A DNA stretch of 64,000 nt, taken from positions 152,385-216,384 of the forward strand of contig JBAXRK010000001.1 of NCBI GenBank assembly GCA_037131245.1, in the 5' to 3' direction. The translations under genes were made by a program, and so were the position numbers. The stretch comes from Candidatus Omnitrophota bacterium (lineage in GTDB: Bacteria; Omnitrophota; Gorgyraeia; Zapsychrales; Fredricksoniimonadaceae). Position 1 is the stretch's first letter. The number at the start of each line of letters is the position of its first letter. Positions 1-64,000 of this stretch are shown here, in pieces. The notes under the pieces were generated by a model. It saw only the letters and a program-made list of their open reading frames with translations. It did no database searches and was not told the DNA's origin.

Positions 1-147
1 CTGCTCAAGGACCTTGATCGCGTTATCGACCGAGTTCGCGGTCGACACCGTATACCCGCACGCCGAGAGAAGCTCCTCGAGCGCCTCGCGGATCACGTCT
101 TCGTCGTCCACCAGCAACACTTTCCCTGTTTCTTTGGCTCGTGCCAT
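1..147 (-). CDS. Response regulator receiver domain protein (N-terminal 49 codons only; gene runs off the left edge)
   Basis: Absent from ORF track because no stop lies in the window. Hand translation from minus-strand ATG at 147..145: MARAKETGKVLLVDDEDVIREALEELLSACGYTVSTANSVDNAIKVLEQ. The LLVDDE opening is typical of CheY-like receivers. Starts 10 nt after the stop of the upstream hybrid kinase. Confidence 0.7.
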   Translation of the reverse strand, partial: MARAKETGKVLLVDDEDVIREALEELLSACGYTVSTANSVDNAIKVLEQ

Positions 148-157
148 AACGTCTCCT

Positions 158-1324
158 TTATAAAGTCTCGAACTCCGCCTTGAGCTCTTGCGAAAGCCCC
201 AGGTCGGCCACCAGATTATTATTCTTGTCGAACGGCAGCGCGAAATAAAAGATCTTGCGTTCCCCTTTCAACGGCGCAAAACCGATGATCCCGTTATGCG
301 CTTTCACAATGTTGTACGACACCGACAACCCTAAGCCCGTGCCCTTGCCCGGCGCTTTGGTAGTAAAGAAAGGATTGAAGATACTCTGATCCGTCCCTTC
401 CTTGACCGGAATACCGTTCTCGATGGAGCCGACCAGCACCCCCTGCCCGCCTTTGAGCTTGCGGGTAATGATCTTCATCTTTCCGCCGGGCTTATGGTCC
501 CAGCGATCAACAAGGGCGTCACGGCCGTTGACCATGAAATTCATGATCACGTCCTGCACCTGGTAGCGGTCCAGCCAGATGGCCGGCAGATCTTTCTCAA
601 AGTCCGTTTCCAGTTCGATCTGATTATCCTTAAGCTGCTGGCCCATCAAGTACACCGCGTCGGTGACCGGCCGGTTCACATCCTCGTTGCTGAAGCCTTC
701 CTTGCGGCTGCCCGAATAATCGTGCATGCGCTTGACGATGGAGCTAAGCCGCAGGAACTGGTCTTTCATCCGGGTGATCTTGGTCTTAAGCTCCGGATGT
801 TCCTCAACGACATCGTTCATTAAAAGCGATTCCATGTGCGTCAGGATAGCCATTAAAGGCTGATTCATCTCGTGCGCCACGCCGGCGCCCAGTTCACCCA
901 CCGCGGCCAGCTTAGCGGACTGCAAGAGCTGCACCTGCTGATTGGCCAGCTGCTGGCGCATCTTGCGGGTCTCCAGCGCCCGGTTGATGTTCACGCACAG
1001 CTCGTCGAAGTTCACCGGCTTGTTCATATAATCGAAGGCGCCGATCTTCATCGCCTCGATCGCGCTCTCAATGCCGCCGTGGCCGGTAAGCATGATGACC
1101 TCAACGTCGGTCTTGAGCGCCTTGATCTTGGTGAGAAATTCAATGCCGTCCATCCCCGGCATGCGGATGTCGGAGACGATAATGTCCGGCCTTTCCTTCT
1201 CGTAAACCTCCAGCCCCTTGGCGCCGCTTTCGGCGATCACCACCTCATAATCCTCAAGCTCGAGCAGGCTTTTGAGCCGCTCGCGGAGCATTTCTTCGTC
1301 GTCAACCACCTGGATCTTGATCAT
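158..1324 (-). CDS. Hybrid receiver-histidine kinase (REC + HisKA + HATPase_c)
   Basis: VVDDEEML...DIIVSDIRMPGMDGIEFL (REC), GVAHEMNQPL (H-box), GTGLGLSVSYNIV (G2 box). 4-nt overlap with the upstream kinase gene. Confidence 0.9.
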   Translation of the reverse strand: MIKIQVVDDEEMLRERLKSLLELEDYEVVIAESGAKGLEVYEKERPDIIVSDIRMPGMDGIEFLTKIKALKTDVEVIMLTGHGGIESAIEAMKIGAFDYMNKPVNFDELCVNINRALETRKMRQQLANQQVQLLQSAKLAAVGELGAGVAHEMNQPLMAILTHMESLLMNDVVEEHPELKTKITRMKDQFLRLSSIVKRMHDYSGSRKEGFSNEDVNRPVTDAVYLMGQQLKDNQIELETDFEKDLPAIWLDRYQVQDVIMNFMVNGRDALVDRWDHKPGGKMKIITRKLKGGQGVLVGSIENGIPVKEGTDQSIFNPFFTTKAPGKGTGLGLSVSYNIVKAHNGIIGFAPLKGERKIFYFALPFDKNNNLVADLGLSQELKAEFETL

Positions 1325-4300
1325 ACATTTCCTTCTATCGGTAGATAAACTTTAAGTGTCGCGCCTTCGCCCACTTTTCCGTCGAGCGAAATAGTGCCTT
1401 TATGGCTTTCCACGATGCCGTAGCTGATGGAGAGCCCCAGCCCCGTCCCCTTGCCCACTTCCTTGGTGGTAAAGAACGGCTCGAACGCTTTTTTCTTGTG
1501 CGCGTCGCTGATGCCCATGCCATTATCGGCAAAGGCGATCGCCAGCATCCCCGTGCCGGTATCGCGCGCGACCGTCACCACCAGCTTCTTGCGGTACCCC
1601 TCCAGCGTCATCCGCCCCGCCGCGATCTCCGCCTGCTTGGCGTTCATCGAATCGCGCGCGTTGGAAATAGCATTGATCCATACCTGCTCGATCTGGAACG
1701 GCTCACCCAGGATCTGCGGCAAGGCCGGCTCAATGACCTTCTCTACCTCCACCTCATGCTCGCGCAACTGCGCGCTAAGTAACCCGATCGCCGAGTCGAT
1801 GGTCTCAACCACATCCATCGGCTGGGCCTTAAGGGCTTCCTGACGGGCAAAAGCGCGGATATGCGTGATGATCTTGGTCATGCGCTTCACGCACTCCTCG
1901 ATATCTTTCACGCCGCTCGCCACTTTCTCGTCGGTCAATATCTTCTTCTCCAGCGATTTACGCAGGACGGTCGCCACCAGCGATATGCCGCCGAGCGGCT
2001 GATTGATCTCGTGCGCGAGGCCGGTCGCCATTTCGCCGAGCGTCGCGAGCTTTGAGGTCTGGAACAGCTGGGCCTGGGAATCGTCGAGCGTTTTCTTTAA
2101 TTCCTGCATCATCGCTTCCGCGGCCTTGCTCTCGGAAATGTCCTGATGAAAAGCCAGGACCACTTTCTCTTTCCCCGAATCGATCAGGTTCGCTGTTACA
2201 TTCAAATAAACAATGCGGCCGCTGACATGAAGATGTTCAGCCTCAAAACGCACCACCTCACCGGCCTTGATCCGCGAAAATACGCCTTCATTAGCTTTAA
2301 GCGCCTCATCGCGCTTGACGTTCAGGTCGAAGATCGTCCCCTTGACCACATCCTTGACCGTCAGGCCATGCATATCGGCGAAAGCCTTGTTGGCCTGGAG
2401 GATCTTGCCCTGCTGGCTCATGATCATGATGCCTTCGGCCGCTTTTTCGAACAGGTCGCGGAACCGCGCTTCGCTGTCCTTAAGGACATCGACCATTTTC
2501 TTGCGCTCGGTCACATCCCGGAACGTCACCACCGCGCCGACCGTCTGCCCCTCATCCTGCAGCGGATGGGCGCTGAACTCAACCGGAAAACTGCTGCCGT
2601 CCTTGCGCCAGAACACCTCATCGCCGAACATCGCCCGCCCGGTCGCCAGGCATTTAAAAATACGGCATTCATTGTCCGGATAAGGGCTCCCGCCCGGCCG
2701 CGAATGATGCCACATCGGATGGCTCGGCACGCCAAGCATCTCTTTCTCATCGAACCCCAGAAGCTTGAGCGCCTGCCCGTTCACGAACGTGTGCCGGCCC
2801 TCCCGGTCCAAACCCAGGATGCCTTCACCGGAAGACTCCAAAATCAGCCGGGTCTGGCGCGCCGCCTGCTCGACCTGCTCGCGGATAAGGTTATTATCCT
2901 CGAGCATGCTCGACATCACCGACTCCGACCGGCGCGATGATTGCAGCGCGGCTTCCAGCTCTGCGGCCTGCGCGGCCACTTGCGCCTGGGTCCTCGTAAG
3001 CGCTTCGGCCTCACGCTTTAATTCGGTCAGGTCGGCCCACACACAATGGAGCACGCTGCGCCCGCGAAGCGTGATCGTCGTCAGCGTCACCAGCACCGAA
3101 AAGTCTTCACCATTGGCCTTGCGATGAACCCACTCAAAACGCAAATTACCCTGCGCGCTTGCCTGGGCCATGACCTCATTGGCTTTTTCAAATGACTTTT
3201 TCCCGTCGGGCTGCAATGCCGGCGACAGCTCGGAGGGATGCGTATCAAGAAAATCACCCGGCGTCGCGTACCCCAGCATCCGGGCCGCCGCCTGGTTGCA
3301 ATCAATGAACCGGCCGCCGTCGATGATCAGGGTAGCGTCCTGCGACGTGTAAAAAACATCCAGGAACCTTTTCTCGCTCTCGCGCAGCGACGCCTCCAGC
3401 CGGTTGCGTTCGCTGATCTCTTCATTCAAGGCTCCGGCATGGACCGTGGTCTTGCGCAAATTCTCTTTCATCGTTTCAAAAGCCCGCGCCAGGTCCCCGA
3501 TCTCATCCTTGGCGTCCGAGACCACGCGATAACTCAAGTCCCCGCCACCAACGATCGCCATTCCCGCGCGCAACCGGTCAAGCGGCGCGACAATAAGCCG
3601 CGACACGCCGAAGGCCATCAGGCTCGCGGGCAGCAGCGCGGCCAGCAGGATCAGGAAGAGCATGGCCCGCAACCGGCCGAGCGGCGCGAACGCTTCCTCC
3701 TCATCGATCTCGGCGATCACCGACCCGCCCATCTTCTGAACATAATAATGATCGCCCAGGACCCTGTTCTGGCGGTAGTCCTCGTAGACGGGCAGGACCT
3801 CATCGTCCGATACCGTCCCCTTACCTAAATGCTCCCTGGCTTTGCGGGTGTTAAGCGTATCGATCTTTAACTTCAGAACAGCGTCCGGAAAATAAAGGGA
3901 TGGCGTGATCAAAATACCATCCTTGTTCACCAGGTAGATCTCGCCGGTCTTACCCAGGCCCGTCCGCTCGCGCAAGATCGCGTTAAGATCATCAAGACTC
4001 AGGCGAACAACGAAAACACCAAGAAATTCCCCGGTCCGCGAACTGACCATGGGCGCGGACACCGCCATCGCCTCTATCCCGGTCGAAGACTGGTAAACAT
4101 CCTTAACATAAACCTCGCGGCGGGCATTAATAAAATACGGATCGGCCGATTTATCCTGCCCGATACTTTCATGGCCGCTGGAGGCGACCACCCGGCCGGA
4201 AGCGTCCAGCAAAAAAACCTCCTGGAACACATGGCTGGCCTCGGCCGTTCGGCTAAGCAATGTCTCGGCCGGCGCCAGCGCCTCGGCTTGCCCGGGATCG

Positions 4301-4548
4301 TTCTTGCTGTGCAATTCCAGATAATTCTCCAGCACCACGCTCTTGGACCGCTGCACGATCAGCGTCTTGAGCATGTCTATGTACGTCTCCAGATGCCGGC
4401 CCCGCGACACCACCGAGGTCTGAAGGCTGTTGCCGATAGCGGTATGCAGGCTGTTCCGGGCAAAAACATAAAACACCCCTTCCGCGACGCCCGTAAGCAG
4501 GAGCGTGGTCGCCAGAAAATACAGCCCTATTTTATTCGCCAGTTTCAT
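1321..4548 (-). CDS. Membrane sensor histidine kinase (Cache-like ectodomain, HAMP, multiple PAS, HisKA, HATPase_c)
   Basis: 1075-aa ORF. N-terminal TM, second TM LFLILLAALLPASLMAF followed by HAMP-like DEIGDLARAFETM. H-box GLAHEINQPLGG and GTGLGLSISYGIV. 4-nt overlaps at both ends. Confidence 0.9.
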   Translation of the reverse strand: MKLANKIGLYFLATTLLLTGVAEGVFYVFARNSLHTAIGNSLQTSVVSRGRHLETYIDMLKTLIVQRSKSVVLENYLELHSKNDPGQAEALAPAETLLSRTAEASHVFQEVFLLDASGRVVASSGHESIGQDKSADPYFINARREVYVKDVYQSSTGIEAMAVSAPMVSSRTGEFLGVFVVRLSLDDLNAILRERTGLGKTGEIYLVNKDGILITPSLYFPDAVLKLKIDTLNTRKAREHLGKGTVSDDEVLPVYEDYRQNRVLGDHYYVQKMGGSVIAEIDEEEAFAPLGRLRAMLFLILLAALLPASLMAFGVSRLIVAPLDRLRAGMAIVGGGDLSYRVVSDAKDEIGDLARAFETMKENLRKTTVHAGALNEEISERNRLEASLRESEKRFLDVFYTSQDATLIIDGGRFIDCNQAAARMLGYATPGDFLDTHPSELSPALQPDGKKSFEKANEVMAQASAQGNLRFEWVHRKANGEDFSVLVTLTTITLRGRSVLHCVWADLTELKREAEALTRTQAQVAAQAAELEAALQSSRRSESVMSSMLEDNNLIREQVEQAARQTRLILESSGEGILGLDREGRHTFVNGQALKLLGFDEKEMLGVPSHPMWHHSRPGGSPYPDNECRIFKCLATGRAMFGDEVFWRKDGSSFPVEFSAHPLQDEGQTVGAVVTFRDVTERKKMVDVLKDSEARFRDLFEKAAEGIMIMSQQGKILQANKAFADMHGLTVKDVVKGTIFDLNVKRDEALKANEGVFSRIKAGEVVRFEAEHLHVSGRIVYLNVTANLIDSGKEKVVLAFHQDISESKAAEAMMQELKKTLDDSQAQLFQTSKLATLGEMATGLAHEINQPLGGISLVATVLRKSLEKKILTDEKVASGVKDIEECVKRMTKIITHIRAFARQEALKAQPMDVVETIDSAIGLLSAQLREHEVEVEKVIEPALPQILGEPFQIEQVWINAISNARDSMNAKQAEIAAGRMTLEGYRKKLVVTVARDTGTGMLAIAFADNGMGISDAHKKKAFEPFFTTKEVGKGTGLGLSISYGIVESHKGTISLDGKVGEGATLKVYLPIEGNV

Positions 4549-7142
4549 GCTTTTTTCCCAAGCTCTTTACTCAGGCGCTCGACTTCTTTCTTAAGCTCCA
4601 GGATACGCTCCTCGCGCCCGATGCTGGCCTTGTAAAAAACCTCCAGCTCCCGGGTGCGGCGGCCCTGTTCCTCTTCCACGCGCTTCTGTTCGGTGATATC
4701 CCAAATGACCCCGGCGACTTCCGCGGGCTTGCCATTCTCGTAAAAAACCTTGCCGCGGGTACGCAGAACCCGCACAGTGCCGTCGGGCCAAATGACCCGG
4801 TACTCGGTGTCATACACCCCCGTTTTAAGCGCTTCGGCAAGAGAAGTCCTGACCTTCTCGCGATCTTCCGAATGAATAACCCTGAAGAACTCATCCGCCG
4901 TGCCTTTAAAAACCTTCATGTCCGTGCCCATGACCCGATGGGTCTGGGCGTCCCAGAAACGCCGGTCCGTCCTGATATCCAGGCGCCAGGTCCCCATTTT
5001 GGACGCCTGCAGCGCCATATCCAGGCGCGTGGCGCTTTCCCTGACCTCGCGGTCCGCGAACCGGCGCGCGGTAACATCCGCCAAAGAAAATAAAATATGC
5101 CGCTCGGCCCCTATATCCAACGGCGTGGCATTGACCTCCAGCCACACCTCTTTATGCTCACCGGTAGCCGTCCTGATGATGCGGCTAAGCTCCGCCCCCC
5201 TGACCGCCTCGCCGGTCTTCAGGATCATCTTGGCCGTACTACGCACCGGGCAGTCATTGCACTCATCCGTACCGCCGCAGCCTCCCGGCGCTTCCTTGGC
5301 CTGGATACAACTAAGCGCATCCCCCGGCTGGCGTCCGATAACAAAGCCCAGCTCCTGGCCGCCCATGTCGAGCACCACCTGATTAATGCGCTTGACCCGA
5401 AAACCGCTATCAACGAGCAATAGCCCGACCTGAGACGAATTAAAAATAACTTCCATCTGGGCCTTCTGCTCCGCCAGGCGGCGCTCACGTTCCTGCATCA
5501 TGATCCGGTTGCGCTGCATGAACTCGTTCCACAGGATAAAAAGGAACACCACCACGAACACGAACAAAAGCCCGCCGAAACCCCACATCTGCCAGATATA
5601 AAGATCATGAGGCCGGCGCACGGTGACGATCTCCATCCCGCTTAATCCCGAAGGCTGGACATGGAATAATGCCTCGCTATCCTGCCATTGATCGATCACA
5701 TTAACATTCGGCCGGCCGGGCAACATCGCCGCATGGTCCACCGGAACCGGGACCTGCTTGGACTTGATGAGCTCCTGCCGCTGGCTGTCTTCCATCGGCC
5801 AAAGGCCCTTGAACACCAGGTCCGGCGAAGACGCCGCCAGAATAACGCCGGAGGCGTGCACCAGCATGGCTTGGCCGCCCGTCGCATTTTTAAGCAAGTT
5901 CGCCCCGAGCGGCGCCTTGATGACCACCACCCCGATCACCTGCCCGTCAGGAGCGTGCAGCGCGGCGCTGGTATAAAAGCCGGGCACCCGCGATGTTAAC
6001 CCCATCGCCGTATACTCACCAAACCCGTCGGCCAGGGCCTGCTTGAAATAAGGCCGCACGGTGTAATTATTACCCACAAAACTATCCTTGGTGTCGCGAT
6101 TGGACGACGCGACCGCATTCCCCTTAAGGTCCAGCGCGTAACAGATCGACCCGTCCAGCACCTTCGCGTACCGGTCGAGCGTCGCATTGACCCGCGGCAG
6201 ATCGCCCTGCGATAACGTGGTCAAGTTCGGGCTCAGCGCCAGCGTCTGGACCAGCGCCCGGATGACCCGCGCGTCATTGTTGATCCTTTCACTGATCACC
6301 TCTGAACTCACATGTAATTCCCGGGAGTCAATAGCGATCCCGCGCTGGCTTAAAGAGCCGACAACAAAAAAACCAGCGGTCAAAGACGGCACCAGCAGAA
6401 GAAGATAAATAAAGCCGCGATGCTTGCCCCAGAAGCCTTTCCATAAATGTTCGGGCCGGTAAAAAATGAACTGGCCGTGGATAATGGTCATCGCAAAGAG
6501 CATCACAAAGATCAGCACAGAGCCCCCTAAATGGGATTGCAAATGGCTCAAGGAAAGAACGCCTGGCAGGACATCGCTGAAAACCTTGATCCCGAACAGG
6601 GCCAGCAGGATCATCATCAGGAAAAGACCCTGGCGGACCCTGGACATCCGGGACGCCACGCCTTGTCCGGCTTTAATGCTGCGGGCGGAAAGCAGCATCG
6701 CGACCGAGGCCATCGCCGCGCCGGGGATGACCAGCGCGTATTTCCAGAAGCGGGCATCGATCACGCTGACCTTACCGGCCAGGCCGACCCACACCGCCAG
6801 GCCAAGGGACAAAGGCAGCACATAGATCCACGGGCTGCCCAGGCCGCTCTGCTGCGCCTTGAGCGCCCGCCGGCCGAATTCAAAAAGAGCAACAAAAGCC
6901 ACCGCCATGAGCATGGCATTGCTGATGTCCATCACCGGATAATGGAAATGCAGGGCCGTGACCTCACCCCAGTTATACAGGCCGTAACACGCGCCGAACA
7001 CGCCCAGCGCGTCCCAGGACCAGCCGAAAGACCGGGCAAAGCCCCGCGGCATGACGAACGCGTAAACCGCCATCACGAACAGCAACAAGCCGTCGACGAA
7101 AACCAGGTAATGGTGTAAAAAATGTTCCTGCCCCATGTCCAA
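4545..7142 (-). CDS. Polytopic membrane sensor protein (ectodomain, Cys-decorated PAS, second PAS, coiled coil) with no transmitter domain
   Basis: 865-aa ORF with many N-terminal hydrophobic helices and an ectodomain between TMs. First PAS carries C-x9-C-x5-C-x2-C (CIQAKEAPGGCGGTDECNDC); second PAS runs MGTWRLDI...VIWDITEQK. No H-box or ATPase motifs. Stop overlaps the start of the next kinase. Confidence 0.75.
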   Translation of the reverse strand: MDMGQEHFLHHYLVFVDGLLLFVMAVYAFVMPRGFARSFGWSWDALGVFGACYGLYNWGEVTALHFHYPVMDISNAMLMAVAFVALFEFGRRALKAQQSGLGSPWIYVLPLSLGLAVWVGLAGKVSVIDARFWKYALVIPGAAMASVAMLLSARSIKAGQGVASRMSRVRQGLFLMMILLALFGIKVFSDVLPGVLSLSHLQSHLGGSVLIFVMLFAMTIIHGQFIFYRPEHLWKGFWGKHRGFIYLLLLVPSLTAGFFVVGSLSQRGIAIDSRELHVSSEVISERINNDARVIRALVQTLALSPNLTTLSQGDLPRVNATLDRYAKVLDGSICYALDLKGNAVASSNRDTKDSFVGNNYTVRPYFKQALADGFGEYTAMGLTSRVPGFYTSAALHAPDGQVIGVVVIKAPLGANLLKNATGGQAMLVHASGVILAASSPDLVFKGLWPMEDSQRQELIKSKQVPVPVDHAAMLPGRPNVNVIDQWQDSEALFHVQPSGLSGMEIVTVRRPHDLYIWQMWGFGGLLFVFVVVFLFILWNEFMQRNRIMMQERERRLAEQKAQMEVIFNSSQVGLLLVDSGFRVKRINQVVLDMGGQELGFVIGRQPGDALSCIQAKEAPGGCGGTDECNDCPVRSTAKMILKTGEAVRGAELSRIIRTATGEHKEVWLEVNATPLDIGAERHILFSLADVTARRFADREVRESATRLDMALQASKMGTWRLDIRTDRRFWDAQTHRVMGTDMKVFKGTADEFFRVIHSEDREKVRTSLAEALKTGVYDTEYRVIWPDGTVRVLRTRGKVFYENGKPAEVAGVIWDITEQKRVEEEQGRRTRELEVFYKASIGREERILELKKEVERLSKELGKKA

Positions 7143-7147
7143 CCCCC

Positions 7148-8263
7148 TTAAGCCTTCTTCTCCAGCTCGATGACCTGGATCTTCAAATGCTTGATCTCGT
7201 CTTCATATTTCCGGATGGTCTCATCCATGTGGATAGACTTGCGGAACTCTTCAAATTCTTTGCCCTCAGCGAAAGTGGCAATGGACTCCACCGCCTCCTT
7301 GGTCTTCTCGCCGAGCAGGTCGAGTTTCATTTTGCTTTCCTGGGCGCGCATGCGCACATTGCGCAGCGAATGCTTTTCGTCTTCCAGCGTCTTTTCCATG
7401 CGGGCGATCTCGCCCTCCGCGTTTCTCAGTTTCGCGATCCGCTCGTCAAAAGCCGGATACTCGGCTTTCACGCTTTCCAGCTTGCCCATCTCAAGCTCAA
7501 GTTTCCTGTACTCAAGTTCTTTAGCGGCCAGTTCACTGACTTTGGCGTCGAGCGCGGCTTTGGCCTTTGCCGCTTCCGCTTCTTTACCCGCCAGCTCGGC
7601 GTCCTTCTTAACCAGCGCGTCCTTGAACTTCGCGGCATCCGCGGATGCCTGCTGCAGTTCGCGGTCGAGCCGCTGGCATTCGCCGCTGATCCTCTGAAAT
7701 TCCTTTTCTTTCGACGCGATCTCTTCCGCTTTGGCCAGCGACGCCTGCTGCCCCTGCTGCTGCCCGGCCTGCAATTTTGCCAGTTCGGCTTTCAGCGTTT
7801 GCAGTTCCTGGTCTTTCTGGGTAGCCTCGCTCTTGAGCTTAAGGAAACGCTCATCGTAATCCTTATATTGCGCCGACTTGACGCCCTCGATCTTAAACTT
7901 GTTCTTTAAACCCTCGAGCTCGACGGAAAGAAGCTGCGCTTCCTGTTCCTTGATCATGAGTTCATTGGCCTTAACTTGCAACTCGATGGAACAGCGCTTG
8001 GCTTCTCCCGCCGCCTGCTGCACCTCGGCGTCCTTGCGGGCCGCTTCCGCGCTTTTCTGCTCAAGCTCCACTTTCCGCCGCTCGGCATCAACCGTCAGCA
8101 GGTCGATCTGTCGCTTGAATTCGATCGCCTCGGTATTGGCGGCGCTAAGAAGTTCCTCCGCCTTGGCCACTTCCTTATATAGGCGCACCACGTTCTTCAG
8201 GATGAAGAACAGCCCGCCAAAAAGGAAAACGATGTAAACAATTAGAATGATCGGACTCGACAT
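7148..8263 (-). CDS. Membrane-anchored long coiled-coil protein (mad-type coiled-coil class, tentative)
   Basis: N-terminal TM SPIILIVYIVFLFGGLFFIL. The remaining ~330 aa are heptad-like E/K/A/Q-rich sequence. Confidence 0.7.
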   Translation of the reverse strand: MSSPIILIVYIVFLFGGLFFILKNVVRLYKEVAKAEELLSAANTEAIEFKRQIDLLTVDAERRKVELEQKSAEAARKDAEVQQAAGEAKRCSIELQVKANELMIKEQEAQLLSVELEGLKNKFKIEGVKSAQYKDYDERFLKLKSEATQKDQELQTLKAELAKLQAGQQQGQQASLAKAEEIASKEKEFQRISGECQRLDRELQQASADAAKFKDALVKKDAELAGKEAEAAKAKAALDAKVSELAAKELEYRKLELEMGKLESVKAEYPAFDERIAKLRNAEGEIARMEKTLEDEKHSLRNVRMRAQESKMKLDLLGEKTKEAVESIATFAEGKEFEEFRKSIHMDETIRKYEDEIKHLKIQVIELEKKA

Positions 8264-8272
8264 TAGTATCCT

Positions 8273-8932
8273 TTAAATTTTCGGTTTCCCGGCCCTTAGC
8301 TTACGCAAACGCTCAAGCGTGGAATCCACGCCCTTGGTCTCTTTTTCTTCAACACCGACATCCTTCAGGTTGCTCGTCACCTGCTCCGCCGAATGGGCAT
8401 AGAGCGAGGAGAAATCCACCATCTCATATTCACCCGACTGCTTGAACTCCTCGATGCGCATGGCGCGCGCGGGGCCCGACAGGGTGCCGAGCTCCTTGAG
8501 CATGCCCGAAATACGGTCGGAAAGCTTGTCGCTCACCGCGTCAAGCGAGCCTTTAAGGATCTCGCCCATGTGCAACTTGAAATCATCAAGCGTCATGCCC
8601 GGCCCTGGCCCCGCAAGGGGTGCGCTTGGCGCAACAGGGGCGGGCGGCGGAATAATAGATGCCGGCACGGACGCTGTCGAGGTGATCTCCGGCACTACTA
8701 AACGGACCACCGGCGCCGGTGGCGGCGGCGGGACCCTCGGCTCCGCTTTTTTGCGCGCCAGGCGCTGATTGGTAATAGCGATCAAGCCGAGCAATTCATC
8801 GAGCGAATAATCAACGGTCGAGACTTCCTGGTCCAGGTCGCGGCGCCGCACATGCACATCCTCCAGCCGCCGGGCCAGGATGGGGACGGACGCGATCAGG
8901 TTATCAATATCGGTTGCAGCCGGTGCGCTCAC
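8273..8932 (-). CDS. Hypothetical protein with proline-rich linker
   Basis: The ORF track start at 8968 (non-ATG) overlaps the actin-like gene by 40 nt. An in-frame GTG at 8932..8930 overlaps the upstream TGA (GTGA) and is preceded by GGGGAGGAAAGA, so I prefer 8273..8932. PPPPPAP / PPPAPVAPSAP tracts. Confidence 0.6.
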   Translation of the reverse strand: MSAPAATDIDNLIASVPILARRLEDVHVRRRDLDQEVSTVDYSLDELLGLIAITNQRLARKKAEPRVPPPPPAPVVRLVVPEITSTASVPASIIPPPAPVAPSAPLAGPGPGMTLDDFKLHMGEILKGSLDAVSDKLSDRISGMLKELGTLSGPARAMRIEEFKQSGEYEMVDFSSLYAHSAEQVTSNLKDVGVEEKETKGVDSTLERLRKLRAGKPKI

Positions 8933-10452
8933 TCTTTCCTCCCCGCTTCGATCGCGTTGAACAGGCAACCCCGCACAACACTGGTGAACGGCTCTTTGGC
9001 GTGGACGACCCGGCCGACCTCAAAACCGAACTTGGCGGTTTTGACTTCCTCTTTGACCACATCGAGAAAACCGGGCACCATCGACGACCCGCCAGCGAAA
9101 ACAATATCCACCGGGTCTTTGAATCGCGGCGTACCGGTGCTGCGGCCGAGCACCTGGGACATGCTCTCGATCAAATAATGGACATAGTTGCGATAATAAA
9201 TGGCGATGGCTTCTTCTTCGCGGGTTTTGGGGGTCACAATGCTCATCCCGTGCTCTTTGATGGAACACACCCGGCTCATGGTAACGCCCAGCACTGTCGC
9301 CGCGCTTTTGTCGATCCAGTCGCCGCCGCGCGTGATCGAGAACGACAGGACCGGTACAGATTTGAACGACGCGCAAATGTTCACCATCCCCGCGCCGCAG
9401 GAAACGCCGATACCGGTAAAGTCCGACTCTTCCATCTCCGAGAGGACCACCGCGTAACCTTCATCGATGACCAGCGGCGTAAAGCCGATACTTTTTAGGA
9501 TCCCCTCAAAAACACCCCGGTGATAAATAGTATCCTGATCGCGGTCAATGGGCTTGGCCGGCACGGAGAAACAGCACACTTCGCCTGGAACGCGCGGCGT
9601 CCACATAATGTTCTGCGCCAGAAGTTTGATGATCGGGATGGACTCGGCTTCGGAGGGGTTCATGATCCCCATGTTCATGGTGCGCTGCGTTTCGCGCCCG
9701 AAAATGTCCGCGAGCTCGAGTGCCATCGTGCCCAGGACGAAAAGCTTATCGCCCATGGCCACATACTTGACCTTGAGTTTAGTCAGCAGTTCTTTGGTGG
9801 ATGTATCGCAGCGGACGGAAAGGAACGCATTGCGCTCATTTTTCACGAACACGCGCTTATTTTCAACTTCGCGCCCGGCCACCAGATAAGCGGTGCCAAG
9901 GTCGAGCCCAACCCCCAGGCGGACATCCGTGTGGGCTTGGGTCTCGTCGCCCGAATCAGGCAGGTTTCCGCTAGCTGCTTCATCGGCCTCCACCTCGATA
10001 CGGCCTTCCTCATTCTCGCCGATCTCGGGGACTTCTTCTTTAACGATCTCGACCGCGACAGGCCGCCGTTCAACCGGCTTCGGTTTTGGAGCCGGAGGGG
10101 GCGGAGGAGGTGGAGTCTTAACGGCTGTCCGCGCCGTGAACGCGGCACGTGCCGCGGCCAGGCGCTCGGCATTCGACATCTTCGGGCGTTCGGCCGGTTC
10201 TTCTTTTTCGAAGAAGCGCGGCGGCGGGCCGACATCCAACCCCGCGGCTTTGTCGCGCACATACTGGTTAATAGCCCGCAACTTGGCGTGCATTTCTTCA
10301 ACGGAAATATTCTTGGCGGACTGATACTGGGAGGGGCTAAGTTCTTGTCCGCGCTCGGGTTGCGCTCCTGCCGTAAGCGTGGAATACTGCTTGATCTTGT
10401 CGTTTATTTTCGAAAGGCGTTCCCGAACTTTTTGCAGTTCATCGTCGACCAC
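8929..10452 (-). CDS. Actin-like ATPase (MamK/Mad28 class) with ~175-aa N-terminal coiled-coil and proline-rich extension
   Basis: The C-terminal ~330 aa are colinear with the neighbouring 330-aa paralog. Motifs GLDLGTAYLV (phosphate 1), GIGVSCGAGMVNI (phosphate 2), IVFAGGSSMVPGF (adenosine). N-terminal linker PPPPPPPAPKPKP. Confidence 0.8.
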   Translation of the reverse strand: MVDDELQKVRERLSKINDKIKQYSTLTAGAQPERGQELSPSQYQSAKNISVEEMHAKLRAINQYVRDKAAGLDVGPPPRFFEKEEPAERPKMSNAERLAAARAAFTARTAVKTPPPPPPPAPKPKPVERRPVAVEIVKEEVPEIGENEEGRIEVEADEAASGNLPDSGDETQAHTDVRLGVGLDLGTAYLVAGREVENKRVFVKNERNAFLSVRCDTSTKELLTKLKVKYVAMGDKLFVLGTMALELADIFGRETQRTMNMGIMNPSEAESIPIIKLLAQNIMWTPRVPGEVCCFSVPAKPIDRDQDTIYHRGVFEGILKSIGFTPLVIDEGYAVVLSEMEESDFTGIGVSCGAGMVNICASFKSVPVLSFSITRGGDWIDKSAATVLGVTMSRVCSIKEHGMSIVTPKTREEEAIAIYYRNYVHYLIESMSQVLGRSTGTPRFKDPVDIVFAGGSSMVPGFLDVVKEEVKTAKFGFEVGRVVHAKEPFTSVVRGCLFNAIEAGRKE

Positions 10453-10470
10453 AGCCTTCAGCCTCTTTTA

Positions 10471-11463
10471 TTATTCGTCGGCTTCGCTCAATCCCGCCAG
10501 CAGACAACCACGGGCCGTCGCGTAAAGGGGCTCATCGGCCAGCCGGACATCAGCGATATCGATCGGCAATGTCACCTTCTTGAGCTCTTCCTTGAAGACG
10601 TCAACGAATCCGCCGATCATACAGGACCCGCCGGCACACACGATATCGATCGCCTCGGGAAATTGCGGCATTGATTCAGCTTTTTCGAACTTGTTCTTAA
10701 TGTTCACCAGCGTATAGTTGATCAGATTGCGGTAATAGATGCAAACCGCCTCTTCTTCGCGGCCATTGGGCTTGTGGATATTGATGCCTTTTTCCTTGAT
10801 CGCCGTCGCGCGGGTGGTCTTGATGCCCAAAACCTGCGCCACGTTGCGGTCGATCCAGTCGCCGGCGCGACTGGTGGCGAAACTGATCGCGGGGATCGTG
10901 CGGTACGATACGCAAATGTTGAACATGCCGCCGCCGCCCGAAATGCCGATGCCGGTAAAATCCTTGTCTTCCAGCGACGCGAAAACGACCGCGTGGCCTT
11001 CATTCATGGGCTTGGGGTTATAGCCCAGGTTCTTCAGCGCGCCAACAATGACGCTGGTGTGATAAACGATATTGAACGTCGCGTCCACCGGATCGGCGGG
11101 GATCGAAAAATAACACAGCTGATTCTTCACGTCGGGCTTGCCCAGCACCGCTTCGATCAAAAGGCCGAAGATCGGCACCGCGTCCGCTTCACCCGGGCTC
11201 ATGACGCCATCCGACATCGGGCGGCGCACGACCTTGTTCATGATATTCGCCAGCTCAAAGGCGGAATCGCCGAGCACATACACCTTATTGCCCATTTCAG
11301 CGTACTGCACTTTCTGCTTCTTGAGCATGTTCTTGGTGAATGAATTCGCTTCGATGTCCAGGAAACAATGGCGCATGAGCTTCAGCTTGATCTTGCCGTC
11401 AGCTCCCTGCTCGGCCCCGACCAGGTTCATTGTCCCGACGTCCAACCCTTTGACTTTACCCAT
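10471..11463 (-). CDS. Actin-like ATPase (MamK/Mad28 class)
   Basis: GLDVGTMNLVG, GIGISGGGGMFNICVS, IVCAGGSCMIGGF and the C-terminal ARGCLLAG motif match the actin/MreB/ParM fold signature order. Confidence 0.8.
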   Translation of the reverse strand: MGKVKGLDVGTMNLVGAEQGADGKIKLKLMRHCFLDIEANSFTKNMLKKQKVQYAEMGNKVYVLGDSAFELANIMNKVVRRPMSDGVMSPGEADAVPIFGLLIEAVLGKPDVKNQLCYFSIPADPVDATFNIVYHTSVIVGALKNLGYNPKPMNEGHAVVFASLEDKDFTGIGISGGGGMFNICVSYRTIPAISFATSRAGDWIDRNVAQVLGIKTTRATAIKEKGINIHKPNGREEEAVCIYYRNLINYTLVNIKNKFEKAESMPQFPEAIDIVCAGGSCMIGGFVDVFKEELKKVTLPIDIADVRLADEPLYATARGCLLAGLSEADE

Positions 11464-11490
11464 ATATCCGACTCCTGTTGAATTTTATAA

Positions 11491-12304
11491 TTATGCCGCG
11501 ACCGGTTGTTTCGTTCCAGTCTTGTAATAATGGCCCCGGGCGCGAGCGCGGGTGTCCGCCAGCATCAGGCGGATCTCGTCCAAACTCTCCTTGGCCTTCT
11601 CCAGCTCATGCTGATAACGATCGCGCTCGGTGATGACGCTGCTAAGCTCATTATCGGACTTTTCCAGCTTGCCGGCGACGCTTTCCTTCTCGTCTTCCAG
11701 CAAAGAGATCTGGTGATGAAAACTCTGAATGGTTTTGTTCGCGCTGGAGAGCTCAAGCTCGATCTGCTCCACGCGGGAATCGCGGCTTTCGCATTCTTTT
11801 TCGAGCGCGGCCACTTTATTCTCGCCGTCCTTGATCAGCGCGTCACGCGCCTCAAGATCTTCCTCGAGCGACTTGATCTTGCCAACGGTATCGAGCCGTT
11901 CGTTCTCCAGGAACTCCAGCTCGCTGCTGAGCTCTTCCTGGGAAACCAGAAGGCCCTTCATCTCTTTAATTTTGGCTTCGGCCAGCCCGGCTTTTTCTTC
12001 AGCCTTGGCGACTTTTTCCTTAAGGTGATTGATCTCTTTTTCCTGGGCATCCTTCAGGCTGAAGGCCGCGTCCAGCTGCTTTTCCAGGTCGCCGATGATC
12101 TCAAAAACGCTCGCCTTCTCTTCGTCGGGAGACATCATGTACTTGGTGGCTTCCTTGACCTGCCTGACCGCTGTGCGAATGGAGCTTTTAGCTTCCACCG
12201 CCGGCGCTGCCGAGCCGGGCCGCGCTGAAGACGTCCGGAGTGTTGACTGCAAAAGAGGATTATCGATAAGCCTTCCCCTTCTTGAATCCGTGCCCCTGCC
12301 CGCG

Positions 12305-12327
<23 letters not shown>
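11491..12327 (-). CDS. Coiled-coil protein with basic disordered N-terminus
   Basis: N-terminal 60 aa are R/S/G/A-rich. The centre is long heptad-like E/K/L sequence. Basic tail RARARGHYYKTGTKQ. Overlaps the ParA-like gene end by 23 nt. Confidence 0.7.
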
Positions 12328-13063
<736 letters not shown>

Positions 13064-13067
13064 ATTT

Positions 13068-13361
13068 TCAGTTCGCTTTCTTCAATCTCAAAAAAGCATT
13101 GCTGTCGCTGAGCACCGAACCCGCCCAGAAGCAGACCGCGTTAACCATGGATTTGATCTTTTTCTCCACCGGCTTCGCTACCGGAACGATCTTCAGGACC
13201 GGAGCTTCAGCCTGCGCCTTGCGGATCTTTGACGCTGTCCGCTTCACGGCCTTTTTTGAAGAAACAGGCTTCGGGAACAACACCACTTTCGACGGCATGG
13301 CGGGCGAGTCGAATGCTTCGCTCGCCGCGCTTTTCTTTACTGGCTTTTTAGCTTTTGCCAT
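13068..13361 (-). CDS. Small lysine-rich basic protein
   Basis: 97-aa ORF MAKAKKPVKKSAAS..., low complexity K/P/A/V. Ends 5 nt before the ParA-like start. Confidence 0.5.
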   Translation of the reverse strand: MAKAKKPVKKSAASEAFDSPAMPSKVVLFPKPVSSKKAVKRTASKIRKAQAEAPVLKIVPVAKPVEKKIKSMVNAVCFWAGSVLSDSNAFLRLKKAN

Positions 13362-13370
13362 TAGCCGACC

Positions 13371-13559
13371 TTACGCCTGGGCGTAACCCTCGTAAAATGA
13401 TTCCTTGGCGTCATCGATGACCGCGCTGACTTTGTCGCCGATACCGGAAACAGAGCCCTTGACCTTCTTGATAAGGCCCGGATTCTGCTTTTCCAGGATC
13501 TTGTAACCGACCACACCGATAAAAGCCACTGCCACAACTGTGAGTAATCCCTTAATCAT
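13371..13559 (-). CDS. Small membrane-anchored protein
   Basis: 62-aa ORF with an N-terminal hydrophobic helix LLTVVAVAFIGVVGY followed by an amphipathic tail. Confidence 0.5.
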   Translation of the reverse strand: MIKGLLTVVAVAFIGVVGYKILEKQNPGLIKKVKGSVSGIGDKVSAVIDDAKESFYEGYAQA

Positions 13560-13604
13560 GTGAACCCCCTTGTTATTTTCCCTGAAACCTTTTTTACAAC
13601 TCCC

Positions 13605-14726
13605 CTATTTCTTCTCGCGGCCGAACGATGTCTGATGGTCCCGCCACCAGTACCGCCACCCTTCGATCGCGTCGTCTTTCGCTTTCTTCGACGCGGAAAC
13701 CTTGAAATCAAAATCTTCCTTGGTGATCTTCTTAAGCGCCGCGGAGGCGCTCTCCTGCACCTCATCGGAAGGATCGCTGAGGAGTGAGATCAACGCCGAG
13801 ATCGCCATATGGCTGCGCAGCGTACCCACAATCCCCGCCGCCGATTTGCGCACGCCGGGGTCAATATCATGAAGAGATTTTAGCGCGAACGGCAAACAGC
13901 GCTCGCTGAAAGACCAGCACAGGCAATTTAAGATCTGCCGGCGCACCTCGTGGTTCTTGTCTTTGATCAACGAGGTGAGATAGCCGAACGCCTCTTCATC
14001 ATTATATTTTGAAATAGCGCGCAACGCCGCCAGGCGGACACCGGTATCCCCGTGAGAAAGATAATCCGTGAACAGCTGCTTCGGCAAGCGGGTTTCCGCG
14101 CCGATCGCGCCAAGGGCGTTTAATATCTCGATGGTCTGCAGCGCGTCCTGCTCACTGGCGAGAACCTGCCTGAGGCCGGCGATCATCGTCGGACGCGACA
14201 GTTTTTTGATCTCACCGAGCGCTTCCATGCGCTGCACCTTGCTTGATGAACGCAGGTCGCGGAAATAAATTTCGGCCCGGACCTGCTCCGACTTGCTCGC
14301 GAACTGCACCCCTTGCAAAACATTATCCTGGCTGACGATCCTGGCCGGAGCGGCAACCTCCGCCACGGGCGCAACCGGCGCCGCGGGCGCTACAACATCA
14401 ATATGCCGAATGATCGGCGCAACCGTCGGCAGTGACGCCTTGGGCGCTTCAACGGCAACGGCAGGAATGACCGGCGCGGCAACCTTGACCGGTTTGGCGC
14501 AGGGCATGCTCAAAAGATTTTTAAAGAAACAAGGCTTCGGTGCCGCGGGCTTAACGGCAGCCACCGGCGCGGACGCCGCGCGCGCGGGCCTTGACGACGG
14601 AGAAAGATACTTGAACTCTTTCTCCAAAGAGCGGACGGTCGAACCTAGAAAACGGGCAAAATCATTCGGCACGGCTAAAAGTCCTCTGGTTGGCATAATG
14701 ACCCTTTTCTCGTAAACCATTTGCAT
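13605..14726 (-). CDS. HEAT-repeat (PBS-lyase type) protein, Mad23-like class (tentative)
   Basis: The C-terminal half has repeated units ...GDTGVRLAALRAISKY..., ...DKNHEVRRQILNCL..., ...DIDPGVRKSAAGIVGTL..., ...DPSDEVQESASAALKKI... The N-terminal half is Ala/Pro/Val-rich. Confidence 0.75.
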   Translation of the reverse strand: MQMVYEKRVIMPTRGLLAVPNDFARFLGSTVRSLEKEFKYLSPSSRPARAASAPVAAVKPAAPKPCFFKNLLSMPCAKPVKVAAPVIPAVAVEAPKASLPTVAPIIRHIDVVAPAAPVAPVAEVAAPARIVSQDNVLQGVQFASKSEQVRAEIYFRDLRSSSKVQRMEALGEIKKLSRPTMIAGLRQVLASEQDALQTIEILNALGAIGAETRLPKQLFTDYLSHGDTGVRLAALRAISKYNDEEAFGYLTSLIKDKNHEVRRQILNCLCWSFSERCLPFALKSLHDIDPGVRKSAAGIVGTLRSHMAISALISLLSDPSDEVQESASAALKKITKEDFDFKVSASKKAKDDAIEGWRYWWRDHQTSFGREKK

Positions 14727-14775
14727 TATAAGGTTAACCGCACAAAATGCAACAATTTACCGATAATATCTTATT

Positions 14776-14955
14776 TTAACCCTTTTTGAGGTTGATCGCT
14801 TCGCGCTTCTTCTCTACATAATCTATAAGCCCCGCCAGGCGCTCAACTTCCAGCTCCAGGTCCTTGCTGTGGCCGCCATATTCAAGGCGCACCCGGCCGT
14901 CCCGATGCCATTCATAGAATTGCCTGCCAAGCTCAAGAAATGACCGGTTGCTCAT
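14776..14955 (-). CDS. Small hypothetical protein (59 aa), below ORF-track cutoff
   Basis: Hand translation: MSNRSFLELGRQFYEWHRDGRVRLEYGGHSKDLELEVERLAGLIDYVEKKREAINLKKG. Its ATG overlaps the TGA of the upstream 102-aa gene (ATGA at 14952..14955). Confidence 0.55.
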   Translation of the reverse strand: MSNRSFLELGRQFYEWHRDGRVRLEYGGHSKDLELEVERLAGLIDYVEKKREAINLKKG

Positions 14956-15260
14956 GCTTTCAAGTCCTTAAAAAAAGTCTTCACTTCGCGGCCGACGATC
15001 CCCGAAACCCGCCCCACGCAAAAAGCCGCGTCCCCGATGAGGTCCACCGGGGTAACATCCTTATTGTTATCCTTAAGCTGCTGTTTCATGTCCTTGAACA
15101 TCGCCACCGTTTCATCGGCGATCTTTTTTCCTTTTTTGCCATCTTTGCCGTCTTCAAGGATAATGTCCGCCACACGGTCAGCCCCGCGCGACAAGCGCTT
15201 GCCGATACCGGCCACCGACTTTTTGATCGCTTGCTTCTTGCGGGCTTTTTTAACGCTCAT
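14952..15260 (-). CDS. Small lysine-rich protein
   Basis: 102-aa ORF MSVKKARKKQAIKK... 4-nt overlap with the upstream HEAT gene. Confidence 0.55.
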   Translation of the reverse strand: MSVKKARKKQAIKKSVAGIGKRLSRGADRVADIILEDGKDGKKGKKIADETVAMFKDMKQQLKDNNKDVTPVDLIGDAAFCVGRVSGIVGREVKTFFKDLKA

Positions 15261-17152
15261 ACCGTGGCTGCCTTTTTAGCGGTCTTCGCAGGCTTCGAGG
15301 CCTGCGGGGTCTTTGCGGGCTTCTCCGTTTTGACGGGGATCACCGCGACAGGTTCTTTTTCCATATTAGCGTATTTCAGGCGCATGTCGCGCAGAAAACG
15401 CGGCCTGGTATAACTTTCTTTCAGCATGATCTTCCACTGACGGACCGCGCGGGCACGCTCAACTTCAGGCGCCCCGCAATCATAGCCCAGGTCGGTGCCG
15501 GTCATGAGCAGCAACGCCGAGATAGCTTCTTTGCGCACCTTGATGTTCACCGACTCCAAGAGTGGCACGGTGCTCACAAAAGAAAAATGATTCGACATCA
15601 TTCCCAGCTTGCGCACAGCAATGCGCGCGACCATCTCATCGTTGTCGCGCGACAGGCGGGCGAGAGCGGTCGCGTCCGGCTCATTGCCATTATGGTCCAA
15701 ATGATTGACGATAAAGCGGCGGACATTCGCGTCGCGGTCATTGACGGCGGACACGATCACATGCTTGGATTCATCGGAGTCAAGCTTGACGAGCCCCATC
15801 ATGCCGGCCAGGCGCATGGATGAGCTCTCGTCCGTAATAAAGCGGCGGTACAGATCGACCATCGTCGGATAATCCAGCTTGCCCAGCAAATTGATGAGCT
15901 GCCGGCGCATAAAGACCTCGGAACCCCTGACCAACTCGTAAAGGTAGGGCACCACGCGGCGCGGCGCGTTGCGGAACAGCGTGTGCAAAATGGACAGCTT
16001 CTCGTTCTGGTCCACCGCTTCACTGAGCAGCTTGCGCGCGCCCGTCTCAAAAAGGCCGTAATCGAGTTTCTCGACCTGATCATCGCCCCCGTTGGTGTCG
16101 TCCGAGTCGTCGTCCGCGACTTCTTCCGCGTCCTCTTCAACCGAAGCTTCTTCCTGTAGCTCTTGCGCGGCGGATTCTTCGGCTAAAGCTTCCTCAAATT
16201 CTTCCTCGACTGGAAGAGGCTCTTCGATAACCTCTTCAGACTCCGGCAAGGCCTCTTGCGAACGCATGACCACCTGCGGCTGCGCAAGCCCCGCGCGAAC
16301 ATCCTCGGCGTAAACCGATTTGATGTTATTAAAAAGGTCCACCACCTCGCCGATCAGCCCGTCAATGCGCCGGGACGTTTCCGCGGCGTCGAGTTCCAAT
16401 TCCTTCAAAAAATCCTCTTCGGGTTTCCAGACCATATTGTCCTTATCTTCCGCGAAAAATTGTTTTTTCTTTTCCATAACCAGGCGGATCGCCTCCTGTT
16501 TCTTCTCCATCAACGCAATAGCCGCCCGGAACTTTTCATCGACGGCGGACTGGCAGACAGCGGTCTTGTCACCCGTCGAATACAAAAGGCCGACGGTGAT
16601 GCCGTCATTGAAATCATTGCGGATCTCGCGCAATTTCCTTAAATTCACATGATGCTCGATGAGCAGTTTGGTATACGGCTCGATCTGGCCGCGGCGCTCA
16701 AAGCCCAGATTACGTGTATCACGGCGTTCCACTGTTGGCTCTTTAACGGCCTGCGCGGGCGCTTCAACCGCCTGCTGCATGGATGGCAGCGCGTTAGCCA
16801 GGACATTCCCAACACCTTTGATGACGGCCGCCACCGCGTTCTTTTTAGGAGACGCTTTAACCGCCACGGCCGGCTTAGCCTGTTTTTTCACGACCGGCAC
16901 CTGAACCTTGGCCTTACGTTTCACCATCACAAAAGGATCGAGCCTGGGTTTGCGGTCAGAGATCTTCCCAACCACGACATCCCGGATCAGTCGCTTGGCC
17001 TCCGCGGCCAGCGCCGGATCTTCATACTCAACAAAGTAAGAGATCCCGCCGGATTGAATGTTCTCATACAACAAACGCCCCAACGACGTGTACAGCGAAT
17101 CGCGCTGCGTATCGCACTCTTTTAAAAGGTCCTGTTTCTTTTTGATCGCCAT
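15257..17152 (-). CDS. HEAT-repeat protein with central Glu/Asp-rich acidic tract
   Basis: 631 aa. Acidic tract EEVIEEPLPVEEEFEEALAEESAAQELQEEASVEEDAEEVADDDSDD. C-terminal HEAT-like units (DESSSMRLAGMMGL, DRDANVRRFIVNHL, DNDEMVARIAVRKL, NIKVRKEAISALL). Confidence 0.75.
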   Translation of the reverse strand: MAIKKKQDLLKECDTQRDSLYTSLGRLLYENIQSGGISYFVEYEDPALAAEAKRLIRDVVVGKISDRKPRLDPFVMVKRKAKVQVPVVKKQAKPAVAVKASPKKNAVAAVIKGVGNVLANALPSMQQAVEAPAQAVKEPTVERRDTRNLGFERRGQIEPYTKLLIEHHVNLRKLREIRNDFNDGITVGLLYSTGDKTAVCQSAVDEKFRAAIALMEKKQEAIRLVMEKKKQFFAEDKDNMVWKPEEDFLKELELDAAETSRRIDGLIGEVVDLFNNIKSVYAEDVRAGLAQPQVVMRSQEALPESEEVIEEPLPVEEEFEEALAEESAAQELQEEASVEEDAEEVADDDSDDTNGGDDQVEKLDYGLFETGARKLLSEAVDQNEKLSILHTLFRNAPRRVVPYLYELVRGSEVFMRRQLINLLGKLDYPTMVDLYRRFITDESSSMRLAGMMGLVKLDSDESKHVIVSAVNDRDANVRRFIVNHLDHNGNEPDATALARLSRDNDEMVARIAVRKLGMMSNHFSFVSTVPLLESVNIKVRKEAISALLLMTGTDLGYDCGAPEVERARAVRQWKIMLKESYTRPRFLRDMRLKYANMEKEPVAVIPVKTEKPAKTPQASKPAKTAKKAATV

Positions 17153-17170
17153 TAAAAAACTTTCAGCTAT

Positions 17171-17785
17171 TTATGCTTCTTTAACTTCTTCCGTGATCTG
17201 CGCGATCTCCTGCTCGAGCTCGGCATTCGACGGGGAAACTTGCTCGACTTTAACAGCTTCCTCTGCGGCCGGTGCCTCAACGGGCGCTTCCACCTCCGCG
17301 GCGGGAGCCACGTCAACATCCTTCACAAACTTCTCCAGCCTTGATTTGGTCTTGCGAGCACCCTTAACCTTACTCTTGGCCTTGGCAACCGTCGTGGCAG
17401 CCGCTTTGGCAGCGCCGCGCTCGGGCTTAACAGAGGTCATGCCGGCCTTGAACGAATCGGTCATGTCGGCGGTGCTTTTCTTGACGATCTCGGTGACCTT
17501 GCCGTACACGTCCGCCGTGGTCTCACTGACCTTCTCGCAGAATGACTCTGTCACTTTCAAAACTTTCTTCCAGGGCTCGCTGTCAGCCGCTTTGCGTAAA
17601 CCGGCCGCCTTGCTAAGTCCCGACACCTTCCCCTTAACCTTCTTGCACAAAGCGCCGGTGCCATAAGAGACTTTTTTAACCACATTGCCCTTAACGACTT
17701 TACCGGCTTTCTTTGCCACCACCACTTCCTCGACCTTGGCTTCCGCCGCGGCCTTAACTGCCTGCTTAGCTCTTTTTGTGACCAT
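17171..17785 (-). CDS. Lysine/alanine-rich low-complexity protein
   Basis: 204-aa ORF, K/A/V-rich with an acidic C-terminal tail (ELEQEIAQITEEVKEA). Confidence 0.5.
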   Translation of the reverse strand: MVTKRAKQAVKAAAEAKVEEVVVAKKAGKVVKGNVVKKVSYGTGALCKKVKGKVSGLSKAAGLRKAADSEPWKKVLKVTESFCEKVSETTADVYGKVTEIVKKSTADMTDSFKAGMTSVKPERGAAKAAATTVAKAKSKVKGARKTKSRLEKFVKDVDVAPAAEVEAPVEAPAAEEAVKVEQVSPSNAELEQEIAQITEEVKEA

Positions 17786-18959
17786 TTTTGGTATCCTTCT
17801 TTCTTTCCGGCATCACTTTGCCTAATGCTTTTTCCGCTGCTTTTTTAACGCTATCTTCTTTATCCGACAATAGCTCCTTAACGACCCGAAGCGAACCTTC
17901 GGGCTTCACGATCGACACCATCTCAATGAGGCTGATACGCACATACGGGCTTTTATCCGCCTTCGCCGCTACCGCCTTGGCCACGCCGTCCTTACCGTAA
18001 TAAATACCAAGGTAAGTCACCGCCAGGCCGCGGATATGTTCATTCACATCCTTAAGCAAACGCTCCAGGATCGCGCCGTTCTTCGGGCTCACGTGCGTGC
18101 CCAGACCTTTAAGCGCCGCCACCCGCACCGCTTCCTCGGGATCGGCCAGGCCCAGCTCAAAATAACCTTCCGCATCGGCATCTTTCATTCGGGTGACACT
18201 TTTAATGACCGAAAGCCGGATGCGAACACTAGGGTCCTTCAGCAGGAACTCATACGCCCGGCGCAACACCGCCTTGCTGGAGAGGTGCGCGATCTGGCCG
18301 ATGCCGATCTCGCGCTCGCGCTCTTCGCCGGACTTGAGCAATTTCAAATTATTTTCAAAGATCCTTTTATCCGCGTCCGACGTGAAGTCCCCGGTATGAA
18401 GAATGTCCTCCAAGGCGTCCCGTGACGGCATGTGGGGCACGGCCACGGCTTCCTCGATCGCGACCTCTTCCTTGACAACACGGCCGATCTGGTCCTCTTC
18501 GTAATTGTCAACCTTGACCGTCACCTCTTCCGCCGCTTCTTCCGGCGTTAGAACCGGCACCGCGGGCGCCTCTTCTGCCTTTTCAACAAGCATGACAGCG
18601 GTGATCATCGGCTCCTTAACGCGCGGCTTCGGGGCCTCTTCCACTTCTTCAACCTCAAAAGTCCCTTCGGGTTCCTCAACCTCCGCGACTTCCTCGACTT
18701 CCTCGACCGCTTCTTCCTCCAAGGCCTCCTCAACTTCTTCTTCCTCATCGGCGGCATCGTCAAGCTTCTCGATGCGGTCCTCGAGATAATTCATCAAGGT
18801 GAGCAGGCGGTCGACCTCTTTCTTCTCGGATTCGCCCTCGAAGGTGTAACGGAACCTGACATCCTGCGTGCGTGATAACTCAAAAAGCTTCTCGCCGAAC
18901 AGGAAGATCAGTTTTCTCTGTTTCTGTTCCAACTCCCTAAGCTGCTGCTCCATGTTCAC
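17766..18959 (-). CDS. HEAT-repeat protein with N-terminal acidic tract
   Basis: 397 aa. Acidic tract DDAADEEEEVEEALEEEAVEEVEEVAEVEEPEG. HEAT-like units (DPSVRIRLSVIKSV, DPEEAVRVAALKGL, DVNEHIRGLAVTYL, DKSPYVRISLIEMV, DKEDSVKKAAEKAL). Confidence 0.75.
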   Translation of the reverse strand: MNMEQQLRELEQKQRKLIFLFGEKLFELSRTQDVRFRYTFEGESEKKEVDRLLTLMNYLEDRIEKLDDAADEEEEVEEALEEEAVEEVEEVAEVEEPEGTFEVEEVEEAPKPRVKEPMITAVMLVEKAEEAPAVPVLTPEEAAEEVTVKVDNYEEDQIGRVVKEEVAIEEAVAVPHMPSRDALEDILHTGDFTSDADKRIFENNLKLLKSGEEREREIGIGQIAHLSSKAVLRRAYEFLLKDPSVRIRLSVIKSVTRMKDADAEGYFELGLADPEEAVRVAALKGLGTHVSPKNGAILERLLKDVNEHIRGLAVTYLGIYYGKDGVAKAVAAKADKSPYVRISLIEMVSIVKPEGSLRVVKELLSDKEDSVKKAAEKALGKVMPERKKDTKNGHKKS

Positions 18960-19708
18960 TTGCCTCCCGAAAAAATTGATCCAAAGAACCCCGCCAATCC
19001 GCCGGCCTTTTTATATTGCGCCCTGGGGTTACCCAATGTTTGCGGATCTTCAAAATTTTTCCAAACGCTGATATTATCGATGACCGTCTTATCGAGCGCG
19101 ATGCTCGCGCCCTCGCATTCAATAACGTAAGCGGGATAGGTCTGGTGAAGCTTCACGACCACACCCGGACGGACGCACAAGCCTTCCAGTTTATGCAACT
19201 GCTGGTCACTTTTACAATTGATGTACGCGATGCGGGCCGACTCGCCCACCTTCACGTCTGCCAGCGGGATAATAAAGCTCATGTCGGTCTTTTTGGCCTG
19301 TTTACAGCAATCCCCCTCGGGGATCGGCAAGCCATGCGGGCACTCTTTCGGATGGCCCAAAAGCGTACAAATACCGTTGACCAGCTCCAGCGACACCGTA
19401 TGCTCGAATTCACAGGCGATCTTTTCCATATCGCCGCCGCCCAGGACGTCGGCAATAAGGCGCTCCGCCAGGCGATGCGCGCGGATCAGCTGGCGGGCGC
19501 GAAGCTCGCCGTCCTCGGTCAACTTAACGGTCGTGCCATCCTTACTTAGGTCGATCAGGCCGCGGCAGGAAAGTTCCTGAAGCTGAGCCAGGTCAAAAGC
19601 GCTTTTCATCAGGCGCTTTAAAAACGCGACTGAAGTATCGCCGCGCTCTTTCATATGCCACAGCTGCTCAATATGTTCGTCCTGCTCAACCCTTTTGCTC
19701 ATGACCAT
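18956..19708 (-). CDS. DtxR-family metalloregulator fused to a FeoA-like domain
   Basis: N-terminal wHTH plus dimerisation region (RARQLIRAHRLAERLIADVLG, HPKECPHG). C-terminal SH3-like FeoA segment (LADVKVGESARIAYINCKSDQQLHKLEGLCVRPGVVVKL). Confidence 0.8.
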   Translation of the reverse strand: MVMSKRVEQDEHIEQLWHMKERGDTSVAFLKRLMKSAFDLAQLQELSCRGLIDLSKDGTTVKLTEDGELRARQLIRAHRLAERLIADVLGGGDMEKIACEFEHTVSLELVNGICTLLGHPKECPHGLPIPEGDCCKQAKKTDMSFIIPLADVKVGESARIAYINCKSDQQLHKLEGLCVRPGVVVKLHQTYPAYVIECEGASIALDKTVIDNISVWKNFEDPQTLGNPRAQYKKAGGLAGFFGSIFSGGK

Positions 19709-20556
19709 GCTTTTTCTACCACCCTTCCCGTGCCCAGCGCCAGCACCCCAAAAAGCAACAGAGCCAACAACGGCACCGACAGTGACGCGCGGGAAACCAC
19801 CGCCATCACCACAGCCAGCGGCTTATGGACCAGCGTCTCCTGCACCGTCGATATTTTTCCGTTAAGATTCGCGCGCGATAAAGCCTCGATCGACTGCACC
19901 CAGGAGCGCCAGGCGCCCTGTTCCTGAGGGGTCATGCGGATAACACGCGATGGCTTTTCGAACTGCGCCACGCGGACCTTCCAGCTGTCGCTCAGCAGGA
20001 GCTCATCGTTCATTTCCAAATGATCAGAGGTAATGCCTTTGACGAAAATGCGGCTTTCAAAGTCGGTGATCAGCGCTTCTTTGCCTTCCAGCGCAATGCC
20101 AAAAGCTGTACCACGGACACCGGCAATAGCGACCGGCGTGCGCACCTTGAAGGTGGAGCCTTTTTCCAGGCCATCGAGTTTCACCATCACGCTGCCGCGG
20201 TCCATGAACAGGCGGGTCAAGCGCTCGATGCGGGAACTTTCAAAAACGATACGGGAATTGGCATTGATCTTGATGACATTCTTGAGGCTGTCATCGTAGG
20301 CGACCTCAACGTAAGCGCCATCACCGGTGATGATCTTGTCCTGGGCATTAAGCATCATGCCGATGACGGGCGTGATCGTTTCATTCGCCCGCACAATGGT
20401 CACGGAGCCTGCCATGCGCAAAACACGCGCGCGGTCCGGCGTATCACTGCAAAGAAAATTCACCGCTAGGAGAACGGCCAGGAGAGCGCCCCCGATCAGA
20501 AGGATCAGGGACTGATGGCCAAGGAACCAATTGCCGGATGTGTCGGAACGGACCAT
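19699..20556 (-). CDS. FecR-domain membrane protein
   Basis: N-terminal TM, then a FecR-like beta region (GSVTIVRANE...IITGDGAYVEVAYDD...FKVRTPVAIAGVRGTAFGI). C-terminal TM. Confidence 0.65.
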   Translation of the reverse strand: MVRSDTSGNWFLGHQSLILLIGGALLAVLLAVNFLCSDTPDRARVLRMAGSVTIVRANETITPVIGMMLNAQDKIITGDGAYVEVAYDDSLKNVIKINANSRIVFESSRIERLTRLFMDRGSVMVKLDGLEKGSTFKVRTPVAIAGVRGTAFGIALEGKEALITDFESRIFVKGITSDHLEMNDELLLSDSWKVRVAQFEKPSRVIRMTPQEQGAWRSWVQSIEALSRANLNGKISTVQETLVHKPLAVVMAVVSRASLSVPLLALLLFGVLALGTGRVVEKAWS

Positions 20557-20581
20557 TGAACGAACTCTTTAGATGATTGAA

Positions 20582-22585
20582 TTAATGTGCCGCAAAAAAC
20601 AATAACAAAACCCAATTAAGAACACCCATCAGCGTGAACGATGCCACATAGATCAGCGCGGTCATGCCCAGCGCCGCTTTCCAGCCCATTTCCCGGCCGG
20701 TCGCGACAACACTGACGACGCAGGGAAAGGTGATCGTCGTCACCACCACCGCCACGATCGTCTGCACATACGTGAGTGTCCCGGCTTCCACCATCTTGAG
20801 GATCAGCCCCGCGGAAGCCGCGCGGCTGGCAAGCGCCAGCAGGAACACATCAACGATATCTTTCGGCAAACCCATCCACCCTACGGTCAAAGGGGTCAGG
20901 GCTTTCTTGGCCATTGCTAAAAGACCTATCTTATCAAAAAAGAACAAACCTATGGCAGAAAAAAAGAAGATGGGCAAAGCTTCCTTCAAAAAGTCCTGGA
21001 TACGGTGATAGGTTTTTCGGCACACCGCCTTGAAACCCGGCAGCCGCAGCGGCGGGATCACCTGGATAAAAGAACTTTCGGCCTTGTCTTTAATGACAAC
21101 ATTGAGGATCATGCCCGCGATCATTTCAAAAAAGATCAGGATACCGAACACCAGCAAAAAGGCCCCGGCCCCCAGCTTGGCCAGAATGGCCATCGACATA
21201 CCGAGCTGCGATGAACAAGGGATCGCGAAAGCGATCAGAAAGATCGCGATGAACTTTTCTTTCGGGATCGTGATGCTGCGTGTGCTCATCGTGGCCATGG
21301 TCTTGCAACCAAAACCCAAAACCAGCGACGTGATGGCGTTCCCTGGAATGCCGATCTTCTCAAAAACGCGCTTTGAAAAGATCGTAAAATTCGTGATGTA
21401 ACCGCTGTCCTCAAAACAGCCAAAAACAAAAAAGAACACCGACAGGATCGGCAACACCGTGCACAAGGCATTGAATATCCCGAGGGTCAGGATACCGTGA
21501 TTGCCCAGCAGAAAATCATTCCAGAACGGCGGCAGCGCAAACGCCAGGATCATGTTGGTGATCGGCATGACCACCATAAAATTAATCGCGTGATCCAGGG
21601 CGCCCGACACATAGACCACCGCGTAATAGATCAGCACCAGCATGGCCGCGAAGATCGGAATGCCCAGCAACGGATCGCGGCTGGCCTGGGTAAGATGATA
21701 CGACAACCCTTGATATTCGATCTTCTGCTTGCGAACCACCACGTCCGAAATGCGGTCGACCCATTGATTGCGCTTATCATTAATGGCCTGGCGGGTATTG
21801 ACCTTGGCGTCACGGCAGATCTTGTCGATCTGGCCGAGGATCAGCGCGGCCTTTTCTTTGCCTATTTTCTTCTCCAGGAATTTACCGATGAACAGATCAT
21901 TAAGCAGGAACAACACCGCGATCTTATGCTTAAAAGCCAGGTCGAAGGGCAGCGCGGAGGTGATCTCATTAATGCGGCTTTCAATATGAAAACCATACTT
22001 GATACCCAGCGTGCTTTTGCGGGCCTTGGTGATAGCCGCCTTAACCTCTTCCTTACCCAAGCCGCGCATGGCCGCCGATTCTACGACAGGAATGCCCAGC
22101 AGGCGCTCAAGCTCGCCGGAATCCATCCACAGGCCCTTACGGCCGGTCTCGTCCATCGAATTAAGGACCAGGACCATCGGCGTCTCCAGCTCAAGGAGTT
22201 CCGCCGTCAGCAACAATGACTGCTTATAGTGGCTGGCGTCAATACACTGCACAATGACTTCCGGCGCTTCCGCCAGGATCATGTCACGCACGGCCACTTC
22301 TTCCTCGGAATGGATGTAAAGGCAATGCAGCCCGGGCGTATCAATGATCTCATAATGCTGATCCTTGATCCGGGTGATCGTGCGCTTCATTTCAATGGTG
22401 GTGCCGGGATAATTGGCGACGATATTGTATTCGCCGGTGAGGTTATTGAAGATCTGGGTCTTGCCGGTGTTTGGCAGGCCGACGATGGCGACCTTTTTGA
22501 CCGGGGTCATGTCCGACAACCCGACGGGATTCGACACCCCGCGGACAGGTTTCGGCTGATTTTCCGTATGACTCGACGACATCAT
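20582..22585 (-). CDS. feoB: Ferrous iron transporter FeoB
   Basis: G-domain VAIVGLPNTGKTQIFNNLTG, DTPG and NSMD motifs, followed by a polytopic membrane domain. 667 aa. Confidence 0.92.
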   Translation of the reverse strand: MMSSSHTENQPKPVRGVSNPVGLSDMTPVKKVAIVGLPNTGKTQIFNNLTGEYNIVANYPGTTIEMKRTITRIKDQHYEIIDTPGLHCLYIHSEEEVAVRDMILAEAPEVIVQCIDASHYKQSLLLTAELLELETPMVLVLNSMDETGRKGLWMDSGELERLLGIPVVESAAMRGLGKEEVKAAITKARKSTLGIKYGFHIESRINEITSALPFDLAFKHKIAVLFLLNDLFIGKFLEKKIGKEKAALILGQIDKICRDAKVNTRQAINDKRNQWVDRISDVVVRKQKIEYQGLSYHLTQASRDPLLGIPIFAAMLVLIYYAVVYVSGALDHAINFMVVMPITNMILAFALPPFWNDFLLGNHGILTLGIFNALCTVLPILSVFFFVFGCFEDSGYITNFTIFSKRVFEKIGIPGNAITSLVLGFGCKTMATMSTRSITIPKEKFIAIFLIAFAIPCSSQLGMSMAILAKLGAGAFLLVFGILIFFEMIAGMILNVVIKDKAESSFIQVIPPLRLPGFKAVCRKTYHRIQDFLKEALPIFFFSAIGLFFFDKIGLLAMAKKALTPLTVGWMGLPKDIVDVFLLALASRAASAGLILKMVEAGTLTYVQTIVAVVVTTITFPCVVSVVATGREMGWKAALGMTALIYVASFTLMGVLNWVLLLFFAAH

Positions 22586-23322
22586 TTTCCTAACAGCATT
22601 TTCGAAAGGAATGAACTATTCTTGGGTTTTTCAGGCGCAACGTCTTCGGTGTCTTCGTCCACAATGGTGCCGGCGGCGGCCATCGTTGTATTCTCAACGC
22701 TTTCAGCTTTCGGCTCAGCTTCGGCCGCGGGAGCCTCCGCAGCTGGCGCGGTAGCAATAACAGACTTTGAAAAGTATTTCCGCTTCGGGTCAATACCAAT
22801 GCCACGCAAATGGAAACAGACCGTGAAGGTCTTCCACTCAAAAACGCGCTCCAGCTCGGACTTGAGGACCGTTTCAATCTCAGCCAGCTCTTCATAGATC
22901 GACGTCACACCATCGAGGGCGGCCGAGATCTCGATCTCGACATCCTTACCTTTTCCCTTATGCTCGAAAGCCACATTCACGTCCGACGCACAGGGGTTCT
23001 GGCTGAGGATCTGCAAAATAAACTCGCGCACCGCCCGTTCGGGGATGCTCAGCGGCTTGCCGTCTTTTTCCACCTCGATCACGTGCGGCACCGGACGAGT
23101 CCGGGACGAAATGACCAGCAGGATAAAGCCCAGCAAAACGAAAAATCCACCCACCCAGAAAACCGCGGTCAGCGCTTTGGGCGCAGCCATGAGCTGGCCA
23201 TAGATCGTCATCAGCTTCTCTGATGACAGAGTGCCCAGACCGACCGCCAGAAGCACGATGCCCTGGAGAAAACAGAACGCGGCGGCAATAACCATAAAAA
23301 TTTTAGCTAGCAGAGACTTCAT
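22582..23322 (-). CDS. Membrane protein with Asp23/AmaP-like core (tentative) and Ala/Glu/Pro-rich tail
   Basis: Two N-terminal TM helices, then a region resembling alkaline-shock-protein folds (ERAVREFILQIL...VNVAFEHKGKGKDVEIEISAAL). 4-nt overlap with feoB. Confidence 0.45.
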   Translation of the reverse strand: MKSLLAKIFMVIAAAFCFLQGIVLLAVGLGTLSSEKLMTIYGQLMAAPKALTAVFWVGGFFVLLGFILLVISSRTRPVPHVIEVEKDGKPLSIPERAVREFILQILSQNPCASDVNVAFEHKGKGKDVEIEISAALDGVTSIYEELAEIETVLKSELERVFEWKTFTVCFHLRGIGIDPKRKYFSKSVIATAPAAEAPAAEAEPKAESVENTTMAAAGTIVDEDTEDVAPEKPKNSSFLSKMLLGK

Positions 23323-23334
23323 TCAATGTCCTTT

Positions 23335-23676
23335 TTAGAGATTAAACAACAATTCGCGACACGATGGAGGGGTTTTAAGCTTCCCCGTCTTCTCGATCCT
23401 CGCCACCACCGCCCGGGCCATACCCTTGATGTCTTCTTTAGACTTCACGGCATGATCGGGGTCAACTTTTACCTTGGCCACCAAGGCCATGATCTTCATC
23501 ATTTCGGGAAACGTGACCGCTTCACAGATAAGATGAATATCGTTCGTTAAAAGCGCCTCAACATCAAGACCCTTAAGCTCTTTTGCCAAAGGAGACTTTT
23601 TGTCGATCTGCTTCAAACCTGAACGCGCGGCAACCGTTAAAAACCCTTCCAACTGATGCTTCAAAGACGCTATCAT
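23335..23676 (-). CDS. Hypothetical protein (113 aa)
   Basis: ORF only; no motif recognised. Confidence 0.45.
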   Translation of the reverse strand: MIASLKHQLEGFLTVAARSGLKQIDKKSPLAKELKGLDVEALLTNDIHLICEAVTFPEMMKIMALVAKVKVDPDHAVKSKEDIKGMARAVVARIEKTGKLKTPPSCRELLFNL

Positions 23677-23693
23677 GCCCCAATTACCGGAGT

Positions 23694-23721
23694 ATTATAT
23701 TAATATAATAAGATAAATCAA
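23694..23721 (-). promoter_or_regulatory. Candidate sigma70-type internal promoter (TTGATT-16 nt-TATAAT) ahead of the 113-aa gene and feoB module
   Basis: Minus strand reads TTGATTtatcttattatattaaTATAAT in the AT-rich 45-nt gap after the porin stop. Confidence 0.4.
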
Positions 23722-25092
23722 TTAAAACTTTAGTATCAACGAAGATTCCACTCTGTTATCACTGGACTGAACGCCATCCGCCCAACGGGTTGAAAACCGC
23801 TGGTATTCAAGGCCCACCAGCAAGTCCTTGCTCAAATTGTACTTCAAGTTCGTGTAATAGGTCTTGTTATAGTCCCAAACCACCGTGGTCGCTCCGCGGT
23901 CAACGGCGGTCATGTCCTCATTAGCATCATCAATACCATAACCAAAGTTAACCTCGGTCTTTTTGATAGGATTAAGGGTCAATTCCAGGAAACCGCCCTT
24001 GACCGGTAAAGGTTTGGAAGCAGATGTTAAGGTCGCATTGCCCGTGGTCTGGGCCGGACCGCCCTGGAACTTGTTAAGGCCGGCGCCCGCAAAACCTTCA
24101 CCCTTGAGGCTCAGCCAATCGGTAAAAGCCAGGGTCAAACCGGTCGTTACCGCGTAGATCGGATCATGCGACACGCCATTCGTCGGCAAATTCAACTTGC
24201 CGTACATCCCGCCAAGGCCCAGGGTCGACTTCACGCCCAAAACAGTCTTCTCGTAACCGGCATAAGCCGCCGCGACGGGCATTCCTGAATCCTGGATCAA
24301 CGGATCATCGGAATCGATCGCGCCGATCTTGGTGGTCAATTTACCGCCAAGGACATTGCCCCACTTATTGATCAAACTGACCTGCGGATGGCGCGTGCCA
24401 AGGTTACCGGCACGATAGAGAACACCGGGATTAAGCAGATTGTCGTTCATGGGCGCGAAAATATCCCAATTCTGACCGGCATTGACCGCCCATTTGTCAA
24501 AATCGATCTGGGCAAAAGCCAAACGCAAGCGGGGATTATACGTACCAACCGTCCCGGATGAAGACGTGCCGGCAAAATCAAACTCGATCTGACCGGTGAG
24601 TTTCGCGCCGTTATCAAGGTCGGGCGCTTTGATCTTGAAACCCAAACGGGTATCCTGGGCGCTCAAATGAGCTTCCGGATCATCGCCGCCGGTCGCGCTA
24701 TTGGGGCGCAGCGCATTGTACTGGGTAATGCCGGTCGTGGTATTGCCGGCATCACGGCTGGTCAAAACAGCATCAGCCTTAATAAATCCATAGAGGGAAA
24801 TATCCATGCCGGTCTTAAGGAAATTACCGGACGGCGCGGGAGAAGCCACGGGCACAGAAGAAACAACGGTCATGGTCTTGGTTTTGACCTCGGCCACATC
24901 AGCGGCCTGGACGGCCTGGGCGCCTTTGAGCGCACCGACCTCGGCCTTCAGGGAAGCGTTCTCGGCTTCGAGTGCCTCGACGCGCTTGGCCAGGTCCTCA
25001 AGCGTTACCGCGGCCCGCGCGGGCAGCGCCGCCGCGAACGTGAACACAACGGACATGACAAACGCTAAAAAACACTTGCCTGTTTTTCCCAT
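23722..25092 (-). CDS. Outer-membrane porin with N-terminal coiled-coil
   Basis: Signal peptide ...FTFAAALPARA/AV. Coiled coil LEDLAKRVEALEAENASLKAEVGALKG. Long alternating beta-strand pattern rich in G/Y/N. Terminal ...SSLILKF aromatic residue. Confidence 0.75.
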   Translation of the reverse strand: MGKTGKCFLAFVMSVVFTFAAALPARAAVTLEDLAKRVEALEAENASLKAEVGALKGAQAVQAADVAEVKTKTMTVVSSVPVASPAPSGNFLKTGMDISLYGFIKADAVLTSRDAGNTTTGITQYNALRPNSATGGDDPEAHLSAQDTRLGFKIKAPDLDNGAKLTGQIEFDFAGTSSSGTVGTYNPRLRLAFAQIDFDKWAVNAGQNWDIFAPMNDNLLNPGVLYRAGNLGTRHPQVSLINKWGNVLGGKLTTKIGAIDSDDPLIQDSGMPVAAAYAGYEKTVLGVKSTLGLGGMYGKLNLPTNGVSHDPIYAVTTGLTLAFTDWLSLKGEGFAGAGLNKFQGGPAQTTGNATLTSASKPLPVKGGFLELTLNPIKKTEVNFGYGIDDANEDMTAVDRGATTVVWDYNKTYYTNLKYNLSKDLLVGLEYQRFSTRWADGVQSSDNRVESSLILKF

Positions 25093-25168
25093 ATAAATCT
25101 CCCTTGTTTGTGGCTAAAGATAAAGGAGATTATATAGGAAAAAATTGCCCTGCCACGCGCTTATTTAC

Positions 25169-25360
25169 TTATTTGATCCCCAGCTTCTGCAGGATGAGCA
25201 TCATCGGGCACCAGTTGGTGAATGCCGACTGCAGCAAGTTCGCGCCAATAAAGGCCGTGAACCACAGCCACAACGGGCTGACGAAATGAGCCAGCAGCAA
25301 ACTGATGAGTAAAAAAGTACCCGCAATACCCCGTAAGACTCGTTCCATAATATCCCCCAT
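25169..25360 (-). CDS. DUF2892 (YgaP-like) small membrane protein
   Basis: 63 aa, two hydrophobic helices, and ...ANLLQSAFTNWCPMM... typical of that family. Confidence 0.6.
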   Translation of the reverse strand: MGDIMERVLRGIAGTFLLISLLLAHFVSPLWLWFTAFIGANLLQSAFTNWCPMMLILQKLGIK

Positions 25361-28300
25361 TACTTTTGTTTCATCATCATGTAATAAATGACCGGAATGG
25401 CCGTGCGCGACAGAAGCGTGGACGCCACTTCCCCCGCGATCAAAGCCAGCGCGAGCCCCTGAAATATCGGATCGAATAAAATGACCGACGCCCCCACCAC
25501 CACCGCGGCCGCGGTCAGCAGCATCGGGCGGAAACGCTTGGCCCCGGCATCGACCACCGCCTCTTCCAGCGGCATGCCTTCCCGCCGGCGTAACTCGATA
25601 AAGTCCACCAGGATGATCGCGTTACGCACCACGATACCGGCGCCCGCGATCATGCCGATCATGGACGTCGCGGTAAAGAACGTGCCGGTCATCCAATGCG
25701 CCGGCAGAATACCGATCAAAGTGAGCGGAATGGGGAACATGATGACCAGCGGCTTTGAGAACGACTGGAACCAGCCGACCACCAACGCGTAGATCAAAAG
25801 AAGGACGATCCCGAACGCAATGCCTAAGTCACGGAACACTTCAAAGGTCACTTGCCACTCGCCGTCCCATTTTACCGACCATGTGTCACCGCTATCGGGC
25901 ATGGATGTAAAAAGTTGGTCGACTTTTTTATCCGCGACGAAAGGCGCGCCTGACGGCGGCGTTAGCGCGTCGATTTTCGGCTGAAGGCTCATGATCGCGT
26001 ACACCGGACTTTCCAAAGAGCCCTGAACATCGCCGGTCACATAGGTGACCCGCATCAGGTTCTTATGGTAAATGACCGGATCTTTGAACCCCTCTTCGAT
26101 CGTCACCAGATCGCGCAAAGCAATGCGATTGCCATCACGTGACAGGACCGTCAGCTCCAAAACGTTATCCAGCGACCGGCGCTTTTCCTGAGGCAGGCGC
26201 AGCACGATCTCGACCGGCTCATTTTGGCCGTCCAGATGCGCCAGGTCGGCGGCATTACCTTTTAAACTTTCCGTGATCAGGGCCGCCACCTTGCTCGTGG
26301 CGATCCCATTAAGGAAAGCCTTCTGCGTTTCGATCCGCAACCGGTAAAGCTTTTCAGGTTTGGCCACGAATGTGTCAACATCGGTCACATTCTTATCTGT
26401 ATTAAATAAATTTTCGATATCAGCGGCCAATTTGCGGCGGCCTTCCTCATCGGGACCATAGACCTCGGTCACGAGCGTGGCAAGGACCGGCGGGCCCGGC
26501 GGCACTTCGGCCACCTGCACATGCGCTTTATATTTCGCGGCGATCTCATGGATCTTCGGGCGCACCGACACCGCGATCGCGTGGCTCTGGCGCTTGCGTT
26601 CATCCTTTGACGCCAGATTCACCTGCAAGTCGGCCTGCCAGGGACTTGAGCGCAGGAAATAATGCCGCACCAAGCCGTTGAAATTATACGGCGCATTGAT
26701 CCCCGTGTACGCCTCGATATCACGGACTTCCGGGACGGTCGTCAGATAATCGGCCATTTCACCGATGGCCTGCGCCGTCACCTTGACCGGCGTGCCTTCG
26801 GGCATATTTAAAATAACCTGAAATTCATTCTTGTTATCAAAGGGCAGCATCTTGACTTTCACCGCTTTGAGCGGCACCAGCAGGATCGAGAAAAGCAAGA
26901 GAACGCCCATGCCGACCAGAAAGATCAAGCGGACCTTCGGCTTTTCGATCAGCGGCTTCATATAAGAACGATACAAACGGGTCAACCAGTCCTCGCGCTC
27001 GCCTTCCTCGTGAACTTTAAGCAGGCCCTTCTGGTGAGCACCACCCAAGATCTTGCACGCCGCCCAGGGGGTGGCCACGAAAGCCACCATCATTGAAATA
27101 AGCATTGCCATGCTCGAACCGATCGGGATCGGAAGCATATAAGGGCCCATGAGCCCGCCGACGAAGGCCATCGGCAGGATCGCCGCGATAACAGTCAGCG
27201 TCGCCAGGATCAGCGGCCCCTGCACTTCATTGACCGCGTCGATCGCGACCGCCAGAATGTCCCGCCCGCGATTCTTCGCCATCCGTAGGTGCCGGACGAT
27301 ATTCTCCACATCGACGATCGGATCATCGACCAGGATCCCGATGGAAAAGATCAAAGCAAAAAGCGTGATGCGATTAAGCGTAAAACCCAGGAAATAAAAG
27401 CCCGCCAGCGTGAGTGCCAGCGTCATCGGAATAGCGACCGCCACCACGCCCGCTTCGCGCCAGCCAAGCACCACCGCGATCAGGACACTCACGCCCATGA
27501 CCGCCAGCGCCATATGGAACAAAAGCTCGTTCGATTTTTCTTCCGCCGTGCGGCCGTAATCACGGGTGACCGTATAATCCACACCCGCCGGGATCACGCC
27601 GCCCCGTAAACCGTCGACCTTCTTTAATATCTTCTGGCATAACTGCGCCGCATTGGTCCCTTTGCGCTTGGAAACAGAAAGCGTCGCCGCCGCGAAGGGG
27701 CCCTTATCTGTTACGGTCGACTGCGCGCCAAAACGGATGTTCACGTTCTGGTCGTTTTCATCGGGCCCGTCAACCACCGTCGCCACATCTTTTAGCAGAA
27801 CCTCCGCGCCCTGGCTGATACTGACCACCATATTCTCCAGGTCGGCCTTTGAACGGAAGAACGCATCGGCCTCGACAATGATCGCCCCCCCTTCGGCATC
27901 AACGTTGGCTGATCCACTCTTAACATTCGTCTGCTGGATCAAGGCCGCGATCCCGGAAGGATCAAGCAGGCGCTCTTTTAATTTCGCCTCGTCAAACGCG
28001 ACCCGGAACTGCCGCTGACGGCCGCCGGTCACTTGCGTTTGGGAGACATCGGGGATGACCGACACCTCATTCTGAACATCGGTCACGGTATGACGCAGCG
28101 CGACTTCATCGAGTGTTTTTGAATGGAACGTGAGCGTCAGGACCGGCACATCATCGATCGACCGCACTTTAATGAGTGGCTGGGACCCGCCCGGCGCCAG
28201 GGCGTCCAAATTCGCGCTAACCTTGCTATAAAGCTTGATGAGGCTTTTCTCGATATCCTCGCCCACCTTAAAACGCACCGAGATGATCGCGCCACCGGAA

Positions 28301-28578
28301 TGGATCATCGAATAAACGTACTCAACGCCCTTGATCTCCCAGAGCCGGCGTTCGCCGACATTCACGATGCGTTTTTCAACTTCTTCCGTGCTGGCCCCGG
28401 GATAAGAAACAAAGATATCGAACATCGGCACGCTGATCTGCGGTTCTTCCTCGCGCGGCAGATTCACTACCGCCAGCCAGCCGACAAAAACCGAGAACAG
28501 AATGATAAGCGGCGTCACCTTGGAACGGGCAAACATCCCAACAACTTTGGCAATGAAACTTTCCTGGGGGTTATTCAT
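25360..28578 (-). CDS. RND efflux transporter permease (AcrB/AcrD/AcrF family)
   Basis: 1072 aa with the 12-TM / two-large-loop layout. The N-terminal TM followed by LPREEEPQISVP... is typical of the family. Confidence 0.9.
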   Translation of the reverse strand: MNNPQESFIAKVVGMFARSKVTPLIILFSVFVGWLAVVNLPREEEPQISVPMFDIFVSYPGASTEEVEKRIVNVGERRLWEIKGVEYVYSMIHSGGAIISVRFKVGEDIEKSLIKLYSKVSANLDALAPGGSQPLIKVRSIDDVPVLTLTFHSKTLDEVALRHTVTDVQNEVSVIPDVSQTQVTGGRQRQFRVAFDEAKLKERLLDPSGIAALIQQTNVKSGSANVDAEGGAIIVEADAFFRSKADLENMVVSISQGAEVLLKDVATVVDGPDENDQNVNIRFGAQSTVTDKGPFAAATLSVSKRKGTNAAQLCQKILKKVDGLRGGVIPAGVDYTVTRDYGRTAEEKSNELLFHMALAVMGVSVLIAVVLGWREAGVVAVAIPMTLALTLAGFYFLGFTLNRITLFALIFSIGILVDDPIVDVENIVRHLRMAKNRGRDILAVAIDAVNEVQGPLILATLTVIAAILPMAFVGGLMGPYMLPIPIGSSMAMLISMMVAFVATPWAACKILGGAHQKGLLKVHEEGEREDWLTRLYRSYMKPLIEKPKVRLIFLVGMGVLLLFSILLVPLKAVKVKMLPFDNKNEFQVILNMPEGTPVKVTAQAIGEMADYLTTVPEVRDIEAYTGINAPYNFNGLVRHYFLRSSPWQADLQVNLASKDERKRQSHAIAVSVRPKIHEIAAKYKAHVQVAEVPPGPPVLATLVTEVYGPDEEGRRKLAADIENLFNTDKNVTDVDTFVAKPEKLYRLRIETQKAFLNGIATSKVAALITESLKGNAADLAHLDGQNEPVEIVLRLPQEKRRSLDNVLELTVLSRDGNRIALRDLVTIEEGFKDPVIYHKNLMRVTYVTGDVQGSLESPVYAIMSLQPKIDALTPPSGAPFVADKKVDQLFTSMPDSGDTWSVKWDGEWQVTFEVFRDLGIAFGIVLLLIYALVVGWFQSFSKPLVIMFPIPLTLIGILPAHWMTGTFFTATSMIGMIAGAGIVVRNAIILVDFIELRRREGMPLEEAVVDAGAKRFRPMLLTAAAVVVGASVILFDPIFQGLALALIAGEVASTLLSRTAIPVIYYMMMKQK

Positions 28579-29947
28579 GAGCCGCTCCCGTTAATCTGGC
28601 CGTTAAGGCCTTCATGCCCGCTTCATCCATTTTACCACCCAGGAAATACAAGCGGGCTTCGCAGGCATATAGCGCGGCCTTCAGTTCCTCAACAGCATTC
28701 AGCGTGTTAAAACGGGCCTCACGCGCGTCTTCCAGGTCCATGACCGATCGACGGCCTTCATTATAAAGAGGCAGCAAGAGTTCAACGGCTTTAGCGGCAT
28801 CCTCAGCCATTGCCCGGACGACGGGATAATTCGCCCGCAAAGCGTCGAACCGGGCGCTTTCCCGGCTGATATCAACCGCTGTCGCATCCTTGAGCGCGGC
28901 GGCCTCGTTTTGGGCGCGGCTTAAAAGAGCAACGGCTTCTTTCTGCCGGCCGGCGCGCGTCCGGTCAAAGAGCGGCAGTTCCGCGACGATCCCACCCGAC
29001 GCATTATTGCCCCCGTGGCCAAAAAGATCGTGACGGTTATTCGTGCCATCCGCGGTCAGGGTAATGGTGGGCAAAGCGCTGTCTTTCGCGCGCTTAACCT
29101 CTTCCTGGCCGGCATTGATCCGGGCACCGGCCGCCACAAAGTCAGGGCGCGACGCCACGGCTTTTTCCAACAAAGCAACAGCGTCAGTATCTGCGAAATC
29201 CGCGTCCGGCAGCGCCGCGGGAAGCGCGATCTCATTCTTGATCGGCTCACCCATCATGATATTAAGCAGCATCCGCATCGCTTTCACCTGTCGGAGCATA
29301 TCATTCTTTGCCTGACTGAAACGTCCGTACCGCACACGGGCGGCATAATAATCCGCTCCGAGCACAAGGCCCTTATCTTTTAGCGTCTCAGCTTTCTTAA
29401 GATCAGCCTGCGCGGCTTTTTCGGCTTCTTCGGCGGCCACAAGCAGGCGGTCCATCGCCAGCGCGCTGGTAAAAGCATCGTGCGCCATCAGGAACGTTTC
29501 CATCTTCACAAAAGCTTCATCGGCCTGCGCGGCCTTGACCTGTTCGCGGGCAACGCGAGCGCGGCGGACGGTCTGCATCGCGTCGAACAATGGCCAACGC
29601 AAATGAACACCGCCCTGAAGGTCGCGCTGATGCCGCGGCGTATTCAAGCGGTTAAGATCAAAGTCAGCGGATGTAAATCGTTCCTGGCGCAGCAGCATGC
29701 CGAACACATTGACCGGGTCATCGCTTTCGGTATAACCGGCCGATATCGACACGCCCGGCCAGAAACCGGCGGAGGCCTGCATTTCGCGGGCCCAGCTTAA
29801 CTCCACATCAGCTCCAGCGGACTTTAATTTAGGATAATGATCGAGAACCTTGACGTAAAATTGATCAAAGGAAAGTGGCGCGGCAAGAGCAGGTAAAGAC
29901 AGCGCCGCGCAAAAAATGAACGTTATAACGATCGCGCTCCATCTCAT
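28571..29947 (-). CDS. TolC-like outer membrane efflux factor
   Basis: I place the start at the internal ATG 29947..29945 (MRWSAIVITFIFCAALSLPALAAP signal peptide). That ATG overlaps the upstream TGA (ATGA). Two-fold repeated helical/beta layout. 8-nt overlap with the RND gene. Confidence 0.8.
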   Translation of the reverse strand: MRWSAIVITFIFCAALSLPALAAPLSFDQFYVKVLDHYPKLKSAGADVELSWAREMQASAGFWPGVSISAGYTESDDPVNVFGMLLRQERFTSADFDLNRLNTPRHQRDLQGGVHLRWPLFDAMQTVRRARVAREQVKAAQADEAFVKMETFLMAHDAFTSALAMDRLLVAAEEAEKAAQADLKKAETLKDKGLVLGADYYAARVRYGRFSQAKNDMLRQVKAMRMLLNIMMGEPIKNEIALPAALPDADFADTDAVALLEKAVASRPDFVAAGARINAGQEEVKRAKDSALPTITLTADGTNNRHDLFGHGGNNASGGIVAELPLFDRTRAGRQKEAVALLSRAQNEAAALKDATAVDISRESARFDALRANYPVVRAMAEDAAKAVELLLPLYNEGRRSVMDLEDAREARFNTLNAVEELKAALYACEARLYFLGGKMDEAGMKALTARLTGAAHE

Positions 29948-30300
29948 TGTTCGAGCCCCTTCTCCACAGCTATTGCGACCGTTTCCACGCAACCCACGCA
30001 TGACAATTTCTTGGCGGCGCGGATCTCTTTGCATTTGGTCGACCCGGCAACAGACAGCAGCGAATTCTCACATGCCCGCACCTGCTCGGGATGATCTTTT
30101 TCAAGAAGGACCCTGGCGGCGTACAAAGCGCCGCACTCTCCATCGGGAGCCCGCCCTCCGCCACAAGTCGCGCACTTTTCGACCACGTCCTGCGAGAGGG
30201 CGAACTGGTCCTCAAACGCGCGAACAACCGCCTGGGCACAGTTCAGCTTTTGATACCCCGGCTTACCGATGTAATGCGCTTTGGCTTTCTCGACAGACAT
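29944..30300 (-). CDS. C_GCAxxG_C_C family putative redox protein
   Basis: 118 aa. LNCAQAV..., CATCGGG...ECGALYAA..., KCKEI..., SCVGCVE cysteine pattern of that family. Confidence 0.65.
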   Translation of the reverse strand: MSVEKAKAHYIGKPGYQKLNCAQAVVRAFEDQFALSQDVVEKCATCGGGRAPDGECGALYAARVLLEKDHPEQVRACENSLLSVAGSTKCKEIRAAKKLSCVGCVETVAIAVEKGLEQ

Positions 30301-30301
30301 T

Positions 30302-30931
30302 CTACCCCCTTAGTCCCGTCATGATAAATATCGTGAACTTCCGCTTCTTTCCATCGGCGTCGGGCTTTGACATTTCGGCCGCCGGATGGTCCCGCAGATC
30401 TGCAAAACCGGCCTCAATGAATTGCGCGCGCAGCGCCGCCCGATCGAACCCGTGATGATGGACGCCTTGATGATCATCGTGAAAGCGCCCCTGCTCGGGG
30501 TCCAGGTCCGTGACCGACAGGATCCCGCCTGAATGAAGCGCGTCGTAAAGCCTTTTTAACAAAAACCCCGTATCCTTCACATGATGCAAGGCCATGTTCA
30601 CGGCAATAAAATGATATTTCCCGGGGATCGGCCCGGCATGATCCTGATCAATGAACAGGGTCCTGACCCGGGCAACACCTTCACGATGGATCTTCTCTTT
30701 AAAAACGTCCAGCATGACCTTTGACGCGTCGGCGCCGGTGACCGAACGGACCTTGGGGCGGAGCGCCAGCGCCAGATTCCCGGTGCCGCAGCCAAAATCC
30801 AGCATGTCCATGGAAGGTGTCAACGCAACGTAGCGGACGATAGCCCGAGCTACTTCCCGCGCCAACTTCAGGCGCGGCGGCGTATCCCAAAAGGCAGCCG
30901 CTTTGTCGAAGCCATGCAATTCCTCGCTCAT
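30302..30931 (-). CDS. Class I SAM-dependent methyltransferase
   Basis: Motif I MLDFGCGTGNLAL, followed by VTGADASKVML and FIAVNMALHH. Confidence 0.8.
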   Translation of the reverse strand: MSEELHGFDKAAAFWDTPPRLKLAREVARAIVRYVALTPSMDMLDFGCGTGNLALALRPKVRSVTGADASKVMLDVFKEKIHREGVARVRTLFIDQDHAGPIPGKYHFIAVNMALHHVKDTGFLLKRLYDALHSGGILSVTDLDPEQGRFHDDHQGVHHHGFDRAALRAQFIEAGFADLRDHPAAEMSKPDADGKKRKFTIFIMTGLRG

Positions 30932-31242
30932 AACGCCCCCTTTTGCAATTCCATCGCTTTTAATCTCGGGCAGTTGATCTTGAGCCTCTTTCCCTTAATG
31001 AGCGCCTCCCCGATCTTGGCATGAGCGCGCGTCACAATATTCCCGAAAGTCTGACGCGAGATCTTCATCTGTTTAGCGGCGTCTTCCTGATAAAAACCTT
31101 CCACGTCAGCCAGGCGCACAGCTTCCAGCTCATCGACCTCAAGCACGACTTCCTGACGCGCGTGCGGCGGAATGCCGCGCGGGTCAAAATAGAAAGCCTT
31201 CAGGTCAAGGCAGATCTTACGGCTCTTACGCGGACGCGGCAT
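30928..31242 (-). CDS. DUF134/UPF0251 putative DNA-binding protein
   Basis: MPRPRKSRKI... N-terminus and a sigma-70 region-4-like HTH LEAVRLADVEGFYQEDAAKQMKISRQTFGNIVTRAHAKI. Confidence 0.7.
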   Translation of the reverse strand: MPRPRKSRKICLDLKAFYFDPRGIPPHARQEVVLEVDELEAVRLADVEGFYQEDAAKQMKISRQTFGNIVTRAHAKIGEALIKGKRLKINCPRLKAMELQKGAL

Positions 31243-31259
31243 AACGCTCCTTCAAACAG

Positions 31260-31281
31260 ATTATTAGCATATGCCAATAAT
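31260..31281. promoter_or_regulatory. 22-bp near-perfect palindrome (candidate operator)
   Basis: ATTATTAGCATATGCCAATAAT: arms ATTATT/AATAAT and core GCATATGC are symmetric, with one mismatched pair. It overlaps the -10 of the DUF134 operon promoter. Confidence 0.5.
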
Positions 31282-31305
31282 ACCCTATGGCCATCGATCT
31301 GTCAA
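31277..31305 (-). promoter_or_regulatory. Candidate sigma70 promoter of the DUF134-methyltransferase-TolC-RND operon
   Basis: Minus strand reads TTGACAgatcgatggccatagggTATTAT (17-nt spacer). GAAGGAG lies 4 nt before the ATG at 31242. Confidence 0.55.
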
Positions 31306-31333
31306 GAAAAACGAGCGGCTGGCAGAAGAACCC

Positions 31334-31362
31334 TTGACATGCCCCGGCGTGCCTGCCATACT
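31334..31362 (+). promoter_or_regulatory. Candidate sigma70 promoter of fur
   Basis: TTGACAtgccccggcgtgcctgcCATACT (17-nt spacer), divergent from the DUF134 promoter. Confidence 0.45.
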
Positions 31363-31404
31363 CTATATAGGAAATGAAAACCATTACCTGTAAGGAATAC
31401 GGCC

Positions 31405-31878
31405 ATGAAAAACCATCCCAGCGAACTTCAGAGCAAGATCAACAGCCAGGGGTACCGGATCACCAAACCCCGCCAAAAGATCATTGACGCTTTAAGCCAT
31501 TCCAAGAACTGCCTGAGCGTTGATGATATTTACATGGCCATACGGGCCAAAGGAGATAGTGTCGGGGTCACCACGATCTACCGGGCGGTCGATAGCCTGG
31601 CCAAGGCCGGTATTATCAGAAAATTATCACTTATCAGTGGAAAAACCTCTTACGAGCTCATTGACCCTGAGCTTAAGCACCACCATCACCTGATCTGCCG
31701 CAGCTGCCAGCGGGTCATCGATTACTCTGACTTTATTAATGAAGAGGTACTGCTCATCAAGAAACTGGAAAAGATCGTTTCACAGACCCATCATTTTGAT
31801 ATTGAAGACCATATGCTGTCGTTTACCGGGCTTTGTCAGCTATGTCAAAAACCAGGATCAATGAATAAAGTGAGGTGA
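31405..31878 (+). CDS. fur: Fur-family metalloregulator
   Basis: wHTH (RITKPRQKIIDAL...VTTIYRAVDSL), HHHHLIC regulatory site, CRSC and CQLC structural Zn pairs. AAGGAA RBS. Confidence 0.85.
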   Translation: MKNHPSELQSKINSQGYRITKPRQKIIDALSHSKNCLSVDDIYMAIRAKGDSVGVTTIYRAVDSLAKAGIIRKLSLISGKTSYELIDPELKHHHHLICRSCQRVIDYSDFINEEVLLIKKLEKIVSQTHHFDIEDHMLSFTGLCQLCQKPGSMNKVR

Positions 31879-31883
31879 TCTAT

Positions 31884-32009
31884 ATGTATAGCCTACTCTT
31901 TAGAACAGGATGTTTCGTTGGCAGAGCGTTCTTCCCGGTTTTAGCCATTGGCGCTGTCGTTGCCGCGATCGTGATCGCCGCGTCAAAGAACACAGAAACC
32001 GAGAAGTAA
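31884..32009 (+). CDS. Small hydrophobic peptide (41 aa), below ORF-track cutoff
   Basis: Hand translation: MYSLLFRTGCFVGRAFFPVLAIGAVVAAIVIAASKNTETEK. GAGG lies 8 nt upstream inside the fur stop region. Followed by a hairpin. Confidence 0.4.
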   Translation: MYSLLFRTGCFVGRAFFPVLAIGAVVAAIVIAASKNTETEK

Positions 32010-32018
32010 CGTTACCAG

Positions 32019-32047
32019 GGCCGCAGCTGATCCTGATGGCTGCGGCC
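32019..32047 (+). terminator. Stem-loop after fur and the small ORF
   Basis: GGCCGCAGC-11 nt-GCTGCGGCC (9-bp perfect stem). No clear U-tract. Confidence 0.4.
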
Positions 32048-32063
32048 AAACTGCAATAATAAC

Positions 32064-32092
32064 TTGACACCCACACTTTAGTGTGGTAATGT
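32064..32092 (+). promoter_or_regulatory. Candidate sigma70 promoter with embedded inverted repeat, giving a leaderless Bro-N transcript
   Basis: TTGACAcccacactttagtgtggTAATGT (17-nt spacer). The spacer contains CCACAC-TTTA-GTGTGG. Only 6 nt separate the -10 from the ATG at 32099, and there is no SD. Confidence 0.5.
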
Positions 32093-32098
32093 TTATTT

Positions 32099-32929
32099 AT
32101 GAATAACGAGATAACCATCTTCGAAGATTACAAGATCCGCCGTATTTATGATGAGCCGACGGAAACATGGCACTTCTCCGTTGTGGACGTCATTCAAGCC
32201 TTAATTCAACAGCCTGACTACCAGACAGCCAGAAAATACTGGAATAAACTTAAAGAGCGCCTTCGTCAGGAAGGAAGTCAGTCGGTGACAAAATGTCACC
32301 AACAGAAATTGCTTGCGGCCGATGGTAAAAAGTATCTAACCGATGTCGCGACAGCGGAAATCCTTCTGCGCCTGGTTCAGTCCATCCCCAGCCCTAAAGC
32401 TGAACCGATCAAACTCTGGCTCGCCAAAGTCGGCTATGAACGCATGCAAGAAATAGCCGACCCCGCCCTTTCGCTTAACCGTGCCAGGGAAACCTGGAAA
32501 AAACACGGCCGCAGCTCTCAATGGATCCAGCAACGGATGCTGGGCCAGGAGACTCGCAACAAATTAACGGATTACTGGAAAGAGAATGATATTAACAAGC
32601 CTGACGAATTTGCCATTCTGACAAACATCATTCATCAGGAATGGGCCGAAGTCACTGTCAAAGAACACAAGGCCCTGAAGGGACTAAAAACACAGAACTT
32701 GCGCGATCATATGAACGAGGCGGAACTTATCTTTACCGCCCTTGCCGAAATGTCCAGCCGTAAGATCGCTGAAAGCGTGGAAGCCAAAGGCATGCCGGAA
32801 AATGCGCGGGCCGGCAAGAAGGGAGGCGGCATCGCCCGTAAAGCCAGGATCGAGTTAGAAACCGCCACCGGCAAGAAAGTCATTTCGGCCGGCAATTATT
32901 TGACGACGAAAGAGTTACCACGGCCGTAA
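32099..32929 (+). CDS. Bro-N domain protein (antirepressor-like)
   Basis: ITIFEDYKIRRIYDEPTETWHFSVVDVIQAL... and IQSIPSPKAEPIKLWLAKVGYERMQEI resemble the widespread Bro-N family. Visibly AT-richer than surrounding genes. The 3' end overlaps the convergent CDF-NifX gene by 15 nt. Confidence 0.7.
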   Translation: MNNEITIFEDYKIRRIYDEPTETWHFSVVDVIQALIQQPDYQTARKYWNKLKERLRQEGSQSVTKCHQQKLLAADGKKYLTDVATAEILLRLVQSIPSPKAEPIKLWLAKVGYERMQEIADPALSLNRARETWKKHGRSSQWIQQRMLGQETRNKLTDYWKENDINKPDEFAILTNIIHQEWAEVTVKEHKALKGLKTQNLRDHMNEAELIFTALAEMSSRKIAESVEAKGMPENARAGKKGGGIARKARIELETATGKKVISAGNYLTTKELPRP

Positions 32930-34009
32930 CCACTGGATACGGCTGCGGCCGAAACCGGTGGCCGCATTGGCTGAAGAAGCCATTTTCAAGCGACCGGCTT
33001 GATAATCCGCGAAGGTTGAGCCCACCGTCTGCAGCGTATCAAAATAATAGATCCTGACCCCCTGCCCTCTTAATTCCGAGAACATATGCGGTCCCACCTT
33101 CCCCGCCAGCACCACGCCGATCCGGCTCTCACGGACGATCGACCCGAGAATAATACTTTCTTCCACGTTATACATCCGGCTATTGTTAGCTCGGATCGAG
33201 GTGGTTTTTTTCTTAAGGTCGAGCAGGCAGAAATACGGCGCCCGCCCCAGCAACGTTGAGACCGGACCGTCCCACATGCCGGTTTCAGCCGGAATAAGGA
33301 TCATGTTGCGCCGCGCCAGTGTGTCCTCCACGCCGCGCGTAAAAACGAACATGATCGCAACCGCCAACGCCGCCAGCGAAAATGCCACGCGTTGTTTTGT
33401 TTCCAGAGAGACCTTGGCGCGCTCCTTTTCAAAATACTCTTTGAAGATCTGCATCGCGCCCTGGATCTGAAAGCCCCCGATCACGATCGCCCCGATCGGG
33501 TCACAGTAAACCAATCCCATGACCGCGAGAAATATCCCCAGGAACCCGAAACAAGCCGCGAAAAGATTCGTCTTGTTCTGGATCATGAACATAAATAAAT
33601 TGCTGTTCTTCGGATCGCGCTCCAGCGCTTTCGATGAGATGTAATACAAGTAGCCATTAGCCAGGATCGAAATTTTTGCGACCAACAAGGCAAAGAGTCC
33701 CGGGCGGGCCGGAATACGCGACACAATGATCGCGATATTATCCGCGCAGATCCACACTCCCGACAGGAACATGATCGCCCCGATCAGAATGCTCTGCGTC
33801 GCAAGAGAGAGCCTTTTGTCCCTGGCCCCGTGATAATTGATCCCGAACGCGAAACAATCCGAGAACGAATGCACCGCCTCAGCCACCAGCACTTTACTGC
33901 CGGTCACCAATCCCACCACCGCCTTGATCAGCGTCATACTGATGTGATAGATCAGGGACCAGGAAACAACCTTTTCCTGCTCAGCGGCATCGGCTTTTTT
34001 ACGGTTCAT
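32915..34009 (-). CDS. CDF-like membrane domain fused to a C-terminal NifX/NafY-like (FeMo-cofactor-carrier fold) domain
   Basis: Start moved to ATG 34009..34007, which overlaps the upstream TGA (ATGA). TM2-type AEAVHSFSD. No CDF cytoplasmic domain; instead an extra TM and LGRAPYFCLLD...GVVLAGKVGPHMFSELRGQGVRIYY. Confidence 0.7.
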   Translation of the reverse strand: MNRKKADAAEQEKVVSWSLIYHISMTLIKAVVGLVTGSKVLVAEAVHSFSDCFAFGINYHGARDKRLSLATQSILIGAIMFLSGVWICADNIAIIVSRIPARPGLFALLVAKISILANGYLYYISSKALERDPKNSNLFMFMIQNKTNLFAACFGFLGIFLAVMGLVYCDPIGAIVIGGFQIQGAMQIFKEYFEKERAKVSLETKQRVAFSLAALAVAIMFVFTRGVEDTLARRNMILIPAETGMWDGPVSTLLGRAPYFCLLDLKKKTTSIRANNSRMYNVEESIILGSIVRESRIGVVLAGKVGPHMFSELRGQGVRIYYFDTLQTVGSTFADYQAGRLKMASSANAATGFGRSRIQWLRPW

Positions 34010-34914
34010 TTCAATTTCCCCCGAATATGAACAAGGCACTTGCGGCATTTATCTCTTTTATCGCGCGCCGCCCCCTGCATCTGGCCGTCGCACCAGGTAT
34101 GGTCGATCTCCCAGCAATGCTTCCCATGATTGGGGAAAGACGGGCACTGCACCTGCCGCTCAGCGGGGCAATTTAAGATCTCCCAGCAATTCGACTTCAT
34201 CGTGGTCGAGCAATAAACCTTAAGGTCGCCGGTGCGCTTTTTCATCTCCAGGATCAATTTATCCCGCCCGTCCTTGCTATCAAGGTCCTTCCGGCCGATA
34301 TCCTCCAGGAACCCCTCCATGTTCTTGCAATAATCCCTGACCGCGTTAAGCAAATGCTTGGTGCGCGCGTTCACTTCCTCATCAGGCATCGCGTCGCGCC
34401 AGACCTCGAAACCGCCAAGCACGCGCCCTTTCTTATCGATCAGCGGGCCGGCGGAAACCACTATCGAATGCTCCCTGTTAATACGGTCGATCACCTTGAC
34501 CCTTTTGCCGATCACGGACTTGCGCGTTTTCATCGCCTGCTTGATCGCACAATGATTAGTGCACAGGTCGCTCTTGAAAATATCCGCGCAAACCACCTTT
34601 CCGATCGCGTCATTCAGGTTCAAGCCCGTAAAATCAAGACAGGCCGGATTCATGAACTGGATCTTCATATCCTTGTCGACCACGAAGAACGGATAGGTGG
34701 ACGCGCGTAAAATACTCACCGCGAAGGTCGCCATGTCTTCAAAATCACCGAAAGCCTTGGTCTTGGACGAAAGGAAGTCCAGGAAATCATCCTGCGCCCC
34801 ATCCTCACCCGAACCAGCCTTCTTTTTTGAACCGCGATGCTCTTCGGTGGTTTTAAGCGGCGCCTTTACCGCCCTGAGTTCACTGAGGATCTTGGCCATC
34901 CGGTCGAAGTTCAT
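34006..34914 (-). CDS. Stand-alone PAS sensor with C-terminal double CWE cysteine-rich (two-CW-like) domain
   Basis: PAS core FFVVDKDMKIQFMNPACLDFTG... with CADIFKSDLCTNHC. C-terminus NCWEILNCPAERQVQCPSFPNHGKHCWEIDHTWCDG...CRKC. Confidence 0.65.
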   Translation of the reverse strand: MNFDRMAKILSELRAVKAPLKTTEEHRGSKKKAGSGEDGAQDDFLDFLSSKTKAFGDFEDMATFAVSILRASTYPFFVVDKDMKIQFMNPACLDFTGLNLNDAIGKVVCADIFKSDLCTNHCAIKQAMKTRKSVIGKRVKVIDRINREHSIVVSAGPLIDKKGRVLGGFEVWRDAMPDEEVNARTKHLLNAVRDYCKNMEGFLEDIGRKDLDSKDGRDKLILEMKKRTGDLKVYCSTTMKSNCWEILNCPAERQVQCPSFPNHGKHCWEIDHTWCDGQMQGAARDKRDKCRKCLVHIRGKLK

Positions 34915-35820
34915 TTATTTTCCCCCAAATTCAATATAAAAATCAACACTCCCCACTTCGGCAAAAGCGCCAGTCAAAGCCATGCGCAATCGCCCCAACT
35001 CCTGCCTGCACTCGTCCACCGTCACAGGCGGACAATGCAGCGTTATCCCCAGCCAGAACTTTTTCCCCACACGCTTGAATTTCAGCGCGCTCATTCGATA
35101 TGGCGCGAAATCCCGGTGGATCAACTGTGTGACCCCATGGCGGAACACCGGGTCGGGTGAGCGGTCAAGCACCACCCTCAAATTGCTTTGCCAGTGCCCC
35201 AGCGCATCTTTAATGATGATGACGCCCACGATCAGCGCCGCGACCTTATCAACAAAAGCGAAAGCCGGCCCGAACTGCGCGACAATGATCGCCACAATGA
35301 CCGCGCCCGATGAAAAAAGGTCAGCCCCCGCGTGGCAGGCATTCGCCACCATCCCCGGGCTTTCGAGCTTTGTTCCGGCGCAAAAGTTATACCGGTACAT
35401 CATGTATGTCAGAAAGGTCGACACCAGCACGATCGGCAGAGCCATGATGTCCGGTGTTACAAAATCACGCCGCATGATCGCCAGCACATTCGAGAGCACG
35501 ATGAACAGCCCCAGTCCGATCAGGACGCTAAAAGCCGAAAGAGCCGCGATGAACTCGATCCGGGCATAGCCGTAAGGAAATTTCTCGTCCGACTTGCGCT
35601 CGACAAAAACCAGACTGACCATGATCAGAATGCTGGTCGCGACACAGGATAATGACTGCAACCCGTCCGCGACCAGGCCCGAGCTATTCGTGAACGCGCC
35701 ACCCGCCAGCTTAAGGCCCGACATGAGGACATTACCCGCCACCGTAAGCCCCAACACCCGCTGCGAACAGATCCGGCAGGCTTTAAGATTGGTTGACGCG
35801 CACATCGGCTTCTCGGTCAC
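34915..35820 (-). CDS. Cation diffusion facilitator, MamB-like paralog
   Basis: N-terminal CRIC, TM2 ADGLQSLSC, FPYGYARIEF, TM5 HAGAD, C-terminal CDF domain. 301 aa. Confidence 0.75.
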   Translation of the reverse strand: MTEKPMCASTNLKACRICSQRVLGLTVAGNVLMSGLKLAGGAFTNSSGLVADGLQSLSCVATSILIMVSLVFVERKSDEKFPYGYARIEFIAALSAFSVLIGLGLFIVLSNVLAIMRRDFVTPDIMALPIVLVSTFLTYMMYRYNFCAGTKLESPGMVANACHAGADLFSSGAVIVAIIVAQFGPAFAFVDKVAALIVGVIIIKDALGHWQSNLRVVLDRSPDPVFRHGVTQLIHRDFAPYRMSALKFKRVGKKFWLGITLHCPPVTVDECRQELGRLRMALTGAFAEVGSVDFYIEFGGK

Positions 35821-36701
35821 GCGCCCTCCTTTAATGACATCCCCAGGAACAACTCATGCGGCCTGTCGAGCTTCCTGCGCAGCGCATCTTTCACTCTTTT
35901 TCCGGTGGCTGTCACCTCATTCATGGAAGCCCCGGCGCCCACACCCAGCGTCAGCATGATCTCCAGCACATGGCCCGACCGCGACACCCGAAGAGCCTCA
36001 ACAGCCACCGACGGCTTTACCTTCATGACCAGCTTTCTGATCTCACCGGTCAGCTCTTCATCACCAGCAGCATCCATCAAACCCTTGAAAGCGGACTTCA
36101 AATAAACAATGCCATAGATGATCATGAAGAACGCGGTCAGGATCGCGCAGGCATAATCAGGCAAGGTCGCCCCGTGACGGGCGATGACCACGGTAAAAAC
36201 CGTCAGGATCGATAGCAGGAAATCCGTGCTGAGGGCCAGCGCCATATCGCGGTTATCCACCTCGGGAATATCCCATATCTTGTTCCCGCTCCAGAAGATC
36301 ATGATCAAACCACCCAGCGCTACCACCAACGAAACCCAGGCCGCCAGCATCTGCGGCGGATAAAGCGTATGAAAGAACACCATATGCCCGGTGGAATACA
36401 GCAGCATCCCTGTGCTCAACGTGATCAACAGAGAAGCCCCCAGGACAATGATAAATTCCAACTTGTCTGCATTAAAGTTAACGCGGGCGCCTCGAGCGGG
36501 ATGCATACGACCGATGCGGATCAAACTCACCACCGCGAGAAAAACCCCGAACAAAGAAAACAGCCCGGAGACCAGCAGGGTTTTTGACCCGGCCAGACCC
36601 CCAAAAACCACTTTCACTAAAAATGATGCCAGAAAAAAGTAGAACAGCCCGTAAACCGTGAACTCTTTCTTTTCTTTGGCAACATCGACCATCTTCTTCA
36701 T
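35817..36701 (-). CDS. Cation diffusion facilitator-like protein with degenerate transport-site residues
   Basis: Start moved to ATG 36701 (MKKMVDV..., AAGGGA RBS) to remove the 130-nt overlap with the upstream gene. Six TM plus a CDF C-terminal fold (LMDAAGDE...VEALRVSRSGHVLEIMLTL). TM2 has no His/Asp (VSGLFSLFG). Confidence 0.65.
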   Translation of the reverse strand: MKKMVDVAKEKKEFTVYGLFYFFLASFLVKVVFGGLAGSKTLLVSGLFSLFGVFLAVVSLIRIGRMHPARGARVNFNADKLEFIIVLGASLLITLSTGMLLYSTGHMVFFHTLYPPQMLAAWVSLVVALGGLIMIFWSGNKIWDIPEVDNRDMALALSTDFLLSILTVFTVVIARHGATLPDYACAILTAFFMIIYGIVYLKSAFKGLMDAAGDEELTGEIRKLVMKVKPSVAVEALRVSRSGHVLEIMLTLGVGAGASMNEVTATGKRVKDALRRKLDRPHELFLGMSLKEGA

Positions 36702-36712
36702 ATCATTTCCCT

Positions 36713-37426
36713 TTATATCGCCGCCGGCTTCAAGCCATTGATCTGATGGCAATTCGAACATACCCCGCGATACACATGCGGCATCTGGGTCGTATTGGCC
36801 GGGATCGTGATATCCGGCCTGACGACATGGCAGTTCTCGCACACACCGCGAAACTCATGAAGCATATTCGCGTCGCGGAAGATCGGCGGAGGCGTCACAC
36901 CCTGATTGAGCGCGATCTGTTGAAACCCGTTATTAGCCTTTGGCGCTACCGGGATCATCTGGCCGCAACGCGGGCAGCGCGTATAACCGCGGTTCCAGCA
37001 ATTGACATCATTGAATGTGAACTTGCACTGCGGACAAGTGAAGGTCCCCATCTGACGGCCCTGGCCGAAAGCCACTGGCTGCGCGGGGGGCGTCGCGTTT
37101 GGAAAACAATTCGTCACCGTTGGACAGGTCGCGCAACCCGGTGGAATAAAAGCGGCCGGCTGAGCCGGATTGGTGGTGGCGTTAGGAAAACATTGCGTCA
37201 CGGTCGGACATGTCGCGCAAGCCGGAGGAATAAAGGCCGCTTGCTGTGCCCCGTTCCCGCGCCCGACTGACTGGCCCGGCAATGGCACATTGCCACCCTT
37301 AAATAGGGCCGTGCAAAATAGCACGAATAATACCGTCACCGCGGCACCCGCCAGCCAGACATTCCTGGTGCCGGAACCGGTGCATTTCTCCCACGCTTTC
37401 TCGATCCCATCCTCATGATGCTTCAT
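36713..37426 (-). CDS. Double-magnetochrome protein with Cys-rich tandem repeat and zinc ribbon (MamT/MamP-like class)
   Basis: TM. Two copies of AAFIPP(A/G)CATCPTVT(Q/N)CFPNAT. CPQC...CPRC. HEFRGVCENCH and HVYRGVCSNCH. Confidence 0.8.
   Translation of the reverse strand: MKHHEDGIEKAWEKCTGSGTRNVWLAGAAVTVLFVLFCTALFKGGNVPLPGQSVGRGNGAQQAAFIPPACATCPTVTQCFPNATTNPAQPAAFIPPGCATCPTVTNCFPNATPPAQPVAFGQGRQMGTFTCPQCKFTFNDVNCWNRGYTRCPRCGQMIPVAPKANNGFQQIALNQGVTPPPIFRDANMLHEFRGVCENCHVVRPDITIPANTTQMPHVYRGVCSNCHQINGLKPAAI
37076..37240 (-). repeat. In-frame tandem duplication (~81 nt x2) encoding a CxxCx6C module
   Basis: aa 63-90 and 91-117 of the 237-aa protein are near-identical. Confidence 0.8.
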
Positions 37427-37444
37427 ATATTATCCCTTTCAAGT

Positions 37445-37888
37445 TTATCCCCCCGGCCGGACTCCCACCCGACCGTACACCAGCGTCTGTTGCCCGCCGC
37501 GCTCCACCGTGAACGTCACCCGTTCATCGATCCCTGTTGTCTGGACCAGATATTGAAACTGATCCTGTCCTGTCACGCTGGTCCCATTCCAGCGCTGCAG
37601 CACATCCCCTTCCTGAAGCCCAGCTTCCTCTGCCGGCGAACCGTTAAATATCCTGGATACCACTATGCCGCTGGCCGCGACCAGGTCATATTGCCGACGA
37701 AGTTCCGGTGTGAGCTCGATGGTCTCTACCCCCAGCCACACCCGGGGATCCACTGTCTTAAACCTGAAATTCCAGCCCTCGGCAAAAACCAATACGATAT
37801 AAATCAGCGCGATCAGAAGCAACCCCGCCACCATCGCCATGGACGACCCGCTGGGACCTTCTTTTAATGGGCGCGTGGTTGTGATCAT
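37445..37888 (-). CDS. Membrane-anchored single-PDZ protein
   Basis: Start moved to ATG 37888, which overlaps the upstream TGA (ATGA). TM MAMVAGLLLIALIYIVLVF. PDZ WLGVETIELTPELRRQYDL...SPAEEAGLQEGDVLQRWNG. Confidence 0.7.
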   Translation of the reverse strand: MITTTRPLKEGPSGSSMAMVAGLLLIALIYIVLVFAEGWNFRFKTVDPRVWLGVETIELTPELRRQYDLVAASGIVVSRIFNGSPAEEAGLQEGDVLQRWNGTSVTGQDQFQYLVQTTGIDERVTFTVERGGQQTLVYGRVGVRPGG

Positions 37889-38715
37889 TTGCTCCCCTTT
37901 GTGCCAACTCTGATCTTCACACTGTCGCACTTTACGCAATTAAAACACCGCACGCACACCGAACTTCCGGGATCATCGCTGATATTGATATCAACTGGAC
38001 AGTCCTGCCGACACTCCTGGCAATCCTTGCACTTCTTCGGGTCAACATCGAGCTGAACTAGGCTGTGACGGTTAAAGAATCCGAAGATCGCGCCCATCGG
38101 ACAAACCAGCTTGCAGAAAGGCCGTTTAGCAAAAACAAAGTAGGCGACGAACAAAGCCGCGATAAAGATCTTAAGAACAAATAACCAACCCAGTTTTTGG
38201 ATCGACACCGCCGGCTCACCGTACACCGGAATGGTCGGGTTCCAGATCACCCACGGCACTGCCGCTTGAATGGTCCCCATCGGGCAGAGCTTGGAGAACA
38301 TCGTTTCCTGCATAATGAACGGCAGCAGAATGACCAGAAGTCCCAGGATCAAATATCGAAGTCCGGCAAGTTTCAGCGGGATGCGGACCTTGAAGGTCTT
38401 GATCTTATAGAGCAGATCCTGAAGCAACCCGAACGGGCAAAGCCAACCGCAAGCCAAACTCCCCACCGTGATGCCGATCGCTGTCAAATACCCCGCCAGC
38501 AGATACGGGAATTTATGCATGGTCATGTAATGCTGAATGGTCCCGATAGGACATGAAAAAAATGCTGACGGGCAGCTATGGCAATTGAGGAACGGAACAC
38601 AGGAGCTCTTAAGCTCGCCCTGATAAACCTGCTTGGTCTTGAAGAACCCCAGATAAGCGTTCGTGACCACTAGCGTGATCCATTGCACCGCCTCTCTTAT
38701 TCTCTGCAAATCCAT
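37885..38715 (-). CDS. Membrane polyferredoxin, NapH/MauN-like 4Fe-4S protein (Mad6-like, tentative)
   Basis: Start moved to MDLQRIRE (ATG 38715, GGAG 7 nt upstream). CHSCPSAFFSCPIG, CGWLCPFG, CPMG, CKDCQECRQDCP, CVRCFNCVKC. Confidence 0.75.
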   Translation of the reverse strand: MDLQRIREAVQWITLVVTNAYLGFFKTKQVYQGELKSSCVPFLNCHSCPSAFFSCPIGTIQHYMTMHKFPYLLAGYLTAIGITVGSLACGWLCPFGLLQDLLYKIKTFKVRIPLKLAGLRYLILGLLVILLPFIMQETMFSKLCPMGTIQAAVPWVIWNPTIPVYGEPAVSIQKLGWLFVLKIFIAALFVAYFVFAKRPFCKLVCPMGAIFGFFNRHSLVQLDVDPKKCKDCQECRQDCPVDINISDDPGSSVCVRCFNCVKCDSVKIRVGTKGSK

Positions 38716-38719
38716 GGGA

Positions 38720-38851
38720 CTACTCCAATCCGATGCACGCCATGCACATGGTCGCGCCGTTATTCTGGGTTTCCAGCGCGTCATTCGCGCTGTCACCAAG
38801 CAGAAATAAAATAAATACCACGAACAAAACGATGATGACTTTCTTGTTCAT
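38720..38851 (-). CDS. Small membrane peptide (43 aa) with C-terminal CMAC, below ORF-track cutoff as an ATG-started unit
   Basis: MNKKVIIVLFVVFILFLLGDSANDALETQNNGATMCMACIGLE. Its ATG overlaps the upstream TGA (ATGA at 38848..38851). Its last codons supply the RBS of the next gene. Confidence 0.55.
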   Translation of the reverse strand: MNKKVIIVLFVVFILFLLGDSANDALETQNNGATMCMACIGLE

Positions 38852-39201
38852 TGGGCCTCGATCCAGGTCATGTTCTCTTTGCAGCGCGGGCATACCGGAA
38901 ATCCGGTCTTGCCGCAGGCCGGACACACAAAATTCCCGATGAACCCATTCCAGAACATCGCCACTTTACAGGTCGGGCAAAGAGGGACGCCTTTTTCCCC
39001 GCACCTCGGGCAAACCGCGCTCACATTGTGCTGGATGACTTTCATCACCACATTGCTTTTCACCAGCCCCCGCGCCGATAATGACTTGAACTTCCCTACT
39101 GAATAAGCGATGAACACAAAAACAAAAATAGCGAACAGCGCCCCCACGATCATCAGGCGGCTGCGGTCCTCATCGGCAATCTCGCGCATTTGGCCGGCCA
39201 T
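38848..39201 (-). CDS. Membrane-anchored double zinc-ribbon protein
   Basis: Start moved to ATG 39201 (TGATG overlap with the upstream stop). TM MIVGALFAIFVFVFIAY. CPRC-x7-CPTC and CPAC-x7-CPRC. Confidence 0.65.
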   Translation of the reverse strand: MAGQMREIADEDRSRLMIVGALFAIFVFVFIAYSVGKFKSLSARGLVKSNVVMKVIQHNVSAVCPRCGEKGVPLCPTCKVAMFWNGFIGNFVCPACGKTGFPVCPRCKENMTWIEAQ

Positions 39202-39908
39202 CAAAACACTCTCACTTTCGGCTTCACGCCACCGGCCGCGACCATCGGCGCGGCCACTGCCACCACTTCGTGCATCGCGCCGCCGCATTTCGGGCATTGC
39301 GCCGGCATGATCCCGTCAGCCGCTGTTTCAGAAATACGATAATCACAATCAAAGCAGATATAGAACTTGCCCTGAACGATACGGCCCAAATTCGCCTGCG
39401 TGTCAAAAGTCGCGCAAGCCACCGGCTTTTTACTCCCGGTGATCCCGAAATGCGCCGGAACATTCTCGGCGGTTAATTTCGTCAGTCCATCCGGAAAATC
39501 ATTGAGCGCCTGCCAGGCTGAGCCATGAACACCGGTATAAACCTCGATACGCGCCTGGTCAAAAACCCGGAATGGCTCAAACCCGACATTATTCCCCAGG
39601 ACCGCGTCGACCTTCATTCCGGCTATCATCTGGGCGCTGCGTAACCCGGCGGCATGCTGAGCATCCAAATATTTATTCGGTACCGCTTTATATGTTTTCT
39701 TGGCACGGTCGCAAATGATGTAGTAGGGCGCCCGGCCGAACAGATACGACACGGGACTATTGATGTCCGGTCCCGTTGCCGCGATGGCCACGATCACCGC
39801 TTTGCGTCTGCTTAAGATCACCGGATTGTCGTTCTCATAGAACGCCTGCCCGACCACCAGCGTGACGGCCGCAAAAAAAATCATTAAGAAGATCATTTCC
39901 CGGCGCAT
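39201..39908 (-). CDS. NifX/NafY-like (FeMo-cofactor-carrier fold) domain protein with C-terminal zinc ribbon
   Basis: Signal/TM. IVAIAATGPDINSPVSYLFGRAPYYIICD...VDAVLGNNVGFEPFRVFDQARIEVY. CFDC...CPKC. Confidence 0.75.
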   Translation of the reverse strand: MRREMIFLMIFFAAVTLVVGQAFYENDNPVILSRRKAVIVAIAATGPDINSPVSYLFGRAPYYIICDRAKKTYKAVPNKYLDAQHAAGLRSAQMIAGMKVDAVLGNNVGFEPFRVFDQARIEVYTGVHGSAWQALNDFPDGLTKLTAENVPAHFGITGSKKPVACATFDTQANLGRIVQGKFYICFDCDYRISETAADGIMPAQCPKCGGAMHEVVAVAAPMVAAGGVKPKVRVF

Positions 39909-40340
39909 TTATTTCGTATTCTCCTGGTCCACATGGATCTTTTTGTAATAATCGCACTTCACACAGGACTCTTTACAGTAGATCTTCTGATGACTCAAAT
40001 GCTCACGCAACGTGTAACATTTCTTGGTATCCGAAAGGAACACCACGCAGACTTTGCAATTATGGCTCTCTTTCTTTTTTGATCCCTGATGATATTCCCA
40101 GCAGCGCAGGAAATCATTCTCCATGCCCACCAGCTCCTCAGAGCGAAACGCATTGAGTCCGATCTTGTAGGTCTTAATAAAAGCGATCAGGTCCCCGCGA
40201 TGAATGCGCCGATGGCCCCCGGGTGTGCGGGTGGTCTTGAGCATTCCCTTTTTCGTCCAGTTAATGACGGAAAATCGCGTAACGTTACAGACCTTAGCCG
40301 CCTCGACCGTAGAGAAATACTCTTTCATTGTCTCCCCCAT
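39909..40340 (-). CDS. Excisionase/MerR-type HTH regulator with Cys/His-rich C-terminal domain
   Basis: YFSTVEAAKVCNVTRFSVINWTKKGMLKTTRTPGGHRRI. C-terminus CWEYHQG...HNCKVC...C...CKESCVKC. Confidence 0.7.
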   Translation of the reverse strand: MGETMKEYFSTVEAAKVCNVTRFSVINWTKKGMLKTTRTPGGHRRIHRGDLIAFIKTYKIGLNAFRSEELVGMENDFLRCWEYHQGSKKKESHNCKVCVVFLSDTKKCYTLREHLSHQKIYCKESCVKCDYYKKIHVDQENTK

Positions 40341-40389
40341 AGCTCGTTATACATATTTCACTTATTCTACTTATTCAACATTTGAAGGT
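40341..40389 (-). promoter_or_regulatory. Candidate promoter region with tandem direct repeat ACTTATTC x2 (40360..40376)
   Basis: Minus strand reads TTGAATaagtagaataagtgaaaTATGTA, with GAATAAGT repeated in the spacer. AT-rich gap directly after a terminator. Confidence 0.35.
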
Positions 40390-40420
40390 AAAAAAATGCC
40401 ACGAATCCCGTTCGTGGCAT
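40389..40420 (-). terminator. Rho-independent terminator ending the upstream mam-like transcription unit
   Basis: Minus strand reads ATGCCACGAA-CGGGA-TTCGTGGCAT followed by TTTTTT. 10-bp perfect stem, 7 nt after the stop at 40427. Confidence 0.8.
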
Positions 40421-40426
40421 GCGTTC

Positions 40427-41029
40427 CTATTTCGGCGTCGGAATTGGTAAAAACCCTTCCATCTCCCCTTCGCCGACGAAAATGATCCCCTTCTTCTTGC
40501 TCGCGCCGCGCAAGTAAGTGAACTTGTAATCCTTCTCCGGCGGAAGTGCCGCCAGGTCGGTTTTAAACTGCTCGAAGCCCTCGATCGACTTATCATTAAA
40601 AGAAAGAAGAATATCACCCGCGACCAGCCCCGCTTTATCCGCCCAGGAGCTGCCCATGACGCCCGTGATCTTCACTTTGCCGCCGGCCACTTCGATGGCT
40701 TCTACGCCCATGATCTTAACCAGCTCGGGTGCATTCTGACCCTGAGCGATCACCGTTGTTCCCGTCACGGCTGCCGCCATAGCCCCGGCCTGAAGCGTCG
40801 CGACCGGCTGATAAGCACCGGCACCCGCTGGAATTGGACAGCCGGGCGTGAACGCCACGTGCTGCTGGGCCTGCTCGACAGGATCCTTATCCCCGAACAT
40901 GTCCGCGGTCTTGATCTCGTGGAAAGCGCCAAGTGCGGCGTCCTGCACCGGATTGCTGGTGAACGCGGTGATCAAAAGAACCACCAGGAAACCAATGCCG
41001 CAGAGGATGATAATGTTTTCTTTGGTCAT
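40427..41029 (-). CDS. Membrane-anchored single-PDZ protein
   Basis: TM IIILCGIGFLVVLLITAF. PDZ IMGVEAIEVAGGKVKITGVMGSSWADKAGLVAGDILLSFND. Confidence 0.7.
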   Translation of the reverse strand: MTKENIIILCGIGFLVVLLITAFTSNPVQDAALGAFHEIKTADMFGDKDPVEQAQQHVAFTPGCPIPAGAGAYQPVATLQAGAMAAAVTGTTVIAQGQNAPELVKIMGVEAIEVAGGKVKITGVMGSSWADKAGLVAGDILLSFNDKSIEGFEQFKTDLAALPPEKDYKFTYLRGASKKKGIIFVGEGEMEGFLPIPTPK

Positions 41030-41044
41030 TCTTTCACCTGAGAA

Positions 41045-41224
41045 TTAGGCCGCCTGAGCGTCCGGTCTACCCAATAAGAAATACAACACCGCGCCGATCG
41101 CCGGGACGGAGAGGATCACGACCGCCCACAAGATCTTCTTCACTAACGATGTCCTCAACTTTAACAGATCAACAATGGCCACCACATCGATCACAACAAT
41201 AAGTCCGAAAATTAATGTTTCCAT
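41045..41224 (-). CDS. Small two-TM protein of PLD-nuclease-N-terminal (PLDc_N) type
   Basis: I prefer the start METLIFGL (ATG 41224), preceded by a G-run and AGCTTC. ...ILWAVVILSVPAIGAVLYFLLGRP is the family signature. Confidence 0.6.
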   Translation of the reverse strand: METLIFGLIVVIDVVAIVDLLKLRTSLVKKILWAVVILSVPAIGAVLYFLLGRPDAQAA

Positions 41225-41230
41225 GAAGCT

Positions 41231-41241
41231 CCCCCCCCCCC
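41231..41241 (-). repeat. Homopolymer tract (11 G on the coding strand) serving as or overlapping the RBS of the small PLDc_N-type gene
   Basis: The plus strand shows 11 consecutive C, 6 nt upstream of the ATG at 41224. Confidence 0.85.
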
Positions 41242-41268
41242 GTTTTGTACTGTTTATTACCATTCTAG

Positions 41269-41316
41269 GTCTCAAAGGTCTGTCCTTTGAAAAACCCATG
41301 TAAGTCTCAAAAGTCT
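41269..41316. promoter_or_regulatory. Direct repeat GTCTCAAARGTCT x2 in the 89-nt gap (candidate operator / internal promoter)
   Basis: 41269..41281 gtctcaaaggtct and 41304..41316 gtctcaaaagtct. The minus strand also offers TTCAAA-18 nt-TAGAAT overlapping the first copy. Confidence 0.4.
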
Positions 41317-41330
41317 CGTAACCCCCATGC

Positions 41331-42359
41331 TCAAACTAAAAACAATTTCACTGCCAAAACGATCAGGATCACCACGAACAAATACAGCGTCATCTTCGCG
41401 TTAAGCTTCGGCGCGATGCGCGCCCCGACCTGGGCACCCACGATAACGCCAATGCCCATCCAGAGCGCCTCGGCATAACAAATATTGCCCAGGAACACGT
41501 GCGGCGCGAGCGCAATGGCGCACGTCAGCAAGGTCACAAAGTGGCTGGTCGCGGTGGCAATATGCGACGGATAACGGAGTAAAAAGATCAATATCGGAAC
41601 CTGGAAAACACCGCCGCCGATACCCAGAAAACCGCAAAAGAACCCCAGCGCCAGGTTAAGCGCCACGCCCATTTTATCGTTCGAATAATAATCGTACTTG
41701 ATACCGAACGCGTCCATGAATTTCACATGGCGAAAACCCGCGGCCTTGGCTTCCTTCAATAATGTTTTTTCCTGCGCCGCGCTCTTGTCCAGCCGGCCGA
41801 TGCTGAAGATCGTATAGAACGCCAGGAAGATCAAAAAGATGCCGAAAATAATATTAAAGAAAGACAAATTGATCAAATGGTGCGTAAAGCTCGAGATGAG
41901 CGCGCCCGGCATAGCCGCGAGCGTAAACTTCAAGCCGCCTTTATAATCGATGCGCTTCTGCATCGAATAGCCTAAGCAACCGGAACCCGCGTTCAAAAAA
42001 ACAATGAACAATGATGTCGCCACCAGCAATTCATTTTCCCAACCATAAAAGAAAACCAGCAAGGGAAGAATGATGGGGCCCCCGCCGATACCGACGATGG
42101 TGCCGTAACAGCCGATCGCAAATCCGGTGAAGAGCAACAGCCACCAGGCCGGAAGGTCGGCCGGAACTGCCGCCGCACCCGGAGCCGCAAGGGGCTGCAC
42201 GCCCGCCAAAGCCGCCTGCATGGTCGTTACTGTCTGCGGACCGGCATGATTGGAAGAAGAGAACATCGCGATAATGATCACGATCATCAACGCGATCGCC
42301 ACCCCGATCTTGGCATAGCTCTTCCAGTCGTATGTCATTTCATCGTTCATGTGGAACAT
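41331..42359 (-). CDS. TauE/SafE-family membrane protein (stand-alone equivalent of the MamO C-terminal domain)
   Basis: Two-fold repeated 4-TM units with GTIVGIGGGPIILPLL and FLGIGGGVFQVPIL motifs. 342 aa. Confidence 0.8.
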   Translation of the reverse strand: MFHMNDEMTYDWKSYAKIGVAIALMIVIIIAMFSSSNHAGPQTVTTMQAALAGVQPLAAPGAAAVPADLPAWWLLLFTGFAIGCYGTIVGIGGGPIILPLLVFFYGWENELLVATSLFIVFLNAGSGCLGYSMQKRIDYKGGLKFTLAAMPGALISSFTHHLINLSFFNIIFGIFLIFLAFYTIFSIGRLDKSAAQEKTLLKEAKAAGFRHVKFMDAFGIKYDYYSNDKMGVALNLALGFFCGFLGIGGGVFQVPILIFLLRYPSHIATATSHFVTLLTCAIALAPHVFLGNICYAEALWMGIGVIVGAQVGARIAPKLNAKMTLYLFVVILIVLAVKLFLV

Positions 42360-42377
42360 GATATAAAGTCCCCTTTT

Positions 42378-44180
42378 TTAAGGTAATAAGCTTAAAAAAA
42401 TAATATAGAACGTCGAAAGCACAAGAAAAATGATAGCGACCGGGATCCCCCGCCGGCCGTAGCTGGCAAAGGTAAGCCCTTCCTTATTCTTGAGGTCTTT
42501 CCCCATTTCTTCAACCAGCGTCTGCGAAACGATCCCCGCGCTCGCGCCTGAAATACACGCGCACGCACCGGCAATAGAGCCCAGGTTCAGCGCCCACCAC
42601 ACGACATCGGTAAAATCCGCGAACCCCGAATGCAGGACGATCGGCACCAGGAAAGCCGTGGCCGGACCAGCGTTCATGAGCGCGGTAAAGATCGCCATGG
42701 TGAACATCAGCAGGATCGGATAAAGGATCTTGTTGCCCATCGACATCGTCACCAGCGCATCAGAAACCACTTTAAGCATCCCGGAATACAGCGCGCCGCC
42801 GACGATCAAAAAGAGCGCGATAAAGAACAGCATGTCAGTGAGGCTGATCCGCTTGATCACATCCTTGGCCTTATGGTTCTCGATGGCCAGAAGCAGGAAG
42901 CCGCCGCCCAGCGCGATCGGCGCCAGATGGACCTTGAAGAACGGCAGGACCAGGAACGCCACCAGAACCGCGCCCAGAATAATAAGCACCCGCTTGATCC
43001 GGGGCCAATCCATGTGCATCTCTTCAAGCTCGCCCTCAACCTTGGCCAGGAATTCTTTTTCCAGCTTGGCGGAATGATGCTTCTGATTATGACGGAACTC
43101 GGTATACCACATATACCAGAGAAAGACGCCCAGGAAGATCGCGCACATCGGGCCCATCACGATCAAGAAATCAATAAAGGTCAGGCCCGCGGCGGACGCC
43201 ATGAGCATATTGGAGAAGTCCCCGACCGGCGTCATATTCCCGCCGATGACGGACGAAATAAGCTCGGCCACGATCACAGGGATAGGGTCGAAATTGAGCC
43301 CGCGCGCGATATAGATCGTGATCGGGATAACAACCAGAATGATCGAAATGTTGTTCACAAAAGATGACGACAAGGCGGTCACCACGCACAGCGCAAAGAC
43401 CACTTCGATCGTTTTGGCCCGGAACATCACCACGATCTTTTTCGCGCTGTATTCAAAGACGCGCAGGTCATCAAGGAATATCGCAAAGATGCTCATGCCC
43501 ATAAAGATGAAGATGGGGCTCATGTGGATGGCATCGAACGCTTCGGTTTGATTGTAAAAACCGAATGCCGTGCCGGCCAGCAGCATTAATACCGCGCCCA
43601 GCACCACACAGACCGTGCGATTGAAGAGATTAAGGAAAAGCATACCGAAGGTGATCGCCACAATGACCAGCACGACCAGGATATTTCGTCCGCTGGTGCC
43701 AAACAGGTCGACCCCGGCATTAAGCGGCAATTTCTCGCTCATCGTGAGCTTCATGCCGTTACGGGAGATCACGAACGACACCTTATCCCCCGGCTTGTTC
43801 TGCGACATCAGGAAAGATAAATGCGACGCCGACTGGATATCGATATTGTTATACTTGAGGATCACGTCCCCGCGGCGGATATCAATAAGGCGCCGGGCAT
43901 TACCTTTAGGAACATTATTGACCAGCACGCCCGCCACGATCGGCAAATTGAACTCTTTGGCGATAACCGGATTGACCGTCACGCCGTCAAACTCGATGGC
44001 ATTCGACCCGCCCGCCTGCGCCAGACGCGGCTGGCCGTGCGTGGGCATGGTGCGGCTGTCCATGAACAACGCTGTCAGCACAATGACCACAATGATAGCG
44101 ATCGCCGCTTCCATAAAAGGGAAGCTTTTAACGTGCTTGAGGTTGTCTTCCTGAATGGTCCTTCTGATATTTAACGCCAT
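42378..44180 (-). CDS. N-terminal TM + PDZ fused to an ArsB/NhaD-superfamily permease (MamN-like)
   Basis: PDZ FDGVTVNPVIAKEFNLPIVAGVLVNNVPKG...GDVILKYNN, then ~10-12 TM helices with a central soluble loop. 600 aa. Confidence 0.75.
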   Translation of the reverse strand: MALNIRRTIQEDNLKHVKSFPFMEAAIAIIVVIVLTALFMDSRTMPTHGQPRLAQAGGSNAIEFDGVTVNPVIAKEFNLPIVAGVLVNNVPKGNARRLIDIRRGDVILKYNNIDIQSASHLSFLMSQNKPGDKVSFVISRNGMKLTMSEKLPLNAGVDLFGTSGRNILVVLVIVAITFGMLFLNLFNRTVCVVLGAVLMLLAGTAFGFYNQTEAFDAIHMSPIFIFMGMSIFAIFLDDLRVFEYSAKKIVVMFRAKTIEVVFALCVVTALSSSFVNNISIILVVIPITIYIARGLNFDPIPVIVAELISSVIGGNMTPVGDFSNMLMASAAGLTFIDFLIVMGPMCAIFLGVFLWYMWYTEFRHNQKHHSAKLEKEFLAKVEGELEEMHMDWPRIKRVLIILGAVLVAFLVLPFFKVHLAPIALGGGFLLLAIENHKAKDVIKRISLTDMLFFIALFLIVGGALYSGMLKVVSDALVTMSMGNKILYPILLMFTMAIFTALMNAGPATAFLVPIVLHSGFADFTDVVWWALNLGSIAGACACISGASAGIVSQTLVEEMGKDLKNKEGLTFASYGRRGIPVAIIFLVLSTFYIIFLSLLP

Positions 44181-44195
44181 GAGACTCGTCCTTGT

Positions 44196-45017
44196 TTACT
44201 TTGCCGCGTTGACTTTTACGTTATCCATCGGGCCGGTGGGCATGGGTTCATTCTGCTGCTCCACCTGCTCGCGGTTACCGGCATTCGACAAACCGGGCTC
44301 GCGATAATCGATCGTGGCGTTCTTATCAAGATCCCCGTCGACCACCGCGTAATGGAACATGTTCTCGCGATAGCCGAAGACATAAGCATAAATACAACCC
44401 GGGATCTCTTTAACAGCAGCGTGGAAAATACTCGCCGCTTTGTTATATTCCATGCGGCTATCCGCAATACGGTTTTCGCTAATGATCAACGCGTTCATCA
44501 GGTCCTGGAAATTCGCGCTGAGCTTGAGGTCCGGATAGGCTTCGGCGACCGCGAGCAATTTGGTCATCGCGCTCTTGAACAGCTCGGGCTTGACCTTGTC
44601 GAAATCAGCGATACCGTTGGCCTTGAGCGCCTCAAGGACCATTTCCGACTTGCCCGAATTACCCGCGCGGGAATCAGCCATATATTTATACATCATCCGC
44701 TCATGCTCGGCATAAGCCAGCACCATGCGCGCCAGATTCGACGCCAGGTTACGCCGGCGCTGCAACTGCACCTCGATCTGATGCTGCTCCATGTCGGTAA
44801 AACGCGACAGGTTAACGAACTTATTGTAGTAATAGATGCCGGGCAGAATGATCACGACCGCGATCACGATCCCCCACACGCCCTCTTTGGTTTGCAGGTT
44901 ATTAAAGTCGATCTTCTCCCACCAATGCTTGCCGACGGGCCGCAGCTCGCCCAGCTCGCTGGGGAAAAGTTTTTTCATTGATTCGGATATCATGCTCATG
45001 ACTTCGATCTCCTGCAA
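44196..45017 (-). CDS. mamQ: LemA-family protein (MamQ-like)
   Basis: Single TM WGIVIAVVIILPGIYYY. QLQRRRNLASNLARMV, AYPDLKLSANFQDLMNALIISENRIADSRMEYNKAASIFHAAVKEIPG. Confidence 0.8.
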   Translation of the reverse strand: MQEIEVMSMISESMKKLFPSELGELRPVGKHWWEKIDFNNLQTKEGVWGIVIAVVIILPGIYYYNKFVNLSRFTDMEQHQIEVQLQRRRNLASNLARMVLAYAEHERMMYKYMADSRAGNSGKSEMVLEALKANGIADFDKVKPELFKSAMTKLLAVAEAYPDLKLSANFQDLMNALIISENRIADSRMEYNKAASIFHAAVKEIPGCIYAYVFGYRENMFHYAVVDGDLDKNATIDYREPGLSNAGNREQVEQQNEPMPTGPMDNVKVNAAK

Positions 45018-45033
45018 AACAAGTTAATAGCGC

Positions 45034-45858
45034 TTAATGACCCGCGCGCTTCTGCCCGCGCTCGAGGTCCATGGCTTTCTTAAAACAAACGATGGCATCA
45101 TTATGATTGCCGTTGCTCTCATAGAGGAACCCGAGCGCCTGGTAATACACCGCCTGGCGGGGCTCGACGTCGATCGCTTTCTTATAAAACTTCTTGGCTT
45201 CTTCCACATTCTCGGTCTTTTCGTAGCAGGTACCGAGATGATAATAACTATCAGCGTGCTCGTCATTAACTTCAATAGCCTTGAGAAGATAGGGGATCGC
45301 CTCCGCATACTCTTCAAGCACCACCAGGCAATCGCCAAGCTCGGTAATGATGTTCACGTCATTCTTGTCGAGCTTCTCGGCTTTTTTCAAATATTCAACG
45401 GCTTCCTTATGCTCTTCCATGTTCTTATGGCACATCGCCAGCATATAAAGAACGTCGACGTCGCCCGGATTCTCTTCGTCAAAAAGAAGGAACGCGTGCT
45501 GGGACTTCTCAAAATCGCCTTTTTCAAAATACTTATACCCCTGGTCCTTATTGAAAGACGCCTGGGTCTGCTCGGGCGCCACGAAAACGCTCTGGTAGGC
45601 GTTCGACAGTCCGTTAATGATGCGCTCGGCGGTTGACAGGGTCACATTGGTAGCCACTTTGAAATGATGGCCGATATCAGGAACCTTCTCGGCTCTGGCT
45701 TTTTTGGTCACCCGGGGATGACGGCGAACGGGCTTTTCCGCGGCGTCGGCAGCATCATCCGCTTCTTCAACCAACGTGCCCGCGTCGAGGTCACTCGACG
45801 TATCGGCCTCTTTGACCGCGTCTTCATTGTGTCTTTTGTGTTTCTTTAATTCTTCCAT
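45034..45858 (-). CDS. mamA: TPR-repeat protein (MamA-like) with acidic N-terminal extension
   Basis: Five or so 34-residue repeats from about aa 100 (e.g. AVEYLKKAEKLDKNDV, AIPYLLKAIEVNDEHADSYYHLGTCY, AKKFYKKAIDVEPRQAVYYQALGFLY). Confidence 0.75.
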   Translation of the reverse strand: MEELKKHKRHNEDAVKEADTSSDLDAGTLVEEADDAADAAEKPVRRHPRVTKKARAEKVPDIGHHFKVATNVTLSTAERIINGLSNAYQSVFVAPEQTQASFNKDQGYKYFEKGDFEKSQHAFLLFDEENPGDVDVLYMLAMCHKNMEEHKEAVEYLKKAEKLDKNDVNIITELGDCLVVLEEYAEAIPYLLKAIEVNDEHADSYYHLGTCYEKTENVEEAKKFYKKAIDVEPRQAVYYQALGFLYESNGNHNDAIVCFKKAMDLERGQKRAGH

Positions 45859-45872
45859 ATTCCCTCTTTTGA

Positions 45873-46784
45873 TTATTTCCTTGCCGCAGCCAGCGCAAGG
45901 GCCTTAGGAGTTAAATTTTCCTTACACGTGAACGCGACCGTCACTTCCTTGATCTGCGCGTATTTACGCATCAGGGCCTGACGGACTTCACGGGCGATCG
46001 CATGGCCTTCCTTGACCGTCCGTTTCGGGTCAATAATGATCTCAAGGTCGACCCAGGCATGCTGCCCCACGCGACGGGCATGGACATAATTAACGCCCAT
46101 CACCTGGCGGTACTTCATGACTTCCGCCTCGATGACCTTTTCCTTATCGCCGGGCAGGGCTTCATCGATGAGGTTCTTGAACGACTGCAACCCCAGCGTG
46201 ACCGCCGACTTGCCGATCATCAGGCCAACGAAGATCGCCGCCAGCGCGTCTATAATAGGAAAACCGATATTGGCCGCGAAAACGCCGAACAACACCGCGA
46301 TACTTGAAAGCATGTCGGAGCGGTTCTCCTGGGCATTCGCGATCATCGCCGGTGAATTCAGTTTTCTGCCCACGCAAAAGCCGTAAGACGACAAAATGAA
46401 GTTCGCCAGGATCGCGACCAAAGCCGCGAAGAACGCCGCCATGTGGGGCGCCTTGATCTCGCCGCTCACAATGACCGCGATGGCGTCGATCAGGATCATG
46501 CATGAAATACCAAAGAGCAGAATATACGCGAAAACCGCGCCGATGAATTCCGATTTGCCCAGGCCCCAGGGATATTTCTTATCATCCCGGTGGCTGGAGA
46601 GCTTGACCGTGATGATGACCATGAGCGTCGTCGCCACGTCGGTACCGCTGTGAAACCCGTCAGCCACCAGACCCTTCGACTTGGCGGCATAACCGATATA
46701 GATCTGAAAGATCGCAAGCGTCAAATTCCCAAGGAGGACGATCCAGGGAACGATCTTGCCGCATTTAACGCAACGTTCTTGCAT
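45873..46784 (-). CDS. mamB: Cation diffusion facilitator, MamB-like
   Basis: N-terminal CVKC, TM2 ADGFHSGTD, YPWGLGKSEF, TM5 NAQENRSD (compare the MamB NAWDNRSD as I recall it), CDF C-terminal fold. Confidence 0.8.
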   Translation of the reverse strand: MQERCVKCGKIVPWIVLLGNLTLAIFQIYIGYAAKSKGLVADGFHSGTDVATTLMVIITVKLSSHRDDKKYPWGLGKSEFIGAVFAYILLFGISCMILIDAIAVIVSGEIKAPHMAAFFAALVAILANFILSSYGFCVGRKLNSPAMIANAQENRSDMLSSIAVLFGVFAANIGFPIIDALAAIFVGLMIGKSAVTLGLQSFKNLIDEALPGDKEKVIEAEVMKYRQVMGVNYVHARRVGQHAWVDLEIIIDPKRTVKEGHAIAREVRQALMRKYAQIKEVTVAFTCKENLTPKALALAAARK

Positions 46785-46787
46785 AAA

Positions 46788-47687
46788 TTATTCCGCCGGA
46801 AAATCCTGAATAAAGATATTACCGATGTACTTATCTTCGCTTCTAAGCAAAGCCCGGACCGACTGATTGATGTGCTTGGCCTCAACAACACTGAGCTCGG
46901 GGCTAAGCTGCAACCCGATATCGAGTACGATCTGCCGCCCTGTCTGGCGCGCCCGAACGTGTTTGATCTTGGCGATCCCCTTTACCGTCTCGACCGTGCG
47001 GTGGATCTTCTCCAGGTACTCCTCGGGCAGGTTCGTATCAACGATGCCTTTAAGCCCGCTTTTGAGGATCTCAAAACTGGCATGCAAAACGTGTGCGCAC
47101 TCGAAGATCGCGATGACCGGGTCCACCCAGTGCAACCCCATGCGGGTCACGACCACGCCGATCGCGACCAGGAGCGATGAAATAACGTCGATCTTGTTAT
47201 GTTCCGCGTGCGCTTTTAAGGAAGGGCTGTTAAGCTCCTGCCCGCTGCAATGCGAAAATTTATAAATGAACGCGCTGATGGTGGCCGACAGGATCGCCAC
47301 GAAAAACACCACCGAGTGCTGGACCACAAAGGTGCGCTTGGCCAGAACAATGAAAGAGCTCAAGATCAGCGCCAGCGTACCCAGGATCATGATGACGCTC
47401 ATCACGACTTGCGCGATGAACTCGATCTTGCCGTAGCCGTAAGGGTAGCGGTGATCGGCCGGCTTCTTGGAATACTTGACGCCGATAATGACTACGATCG
47501 AAGAAAGAACGTCACTCAAATTACAAAGCCCGCTGCCGATGAGCGCGCGGCTGCGGCCCATGAACCCCACGAACAACTTGAACGCCGCCAGGAACAGATT
47601 CGCGATAATGCCCGCGAAGATCGTCTTGCGCGCGCAAGCCTCGCATTTCTGTGAATTCTTTTTCTTTGGCTCGTTATTTGACGACAT
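46788..47687 (-). CDS. mamM: Cation diffusion facilitator, MamM-like
   Basis: N-terminal CEAC, TM2 GSGLCNLSD, YPYGYGKIEF, TM5 HAEHNKID, CDF C-terminal fold. Immediately upstream of the MamB-like gene. Confidence 0.75.
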   Translation of the reverse strand: MSSNNEPKKKNSQKCEACARKTIFAGIIANLFLAAFKLFVGFMGRSRALIGSGLCNLSDVLSSIVVIIGVKYSKKPADHRYPYGYGKIEFIAQVVMSVIMILGTLALILSSFIVLAKRTFVVQHSVVFFVAILSATISAFIYKFSHCSGQELNSPSLKAHAEHNKIDVISSLLVAIGVVVTRMGLHWVDPVIAIFECAHVLHASFEILKSGLKGIVDTNLPEEYLEKIHRTVETVKGIAKIKHVRARQTGRQIVLDIGLQLSPELSVVEAKHINQSVRALLRSEDKYIGNIFIQDFPAE

Positions 47688-47962
47688 TACGCCTCATCTT
47701 CGAACAACTCGCCATCATCCTCTTCCGCCGCCACCGCCTTGGCCTTGCGGTTCATCCTTGACCCGAAATGGACCATCATCCAGAACATATTGCTGGCGCC
47801 AATGACATAAGAGACGGCAATAATAATGATCAGCCCGCACTGGCGGCCCTTGAAGAACGGGATCCAGATCCTGACCGGGTCAAGGTTCTCAAAAACGAAC
47901 ATCCCCATGAACAGGGCGGCCAGCAGGAAAGCGATGATCTTAAGTATCAGTTTGATGTTCAT
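47687..47962 (-). CDS. Small membrane protein, LapA-domain-like, acidic tail
   Basis: Two TM helices with the FENLDPVRIWIPFF loop; tail EEDDGELFEDEA. Confidence 0.5.
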   Translation of the reverse strand: MNIKLILKIIAFLLAALFMGMFVFENLDPVRIWIPFFKGRQCGLIIIIAVSYVIGASNMFWMMVHFGSRMNRKAKAVAAEEDDGELFEDEA

Positions 47963-49155
47963 AGCGCCGGTTTCAAGATGATATGACAGTTATTGCATTT
48001 GCCCCGGAATTCATGGGGAGCAACCGCGCCTTTAGTGATCGGCGGCGGCGTGGGCAAAATATCGCCCGCGTCCGTGGGAAGCTGGCCGCCGGTGATCATG
48101 ATGATATGACAGGCCGTGCACGGCTTACCCTGCTGGCGCTTGCGATGGGGCGCGAGCGCGCCGGGCTTGATCGGCTGGGCCGCTTCATTCTGCGAAAAGC
48201 CCAGCGTTCGGTCGGAAACAAACGTGAATTCCATCATCCGCCCGCGGCGGTTAACCTGCACCCGGGCCTTTTTGGCATTCTTGACCCGGCGGGTCGCCTC
48301 GGTGAACGCCGCGAGGTCAGGTGTGGAAAAATGTTCAACGCCGATCACCATGTCGCCGGCCAGAATTCCGGACTCGGCAGACTCAAGCGAAATCTCGTCG
48401 ACCAGCAAACCCTTCGTGTCGGGCGCGATGCCGAATTCTTTAGCCAACTCAGGTACCAATGGAATAAGCTCCATGCCCAGCCAATGGCCTTCAACAAGTT
48501 CTTTATGCGCCGCGCCCTGTTCTTTGGGCGAAGGAAGCATGATGGTCGGAGCCCGGCGGTTTACAACGGGCGCTGCCGCGGCACCGGCTTCCTGGACCAG
48601 CGCGACCGGGGCCAAGGCCGCGTCACCAAAAGTCGTTTCCTTCATCGCGACCGGCGCGCCTTCCGTCGTCTGAGCAACGGGCGTGGCCAGGCCATGGCCG
48701 GTCGTACCCGGATCGATATTAAGCATTTTCTTCATCGTATCGTGCATGCTGCCGGTGCTCTGCATCGTAATGAACAAGGGCTGGCCTTGACGGAGAATAT
48801 CAAGAAGAACGCCGTTACTGACATCGGTGACCTTGGTCACTTTAAGAAAATCATTGATCGTAAGCGTCGGCTTATTGTTGATCGATTTAATAACGTCGCC
48901 GCCGCGCACGCCCGACGCGAATGCCGGGTCTTCACACCAGTTGACCACCACGCCCTTCTCGTCTTTGGGAATGCTGAACTCCATCTGCAGCGCCGGCGTC
49001 ATGTTCGACACCGTCATGCCCGACCACTCGGCGTCGCCCGCCCCGATGTGCATGAGCGCGGCCGTGATAAAGAGGCCCAAAATGATGAGCAGGGTCAAGA
49101 GCAAACCCCTCTTCATTTTTTTATAGCGGTATTCCTGTAATTGCGGCTCAAGCAT
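47959..49155 (-). CDS. TM + two PDZ + two magnetochrome motifs (MamP / MamE-C-terminal-like)
   Basis: PDZ1 WSGMTVSNMTPALQMEF...GDVIKSINN. PDZ2 WLGMELIPLVPELAKEFGI...GDMVIGVEH. PCTACH and HEFRGKCNNCH. Confidence 0.85.
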   Translation of the reverse strand: MLEPQLQEYRYKKMKRGLLLTLLIILGLFITAALMHIGAGDAEWSGMTVSNMTPALQMEFSIPKDEKGVVVNWCEDPAFASGVRGGDVIKSINNKPTLTINDFLKVTKVTDVSNGVLLDILRQGQPLFITMQSTGSMHDTMKKMLNIDPGTTGHGLATPVAQTTEGAPVAMKETTFGDAALAPVALVQEAGAAAAPVVNRRAPTIMLPSPKEQGAAHKELVEGHWLGMELIPLVPELAKEFGIAPDTKGLLVDEISLESAESGILAGDMVIGVEHFSTPDLAAFTEATRRVKNAKKARVQVNRRGRMMEFTFVSDRTLGFSQNEAAQPIKPGALAPHRKRQQGKPCTACHIIMITGGQLPTDAGDILPTPPPITKGAVAPHEFRGKCNNCHIILKPAL

Positions 49156-49167
49156 AGATCCTGTTCT

Positions 49168-49431
49168 TTACTCTTTGGCGATCGTTTTGGGATTAAGGTT
49201 GATGTGTTCGACGCCGACATTACATTCTTTGCAAACCCAGAGCTCGCGCTTGGCGGTGCTCATGTAAATACCGATAATGACCAGCGGAATACCCACCACC
49301 ATACCGACCCAGAACAGGGTCATCAGGATACCGGCCAGGATAATGAACCCGGCGGCCTTGCGGTTATAACGCGGACCGTTAAAAAGCTGCATTTCACCGT
49401 TACAATGTGAGCACTTGATCGCTTTAGCCAT
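49168..49431 (-). CDS. Membrane protein with split zinc ribbon
   Basis: CSHC...(two TM helices)...CKEC. 87 aa. Confidence 0.55.
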   Translation of the reverse strand: MAKAIKCSHCNGEMQLFNGPRYNRKAAGFIILAGILMTLFWVGMVVGIPLVIIGIYMSTAKRELWVCKECNVGVEHINLNPKTIAKE

Positions 49432-49440
49432 ATACTCCTC

Positions 49441-49674
49441 TTAATTTTTTCCCGCGATCAGGTCGTCGATCGCTTTTTCTTTGTCCGCGTCAAAAACTTC
49501 GGTCGTTTGTTCGGTCTGCACCGGACGGGACGACTTCACCAAGGGTGCGCTTTTCACTTCAGGTGTTGCTTCGGCCTTCGGGGCTTTGTCTTTTTTATTT
49601 TTACCCGTGACTGATAATCCAATGCCTAACGCTGCTGCAATAACCGTGAATGCCCAAATGGACAGTGGCTCCAT
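49441..49674 (-). CDS. Small single-TM protein
   Basis: 77 aa. TM IWAFTVIAAALGIGLSV followed by a charged tail. Confidence 0.5.
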   Translation of the reverse strand: MEPLSIWAFTVIAAALGIGLSVTGKNKKDKAPKAEATPEVKSAPLVKSSRPVQTEQTTEVFDADKEKAIDDLIAGKN

Positions 49675-49686
49675 ATGTACCTCTCT

Positions 49687-51300
49687 TTATTTGATCGCCA
49701 TGTGGGCGACGTTCGGATCCTGCATGCCATTATTCTGCGCGACTTCATTCTCGACGGCCTGTTGCTGCATTGGAACATTCTGCATCGCCACGGGTTGAGC
49801 CTGTACTGCCTGCGCCGGCGCGATCTGATGGCAATTGGAACAAACACCGCGATAAGCGTGCGGCATCGTCGCATTAGCGGCGATCGTGATATCAGGTTTT
49901 ACCGTATGACAATTTTCGCAAACACCCCGGAACTGGTGAGGCATCACCGCATCGCGAAAGATCGGCGGAGCACTGTTAGGCACGGGATTCGCCACCGGAG
50001 CGTTTTGGACCATGGCGATCCGCGACGCCGGATTGACCCGCTTCATGATCTGCCCGCAATTGGGACAACGCGGAAATTCATTCATGCCCTGCTCGGAATG
50101 CATCAACCAACCGCAATTGGGACATTTAAAACCATTGGTCATGTCCGGATTCGGGCTGAAAAAATTCGCCTGAGTGCCCATCATCATGGCCTGCTGACCC
50201 ATGGCCTGCTGAGCCATCGCTTGCTGAGCCATCGCTTGCTGACCGAAGGCCTGATTCTGCATCTGCATTTCCGGCTGTTCAACGAACGGGTTCACGAGAC
50301 GATTCTGATTCTGGGCCTGCATATCAAGCGCCATCGACCCGCCGCAATTCGGGCACTGTGGAAACCCATCGCCTTGCTGGCTACTTTTCATGCGCCAGTT
50401 ACAGATAGGACAAACATACGCCCGCTGGCCCCAACCGAACCAGCCGGCTTGCATTGCTCCCGCGCCCCCCTGGGCCATGGCTTGCTGTTGGGCCAACTGC
50501 TGCTGAAGGATCTGCTGCTGATACAAATAACCCGGGCCGTTGCCGTTATGAAGCATGCCGATGCCTTGAAAACCACCGGGGAGAGGACAAGTCGGTTGCT
50601 GAGCCTGCATCATATAATTCATCGGCATATTCTGCATGCCCATGCCTTGCTGCATCATATTTCCCTGCATGCCCATCGGCATATTCGCTGCCATCCCGCC
50701 GCCCATCCCCCCTACGGGGGCCATGCCTTGCATCTGCATTTGCTGTTGAACAGGAATTTGCTGGGCTTGCCCGGGCATCGGAGAGGCCGGAATTCTCGCC
50801 TGACGATATAAACTGATCACTTTCTGCGCCCGGCCCTGATACCCGCCGAACACCCTGATGCCGAACTGCGAAAGCGTATTGTAGGTCTGCTGATCCACAC
50901 TGCCGACGATGACCGCTTCCTCGCCCTTGCTGGCGATCAAATACGTCATCTGCTGGCTGGGCCCCTGGCCGAAATAAGGGTTCTTAACCACTTCCATCAA
51001 TTTCTTGTTGAGCGGATTGACGACCAGAAAATAACGGGCCTCGGACAAGGTCGGCGCGACAGGCGCCGCCAGCGAACGGCCGCCGGTCGCGATAACGATC
51101 ATCCCGCAAGCCGGGTTACCTTTGGCCGTGCCGGTCGATTCCGCCGAGAACAGGGCATATGTCCCGACGATCAAGATGAGCACGATCGCGGAAAAAATGA
51201 AGATAACGTTCAGGTCGGTATCCTTGAACCGTTCTTCGACCTTTGCCAGGATCGACTTAAGATCAATATTGAACGCGGCGCCCTCAGACTTCTTAGCCAT
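49687..51300 (-). CDS. Mosaic protein: TM + NifX/NafY-like domain + Met/Gln-rich low-complexity region + two zinc ribbons + two magnetochromes
   Basis: LSEARYFLVVN...AVIVGSVDQQTYNTLSQFGIRVF. aa 171-380 are Q/M/G-rich with QQAMAQQAMAQQAMGQQAM. CPIC..CPNC and CPNC..CPNC. HQFRGVCENCH and HAYRGVCSNCH. Confidence 0.8.
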   Translation of the reverse strand: MAKKSEGAAFNIDLKSILAKVEERFKDTDLNVIFIFSAIVLILIVGTYALFSAESTGTAKGNPACGMIVIATGGRSLAAPVAPTLSEARYFLVVNPLNKKLMEVVKNPYFGQGPSQQMTYLIASKGEEAVIVGSVDQQTYNTLSQFGIRVFGGYQGRAQKVISLYRQARIPASPMPGQAQQIPVQQQMQMQGMAPVGGMGGGMAANMPMGMQGNMMQQGMGMQNMPMNYMMQAQQPTCPLPGGFQGIGMLHNGNGPGYLYQQQILQQQLAQQQAMAQGGAGAMQAGWFGWGQRAYVCPICNWRMKSSQQGDGFPQCPNCGGSMALDMQAQNQNRLVNPFVEQPEMQMQNQAFGQQAMAQQAMAQQAMGQQAMMMGTQANFFSPNPDMTNGFKCPNCGWLMHSEQGMNEFPRCPNCGQIMKRVNPASRIAMVQNAPVANPVPNSAPPIFRDAVMPHQFRGVCENCHTVKPDITIAANATMPHAYRGVCSNCHQIAPAQAVQAQPVAMQNVPMQQQAVENEVAQNNGMQDPNVAHMAIK

Positions 51301-51312
51301 ACCCCATCTCCA

Positions 51313-51930
51313 TTATTTAACGACCGGACCGTACTGGAACGCCTGCCCCAACACCGGTGAACCTAATTGCCATGTCCCCTTGTTCGGCCCGAACAGCGGA
51401 CCATACTGATATTCAAAAGGGACCGTGATATATAAATTTTCTTTACCGCGGAACACGTCGAGCAGAATGCCGTTGGTAAAACGCGTATTCTGCGCCGCGT
51501 CCACAAACTCGCGGCTGTTACGCACCGGATGGCGGTTAAGCGACACGATCACGTCGCCCATCTTGACGCCGTTGCGGAACGCTTCCTGCGTGCCCTGATC
51601 GACCACGAACATCCCCTTGATACGGCCGGGGATCTTGAATTCCTTGCGCAGCATCGGCGACACCGGCGCGATCTCCATGCCCAGCCACACCAGCGTATCG
51701 GTCTTTTTAAAGACCTGCGGCTTCTGCGCTTTCATCTCGGCCGTTTCCGGCAGCACTTCGGTCGCCCTTAAATACTCAACGCCCCAGGTCAATGTCAAAA
51801 TAACACCCGTCACGATCGCCGCCAGCACCCAGGGTTTCTCGCGCGCGAATTCCACCGTTTGCTTGATGACCTTCTGCCAAGGAGCAAACTCTTTTTCCGC
51901 CGCCTTGTGGTGTGTTTTTTTCTGTGTCAT
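51313..51930 (-). CDS. Membrane-anchored single-PDZ protein
   Basis: TM WVLAAIVTGVILTLTWGV. PDZ WLGMEIAPVSPMLRKEFKIPGRIKGMFVVD...GDVIVSLNR. Confidence 0.7.
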   Translation of the reverse strand: MTQKKTHHKAAEKEFAPWQKVIKQTVEFAREKPWVLAAIVTGVILTLTWGVEYLRATEVLPETAEMKAQKPQVFKKTDTLVWLGMEIAPVSPMLRKEFKIPGRIKGMFVVDQGTQEAFRNGVKMGDVIVSLNRHPVRNSREFVDAAQNTRFTNGILLDVFRGKENLYITVPFEYQYGPLFGPNKGTWQLGSPVLGQAFQYGPVVK

Positions 51931-53324
51931 TGCAACCTCACCAGGACTTCGTCGTACTTGCCGTTGCGGTAGATCCGCACGTTCACATTATCGCCCGCCT
52001 TGAAATGGGTCACGACCTTCGGGATATCATTGGTCTCCACGATCGGCACACCGGCGACCGACATCACGATGTCGCCGCGCATGATGCCGGCCATCGCCGC
52101 GGGAGAACCGTCAAGGATCCGATTGACCAGCACGCCCTGACCGAGCGGAATACCATACTGCTTGGAAATAATAGGATCGACCGCCATGACTTCGATACCG
52201 AAATGCACCGGCACCGGGCCCTGCTGTAAATGGCTGAACTTGGTGAGCGCCACATTGACCATACCCTTCTGATCGAGGGGAACGGTATAGCTCTTGCCAA
52301 GGTTAGCCGATAAGAAATCTTTGCAATTATTGATGGGAATAGCGAAACCCGTGCCGCTGAACACGCCGGTCGGCGCGTAGATGGCGGTATTGATCCCGAT
52401 GACCTCGCCCTTCATATTGACCAGCGGACCACCGGATGAGCCGCGGTTAATGGACGCGTCGGTCTGGAACAGATCTTTGTAGCGGACGCCATCAATGACC
52501 ATCGATTTGCGGTTGCCGCTGATAATACCGCTGGTGACCGTCTGCTCGATCCCGAAGGGGCTGCCCACCGCCACCACATAATCGCCCACCTGGGTCCAGC
52601 TGGAATCGCCAATTTTGGCTTCCGGGAAAAGAACATCCGCGCCCGTGATCTTGAGGATCGCCAGGTCCGAATTCGCATCCTGCGCCACGATCTGGGCCGG
52701 ATAATCGCGCGCGGGCGAACCGAACACGGTAACCATGATGTCGGTGGCGTCCTGCGTCACATGATAATTCGTCAGGATATAGCCGCGCTCGTCAACAAAA
52801 ACACCGCTGCCGATCCGTTCAAAACCTTTATTGGCAATAAATTTATCGATCACGCCATCGAAAGGCGGCACGAACTTGAGATTCTGCGCATCGGGTACCA
52901 CTTTGCGCGGAGCACGCACAACCCGTTGAGCGTGAATATCGCAGACGGTCGGAATAATGCCGTTGACCGCATCCTTAAGCGAATTCTGAAAACCGCCGGC
53001 ATTGTCAACCTGCTGAGCAACCAACTGCATACCGCCATTAGGCGTGGCCTTGGTAAGCGCCGCGCGCGCGTAGTTAGGATCGTTCCACTGAGCGGCAGGT
53101 GGCGTGACAGTCGCGGCAGGCATAACACCCTTAGGGAATGAAGGCTCGCCTTGGATCGGAGACGTCACCTTGGGAGGCTCGGGTGTTTCCAGTTCTAACG
53201 GAATGAAGATCTCGTTCCGTTTGAGAACGACCCACATGACCGACATGACCGAAACGCCAATAAGCCCGTAAACCCAGGGCTTGATCGACTGATTACAAAA
53301 TTCGTCATTGTGATCTTGAGGCAT
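51927..53324 (-). CDS. mamE: HtrA/DegP-type serine protease with one PDZ (MamE-like protease part)
   Basis: TM VYGLIGVSVMSVMWVVL. Triad contexts ILTNYHV, SDLAILKI, GSSGGPLVN. C-terminal PDZ. No CXXCH in this polypeptide. Confidence 0.85.
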   Translation of the reverse strand: MPQDHNDEFCNQSIKPWVYGLIGVSVMSVMWVVLKRNEIFIPLELETPEPPKVTSPIQGEPSFPKGVMPAATVTPPAAQWNDPNYARAALTKATPNGGMQLVAQQVDNAGGFQNSLKDAVNGIIPTVCDIHAQRVVRAPRKVVPDAQNLKFVPPFDGVIDKFIANKGFERIGSGVFVDERGYILTNYHVTQDATDIMVTVFGSPARDYPAQIVAQDANSDLAILKITGADVLFPEAKIGDSSWTQVGDYVVAVGSPFGIEQTVTSGIISGNRKSMVIDGVRYKDLFQTDASINRGSSGGPLVNMKGEVIGINTAIYAPTGVFSGTGFAIPINNCKDFLSANLGKSYTVPLDQKGMVNVALTKFSHLQQGPVPVHFGIEVMAVDPIISKQYGIPLGQGVLVNRILDGSPAAMAGIMRGDIVMSVAGVPIVETNDIPKVVTHFKAGDNVNVRIYRNGKYDEVLVRLQ

Positions 53325-53348
53325 TCTCTTCTAGCTCCGCTTCATTTC

Positions 53349-53567
53349 TTAAAAAAGGACTTTACCATCTGCTGTTGTCCCGGCCACAGGAGTGGCTGGA
53401 ACCGTATGCATCGTGCCCTGCGCCACCGGCTTGGGATGCTTCCTGGCCCGCTTACGCGCGCTGCCCTTGGTCTCAAAGAAAACCGCACCCGCGATCACGA
53501 TACAAACGATCAGGATGACCAGGTAACCGATCCAGGGACTAAAGCATTTATCGCTTCTGCCGATCAT
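53349..53567 (-). CDS. Small single-TM protein with basic tail
   Basis: 72 aa. TM WIGYLVILIVCIVIAGAVFF followed by a K/R/P-rich tail. Confidence 0.5.
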   Translation of the reverse strand: MIGRSDKCFSPWIGYLVILIVCIVIAGAVFFETKGSARKRARKHPKPVAQGTMHTVPATPVAGTTADGKVLF

Positions 53568-53579
53568 ATAAACCTCTTA

Positions 53580-53750
53580 TTACTTCTTTTCTTTGAGGAA
53601 TTTCAAACCCGTGTTAACCGCAATCAAACCGCCGATGAAGATCGCCAGGGGCATGCTGCCGCGCAGGAAATCGCCGAAATTATCCCACCAGCCGATGATA
53701 CCGATAATACCCAGAACTGCCGCGATCGAACCTCCGATAATGTGAACCAT
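53580..53750 (-). CDS. mamI: MamI-like small two-TM protein (56 aa), below ORF-track cutoff
   Basis: Hand translation: MVHIIGGSIAAVLGIIGIIGWWDNFGDFLRGSMPLAIFIGGLIAVNTGLKFLKEKK. The G-x-x-G-W-W ... F-L-R-G ... P pattern matches my recollection of MamI. AAGGAAAGGGGA lies upstream of the ATG. Confidence 0.65.
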   Translation of the reverse strand: MVHIIGGSIAAVLGIIGIIGWWDNFGDFLRGSMPLAIFIGGLIAVNTGLKFLKEKK

Positions 53751-53779
53751 GTGATTCCCCTTTCCTTGCGTTTATTAGA

Positions 53780-54157
53780 TTAAACTTTTTTCTCGCTACC
53801 CGGCTTAACCATCTTATGGGCAAAAGCCGCGATGACCTTACCTGATGCGAAAGCACCCCTTGAAACCATGCTATCGATCTTGGCCTTCTGTTTAACCAGA
53901 AAAGCGCCAACCACAGCCGGCTCTTTAACCGCCTCAACTGCCTTTTGGACAGCATTGGGCACAAGGTCAACAGCCGCCTGATCGCTGCTATGACTCTTTT
54001 TAACTAAGTCTAATACTGCTTTACGGGGGATGCGTTGATGGCCGCCAAGGGTGGCGGTGGATTCAAGTTTATGCTTCTTGACCCAGTTAAGAACGGTGAA
54101 ACGGGTGACGTGACAGATCTTGGCGGCTTCAGTAGTTGTTAAGTAATCGGTATGCAT
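53780..54157 (-). CDS. Excisionase/MerR-type HTH regulator, first gene of the cluster
   Basis: YLTTTEAAKICHVTRFTVLNWVKKHKLESTATLGGHQRI is paralogous to the HTH at 39909..40340. Confidence 0.7.
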   Translation of the reverse strand: MHTDYLTTTEAAKICHVTRFTVLNWVKKHKLESTATLGGHQRIPRKAVLDLVKKSHSSDQAAVDLVPNAVQKAVEAVKEPAVVGAFLVKQKAKIDSMVSRGAFASGKVIAAFAHKMVKPGSEKKV

Positions 54158-54217
54158 TCTTGCTGAGCCCTAAGTGGTTATCAATTAAACAATTAAGTGA
54201 GCGTTTTAAGATTTTCG

Positions 54218-54246
54218 AAGTATAAAGATTTGATAAAATTATGTCA
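54218..54246 (-). promoter_or_regulatory. Strong sigma70-type promoter candidate for the mam-like operon
   Basis: Minus strand reads TTGACAtaattttatcaaatcttTATACT (17-nt spacer) inside a 268-nt AT-rich gap, about 60 nt upstream of the ATG at 54157. Confidence 0.6.
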
Positions 54247-54425
54247 AGAAAACTTTATGGGGTGCCCCGGAATTTAAAAAGAGGAAATTGTTAAAATGGT
54301 TGAAGCCTTTAGAAGATAAAAATATTGATATTTTATCGACGGGACCAAAAGGAGGGGTCAACAGAAAGGAAAAGAAATGTTAGACAAGACAAACAATGGA
54401 TGGGGTGAGTAAAAGAGTGCGGCTG

Positions 54426-55397
54426 TTAGAAAACATTGAAATTGTTGAATCCGTCCGTTCGCAACTGGCGGATCGTGCCATCAACATTTTCAATGATCAG
54501 CGCTTCAACGTTTTCAACCATTCGCGCGAACGCTAATGCTTTCTCACCACCCATCACGCATAGCGCAGTTGACAGCTCATTGGCCGCTTGAGTGTTATTC
54601 GCAATGACCGTAACACTGGCCGCGCCGGTTTGCGGATACCCGGTCCTAGGATCAATAATATGGGCATAGCGAGTACCATCAATTGTTGAAAACTTCTCAT
54701 AATCACCGGATGTCGAGACCCCTTTGCCATCCAGTTTGATGTCCATCAGAACGCTTTCCTTATTAAAGGGATCCTGAATGCCGACTTTCCAGGGGAATTC
54801 AGCTTTATTAAGGCCGCGGGCGAAGATCTCCCCGCCGCCATCGACCATAAAGTGTTCTATTCCATATGTTTGCATAATTAGAGCCACTTCATCACAGAAG
54901 TAGCCGGAGGCGGGGCTGCCGAGGTCGATCATCATGCCCTGCTTTAAGAATTTGACTTTATCCGGCTCAAATTGTTGAAAATGTTGAAATCCGACTTTAC
55001 TTTTGGCGATCTCAAGGGAGTCTTTATCCGGCAGGCGGTTCTTGGCGGCGGCATTTTTCCATATCTTGACCAAAGGATAGATGGTCATATCGTAGGCGCC
55101 ATCGGTCAGTTGTGCGTATTTCAAGGATTGCTTCAGGATCTTGAACAGATCCGGATGGACCCGGGCGCCTTCAAAGCCAAGCTCATTGAGCCAGCTTAAA
55201 TTGCCTTCTTTCAGGCCCGCGTGAACATTCAAATTCTGCTGAATGCTCTCGGCTTTCTGCCAGATCGCCCTTGCGGCGCCGGCCATATCCACCCCGTCCC
55301 TATAGAAACAATGGGCCCAGATCGTGGTTCCGAAGTAAGGGCGAATCTCGTAGTATTCCTTCAAAATTGTTGAAATTGTGGAATCCTTTGCGGGCAT
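54426..55397 (-). CDS. apbE: FAD:protein FMN transferase (ApbE family)
   Basis: YFGTTIWAHCFY..., GAYDMTIYPLVKIW, MMIDLGSPASGYFCDEV, GGGEIFARG, VSTSGDYEKF...YAHIIDPRTGYP. No obvious signal peptide. Confidence 0.85.
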   Translation of the reverse strand: MPAKDSTISTILKEYYEIRPYFGTTIWAHCFYRDGVDMAGAARAIWQKAESIQQNLNVHAGLKEGNLSWLNELGFEGARVHPDLFKILKQSLKYAQLTDGAYDMTIYPLVKIWKNAAAKNRLPDKDSLEIAKSKVGFQHFQQFEPDKVKFLKQGMMIDLGSPASGYFCDEVALIMQTYGIEHFMVDGGGEIFARGLNKAEFPWKVGIQDPFNKESVLMDIKLDGKGVSTSGDYEKFSTIDGTRYAHIIDPRTGYPQTGAASVTVIANNTQAANELSTALCVMGGEKALAFARMVENVEALIIENVDGTIRQLRTDGFNNFNVF

Positions 55398-55457
55398 TCG
55401 TTAGTGTTGGGTCGATGCAGTCATCCGATGGCGAGGGGATATTGTCAGCTGCGAGTT

Positions 55458-55497
55458 CACGGCCATCCTTCAACTCTATTAGAAAGGGATGGCCGTG
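55458..55497. other. 11-bp perfect inverted repeat (hairpin) between the ion-channel gene and apbE
   Basis: CACGGCCATCC-18 nt-GGATGGCCGTG. No U-tract on the minus strand. Confidence 0.3.
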
Positions 55498-55546
55498 CTG
55501 TCTGAGCAGACGATAATATCCCCGAAGCCAAGCGGATGACCCAAGT

Positions 55547-56314
55547 TCAATATCTCAAATACTTCCTGCAGAGCCCGGTCAAATACAATGGGATCGTGAA
55601 TATCCCGATAAAGGCCTGAATGGTGGCCACGATCTTGGCCCCGCCTACCGGGGTGATGTTCTCAACGCCAACCCTGGTATAGCTGCTAAAGCTGAAGTAG
55701 AACGCCTGGGCAAAAGTCGGGGAAATAATAGTGCCGTCCTTATTAAGATGGCCAAGCATATAGCCAGCCGCACAAATAAGGATCAGGACCAACCCGAACC
55801 CCACTGTACGATGCGGGCGCTCCCCATGTCCCCATATAAGAGAAGCGAAGGTCAAGGTAAGGAGCGGCACGATACGTTTGCTAAAGAAAGCCAGGTTAAA
55901 GCCGATGGCCACATTTTCCTTGGTCTTTTTGGTGCGAAAAAGGTCCTGGACCAGAAAACGGCGATAGGCCTCCTTGGACTTAAAAAGGCACTCTGAAAGG
56001 GAAATATTGTCATGGTCCCGCTCATAAGCGACCGCGGCATACTTATAAAGCATGGAAGCATATTCCAGGTCTTTGCAGGCTTCGGCCTCGAGTGCGGCTT
56101 CCTCATATAAGCCGGCCACGCGATGGTAGGTCTTTTCCCCCAAAATAAGGGCCCGGCTGCTGGCGGAGGCGGCCAAACAAATAGCGGCCCGGTCATGCTT
56201 ATCCTGCCTTTGAAAAGCCTTGGCGGCCTGCAAATAACGCTCACCGGCTTCCGCGTACTTCTCTTCGCCTAATAGTTCGTGGGCTTCCTGTTCAAGGGTC
56301 TTTTTATCCGACAT
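55547..56314 (-). CDS. Ion-channel protein (two-TM pore domain) with N-terminal helical-repeat domain
   Basis: C-terminal FAQAFYFSFSSYTRVGVENITPVGGAKIVATIQAFIGIF resembles a K-channel pore helix and filter. Confidence 0.6.
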   Translation of the reverse strand: MSDKKTLEQEAHELLGEEKYAEAGERYLQAAKAFQRQDKHDRAAICLAASASSRALILGEKTYHRVAGLYEEAALEAEACKDLEYASMLYKYAAVAYERDHDNISLSECLFKSKEAYRRFLVQDLFRTKKTKENVAIGFNLAFFSKRIVPLLTLTFASLIWGHGERPHRTVGFGLVLILICAAGYMLGHLNKDGTIISPTFAQAFYFSFSSYTRVGVENITPVGGAKIVATIQAFIGIFTIPLYLTGLCRKYLRY

Positions 56315-56315
56315 A

Positions 56316-56648
56316 TTAGAAGCTCCTTAAGGCCTCTTGATGGCTTTCGAAGATCTTGAACAACTTATGGACCTTGGTGATCTCAAAGACATTCACGATC
56401 TTTTTATTCACATGGCACAGGCAAGCCCGGGCATTCACCTTGCCCAGGTTCTGGCAAACCTCGATCAAAGCCGCGATCCCCGAACTGTCAATAAAGGGCA
56501 CCTTGGCAAAATCGATAATGACCTTGGCATTGCGCTCCTTAAGGATCGCCTTGAAGGTCTCCTTGAACTTGTGGGTGCTTTCCATATTAAGCTCCCCATC
56601 AAGGACAATAAGCTGGATATCATTGATCTTTTCTAATTTAATGTCCAC
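56316..56648 (-). CDS. STAS-domain anti-sigma-factor antagonist (RsbV/SpoIIAA-like)
   Basis: 110 aa. ...IIDFAKVPFIDSSGIAALIEV... with the conserved phospho-serine context. Confidence 0.8.
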   Translation of the reverse strand: MDIKLEKINDIQLIVLDGELNMESTHKFKETFKAILKERNAKVIIDFAKVPFIDSSGIAALIEVCQNLGKVNARACLCHVNKKIVNVFEITKVHKLFKIFESHQEALRSF

Positions 56649-57057
56649 CGGTCCTGCCTCCCTTAAGCTTCATGACCATACGGATCGTACGGCCCCCGTT
56701 CAAAAATGCAACCTCATCCATGGTCTGGCGGATCAGATAAATGCCCCGGCCATGGCCTTTGCCAATATTTTCAGCCGCGGTCGGATCCGGCACCGCATTA
56801 ACATCGAACCCTTTGCCCTGATCGGCCACTTCGATCATGATCTGCTGCGGATCGGCCACGATCGAACAATGAACGGTCAGCGCCTTATTATCCTGATGAC
56901 CATGGCGGATCGCATTGATCAGCGCTTCCTGCAAACAAAGCTGTAAACCAAAAACCGCGTCCTCATTGAGTTTTAGGGGCCCAAGCTGTTTGAGCCAGCC
57001 CTTGATCGCGCCGGGCACTAGTTCCACATCTGAAGGCAGCCGGGCATCAATGGTCAT
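56638..57057 (-). CDS. Anti-sigma regulatory Ser/Thr kinase (RsbW/SpoIIAB-like, HATPase_c)
   Basis: QEALINAIRHG (N-box), DQGKGFD, GHGRGIYLI. Confidence 0.8.
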   Translation of the reverse strand: MTIDARLPSDVELVPGAIKGWLKQLGPLKLNEDAVFGLQLCLQEALINAIRHGHQDNKALTVHCSIVADPQQIMIEVADQGKGFDVNAVPDPTAAENIGKGHGRGIYLIRQTMDEVAFLNGGRTIRMVMKLKGGRTGGH

Positions 57058-58925
57058 TTTATCTTTACCACAACAATGGTGATATCGTCCTGTTGCCTGG
57101 GCTTGCCGCGGAATCGGGCCACATCCTCAATGATCGTGGTCAGGATCTGCCGGGCATCCAGATTGCGATGCCGCTCGACCAGTGCGGTGAGGCGCTCGAC
57201 TCCATACATCTCGCCCCGGGCATCGGCCGCTTCCGTCACGCCGTCCGTATAATAAATAAAGATGTCCTCGAGGTCAAATTTTTTCTCCCCACCCGTATAT
57301 TCGCCTTTCATCATGCCTAAAGGCAGGCCGTCCGTCACGTCCAGCGAAACGCCCGGCTGACCTTTGGCGACATGCAGCACTGGCATATGCCCGGCATTAG
57401 CGTAGAGCATGACCCGGCGCTTCATATCGAACAAAGAATAATAAGCAGTCACAAAACGGCCGGAGGCGTTCTCCGCCAAAAGCTTTTCATTAAGGTCCAG
57501 CAGCGTTTTCTGCGGCAGCACATCGGGTTTAGCAAAAAACCGGAACGCGCTCACCGCCATGCCCATGAACAAACTGGCGGAAAAGCCCTTGCCCATCACA
57601 TCCCCCACCATCACGCCCGCGATATCATCATTGAACTTATCGACCGTATAAAGATCGCCGCCCACTTCGCGCGCGGTCAGCATCATCGCGCCAATATCCA
57701 GGCCTTTGATCTCGGGCAGCGTGACCGGAATAAAACTTTCCTGCACCTGCTTGGCCAGGCGGAATTCATTATCGAGGATGATCTTTTCCTTAAAATGCAA
57801 AATAGAGCGGTACAGGATACAAATAACATAAAACCCGGCGCACACCAGAAGCGGATAATACATATCGAGCCAAAGCCCAAGCTTGTTGAAGACCATCACG
57901 CTGATGACCGCGAACACGGCCATGATCTCCAGGAGCATCCCGAAAGCATGTGAAGGCGTGGCCTTGATCGAGACCACCGCCACCAGCGCGCACAGCACGA
58001 GCAGAATGGCCAGGTTCAGCCCCCGGGACGCCCGGGCGATATATTTCTGATTAATGATCGAATTAAAAACATCGGCGTGAATACCGATGGACGGGTACAG
58101 CGGCTCGAGCGGGCTGGGATGAAGGTCGGTCGTCCCGTCGGCGGTAAGGCCTACCAGGCAAACCTTGCCTTTGAAGATGTTCAGGTCCAGGATGGTTTCT
58201 TTGCCCGCCGCCGATGCCTCCAGGATCTCCGCGTAAGAGTAATGATCGAACGAGTCCGCCCATTTTCCGGCGAAGTTCACGATCAAATTCCCGCTCTCAT
58301 CGAGCGGGATCTTATCCTTGCTTAAGTCGCGCTTAAGAAAATCCGCGCTCACCTGATACGCGATGGATGGGTATTTCGTCCCCTGATATTCGATGAACAG
58401 CGGGACCCGGCGAAACTTTCCGTCGATGTCGGGGATGACATTAATGTAACCCAGCGCCTTCGCGGCGCGGGCCAGCCCTTCTTGATTCTGCGACAAAATG
58501 CTTAGCGCGCGGGCACCCCGGCCTTCGGCCGCCGGCGCCAGTTCAAAAACATAAGGCAGATACACATTGCCGGCCAAGCGCATGGCGAGCTTGAACGCAT
58601 CGTCGCTGGCCTGCGGTTCACTAAAGAACATATCAAAGACCACCGCTTTAGCGCCGGCTTTGGAAAGCGCCTCAACCAGTTTGGCATGATAACCCCGGTC
58701 TATGGGGAAACGGCCGTATTTTTTGATGGTGTCATTATCGATCTCAACGATGACCACCTTGTCGGTGCGTTCAATGGAAGAGCGCAAGCGGAAACGCAGG
58801 TCAAGCGTATCAAGCTCGTTCTTTTCAAAGACACGGAGGTACGACCCGCCGGCGATCAGCGCGGTGGCGACGATAAGAACGAGAACCAGTATTTTTTCTT
58901 TGTAGTGAGCCGTCATATTAAACAA
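57054..58925 (-). CDS. CHASE2 sensor domain - membrane - PP2C/SpoIIE phosphatase (RsbU-like)
   Basis: N-terminal CHASE2 (VVIVEIDNDTIKKYGRFPIDRGYHAKLV), several TMs, C-terminal GGDLY...GDVMGKG...YTDGVTEA. Confidence 0.8.
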   Translation of the reverse strand: MFNMTAHYKEKILVLVLIVATALIAGGSYLRVFEKNELDTLDLRFRLRSSIERTDKVVIVEIDNDTIKKYGRFPIDRGYHAKLVEALSKAGAKAVVFDMFFSEPQASDDAFKLAMRLAGNVYLPYVFELAPAAEGRGARALSILSQNQEGLARAAKALGYINVIPDIDGKFRRVPLFIEYQGTKYPSIAYQVSADFLKRDLSKDKIPLDESGNLIVNFAGKWADSFDHYSYAEILEASAAGKETILDLNIFKGKVCLVGLTADGTTDLHPSPLEPLYPSIGIHADVFNSIINQKYIARASRGLNLAILLVLCALVAVVSIKATPSHAFGMLLEIMAVFAVISVMVFNKLGLWLDMYYPLLVCAGFYVICILYRSILHFKEKIILDNEFRLAKQVQESFIPVTLPEIKGLDIGAMMLTAREVGGDLYTVDKFNDDIAGVMVGDVMGKGFSASLFMGMAVSAFRFFAKPDVLPQKTLLDLNEKLLAENASGRFVTAYYSLFDMKRRVMLYANAGHMPVLHVAKGQPGVSLDVTDGLPLGMMKGEYTGGEKKFDLEDIFIYYTDGVTEAADARGEMYGVERLTALVERHRNLDARQILTTIIEDVARFRGKPRQQDDITIVVVKIK

Positions 58926-59916
58926 TTTGATACCTTGCCGAACGAGTGTGCCCTTTCTTGGCCACCACCCCGGCCGCGATCAAAGGCGCGATTAATTGAT
59001 GAACCCGGGCGCGATGAACTTTCATTGCCTGGCAGATATCCCCTGAACCCAAGACCCCCCGTTGGGTCAATAGATCAAGCAATTCGCGCTGCTTGGGTGT
59101 CCATTCCCGGCCATCCGTCTTTACGGAGCGCAGCCGCTCGGCCAAATTCTCCATCGACGTTTGCAGCCCCAAGGCAACATACTCGATCCAATGGGTATAA
59201 TCACGATCCATGTCATGTGTTTCCTGGATCATCTGATAATATTTCGCCCGGTCAGCCGCAAAATATTCATCCAAGCCCAGGGAATGCGCCGGGTCATATC
59301 CGCCTTGTAACAGGATCCATTGCGCTAAAGCCCGCGCCATGCGCCCGTTCCCGTCAATAAAAGGATGAATAGCCACCAATTCGTGGTGAAATATCGCGCT
59401 GCGAATGATCGGGTGTTCCTGCTTCGACTTTAACAACCAGGCCAGAAGCTCCCCCGTCCGCTTGACGACATCTTTCGGCAAAGGGGGCGTAAAGACAACC
59501 TGCTGTTTGGCGTTAACCACATAGTTTTGTACTTTGCGCCAACAACCTGAACGTTCGGCCGGCAATAAGCCTTTGGTCATTTGCGCGTGAAGCGTCAGGA
59601 TCCGTGCGGTCGTGCACGGCGACTTTTGGTGGCTCATGATCCAGCGCAACACCGCGATACAATTTTTTACTTCCGTCTTTTGCCTGGACTCGGCGGCAAT
59701 GTCTTTCCCGTCAACGAGCGCGGAAACTTGTGCCAGGGATAGCGTGTTCCCCTCGATCCAGGTTGAAGAATGCGCATCACGGCCGAGCGCGTCACGAGTG
59801 ACCTTGAGCCTTACCGGAGACCCGGAAGAAAGGCTTTTCAACGCGCCCGACAGAAGCGTCGTCCGCTCCAGGCAGGCCGAAAGATGCTTTGTTAAACGAT
59901 ATGTCGGGCTGAACAT
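58918..59916 (-). CDS. Fic-family protein
   Basis: Fic motif HPFIDGNGRMARAL. C-terminal wHTH-like tail. Confidence 0.85.
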   Translation of the reverse strand: MFSPTYRLTKHLSACLERTTLLSGALKSLSSGSPVRLKVTRDALGRDAHSSTWIEGNTLSLAQVSALVDGKDIAAESRQKTEVKNCIAVLRWIMSHQKSPCTTARILTLHAQMTKGLLPAERSGCWRKVQNYVVNAKQQVVFTPPLPKDVVKRTGELLAWLLKSKQEHPIIRSAIFHHELVAIHPFIDGNGRMARALAQWILLQGGYDPAHSLGLDEYFAADRAKYYQMIQETHDMDRDYTHWIEYVALGLQTSMENLAERLRSVKTDGREWTPKQRELLDLLTQRGVLGSGDICQAMKVHRARVHQLIAPLIAAGVVAKKGHTRSARYQIV

Positions 59917-60025
59917 GCCGTGATGCTAACACATTGTCTAGCATTTGTATAGTACATTGTATAGGATTGCGCGAATCTGGCGGAAGCTCGATCACGGGCG
60001 ATCCTGACATCCCAAAACAACATGC

Positions 60026-61012
60026 TCAAATCTTGTGCACCGTTAAATAGACCATGGTCTGATTGAGCAACTGGTAAGCCACTTCGCCGAAAGTAATAGG
60101 GCCGACGATGCCGCCGGTCTTTTTCCCCTCCAGCTCTGAATGGATAAAGTTCAGGATGCAATTGCAGGAAAAGACTATATGCCCGTCATCTTTAGGGATC
60201 TGGCGGGTAAACTCGCCGACATAATCGGCACAGGGAGCGGCCTGACGATACTTGAGCCCCTTCAGCAGCGGCGCGTAGAAATTGACCATGCGGCCCTTTT
60301 CATCAACACTCTGAAAACTCACATTGATCATGGCGCCGCAGAAATCCGCTACTAGCGGAAGCCGGGTATCGAGCTTCCGGGCAACCGCGTGCTCCGCCAG
60401 ATTGGCGCGCTGGCCGTTGATCAAAACATCTCCGGCGGAAAATGTATTCTCGAACACCTCATAAACATCGCCGTCACCCTGCTTAAAAATGTTAACAATG
60501 CCCATATCACAAACCCGGTCGTGCTTAAGCTCAACCCGCATCACGACCGCGTGGCGATCGGATAATTCACCCGTCATCCCGTTAAGCGTTTTCGGTGAGA
60601 CCTTCCCCAGGTCCGGCAGATAGACCCCCGAGATCCACCCGACCAGCGGGCGCATGCCGAAATCAGGGAATTGCGGGGCCTTAAGCGCGAACGCTAAATG
60701 GACCGGGCTTCCAGCCGGCAGGATCAGGAAAGTAAACCCATTGGCAGGCGCATCCGCGTAAACGCGGTCAATGTCCCGATCGTCATAAGACTGCACCGCG
60801 ACCTGTTGAACATCGTCGGGCAATTCGGTGACAAAGATCTTATCCCGCGAAATAACACCGCCTTCCGGCGAAATAAAATACGGGGTTGTCCCGCCGACCC
60901 AGTTTCCCCGGGGCAATTGCTTCAACAGGGCCTCATCACCCGCCAGGATCAACGCCTTGCCTTCGTTGATCATTCTGCCAACGTCAGCCACACCATGCAT
61001 AATAGAATTCAT
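60026..61012 (-). CDS. Conserved hypothetical protein (possibly FIST-like sensor; low confidence)
   Basis: 328-aa ORF. LPRGNWVGGTTPYFI is reminiscent of FIST-type proteins, but I cannot confirm this. Confidence 0.4.
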   Translation of the reverse strand: MNSIMHGVADVGRMINEGKALILAGDEALLKQLPRGNWVGGTTPYFISPEGGVISRDKIFVTELPDDVQQVAVQSYDDRDIDRVYADAPANGFTFLILPAGSPVHLAFALKAPQFPDFGMRPLVGWISGVYLPDLGKVSPKTLNGMTGELSDRHAVVMRVELKHDRVCDMGIVNIFKQGDGDVYEVFENTFSAGDVLINGQRANLAEHAVARKLDTRLPLVADFCGAMINVSFQSVDEKGRMVNFYAPLLKGLKYRQAAPCADYVGEFTRQIPKDDGHIVFSCNCILNFIHSELEGKKTGGIVGPITFGEVAYQLLNQTMVYLTVHKI

Positions 61013-61013
61013 G

Positions 61014-61250
61014 TCAGTTTACCTCCGACAACAGTTTCTCCAGGTCTTTTTGTACCGACGGCAAGGCCCGATTCTTTTCAAAAAGAAGATAGAAGGAACT
61101 GGCCAGAAGCTTTAACGTTGACGGATTCCGTTTATATTCAAGCTGCGCAAAGCCCAGGACCGTGCGCACGGTGATCGACTCGAACGGCACGACTTTAACG
61201 CCCGAAATAATATCTGCCCAAACATTACTGGCCTGTTGTGGTATCTCCAT
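61014..61250 (-). CDS. Hypothetical protein (78 aa)
   Basis: ORF abutting the downstream gene (2-nt gap). Confidence 0.4.
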   Translation of the reverse strand: MEIPQQASNVWADIISGVKVVPFESITVRTVLGFAQLEYKRNPSTLKLLASSFYLLFEKNRALPSVQKDLEKLLSEVN

Positions 61251-61283
61251 ACTATCCCACTCCTTTATTACCCCCGGATCGGG

Positions 61284-62354
61284 TCACGCCGGACTTTGCA
61301 CATACTCGGAATAACTGACATCTTTGAGGCTGACAAAAATAGGCATCGCCTTGACCAGTTTAAGATGCTTATACTCTTCCTGGGTGATCTCAACGTGAAT
61401 GCGCTCGCCGGTCTCAGTCTTCAAATTCACTTTCACGATCGTGCCAGCGGGATTCACATATTCCACCGTGGCCTTAAGCGACGAACCCTTACCCGGGCCG
61501 CGGGAAAGCTTGAACTGATTGGGGCGCACGTAAAGTTTCGCGTGCTTCGGCTGATCGACAGATAAGCCAGGAACCTCAAGTTCTGTGTCGCCGATGATCG
61601 CCTTGCCTTCTGCCAAACGGCAATGGAAGAAGTTCACATTGCCCAGAAAATTCAGAACAAAAGCATTAACAGGATTATGATAAACATCTTCCGGCGTGCC
61701 CACCTGCTCGATGCGCCCCTGGTTCATCACCACGATACGATCGGCAACCTCAAGAGCTTCTTCCTGGTCATGAGTAACAAACAACGTCGTTATATGCGCC
61801 TCGTCATGGAAGCGCCGCAGCCACATGCGCAGTTCCTTGCGCACCTGGGCGTCGAGAGAACCGAAAGGTTCGTCAAGAAGCAAGACGCGAGGCTTCACCG
61901 CTAAAGCGCGCGCGAGCGCGATGCGCTGCCGCTGCCCGCCGGAAAGCTGCCACGGATACCGATCGACCACCCATTCGAGCTGAATAAGTTTGAGCAGCTC
62001 CATGACTTTCGCCTGCACATCTTTCTGCGAAGGCCGTAAATGTTTCGGGAGGACCCGAAGCCCGAAAGCGATATTATCGAACACCGTCATGTGACGAAAC
62101 AAAGCGTAATGCTGGAACACAAAGCCGACGCCGCGGTCTTTCACTTTCTGGTCACGCGCGTCCTGCCCGCTGAAAAGGACCTGGCCTTCATCATGAAAAT
62201 CAAGACCGGCCACAATGCGCAGCAATGACGTTTTTCCGGAACCAGACGGCCCCAGAAGCGCCAGCAATTCGCCGTTATCGACCTTCAGGCTCACATTATC
62301 GAGCGCCTTGAACGCGCCGAACTTCTTGTGAATATTCTTAACTTCAATACTCAT
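61284..62354 (-). CDS. cysA: Sulfate/thiosulfate ABC transporter ATP-binding protein
   Basis: [35 protein letters not shown]-terminal TOBE-like domain. Confidence 0.88.
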
Positions 62355-63175
62355 GCCGAATGGCCTCTTTTGATCAGGGCCTCGATGACCGTTTTAACGA
62401 CCAGCGTCACGATCGCAAGCAAAGCCAAAATAGACGCCGCCGCAAAAGCCGCGGTCGACTGATATTCGTTATACAAGATCTCAATATGCAAGGGCAGCGT
62501 ATTGGTGAGCCCCCGGATATGGCCGGACACCACCGACACCGCGCCGAACTCGCCCATCGCGCGGGCATTGCACAAGATGATGCCGTACAAAATACCCCAA
62601 CGGATATTGGGCACCGAGATCATCCAGAACGTTTTCCAGCCGCTGGCGCCAAGCGTCAGCGCCGCCTCTTCTTCTTCATTGCCCTGCGACTTCATGATCG
62701 GGATAAGCTCGCGTGCCACCATCGGGAACGTCACAAAGATCGTCGCGAGGATAATGCCGGGCAAAGCAAAAACAATTCGGATATTGTGCTCAATAAGCCA
62801 GGGGCCGAAGAAACCCTGCGCGCCGAAGATCAGAATAAAGATCAACCCCGCGATAACCGGCGATACCGATAAAGGCAGGTCGATCAGGGACAATAAAAGG
62901 TCCCGTCCCTTAAAATCAAATTTGGCAATAGCCCAGGAAGCCGCGACACCGAAGACCAGGTTAAGCGGCACCGCGACCAACGCGGTGATCACGGTAAGTC
63001 TCATCGCCGCCAGCGCGTCGGGATTCTGCAATGACTTAAGATAAACCGCCCAGCCCTTATCGAAGGCATGATAAAAAACGCACGCCAGAGGCAACACAAT
63101 AAAAAGGCCGAAAAATACCAGCGCGATCGTCGTCAGAATATAGCGGATATAAGCCGGTTCCGTGCGCGAGTTCAT
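62351..63175 (-). CDS. cysW: Sulfate ABC transporter permease CysW
   Basis: Start moved to ATG 63175, which overlaps the cysT TGA (ATGA). EAA-loop region [22 protein letters not shown]. Confidence 0.85.
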
Positions 63176-64000
63176 GTCTTCCCCAGGTTCTTTGACGTCT
63201 TCCACTGAAAGAAATTCGCGGCCGCGAGCAGAAAGAACGAGATCAGCAGCATACCGATCGCGATGGCCGTCGCACCCGCGTAATCATACTGCTCGAGCTT
63301 AGTCATGATCAACAGAGGGGCGATCTCGGTCTTCATCGGCATGTTCCCGGCAATAAAGATGACCGAACCGTATTCGCCGATAGCCCGGGCGAACGCCAGG
63401 GTAATGCCGGCCAAAAGCGCGGGAAAAATGACCGGCAGGATAACCAGGCGAACCGTCTGCCAGCGGTCCGCGCCGAGTGACGCCGCGGCTTCCTCGATCT
63501 GCGGGTCAAGATCTTCCAACACTGGCTGAACGGTCCGCACCACAAAAGGTAAACCGATAAAAGTGAGCGCCACCGTGATCCCGAAAGGCGTGAACGCGCC
63601 CTTGATCCCGATGGACATCAGGAACTTGCCGATCCATCCGGTCGGCGCGTAAAGTTCTGTGAGCGTAATACCGGCCACCGCGGTGGGCAGCGCCAGAGGG
63701 AAATCCACCAAAGCATCCACGATGCGCTTGCCCGGAAAGGTATAGCGCACCAGCACCCAGGCCACAATAGACCCGAACACCGCGTTCACACAGGCACTGG
63801 CAAAAGCGGTCCCGAAACTCAACCGATACGCCGCCAGCGTGCGTTCGGCCGAAATGACGGCCCAGAACTGCTGAAAGCTCAGCGACGATGTTTTGACGAA
63901 AAGCATGGATAAGGGAATAAGGACGATCAGGCTCAGGTAAAAGATCGTAAACCCGAGGGATAGGGGAAATCCTGGAATAATGCTCTTTTTGACGAATTCA
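63172..64000 (-). CDS. cysT: Sulfate ABC transporter permease CysT (5' end beyond the window)
   Basis: The reading frame stays open upstream of the track's Met to the window edge (EFVKKSIIPGFPLSLGFTIFYLSLIVLIPLSMLF...). EAA loop EEAAASLGADRWQTVRLVILP. Confidence 0.85.
   Translation of the reverse strand, partial: EFVKKSIIPGFPLSLGFTIFYLSLIVLIPLSMLFVKTSSLSFQQFWAVISAERTLAAYRLSFGTAFASACVNAVFGSIVAWVLVRYTFPGKRIVDALVDFPLALPTAVAGITLTELYAPTGWIGKFLMSIGIKGAFTPFGITVALTFIGLPFVVRTVQPVLEDLDPQIEEAAASLGADRWQTVRLVILPVIFPALLAGITLAFARAIGEYGSVIFIAGNMPMKTEIAPLLIMTKLEQYDYAGATAIAIGMLLISFFLLAAANFFQWKTSKNLGKT

Follow-up and report, generated by a model that had tools for sequence, protein, structure and literature searches.

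Does the window (the whole 64,000-nucleotide stretch of DNA analysed here, from a Candidatus Omnitrophota MAG) carry a genuine magnetosome gene cluster (MGC), and does its unusual parts list mark an undescribed variant or an unrecognised magnetotactic lineage, as a sequence-only reading had proposed? Judged by its sequence, the 47-kb region is a genuine MGC, apparently intact, of a type already described in magnetotactic Omnitrophota, and it is therefore a new example rather than a new kind. Positions 7148-54157 very probably constitute an Omnitrophota-type MGC of an uncultured Candidatus Omnitrophota, inherited vertically and lying in the same neighbourhood as in published magnetotactic MAGs; to our knowledge, no magnetotactic Omnitrophota exist in culture. 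The direct evidence consists of domain content, motifs, synteny, paralogy, and purifying selection, and from the genes by which the cluster is known here we infer magnetosome production by the source cell as well as every biochemical role. Two points are mildly new, namely, I) a second module of ~7.4 kb with its own HTH regulator, which is paralogous to part of the main operon and has diverged from it, and II) an efflux and regulator block of ~9 kb (TolC, RND, Fur), which looks like a passenger.

The cluster comprises four blocks, with nearly all genes on the minus strand and a GC content of 0.54-0.55 that is uniform over all blocks. The boundaries proposed earlier (7148..54246) are reasonable, as genes at each end have positional homologues in related clusters.

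Composition of the core operon

Families were assigned by Pfam and NCBIfam profile searches of the ORFs in the window. Block 1 (54157 to 40427) is a mamAB-like operon that ends at a hairpin (this and the promoter-like site by consensus scan only):

53780..54157, minus: HTH_17 (MerR/excisionase-type) regulator at the operon head (Pfam HTH_17, 38 bits); homologue at the same position in loci L002-L005, L008, L010, and L011
53580..53750, minus: MamI-like 56-aa protein, two membrane helices (NCBIfam MamI sole match, 44.8 bits, E 8e-12; equivalog cutoff 80); 80-94% identical across related loci
51927..53324, minus: MamE-like HtrA protease (MamE-Nter type), one PDZ domain (Pfam Trypsin_2 and PDZ_2)
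51313..51930, minus: membrane-anchored PDZ protein (Pfam PDZ_1/PDZ_2; top NCBIfam match the PDZ region of MamP, 45.7 bits)
49687..51300, minus: FmpB-like redox protein, 537 aa (Pfam MCR, 53.5 bits)
49168..49674, minus: two small membrane proteins (87 and 77 aa) without a match in family searches; the 87-aa ORF keeps its position in eight loci (60-75% identity)
47959..49155, minus: MamP, 398 aa, with a membrane anchor, two PDZ-like regions, and two magnetochrome sites (NCBIfam MamP top match, 210 bits, E 5e-62; Pfam MCR, 44 bits)
47687..47962, minus: 91-aa protein, two membrane helices, invariably upstream of mamM (position kept in 10/10 loci, 50-79% identity); no match in family searches
46788..47687, minus: MamM, CDF iron transporter (NCBIfam CDF_MamM top, 246 bits vs 117 for FieF)
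45873..46784, minus: MamB, CDF iron transporter (NCBIfam CDF_MamB top, 238 bits)
45034..45858, minus: MamA, TPR protein (NCBIfam MamA top, 138 bits, E 2e-40)
44196..45017, minus: MamQ, LemA family (NCBIfam MamQ sole match, 102 bits; Pfam LemA)
42378..44180, minus: PDZ-fused MamN-like permease of the CitMHS/ArsB superfamily (NCBIfam MamN top, 258 bits, spanning the full profile; Pfam CitMHS and PDZ_2)
41331..42359, minus: TauE-family membrane protein corresponding to MamO's C-terminal half (Pfam TauE, 184 bits; top NCBIfam match MamO, profile positions 373-648, 39 bits)
40427..41299, minus: PLDc_N small membrane protein (84 aa) and 200-aa PDZ protein, the last genes of the operon (Pfam); positions kept in four and eight loci, respectively
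40396..40420, minus: terminator-like hairpin with a 10-bp stem and a T run behind it
40392-40364, minus: promoter-like site after the hairpin

For MamI, MamM, MamB, MamA, MamQ, MamP, and the MamN-like permease, the best NCBIfam match is a Mam-specific model. Every such match scores under its own equivalog cutoff; these cutoffs appear to be tuned to close orthologues, the matches here being from a distant phylum. On the HtrA protease, NCBIfam MamE (256 bits) ranks second, just behind a generic degP/HtrA model; the H/D/S triad is intact (motifs TNYHV, SDLAIL, and GSSGG), and Pfam and a motif scan found no magnetochrome domain in it. Profile searches of the window found no MamK-family actin (Pfam and NCBIfam) and no recognisable MamL. 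The parts named in the sequence-only reading (MamI-like protein, HtrA protease, MamM/MamB pair, TPR, LemA, permease, and TauE proteins, two actin-like ATPases) were confirmed by Pfam/NCBIfam, and its seven PDZ domains were located in six proteins, i.e., one in each of five plus two PDZ-like regions in MamP.

Haem-binding proteins

The earlier description of the haem motifs holds exactly: CXXCH occurs exactly twice in each of three minus-strand ORFs (36713-37426, 47959-49155, and 49687-51300) and is absent from the other 66 ORFs of the gene set. Five sites follow the pattern HxxRGxCxxCH, and four of these come after a Pro; the sixth, which is the first in the 398-aa protein, is the looser GKPCTACH. 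All three proteins exceeded the gathering score of the Pfam magnetochrome model PF18509 (30.4 bits) with 39.6, 44.0, and 53.5 bits (E 4e-10 to 2e-14); a single N-terminal membrane helix is predicted for each. The FmpB-like protein (NCBI name 'magnetochrome domain-containing protein', MEI6437211.1) consists of a membrane anchor, a NifX-like domain (Pfam Nitro_FeMo-Co, 26.1 bits, slightly below the cutoff of 26.3), a Q/M-rich linker, two zinc ribbons, and two magnetochrome haem sites. Its pairing of NifX with magnetochrome resembles FmpB of Desulfovibrio magneticus RS-1 (PMC4287615).

Iron segment and mad-like genes

Block 4 (23676 to 7148) is a feoB-mad operon:

18956..23676, minus: iron uptake and regulation segment with a 113-aa protein, an AmaP-like 246-aa protein, FeoB (20582-22585), a FecR-domain protein (19699-20556), and a DtxR+FeoA regulator (18956-19708), by family matches; collinear in L003-L006 and L016
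13068..18959, minus: three HEAT-repeat proteins (17766-18959, 15257-17152, and 13605-14726; Pfam HEAT_2/HEAT; Mad23-like at the domain level) and five interleaved small/unknown ORFs; collinear in L016, partly in L017 and L020
12305..13063, minus: ParA/MinD-type ATPase, Mad29-like at the domain level (Pfam AAA_31, 166 bits); 89% identical in L016 and L017
11491..12327, minus: coiled-coil protein with SMC-like heptads, Mad24/25/26-like at the domain level (weak coiled-coil/SMC matches); 68-71% identity in L016 and L017
10471..11463, minus: actin-like ATPase, 330 aa, Mad28-type (Pfam PF25216, 266 bits)
8929..10452, minus: second actin-like ATPase, 507 aa (PF25216, 267 bits; motif GVSCGAGM)
7148..8968, minus: 231-aa protein and 371-aa coiled-coil protein at the end of the cluster; L016 and L017 have positional homologues (35-47% identity)

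Family matches confirm the FeoB, DtxR+FeoA, ParA-like, and two actin-like proteins. The 330-aa actin-like protein reaches only 26.7 bits with NCBIfam MamK (cutoff 400), and its phosphate-2 motif, GISGGGGM, fits the SxGxG form reported for Mad28 (PMC10653835). The 507-aa protein is its paralogue (42% identity) with a 180-aa Pro/Ala/Glu-rich N-terminal extension; positional homologues measure 463-482 aa. Profile searches gave no family for the 231-aa protein and weak SMC-type matches for the 371-aa protein. By domain content, one motif, and position, on which the likeness to the Mad proteins of RS-1 and BW-1 rests, FeoB resembles Mad17/30 and the ParA-like ATPase Mad29 (PMC9840458), the HEAT/coiled-coil proteins resemble Mad23/25/26 (PMC12748827; Mad23-26 range at the domain level), and the actin-like pair is Mad28-type.

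Accessory module and efflux block

The terminator-like hairpin and promoter-like site set block 1 apart from block 2 (32915..40340), an accessory module of ten genes (Pfam/NCBIfam matches):

39909-40340, minus: second HTH_17 regulator
39201-39908, minus: NifX+Cys4 protein
38848-39297, minus: zinc-ribbon protein
37885-38799, minus: NapH-like polyferredoxin, resembling Mad6
37445-37939, minus: PDZ protein
36713-37426, minus: zinc-ribbon+magnetochrome protein
35817-36842, minus: MamM-like CDF
34915-35820, minus: MamB-like CDF
34006-34914, minus: PAS protein
32915-34048, minus: CDF-NifX fusion

Its paralogous content relative to block 1 comprises a split NifX/zinc-ribbon-magnetochrome pair, a PDZ protein, and MamM-like and MamB-like CDFs, to which the NapH-like ferredoxin, a PAS sensor, and the CDF-NifX fusion are extra. 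Five CDFs (the MamM/MamB pair and three more) and three NifX-like domains, as counted earlier, were confirmed. The stretch from the HTH gene to CDF341 is common to L002 and L009 and partly to L007; the module is shared with nHGRbin18 and nDJH6bin5, and its CDF pair occurs as well in a distant Omnitrophota MGC (L022). For the genes from NifX235 to MCR237, dN/dS is 0.06-0.14.

Block 3 (32929 to 23722) contains:

32099-32929, plus: Bro-N protein
31405-31878, plus: Fur
31277-31362, both directions: divergent promoter-like pair (consensus scan)
30928-31242, minus: DUF134 protein
30302-30931, minus: SAM methyltransferase
28571-30034, minus: TolC
25360-28578, minus: RND pump
25169-25360, minus: YgaP-like 63-aa protein
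23722-25092, minus: porin-like 456-aa protein (sequence features only)

Fur, TolC, and RND were verified by family matches. In the supposed porin, a signal peptide is accompanied by a coiled coil and by a beta-rich region with ...LILKF as its last residues; no HMM match backs the assignment. L003-L006 and L008 lack the block between their PDZ200 and 113-aa genes; TolC/RND is present on the nHGRbin18 MGC contig, in the examined parts of which Fur and Bro-N have no match. Since the TolC-RND-60aa unit also has a non-MGC setting in another Omnitrophota genome (L014), TolC/RND is probably no magnetosome component, and the block (Fur, TolC, RND, porin-like) is probably a passenger. Of the 'non-canonical additions' reported earlier, the genes are present, but most have mad/fmp precedents in deep-branching magnetotactic bacteria (MTB).

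Synteny and selection

A search of public genomes, as proposed earlier, found the same gene order in ten loci of Omnitrophota MAGs (nHGRbin18, nDJH2bin18, nDJH13bin20, nXXbin4, nDJH6bin5, nDJH2bin13, UBA10174, MBPbin6, and Ki2-D4_bin-0675), published in 2018 and 2020 and partly from magnetically enriched cells, e.g., MBPbin6 (PMC5955933). Collinearity extends gene by gene over the whole mamAB-like operon into the ApbE/ion-channel flank, and a second run covers the feoB-mad operon and continues into the sensor-kinase flank; lineage and architecture were therefore already recognised. MamB is 92% identical to that of nHGRbin18 (77-92% over the ten loci), and MamP matches MEI6437208.1, from a Candidatus Omnitrophota MAG, at 100% identity.

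The claim of an intact mam+mad-type MGC stands: no ORF in the cluster is disrupted, and core and accessory genes compared with those of nHGRbin18, the closest relative, give dN/dS values of 0.04-0.22, close to those of the housekeeping genes on the flanks (0.07-0.11); all these values are rough because dS is >= 1, near saturation.

Alternative explanations

It is very unlikely that the cluster is an undescribed variant or stems from an unrecognised magnetotactic lineage. The full combination (accessory module plus Fur, Bro-N, and TolC/RND between the two operons) was found complete in none of the loci compared, and NCBI annotates this MamP as a 'hypothetical protein', so the source MAG has perhaps not been recognised as magnetotactic. 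However, published MAGs show the same gene order in the core and mad operons, the accessory module, its CDF pair, and the TolC/RND block recur as described above, and magnetotactic Omnitrophota are on record: four Omnitrophica MGCs are alike in gene content and order (PMC5955933), 20 Omnitrophota MTB genomes have been reported (PMC7602337), and the phylum is the fourth largest among catalogued MTB genomes (PMC12805115). The lineage half of the proposal is largely refuted. A silent or relic cluster, with the genes present and magnetosomes not made, is very unlikely. Knowledge from genes alone, the lack of MamK-family and MamL-like genes in the window, and the ~9-kb non-magnetosome block that splits the cluster would fit it; against it stand intact ORFs throughout, purifying selection across a divergence with dS >= 1, a conserved catalytic triad and 6/6 haem sites, and the recovery of related clusters from magnetically enriched cells (PMC5955933).

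The left half (7148-18959) could instead be a general cytoskeletal or cell-shape module of the PVC group that merely adjoins the magnetosome genes, which is considered unlikely. Homologues of the 330-aa actin-like protein number 2126, and many are Planctomycetota proteins of ~60% identity; yet the best ~58 of the 2126 are Omnitrophota-type (66-91% identity) before Planctomycetota-type ones begin, a number similar to that of close MamP relatives and far below that of the housekeeping RND pump. Two inspected Planctomycetota homologues lie in non-MGC neighbourhoods, and non-magnetotactic Planctomycetota relatives possess a MamK-like actin named 'saltatorellin' (bioRxiv 10.1101/817700), but the Planctomycetota loci share the actin gene only, with no HEAT, ParA, or coiled-coil genes in common. 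The entire HEAT-to-actin operon of L020 and L021 is directly downstream of PBP2-RodA cell-wall elongation genes and not beside mam genes, although the two samples also have a mamAB-like operon (L022/L023). At least five contigs are apparently common to the MamP and actin-like matches, and the domain set mirrors the chain-organisation network of RS-1 (PMC12748827). The left half is read here as part of the MGC.

Predicted roles

Following the literature on Magnetospirillum and D. magneticus RS-1, MamI, MamQ, and MamB, possibly with the small two-helix proteins, would shape and populate the magnetosome membrane, while an active MamE-type protease and the stand-alone PDZ proteins would sort and process membrane proteins. 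MamM/MamB would import Fe(II), the MamN-like permease and TauE protein would serve ion handling and nucleation, MamP and the NifX-magnetochrome protein would set the Fe(II)/Fe(III) ratio, and MamA would coat the organelle. The iron segment of block 4 would provide iron uptake and regulation; feoB is reported to be located within MGCs as a rule (PMC7602337). Assembly and positioning of the crystal chain would fall to the HEAT, ParA-like, coiled-coil, and two Mad28-type actin-like proteins; in RS-1, Mad20/23/25/26/28 organise chains (PMC12748827), and Mad28 forms filaments (PMC10653835). As to the mineral type (magnetite or greigite), the earlier caution that it cannot be read from sequence agrees with the reported grouping of Omnitrophica Mam proteins with the greigite set, though magnetite is assumed (PMC7449369). 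The accessory module would probably add iron transport and redox capacity; its NapH-like ferredoxin resembles Mad6, and RS-1 fmpB and mad6 mutants form fewer particles (PMC4287615).

Gene content of the mamAB-like operon

Pfam and NCBIfam scans covered almost every minus-strand ORF of 7148-54157 as well as several flanking ORFs, the minus strand holding nearly all long ORFs between 158 and 63906. Judged by its sequence, the window contains a real and intact magnetosome gene cluster (MGC) of a known kind, namely, the Omnitrophota type. Homologues of mamA, mamB, mamE, mamI, mamM, mamP, and mamQ are clustered within 44196-53750 and make up a mamAB-type core. The profile-HMM check on the ORFs that an earlier, sequence-only reading had proposed was run with these Pfam and NCBIfam models, and Mam-specific models came out on top for MamA, B, I, M, P, and Q.

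Table. Mam identities in the mamAB-like operon (NCBIfam scores)
53580-53750, minus: MamI; sole match, 44.8 bits
51927-53324, minus: MamE; 256 bits, second after the generic HtrA model
47959-49155, minus: MamP; top match, 210 bits
46788-47687, minus: MamM; top match, 246 bits (FieF 117)
45873-46784, minus: MamB; top match, 238 bits
45034-45858, minus: MamA; top match, 138 bits
44196-45017, minus: MamQ; sole match, 102 bits
42378-44180, minus: MamN-like, PDZ-fused; top match, 258 bits
41331-42359, minus: TauE protein; top match is the C-terminal half of MamO (profile 373-648), 39 bits

All Mam scores lie below the equivalog cutoffs, which are apparently tuned to close orthologues, and the window belongs to a phylum distant from Magnetospirillum (Alphaproteobacteria), from whose mamAB operon the NCBIfam Mam models derive. 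MamI, E, M, B, A, Q, P, and N of that operon, together with the TauE half of MamO, are nevertheless the best or near-best matches in the window, and the magnetochrome chemistry would be common to both. In contrast to Magnetospirillum MamE, which includes magnetochrome and a second PDZ domain, the MamE of the window has neither, and these are carried on separate proteins. No MamK, MamL, MamJ, or mms6/mamGFDC-type genes were found in the window, which has mad-type genes instead. The small or uncharacterized ORFs (77, 87, 91, 113, 204, and 231 aa, and the porin-like 456-aa protein) yielded no MamL and no other Mam or Mad identity in permissive Pfam and NCBIfam scans. The only trypsin-like protease has an intact His/Asp/Ser triad and scores 256 bits with MamE versus 99 bits with MamO. 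The stand-alone TauE protein and separate protease resemble a split arrangement, presumably the 'MamO-Cter' named in deep-branching magnetotactic bacteria (MTB).

Magnetochrome proteins

CXXCH motifs occur twice each in the products of 36713-37426 (237 aa), 47959-49155 (398 aa, MamP), and 49687-51300 (537 aa), and in no other ORF of the gene set. Of the six haem sites, five follow the pattern HxxRGxCxxCH, with a Pro before four of these, and the sixth is GKPCTACH. The three proteins match the magnetochrome family PF18509 with 39.6, 44.0, and 53.5 bits, all above the gathering score of 30.4, as is expected in an MGC; the haem motifs noticed in the sequence-only reading are thus borne out in detail, in number and in family. 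Each protein has one predicted N-terminal hydrophobic helix, as expected of membrane-anchored proteins with lumen-facing haem domains. In the public annotation, MEI6437208.1, which is 100% identical to MamP, is listed as 'hypothetical protein WCO69_00485' (Candidatus Omnitrophota MAG, 247,114-bp contig), and the 537-aa protein (MEI6437211.1) is named 'magnetochrome domain-containing protein'.

The 537-aa protein combines the magnetochrome domain (53.5 bits) with a Nitro_FeMo-Co domain (26.1 bits; cutoff 26.3), and no PDZ domain was detected in it. At the domain level, this is the combination of magnetochrome and NifX/NifB-type domains known from FmpB of Desulfovibrio (Solidesulfovibrio) magneticus RS-1, mutants of which form fewer particles (PMC4287615). 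Compared by description, the NifX domain is N-terminal here and C-terminal in FmpB (PMC4287615). The protein also has a Gln/Met/Gly/Ala-rich low-complexity linker of about 200 residues and two CPxC...CPNCG zinc ribbons; given the single N-terminal anchor, these would share the membrane side of the haem sites.

Conservation among Omnitrophota

A MamB scan with one genome per species returned ten loci, all from Omnitrophota metagenome-assembled genomes (MAGs), at 77-92% identity: nHGRbin18, Ki2-D4_bin-0675, nDJH2bin18, nDJH13bin20, nXXbin4, nDJH6bin5 (two contigs), UBA10174, nDJH2bin13, and MBPbin6. Sequence of the window is also present in run SRR12676967. When every window protein was compared with the related loci by tblastn, the order was collinear gene by gene through the mamAB-like operon (HTH, mamI, mamE, PDZ, NifX-magnetochrome, small ORFs, mamP, 91-aa ORF, mamM, mamB, mamA, mamQ, mamN-like, TauE, PLDc_N, PDZ), and it continued into the flanking ApbE gene, the ion-channel gene, and two more flanking genes. 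On the other side, the genes around the actin-like gene of nDJH13bin20 have the order of the window from 22585 down to 158, i.e., feoB, FecR, DtxR/FeoA, HEAT, an ORF of unknown family, HEAT, two small ORFs, HEAT, two small ORFs, ParA-like, coiled-coil, actin-like, long actin-like, a 206-aa ORF, and a coiled-coil ORF, followed by two-component genes. In a distant Omnitrophota locus (L022), the order is kept at 29-64% identity.

MGCs of Omnitrophota MAGs (MBPbin6; nHGRbin18, nDJH13bin20, nDJH2bin18, nDJH6bin5; UBA10174) thus agree with the window in phylum, gene order, and flanks, and their core proteins are 60-94% identical to those of the window at the amino-acid level. Magnetically enriched cells were the source of MBPbin6 (Lin et al. 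2018, PMC5955933), and 20 Omnitrophota MTB genomes were reported by Lin et al. 2020 (PMC7602337), with whose naming scheme the JADF* MAGs (nHGRbin18, nDJH13bin20, nDJH2bin18, nDJH6bin5) comply. Omnitrophota rank fourth among the phyla of a curated MTB genome database (PMC12805115). The gene content and order described in 2018 and 2020 were found in the window by comparison with the MamB-scan loci (L002-L011) and two further loci (L016, L017), both flanks included. The collinearity of the cluster and both flanks indicates that the cluster and its chromosomal position were inherited within a recognised magnetotactic group. The synteny search in public MAGs that had been suggested earlier therefore found what it looked for, and it is mainly this collinearity that contradicts the accompanying idea of an unrecognised magnetotactic lineage; an undescribed MGC variant, the other suggestion, is at odds with the match to the Omnitrophota MGCs described in 2018 and 2020.

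Relative to nHGRbin18, dN/dS is 0.04-0.22 for the mam and accessory genes (0.06-0.14 for the accessory genes from the NifX protein to the magnetochrome protein) and 0.07-0.11 for flanking housekeeping genes; with dS of at least 1 the ratios are rough, yet clearly far below 1.

To our knowledge, no magnetotactic member of the Omnitrophota has been cultured, and the mineral made is still debated. Most Omnitrophota MGCs were taken as Fe3O4-type by Lin et al., with two genomes containing both types (PMC7602337), whereas Uzun et al. found Omnitrophica Mam proteins to group with the greigite set and noted that the magnetite assumption rests on the contaminated SKK-01 genome (PMC7449369). The earlier caution against reading the mineral from the sequence stands in view of this conflict.

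The window leaves the current understanding of magnetosome formation unchanged. It adds one long, uninterrupted Omnitrophota MGC with both flanks, and it can serve as a reference for cluster boundaries, for its modular build, in which a terminator-like hairpin and a variable middle lie between two operons, and for telling genuine magnetosome genes from passengers. What remains of interest is limited: a partial paralogue of the main operon that appears to be old and separately transcribed, an efflux block that is probably a passenger within the cluster, and a pair of apparently Mad28-type actins in 64 kb of sequence where no MamK-family gene was found.

In nDJH6bin5, two contigs (L007, L009) each carry 91aa-mamM-mamB-mamA-mamQ-mamN-like-TauE-PDZ-HTH, and no mamI, mamE, or mamP was found in the 4-9 kb upstream; this could mean that a partial cluster was duplicated or that the bin combines two strains. 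The right flank of the window (57054-61012) encodes a CHASE2-SpoIIE phosphatase, a Fic/DOC protein, and a DUF6976 protein (438 bits).

The variable middle and the accessory module

Five relatives (L003-L006, L008) have homologues of ORFs 23335-23676 and 22582-23322 directly after the final PDZ gene of their mamAB-like operon, so that 23722-40340 of the window (16.6 kb) is extra by comparison with them. Among the related Omnitrophota MAGs compared, only nHGRbin18 and nDJH6bin5 share parts of this stretch.

40396-40420, minus: strong terminator-like hairpin (10-bp stem and T run)
40364-40392, minus: promoter-like site, directly after the hairpin
32915-40340: accessory module
23722-32929: efflux/regulator block

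The hairpin and the promoter-like site, located between the last PDZ gene and a second HTH_17 gene, suggest two separate transcription units. The accessory module consists of, in order, the second HTH_17, a NifX-plus-Cys4 protein, a zinc-ribbon protein, a NapH/MauN-type polyferredoxin, a PDZ protein, the 237-aa zinc-ribbon-magnetochrome protein, two CDFs, a PAS protein, and a CDF-NifX fusion. The polyferredoxin has NapH/MauN as its top NCBIfam match (56.5 bits), two Pfam Fer4_5 domains, and three predicted membrane helices; at the domain level, it is a NapH-type polyferredoxin membrane protein inside an MGC, as Mad6 is. Judging by the similarities within the window, the accessory module is a diverged partial paralogue of the main operon.

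Table. Paralogue pairs between the accessory module and the main operon (within-window BLASTP)
237-aa protein, residues 129-229, and 537-aa protein, residues 391-493: 52%
NifX protein and N-terminal half of the 537-aa protein: collinear, 23-42% in two segments
Second HTH and head HTH: 52%
CDF 34915-35820 and MamB: 28%
CDF 35817-36842 and MamM: 24%

nHGRbin18 and one nDJH6bin5 contig share the module from its HTH as far as the first CDF, and the other nDJH6bin5 contig contains an HTH, a magnetochrome protein, and PAS. In the distant locus L022 (MamB 48%), the two CDFs recur in this order with 32% and 47% identity, which argues that at least this pair is old and not a recent gain.

It is improbable that the module is more than redundant and forms a separately regulated second biomineralisation unit, a reading that draws on its own HTH regulator, the PAS sensor, the split NifX/magnetochrome pair, the NapH-like ferredoxin, and three extra CDFs. 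If true, the module might let an Omnitrophota sub-lineage shift iron flux or redox poise according to conditions, which might alter crystal size, number, or even the mineral. On this reading, the CDF pair seems to be about as old as the core, and it may be an ancestral part of the Omnitrophota cluster that was lost in several lineages. Genomes with both Fe3O4-type and Fe3S4-type MGCs (e.g., Omnitrophota nS315_bin20/24, PMC7602337) likewise contain a second diverged set, which in the window comprises HTH, NifX, magnetochrome, PDZ, and two CDFs beside the main operon. Unlike in those genomes, the second set here is partial (without MamA, Q, I, E-protease, and P) and arranged in tandem inside a single cluster, with no sign of a link to another mineral.

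The efflux/regulator block encodes Bro-N and Fur on the plus strand and DUF134, a methyltransferase, TolC, an RND pump, a YgaP-like 63-aa protein, and a porin-like 456-aa protein on the minus strand. The methyltransferase, DUF134, TolC, RND, 60-aa, and 446-aa genes are also present on the MGC contig of nHGRbin18. In another Omnitrophota genome, TolC-RND-60aa is located among thioredoxin, sulfur-carrier-type, and other unrelated genes, and the pump has hundreds of relatives at 63-71% identity, many of those named being Omnitrophota. A dedicated magnetosome role for RND/TolC was rejected as the leading reading because of this non-MGC copy and these numerous pumps, and the block is read here as a probable passenger within the cluster. 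Composition gave no sign of recent transfer of the middle blocks, GC being 0.54-0.55 in all blocks; Rfam and tRNA scans of the whole window found nothing, and hence no tRNA-linked island signature.

The TolC and RND genes overlap or abut in three genomes (window 25360-30034, L013 8614-13219, L014 8614-13204), without a gene for a membrane-fusion (HlyD-type) adaptor between them or next to them, and a YgaP-like protein of 60-63 aa is conserved downstream of the pump. With its signal peptide, short coiled coil, and beta-rich stretch terminating in LILKF, the 456-aa protein (23722-25092) looks like an outer-membrane barrel, for which HMM support is absent (OMP_b-brl E = 0.36); nHGRbin18 has a 55% identical homologue behind the pump. 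A divergent promoter-like pair (31277-31362) is located between DUF134 (minus strand, 11/12 consensus matches) and Fur (plus strand), and Fur may thus control the DUF134-methyltransferase-TolC-RND unit. The Bro-N gene (32099-32929, plus) converges on the CDF-NifX gene with a 15-base overlap at the gene end. Bro-N domains are typical of antirepressors of phages and mobile elements, and Bro-N and Fur may mark a small mobile insertion. Neither had a match in the stretches of the relatives that were read, which lie outside nHGRbin18 JADFZK010000010.1 16519-31606.

The feoB-mad half and its actin-like proteins

The left half of the cluster encodes FeoB (308 bits), three HEAT proteins, two coiled-coil proteins, and a ParA/MinD ATPase, adjacent within the MGC. 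Iron transport has been proposed for Mad17 and Mad30, Mad24 resembles SMC proteins, and ATPase domains occur in Mad22, 25, 27, and 29 (PMC9840458). Mad23 combines HEAT repeats and coiled coils and, together with Mad20, 25, 26, 28, and MamK, organises the chain of RS-1 (PMC12748827). The FeoB, HEAT/coiled-coil, and ATPase proteins of the window fit Mad17/30, Mad23-26, and Mad29 in domain content, the level at which they were compared. RS-1, which belongs to another phylum and has mam, mad, and fmp genes (PMC4287615, PMC12748827), follows a similar protein logic at the domain level: split MamE/MamO functions, a NifX/NifB-magnetochrome protein (FmpB), NapH-like Mad6, FeoB-type Mad17/30, HEAT/coiled-coil Mad23/25/26, actin-like Mad28, and the ATPase Mad29. 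The suggestion that the cluster carries many non-canonical additions thus survives only in part, as NifX, polyferredoxin, FeoB, HEAT, coiled-coil, ParA-like, and actin-like proteins have domain-level precedents.

Two actin-like proteins of 330 and 507 aa match Pfam PF25216 with 266-267 bits and share 42% identity; the longer one is extended at its N-terminus by 180 aa rich in Pro, Ala, and Glu, and its positional homologues have 463-482 aa. With the NCBIfam MamK model they score 26.7 and 19.8 bits against a cutoff of 400, and Pfam scans of the window found no MamK-family/MreB_Mbl-type protein. Mad28 has an SxGxG phosphate-2 motif versus DxGxG in MamK (PMC10653835); both window proteins have Ser in this motif (GISGGGGM in the 330-aa and GVSCGAGM in the 507-aa protein), and ParA-like, coiled-coil, and HEAT genes adjoin them, so that both agree with Mad28 in fold, motif, and mad neighbourhood. 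While RS-1 has both MamK and Mad28, the window has no MamK-family actin. Concatenated trees use a 'MamK' for Omnitrophica (PMC7449369); one paralogue may therefore be labelled MamK in other work, or a genuine mamK may be located beyond the window, past which the source contig continues. As a testable lead, Omnitrophota clusters may depend on a pair of Mad28-type actins and have no MamK-family protein.

Among PDB sequences, the 330-aa protein had no match and hence no close relative, and the 507-aa protein had weak matches to 5LJW, 5JYG, and 5LJV ('Actin-like ATPase', E 5e-4 to 4e-3), which we take to be MamK structures. No solved Mad28 structure for comparison was found in the PDB searches with both proteins.

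The left half could alternatively be a general cytoskeletal module that is not specific to magnetosomes. The 330-aa protein has 2126 homologues, many of those listed being Planctomycetota proteins of about 60% identity; the actin is the only gene that two such Planctomycetota loci have in common with the window, no magnetosome genes being nearby, and in another Omnitrophota population the whole HEAT-to-actin operon is located directly downstream of PBP2 and RodA. This explanation is nonetheless given a low probability: linkage to mam genes was found on at least five contigs, judged by contigs of equal size carrying MamP and actin matches, close Omnitrophota relatives gave similar numbers for MamP and actin, and the left half matches the RS-1 chain-organisation network (PMC12748827). 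A magnetosome-specific role is thus the favoured reading of the left half.

The 113-aa (unknown family) and 246-aa ORFs (22582-23676) are conserved directly upstream of feoB in L003-L006; L008 has the pair, with no feoB match in the stretch read. The 246-aa membrane protein (22582-23322) reaches 54.7 bits with NCBIfam AmaP (alkaline-shock membrane anchor; cutoff 55), the sole near-threshold match in the permissive scans. In L020 (1-14013) and L021, Omnitrophota loci from JGI 3300053785 and 3300054976, a HEAT-ParA-coiled-coil-2x actin operon follows PBP2 and RodA, and the mamAB-like operon of the two samples is on a separate contig (L022, L023); this may be a split cluster placed beside cell-wall elongation genes.

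The Planctomycetota actin genes (L018 4803-5834, L019 10001-11032) have NDK, NFACT, and peptidase genes as neighbours, and their Mad28-like products recall the 'saltatorellin' actin of Saltatorellota. As close relatives from non-magnetotactic bacteria, they provide a second testable lead, which may bear on the origin of Mad28-type actins.

What the first reader, a model, noticed from the sequence alone, without database searches (positions are those of the whole stretch)
8929..11463. Tandem actin-like paralogs, one with a long coiled-coil and poly-proline N-terminal extension
Seen in sequence: two adjacent genes encode colinear actin-fold ATPases with shared motifs (GLD(V/L)GT, G(I/V)S.G.GM.NI, AGG(S)..(I/V)(G/P)GF). 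The second carries ~175 extra N-terminal residues, including PPPPPPPAPKPKP and an acidic stretch. Established knowledge: MamK forms the magnetosome filament. Mad28 is a second actin-like protein in deep-branching MTB. Inference: neither copy looks to me like textbook MamK (no DLGTSHT-type start). The cluster may rely on two Mad28-like proteins, one tethered through its extension.
Basis: partly seen in the sequence, partly recalled or inferred. Interest (0 to 1): 0.55.

Follow-up and report, generated by a model that had tools for sequence, protein, structure and literature searches.

The report
Paired Mad28-type actins in Omnitrophota magnetosome cluster
Two neighbouring genes in a magnetosome gene cluster of an uncultured Omnitrophota bacterium encode actin-like filament proteins of the Mad28/"volactin" type (not MamK); one carries a conserved N-terminal pair of coiled-coil helices on a floppy linker that probably hooks the filament to partner proteins, and the cluster seen here has no canonical MamK.

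Summary
Two minus-strand genes (10471-11463, 330 aa; 8929-10452, 507 aa) are colinear actin-fold ATPases, 42% identical over 320 ungapped residues. The second has 176 extra N-terminal residues.

Both are full-length members of Pfam PF25216 "Volactin" (~266 bits). Both fail the NCBIfam MamK model (27 and 20 bits against a cutoff of 400). Both carry the Ser-for-Asp phosphate-2 motif published for Mad28. They sit in a conserved mad-type module inside a magnetosome gene cluster. No other actin-like ORF exists in the 64 kb.

The extension is not a mis-called start. It has a good RBS and is conserved in about 65 Omnitrophota orthologs. It consists of two heptad helices (residues 2-28 and 51-69) followed by a variable disordered linker. 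The poly-Pro run is lineage-specific, and "long coiled coil" overstates it.

The two genes are deep paralogs. The short one groups with extension-less Omnitrophota proteins and Planctomycetota-type homologs, not with the long one (91/100 NJ bootstraps).

Tandem mad28 copies next to mad29 are already known in Nitrospirota, and Mad28 is already reported in Omnitrophota. So this is a new variant of a known kind. I could not retrieve a reference Mad28 sequence, so direct membership is untested. The tethering mechanism is inferred.

The parts
10471..11463 (-). Short actin-like paralog A (330 aa). The actin fold starts at residue 6, and there is no room for an N-terminal extension: the stop-to-stop frame allows at most 7 more codons.
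   Evidence: Pfam PF25216 Volactin 265.8 bits, matching residues 5-323 of 330. MamK HMM only 26.7 bits against a cutoff of 400. Motifs GLDVGT, NEGHAV, GIGISGGGGMFN and IVCAGGS are intact. Belongs to a clade of 56 extension-less Omnitrophota proteins.
8929..10452 (-). Long actin-like paralog B (507 aa, GTG start): N-terminal extension plus actin domain.
   Evidence: PF25216 266.6 bits on residues 181-500. Identical to the NCBI-annotated protein P0001. About 65 full-length orthologs exist, nearly all from Omnitrophota.
10462..10467 (-). Shine-Dalgarno-like AAGAGG, 9 nt upstream of the GTG start of B.
   Evidence: Read directly from the sequence.
10369..10449 (-). B residues 2-28: conserved heptad helix 1 (consensus D.EL..VR.RL.KIN.KIK.YS).
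   Evidence: AF2 helix with pLDDT 76-84. Hydrophobic a/d positions are 2, 6, 9, 13, 16, 20 and 23; L13 is invariant in 45 orthologs. Mean hydrophobicity 0.04 and hydrophobic moment 0.58.
10246..10302 (-). B residues 51-69: conserved heptad helix 2 (consensus S.EEMRAKLRAIN.Y.R).
   Evidence: AF2 helix with pLDDT 78-84. K57, L58, I61, N62 and Y64 are at least 90% conserved. a/d positions are 51, 54, 58, 61, 65 and 69.
10135..10173 (-). B residues 94-106: third helix (SNAERLAAARAAF), present only in the closest relatives.
   Evidence: AF2 helix with pLDDT 61-74. Aligned only in P0002-P0004.
9931..10134 (-). B residues 107-174: disordered Pro-rich then acidic linker. It includes the poly-Pro run (residues 114-126 = 10075-10113) and a small conserved 'LP' motif (P165).
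   Evidence: pLDDT 36-53. Length and sequence vary among orthologs, and poly-Pro is not conserved. 13 Pro, 15 Asp/Glu, net charge -7. P165 is nearly invariant.
8932..9915 (-). B residues 180-507: actin-fold ATPase domain.
   Evidence: AF2 pLDDT about 90. Best Foldseek PDB match is the MamK filament 5LJV (E = 2.6e-13, TM 0.75 on target, 20% identity), followed by MreB. Motifs GLDLGT, DEGYAV, GIGVSCGAGMVN and IVFAGGS are intact.
11491..12327 (-). Coiled-coil protein (278 aa) immediately upstream of A; candidate Mad25-like partner.
   Evidence: Weak tropomyosin, crescentin and SMC coiled-coil hits. Heptad-rich over residues 129-256. 45-75% identical in six main-lineage Omnitrophota loci (39% in L006), with a conserved LIDNPLLQST motif. 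Always adjacent to the pair.
12305..13063 (-). ParA/MinD-type P-loop ATPase (252 aa); by position, the counterpart of the mad29 gene that precedes mad28 in Nitrospirota.
   Evidence: PF13614 1e-48 and PF01656 1e-27. Conserved upstream of the pair in 7 loci. Literature gives the orders mad28-mad29 and mad29-mad28(I)-mad28(II) in Nitrospirota. That Mad29 is ParA-like is my recollection and was not verified here.
13371..13559 (-). 62-aa protein with an N-terminal TM helix, conserved just upstream of ParA.
   Evidence: TM-like segment at residues 1-23. 51-69% identical in five of the six other loci compared; the L005 copy gave no BLAST hit.
13605..14726 (-). HEAT-repeat protein (373 aa), the first of three HEAT proteins in the module (the others are 15257-17152 and 17766-18959); Mad23-like by domain.
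   Evidence: PF13646 and PF02985 hits. Conserved in synteny. Mad23 is described as a HEAT plus coiled-coil protein.
8273..8968 (-). Protein X (up to 231 aa), overlapping the 3' end of B: helical regions joined by a Pro-rich linker.
   Evidence: No family hit. Always directly downstream of the long actin, 28-52% identical in 7 loci.
7148..8263 (-). Membrane-anchored coiled-coil protein (371 aa): N-terminal TM helix, then a coiled coil of about 340 aa.
   Evidence: Maximum KD hydrophobicity 2.82 at residues 4-22; heptad-rich; SMC-like weak hits. An N-terminal TM helix is present in all 6 orthologs examined, although the sequences are only 20-39% identical.

Best explanation
The two genes encode a conserved pair of Mad28-type actin-like ATPases of the Pfam PF25216 'volactin' family. 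This family is a distant sister of MamK and MreB.

They belong to the chain-organisation (mad) module of an Omnitrophota magnetosome gene cluster. The conserved module is FeoB, FecR, DtxR/FeoA, three HEAT proteins, a 62-aa TM protein, a ParA-like ATPase, a coiled-coil protein, the short actin, the long actin, protein X, and a membrane-anchored coiled-coil protein.

Shown: identity, fold, intact nucleotide-binding motifs in both proteins, conservation of the pair and of the module, physical linkage to mam genes, and absence of any MamK-type gene in the window.

Inferred: both proteins polymerise. The short protein is the plain filament subunit. The long, Omnitrophota-specific paralog co-assembles with it or forms a parallel filament. 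It uses its N-terminal two-helix coiled-coil domain, held on a flexible linker of roughly 70-110 residues, to bind coiled-coil partners encoded next door (the Mad25-like 278-aa protein and/or the TM-anchored 371-aa protein). That would couple magnetosomes or the membrane to the filament and position the chain. This resembles RS-1, where Mad28 needs its N-terminal region and contacts only the coiled-coil protein Mad25. In this cluster the pair would provide all actin-based chain organisation, because no canonical MamK is encoded there.
For: Family: PF25216 at 265.8 and 266.6 bits, full length. Phosphate-2 Ser is invariant in 220/220 family members, while MamK has Asp; this matches the published Mad28 signature SxGxG with connect-1 xExx.

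Relation to MamK: a profile search of the PDB hits only MamK among actins, E = 2e-5. Foldseek's top hit is the MamK filament, followed by MreB.

MGC context: MamA, B, M, Q, P, E, N-like and O-Cter at 33-53 kb, and FeoB, DtxR/FeoA and HEAT proteins at 13-22 kb.

No other actin-like ORF in six frames of the window. No MreB or actin Pfam family near MamB in L026 or L027.

Pair and module conserved in L001-L006, L023 and L024.

Extension: conserved heptad helices plus a variable linker. Low mean hydrophobicity and high moment are typical of coiled coils.

Partners conserved.

Literature: the RS-1 Mad28 N-terminal 38-48 aa are essential and Mad28-specific; Mad28 interacts only with Mad25; the mad28 deletion mispositions chains. 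Mad28 polymerises in vitro and can occur in several divergent copies.
Against: No reference Mad28 sequence could be retrieved, so orthology to RS-1, BW-1 or Nitrospirota Mad28 rests on motifs, context and literature statements.

The diagnostic Ser is family-wide, so it does not separate Mad28 from non-MTB homologs.

The short paralog lacks the N-terminal region that is essential in RS-1 Mad28. Its nearest non-Omnitrophota relatives are abundant Planctomycetota proteins that are unlikely to be all magnetotactic.

One 221-kb contig (DOGZ01) and one 46-kb marine contig carry the module without a MamB ortholog on the same contig.

Published surveys report MamK in Omnitrophota MTB, so a MamK gene may lie elsewhere in this genome.

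No interaction, polymerisation or localisation data exist for any Omnitrophota protein.
Confidence: 0.6

Rival explanations
1. The ParA, coiled-coil and two-actin module is a general Omnitrophota cytoskeletal or segregation system, for example for cell shape or for DNA or organelle partitioning. It merely lies beside the magnetosome cluster and has nothing specific to do with magnetosomes.
For: PF25216 is a large, mostly non-MTB family: 1298 clusters at 50% identity. Close relatives of the short paralog abound in Planctomycetota. Volactin itself is a cell-shape factor in Haloferax. DOGZ01 (221-kb contig) and the marine ACI9CF contig carry the module with housekeeping neighbours (NAPRTase, FtsW) and no MamB on the same contig.
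Against: The long paralog is confined to about 65 clusters, close to the number of Omnitrophota MamB orthologs (about 58), and most named sources are MAGs from magnetically enriched samples. In 5 loci the module is contiguous with FeoB, FecR and DtxR/FeoA, and 8 contigs also carry MamB. HEAT, coiled-coil, ParA-like and actin genes match the known mad23/25/29/28 gene set. In DOGZ01 the module sits 1-10 kb from a contig end, next to mobile or defence-type genes, so the mam genes may simply not be assembled with it.
Confidence: 0.12
2. The N-terminal helices of the long paralog are membrane-binding amphipathic helices, as proposed for the N-terminus of RS-1 Mad28. On this view the extension anchors the filament to the cytoplasmic or magnetosome membrane and is not a protein-protein tether.
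For: Helix 1 is strongly amphipathic (hydrophobic moment 0.58) and basic (net +4 over residues 6-23). The J Bacteriol 2025 paper models an N-terminal amphipathic helix of Mad28 lying on the bilayer and reports curvature-dependent localisation.
Against: Mean hydrophobicity is very low (0.04 and 0.16). Weak PDB profile hits for this region are to designed antiparallel coiled coils and vimentin. The module already encodes a TM-anchored coiled-coil protein that could supply the membrane link.
Confidence: 0.2
3. One of the two genes is the Omnitrophota MamK ortholog and the other is Mad28. On this view the cluster has the usual MamK plus Mad28 complement, only highly diverged.
For: Surveys state that MamK is present in more than 90% of MTB genomes, and one Omnitrophica SAG was found by MamK BLAST; Uzun et al. 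note that 'MamK formed two clades'. MamK is the nearest solved structure to both proteins.
Against: Both proteins score about 266 bits on PF25216 but only 27 and 20 bits on the MamK model, whose cutoff is 400. Both have the Mad28-type Ser in phosphate-2 and lack the Pro of MamK's connect-1 motif. They are 42% identical to each other but only about 22-23% identical to MamK.
Confidence: 0.05
4. The 175-residue extension is an annotation artefact: a mis-called start, or a separate small upstream gene fused by a frameshift.
For: GTG start. A few homologs are annotated shorter (403-417 aa, 64-75% coverage).
Against: The frame is open from 18 nt after A's stop, with an AAGAGG RBS. The very N-terminus (MVDDELQKVRERL...) is conserved in 45 orthologs from independent assemblies; L13 is invariant and the residues of helix 2 are at least 90% conserved, while the linker varies in length but stays in frame.
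Confidence: 0.02

Closest known systems
Mad28 (actin-like protein of deep-branching magnetotactic bacteria; Desulfovibrio magneticus RS-1 DMR_40840, BW-1, Ca. Magnetobacterium)
   Same: Actin fold with a MamK-like structure. Phosphate-2 SxGxG in place of DxGxG, and connect-1 without Pro. Encoded among mad genes (HEAT Mad23-like, coiled-coil Mad25/26-like, and a ParA-like gene in the mad29 position). An N-terminal, Mad28-specific helical region precedes the actin fold (in the long paralog). Omnitrophota is listed among the Mad28-containing phyla.
   Different: The extension of the long paralog is 176 aa, against 38-48 aa in RS-1. It has two conserved heptad helices plus a long disordered linker. 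The short paralog has no N-terminal region at all.
Tandem mad28(I)/mad28(II) next to mad29 in Nitrospirota (Ca. Magnetobacterium cryptolimnobacter XYR/LHC-1, Ca. Magnetomonas plexicatena LBB01)
   Same: Two adjacent Mad28-type genes in or next to the mad29 region of a magnetosome cluster.
   Different: In Nitrospirota the duplication is described as occasional, and those genomes also carry mamK. In Omnitrophota the short plus long pair is conserved across the lineage (at least 26 contigs). The two members are deep paralogs with different architectures, and no mamK is in the cluster.
MamK (Magnetospirillum; PDB 5JYG, 5LJV)
   Same: Magnetosome-cluster-encoded actin-like ATPase. It is the nearest solved structure by both sequence profile (E = 2e-5) and fold (TM 0.75).
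   Different: Only about 22% identity. Fails NF040964 (27 and 20 bits against 400). Ser, not Asp, in phosphate-2. Belongs to a different Pfam family.
Volactin (Haloferax volcanii HVO_2015), founding member of Pfam PF25216
   Same: Same Pfam family, matched over the full length at about 266 bits. A dynamic actin-like polymer.
   Different: Volactin is archaeal, acts in the rod-to-disk shape transition, and is unrelated to magnetosomes. The literature I could search does not connect volactin with Mad28.
MamJ/MamK or MamY-type adaptor systems of Magnetospirillum (an acidic or coiled-coil adaptor linking magnetosomes to a filament)
   Same: Functional analogy only: an acidic, Pro-rich flexible segment plus an interaction domain that connects cargo to an actin-like filament.
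   Different: Here the putative adaptor segment is fused to the actin subunit itself. There is no sequence relationship, and the analogy rests on my own knowledge of MamJ, not on a test.

Membership tests
Pfam PF25216 (Volactin family of actin-like ATPases) | HMM score above the gathering threshold (35 bits) over the full domain | tested here: met
   A: 265.8 bits, residues 5-323 matching profile 3-320 of 321. B: 266.6 bits, residues 181-500 matching profile 3-321 of 321.
MamK (NCBIfam NF040964) | HMM score of at least 400 bits | tested here: not met
   26.7 bits (A) and 19.8 bits (B), partial matches only.
MamK (NCBIfam NF040964) | Phosphate-2 motif DxGxG and connect-1 motif xEPx, as given in PMC10653835 | tested here: not met
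   A has ISGGGG and NEGH; B has VSCGAG and DEGY. That is Ser in place of Asp, and no Pro after Glu.
MamK (NCBIfam NF040964) | Actin-like fold encoded in a magnetosome gene cluster | tested here: met
   Foldseek top hit is 5LJV MamK. mam genes are in the same window.
Mad28 | Actin-like fold with phosphate-2 SxGxG and connect-1 xExx | tested here: met
   The Ser is invariant across all 220 PF25216 members sampled, so this feature is necessary but not discriminating.
Mad28 | Encoded in or next to a magnetosome gene cluster, among mad genes (mad23/25/26/29) | tested here: met
   The module HEAT, ParA, coiled-coil protein, A, B lies 20-40 kb from the MamABMQPE genes on the same strand. Neighbours were assigned by domain only, not by comparison with reference Mad proteins.
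Mad28 | Significant sequence similarity or clade membership with reference Mad28 (RS-1 DMR_40840, BW-1, Mbav, MYR-1) | not testable with these tools
   No reference sequence could be retrieved. An exact-match scan with a native RS-1 primer found no RS-1 contig. RS-1 peptide fragments are absent from all 376 proteins held at that point. AFDB50 was unavailable.
Mad28 | Mad28-specific N-terminal helical region preceding the actin fold (38-48 aa in RS-1, essential for function) | tested here: inconclusive
   B has N-terminal helices, but its homology to the RS-1 region is untested. A has none, with only 5 residues before the phosphate-1 motif.
Mad28 | ATP-dependent polymerisation into filaments, and interaction with Mad25 | not testable with these tools
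   Biochemical property. Here I could only show that the nucleotide-binding motifs are intact.

The most novel reading that the evidence does not exclude
Magnetotactic Omnitrophota organise their magnetosome chain without MamK. They would use a two-component actin system in which a plain PF25216 subunit co-polymerises with a dedicated paralog that has the cargo or membrane adaptor (a coiled-coil hairpin on a flexible linker) fused to its N-terminus. On this reading the filament and the MamJ/Mad25-type adaptor function are merged in one polypeptide. The same 'short plus long' design recurs in a second, independent pair in another Omnitrophota genome (L025), and as coiled-coil plus Pro-linker plus actin fusions elsewhere in the family.
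Probability: 0.2. Interest if true: 0.65.

Novelty: new variant of a known kind. Interest (0 to 1): 0.4.

Why it matters
MamK is treated as a universal core magnetosome protein and is used as the marker for finding magnetotactic bacteria. An entire phylum-level lineage whose clusters contain only Mad28/volactin-type actins would qualify that view. It would also affect marker-based surveys and 'MamK' trees if these genes have been labelled MamK.

The conserved short plus long pair gives a concrete, testable model for how an actin-like filament is coupled to its cargo: an adaptor domain fused to a subunit. It also ties the magnetosome protein Mad28 to the much larger volactin family found in Planctomycetota and archaea, a connection the literature I could search does not make.

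The finding remains modest. Mad28, its presence in Omnitrophota and its duplication in Nitrospirota are all already published.

Tried and rejected
1. Retrieving a reference Mad28. The primers in PMC12713370 are for codon-optimised synthetic genes and so were unusable. RS-1 peptide fragments (MSQEDKA, ANQLNA, ALTEAD and others) were absent from all proteins fetched up. Cluster-member names for 10 representatives gave no 'Mad28' labels.

2. phmmer of A against the PDB gave no hit at E <= 1. Only the profile search reached MamK.

3. Supplements of Lin et al. 2020 and of the J Bacteriol paper gave no locus tags for Omnitrophota MamK or Mad28. A literature search for DOGZ01 or GCA_003528115 found nothing.

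4. Promoter and terminator scans of 7-15.4 kb gave counts no higher than in shuffled sequence, so they are uninformative.

5. Biopython's is_monophyletic gave false negatives for unions of groups. I replaced it with explicit MRCA composition tests.

6. Mis-called start or gene fusion was considered and rejected.

7. Recent tandem duplication was considered and rejected.

8. The + strand ORFs overlapping the two genes (for example 9520-10674) are shadow ORFs of a 56-58% GC coding region and were not pursued.

Full report
**Observation**

The window carries two adjacent minus-strand ORFs. A is 10471-11463 (ATG, 330 aa) and B is 8929-10452 (GTG, 507 aa). A aligns to residues 182-501 of B without a single gap: 42% identity, 65% positives, E = 3e-101.

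B has 176 residues ahead of the phosphate-1 motif, where A has 5. These residues include PPPPPPPAPKPKP (114-126) and an acidic tract.

The stop-to-stop frame of A allows at most 7 further codons, so A cannot have an extension. B's GTG lies 18 nt after A's stop codon and 9 nt after an AAGAGG. NCBI annotates the identical 507-aa product in a Candidatus Omnitrophota MAG, on a 247-kb contig.

**Family identity**

Both proteins match Pfam PF25216 'Volactin' end to end, at 265.8 and 266.6 bits against a gathering threshold of 35, and match no other Pfam family. Against NCBIfam's MamK model they reach only 26.7 and 19.8 bits, where the cutoff is 400.

A single-sequence search of the PDB finds nothing. 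A profile of the family hits MamK (5JYG, 5LJV, 5LJW; E about 2e-5) and no other actin.

An AlphaFold2 model of B has a confident actin fold at residues 180-507 (pLDDT about 90). Its best Foldseek match in the PDB is the MamK filament (TM 0.75 on target length, 20% identity), followed by many MreB structures. So the family is a distant sister of MamK and MreB and not a member of MamK.

Awal et al. 2023 give the motif signature of Mad28 as phosphate-2 SxGxG (MamK: DxGxG) and connect-1 xExx (MamK: xEPx). Both window proteins have it (ISGGGG/NEGH and VSCGAG/DEGY). However, that Ser is invariant in all 220 family members I sampled. It therefore marks PF25216 as a whole and not Mad28 specifically.

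The papers I could search on Mad28 never mention volactin, and the volactin paper never mentions Mad28 or MamK.

**Context**

The window is a magnetosome gene cluster.
- The mam genes lie between 33 and 53 kb: MamE, MamP, MamM, MamB, MamA, MamQ, a PDZ-MamN-like protein, MamO-Cter, further CDF transporters and magnetochrome proteins.
- The mad-type module lies between 7 and 22.6 kb: FeoB, FecR, DtxR/FeoA, three HEAT-repeat proteins, a 62-aa TM protein, a ParA/MinD-type ATPase and a 278-aa coiled-coil protein. Then come A, B, a 231-aa protein X with its own Pro-rich linker, and a 371-aa coiled-coil protein with an N-terminal TM helix.
- Two-component genes (0-7 kb) and a sulfate ABC transporter (61-64 kb) bound the cluster.

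A six-frame scan of the whole window, using real MamK sequence taken from the PDB alignment and a family profile, finds only A and B. The 64 kb therefore encode no canonical MamK.

Two other Omnitrophota mam clusters (L026, L027) show the same core gene order and no MreB or actin Pfam family within 10 kb of MamB.

**Conservation of the pair and the module**

Eight independent loci show the order coiled-coil protein, short actin, long actin, X. These are L001/L002, L003, L004, L005, L006, L023 and L024, from four NCBI MAGs, two JGI metagenomes, one ENA assembly and one Logan assembly. Most also have ParA, the 62-aa protein, the HEAT proteins and, further upstream, DtxR/FeoA, FecR and FeoB.

Partner conservation:
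- The upstream coiled-coil protein is 45-75% identical across the main-lineage loci (39% in the divergent L006) and has a conserved LIDNPLLQST motif.
- The downstream coiled-coil protein always starts with a TM helix, although its sequence is poorly conserved.
- The 62-aa protein is 51-69% identical in five of six loci.

**The extension**

About 65 proteins match B over its full length (40-84% identity, 429-555 aa). Nearly all that carry a source name are Omnitrophota. Alignments of 23 and 45 of them show a fixed architecture:
- helix 1, residues 2-28, with L13 invariant;
- a variable loop;
- helix 2, residues 51-69, with K57, L58, I61, N62 and Y64 at least 90% conserved;
- a linker of very variable length and composition;
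- a small conserved LP motif (P165);
- the actin domain.

The hydrophobic positions follow a clean a/d heptad pattern: 2-6-9-13-16-20-23 and 51-54-58-61-65-69. Each helix contains an L-x-x-I-N signature. AlphaFold2 models both helices at pLDDT about 80 and the linker at below 50.

The poly-Pro run and a third helix (residues 94-106) occur only in the closest relatives. The extension is therefore a real, conserved domain, but it is two short coiled-coil-type helices on a disordered tether and not a long coiled coil.

Mean hydrophobicity is low (0.04 and 0.16) and the hydrophobic moment is high (0.58 and 0.44). That fits a protein-protein coiled coil better than a membrane-inserting amphipathic helix.

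An exhaustive profile search of 1.84 billion representatives finds 1298 family clusters, 443 of them at E <= 1e-30. The N-terminal profile positions are matched in only four of them (P0026, P0077, the partial P0069, and P0233 by inspection).

Unrelated family members independently show a coiled coil, then a Pro-rich or acidic linker, then the actin domain: P0240, P0249 (Planctomycetes) and P0364. Planctomycetota-type homologs carry 20-170 aa of low-complexity N-terminal sequence.

**Relationship of the two paralogs**

In an NJ tree of 220 family members rooted on MamK, three groups appear:
- B falls in a clade of 65 sequences, all with long extensions (median 145 aa).
- A falls in a clade of 56 extension-less sequences.
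- The A clade is sister to about 99 Planctomycetota-type sequences.

With 40 more distant family representatives added as outgroups, A, B and the Planctomycetota-type group are each monophyletic in 100/100 replicates. The smallest clade containing A and the Planctomycetota type excludes B in 91/100 replicates, while A plus B excludes that type in only 4/100.

Mean identities agree: A to Planctomycetota-type 57-59%, A to B 42-43%, B to Planctomycetota-type 46-48%. The pair is therefore not a recent tandem duplication. These are distance-based trees only.

**Is the module magnetosome-specific?**

A search with the window's MamB finds a discrete set of about 58 ortholog clusters, with identity dropping sharply from 46% to 35%. 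Almost all are Omnitrophota, a number similar to that of the long actin.

Against this, the DOGZ01 MAG has a reduced module with housekeeping or mobile-type neighbours. Its contig is 148 kb in NCBI and 221 kb in an ENA assembly, and there is no MamB on it. There the module lies 1-10 kb from the contig end. A 46-kb marine contig has FtsW upstream.

I rate the 'general cytoskeleton' rival at about 0.12.

**Comparison with the literature**

- Mad28 is reported in seven phyla, including Omnitrophota.
- In RS-1, deleting mad28 moves chains off the positive cell curvature, and Mad28 interacts only with the coiled-coil protein Mad25.
- The Mad28-specific N-terminal 38 aa (48 aa in the truncation study) are essential for complementation, and that region is also present in Nitrospirota Mad28.
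- Nitrospirota genomes XYR/LHC-1 and LBB01 have two mad28 genes, listed in LHC-1 as mad29, mad28(I), mad28(II).
- Surveys treat mamK as a core gene and used it to find an Omnitrophica SAG. Uzun et al. remark that MamK formed two clades.

I could not find out which gene was labelled MamK in Omnitrophota.

**Explanation**

The best-supported reading is that A and B are the actin components of the Omnitrophota chain-organisation module.

Identity, fold, intact ATPase motifs, conservation and linkage to mam genes are shown.

The following are inferred by analogy with RS-1 and from the architecture:
- both proteins polymerise;
- B uses its coiled-coil N-domain on a flexible tether to bind the neighbouring coiled-coil proteins, and through the TM-anchored one, membranes;
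- the pair replaces MamK.

The main alternative for the extension is a membrane-binding amphipathic helix (about 0.2).

**Limits**

- No reference Mad28 sequence was obtainable, so membership in Mad28 in the strict sense is untested.
- The trees are NJ only.
- A MamK elsewhere in the genome cannot be excluded.

**Verdict**

The finding is real and correctly read in its essentials. It is a conserved, architecturally distinct variant of an already known system and not a new kind of system. Interest 0.4.

Noticed in passing
L025:8961-11464 (GCA_015228785.1, JADGCU010000029; HQL21 Omnitrophica MAG): A second, different short plus long PF25216 pair in a MAG that also has the A/B-type pair. The short member is 333 aa and has a degenerate phosphate-1 motif (GLYIGT), and its phosphate-2 and adenosine motifs were not recognisable. 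The long member is 487 aa (P0085) and has an unrelated helical N-extension. The pair is flanked by SBP, CysT, CysW, CysA, CHASE2-SpoIIE and a response regulator. The same CysTWA and SpoIIE genes flank the far end of the cluster in this window (57054-63906), but here without a second actin pair.
   Followed up: partly
window 25360-30931: An RND efflux permease (1072 aa), a TolC-like outer-membrane protein (487 aa) and a SAM methyltransferase sit between the mad module and the mam genes. On the HQL27 contig the corresponding stretch not covered by L004 and L026 is only 7.5 kb, which suggests an insertion here.
   Followed up: no
window 32915-36842: Three additional CDF transporter paralogs (MamB/MamM-like at 50-139 bits, far below cutoff), plus a two-CW-domain protein (34006-34914), lie downstream of the canonical MamM/MamB pair at 45873-47687. 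The same extra CDFs appear in L026 and L027.
   Followed up: no
window 42378-44180: A 600-aa protein that fuses an N-terminal PDZ (HtrA-like) region to a MamN/ArsB-type permease (NF040989, 257 bits on residues 168-596). The fusion is conserved in L026 (603 aa, PDZ_2 plus ArsB/CitMHS).
   Followed up: no
window 8273-8968: Protein X, directly downstream of the long actin, also has a Pro-rich linker (PRVPPPPPAPVV...IIPPPAPVAPSAPLAGPGPG) between helical regions in this genome. Orthologs have 2-8% Pro against 9.5% here, so Pro-rich linkers seem to have expanded in several module proteins of this lineage.
   Followed up: partly
proteins P0284, P0286, P0298, P0306, P0346, P0349, P0351, P0353, P0365, P0366, P0372: About 700-800-aa PF25216 family members in which the actin domain matches in two separate stretches (profile positions ~140-330 at the N-terminus and ~316-467 at the C-terminus). 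This implies a large insertion of about 350 aa or a domain fusion inside the actin fold.
   Followed up: no
window 58918-59916 and L001:249-1421: Fic-family (protein adenylyltransferase-like) genes lie at the edge of the magnetosome cluster in the window, and a Fic-like_C/HATPase_c_4 gene lies next to the reduced actin module in DOGZ01, together with AAA_14/DUF4143. These could be mobile or defence-island genes marking rearrangement points.
   Followed up: no
window 11491-12327 (residues ~19-30) and orthologs in L001, L003-L005, L023, L024: The coiled-coil protein upstream of the actin pair has a strongly conserved short N-terminal motif, (R/K)(L/K)IDNPLL(Q/K)S(T/S), ahead of a variable region and the coiled coil. 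It looks like a short linear interaction motif.
   Followed up: partly
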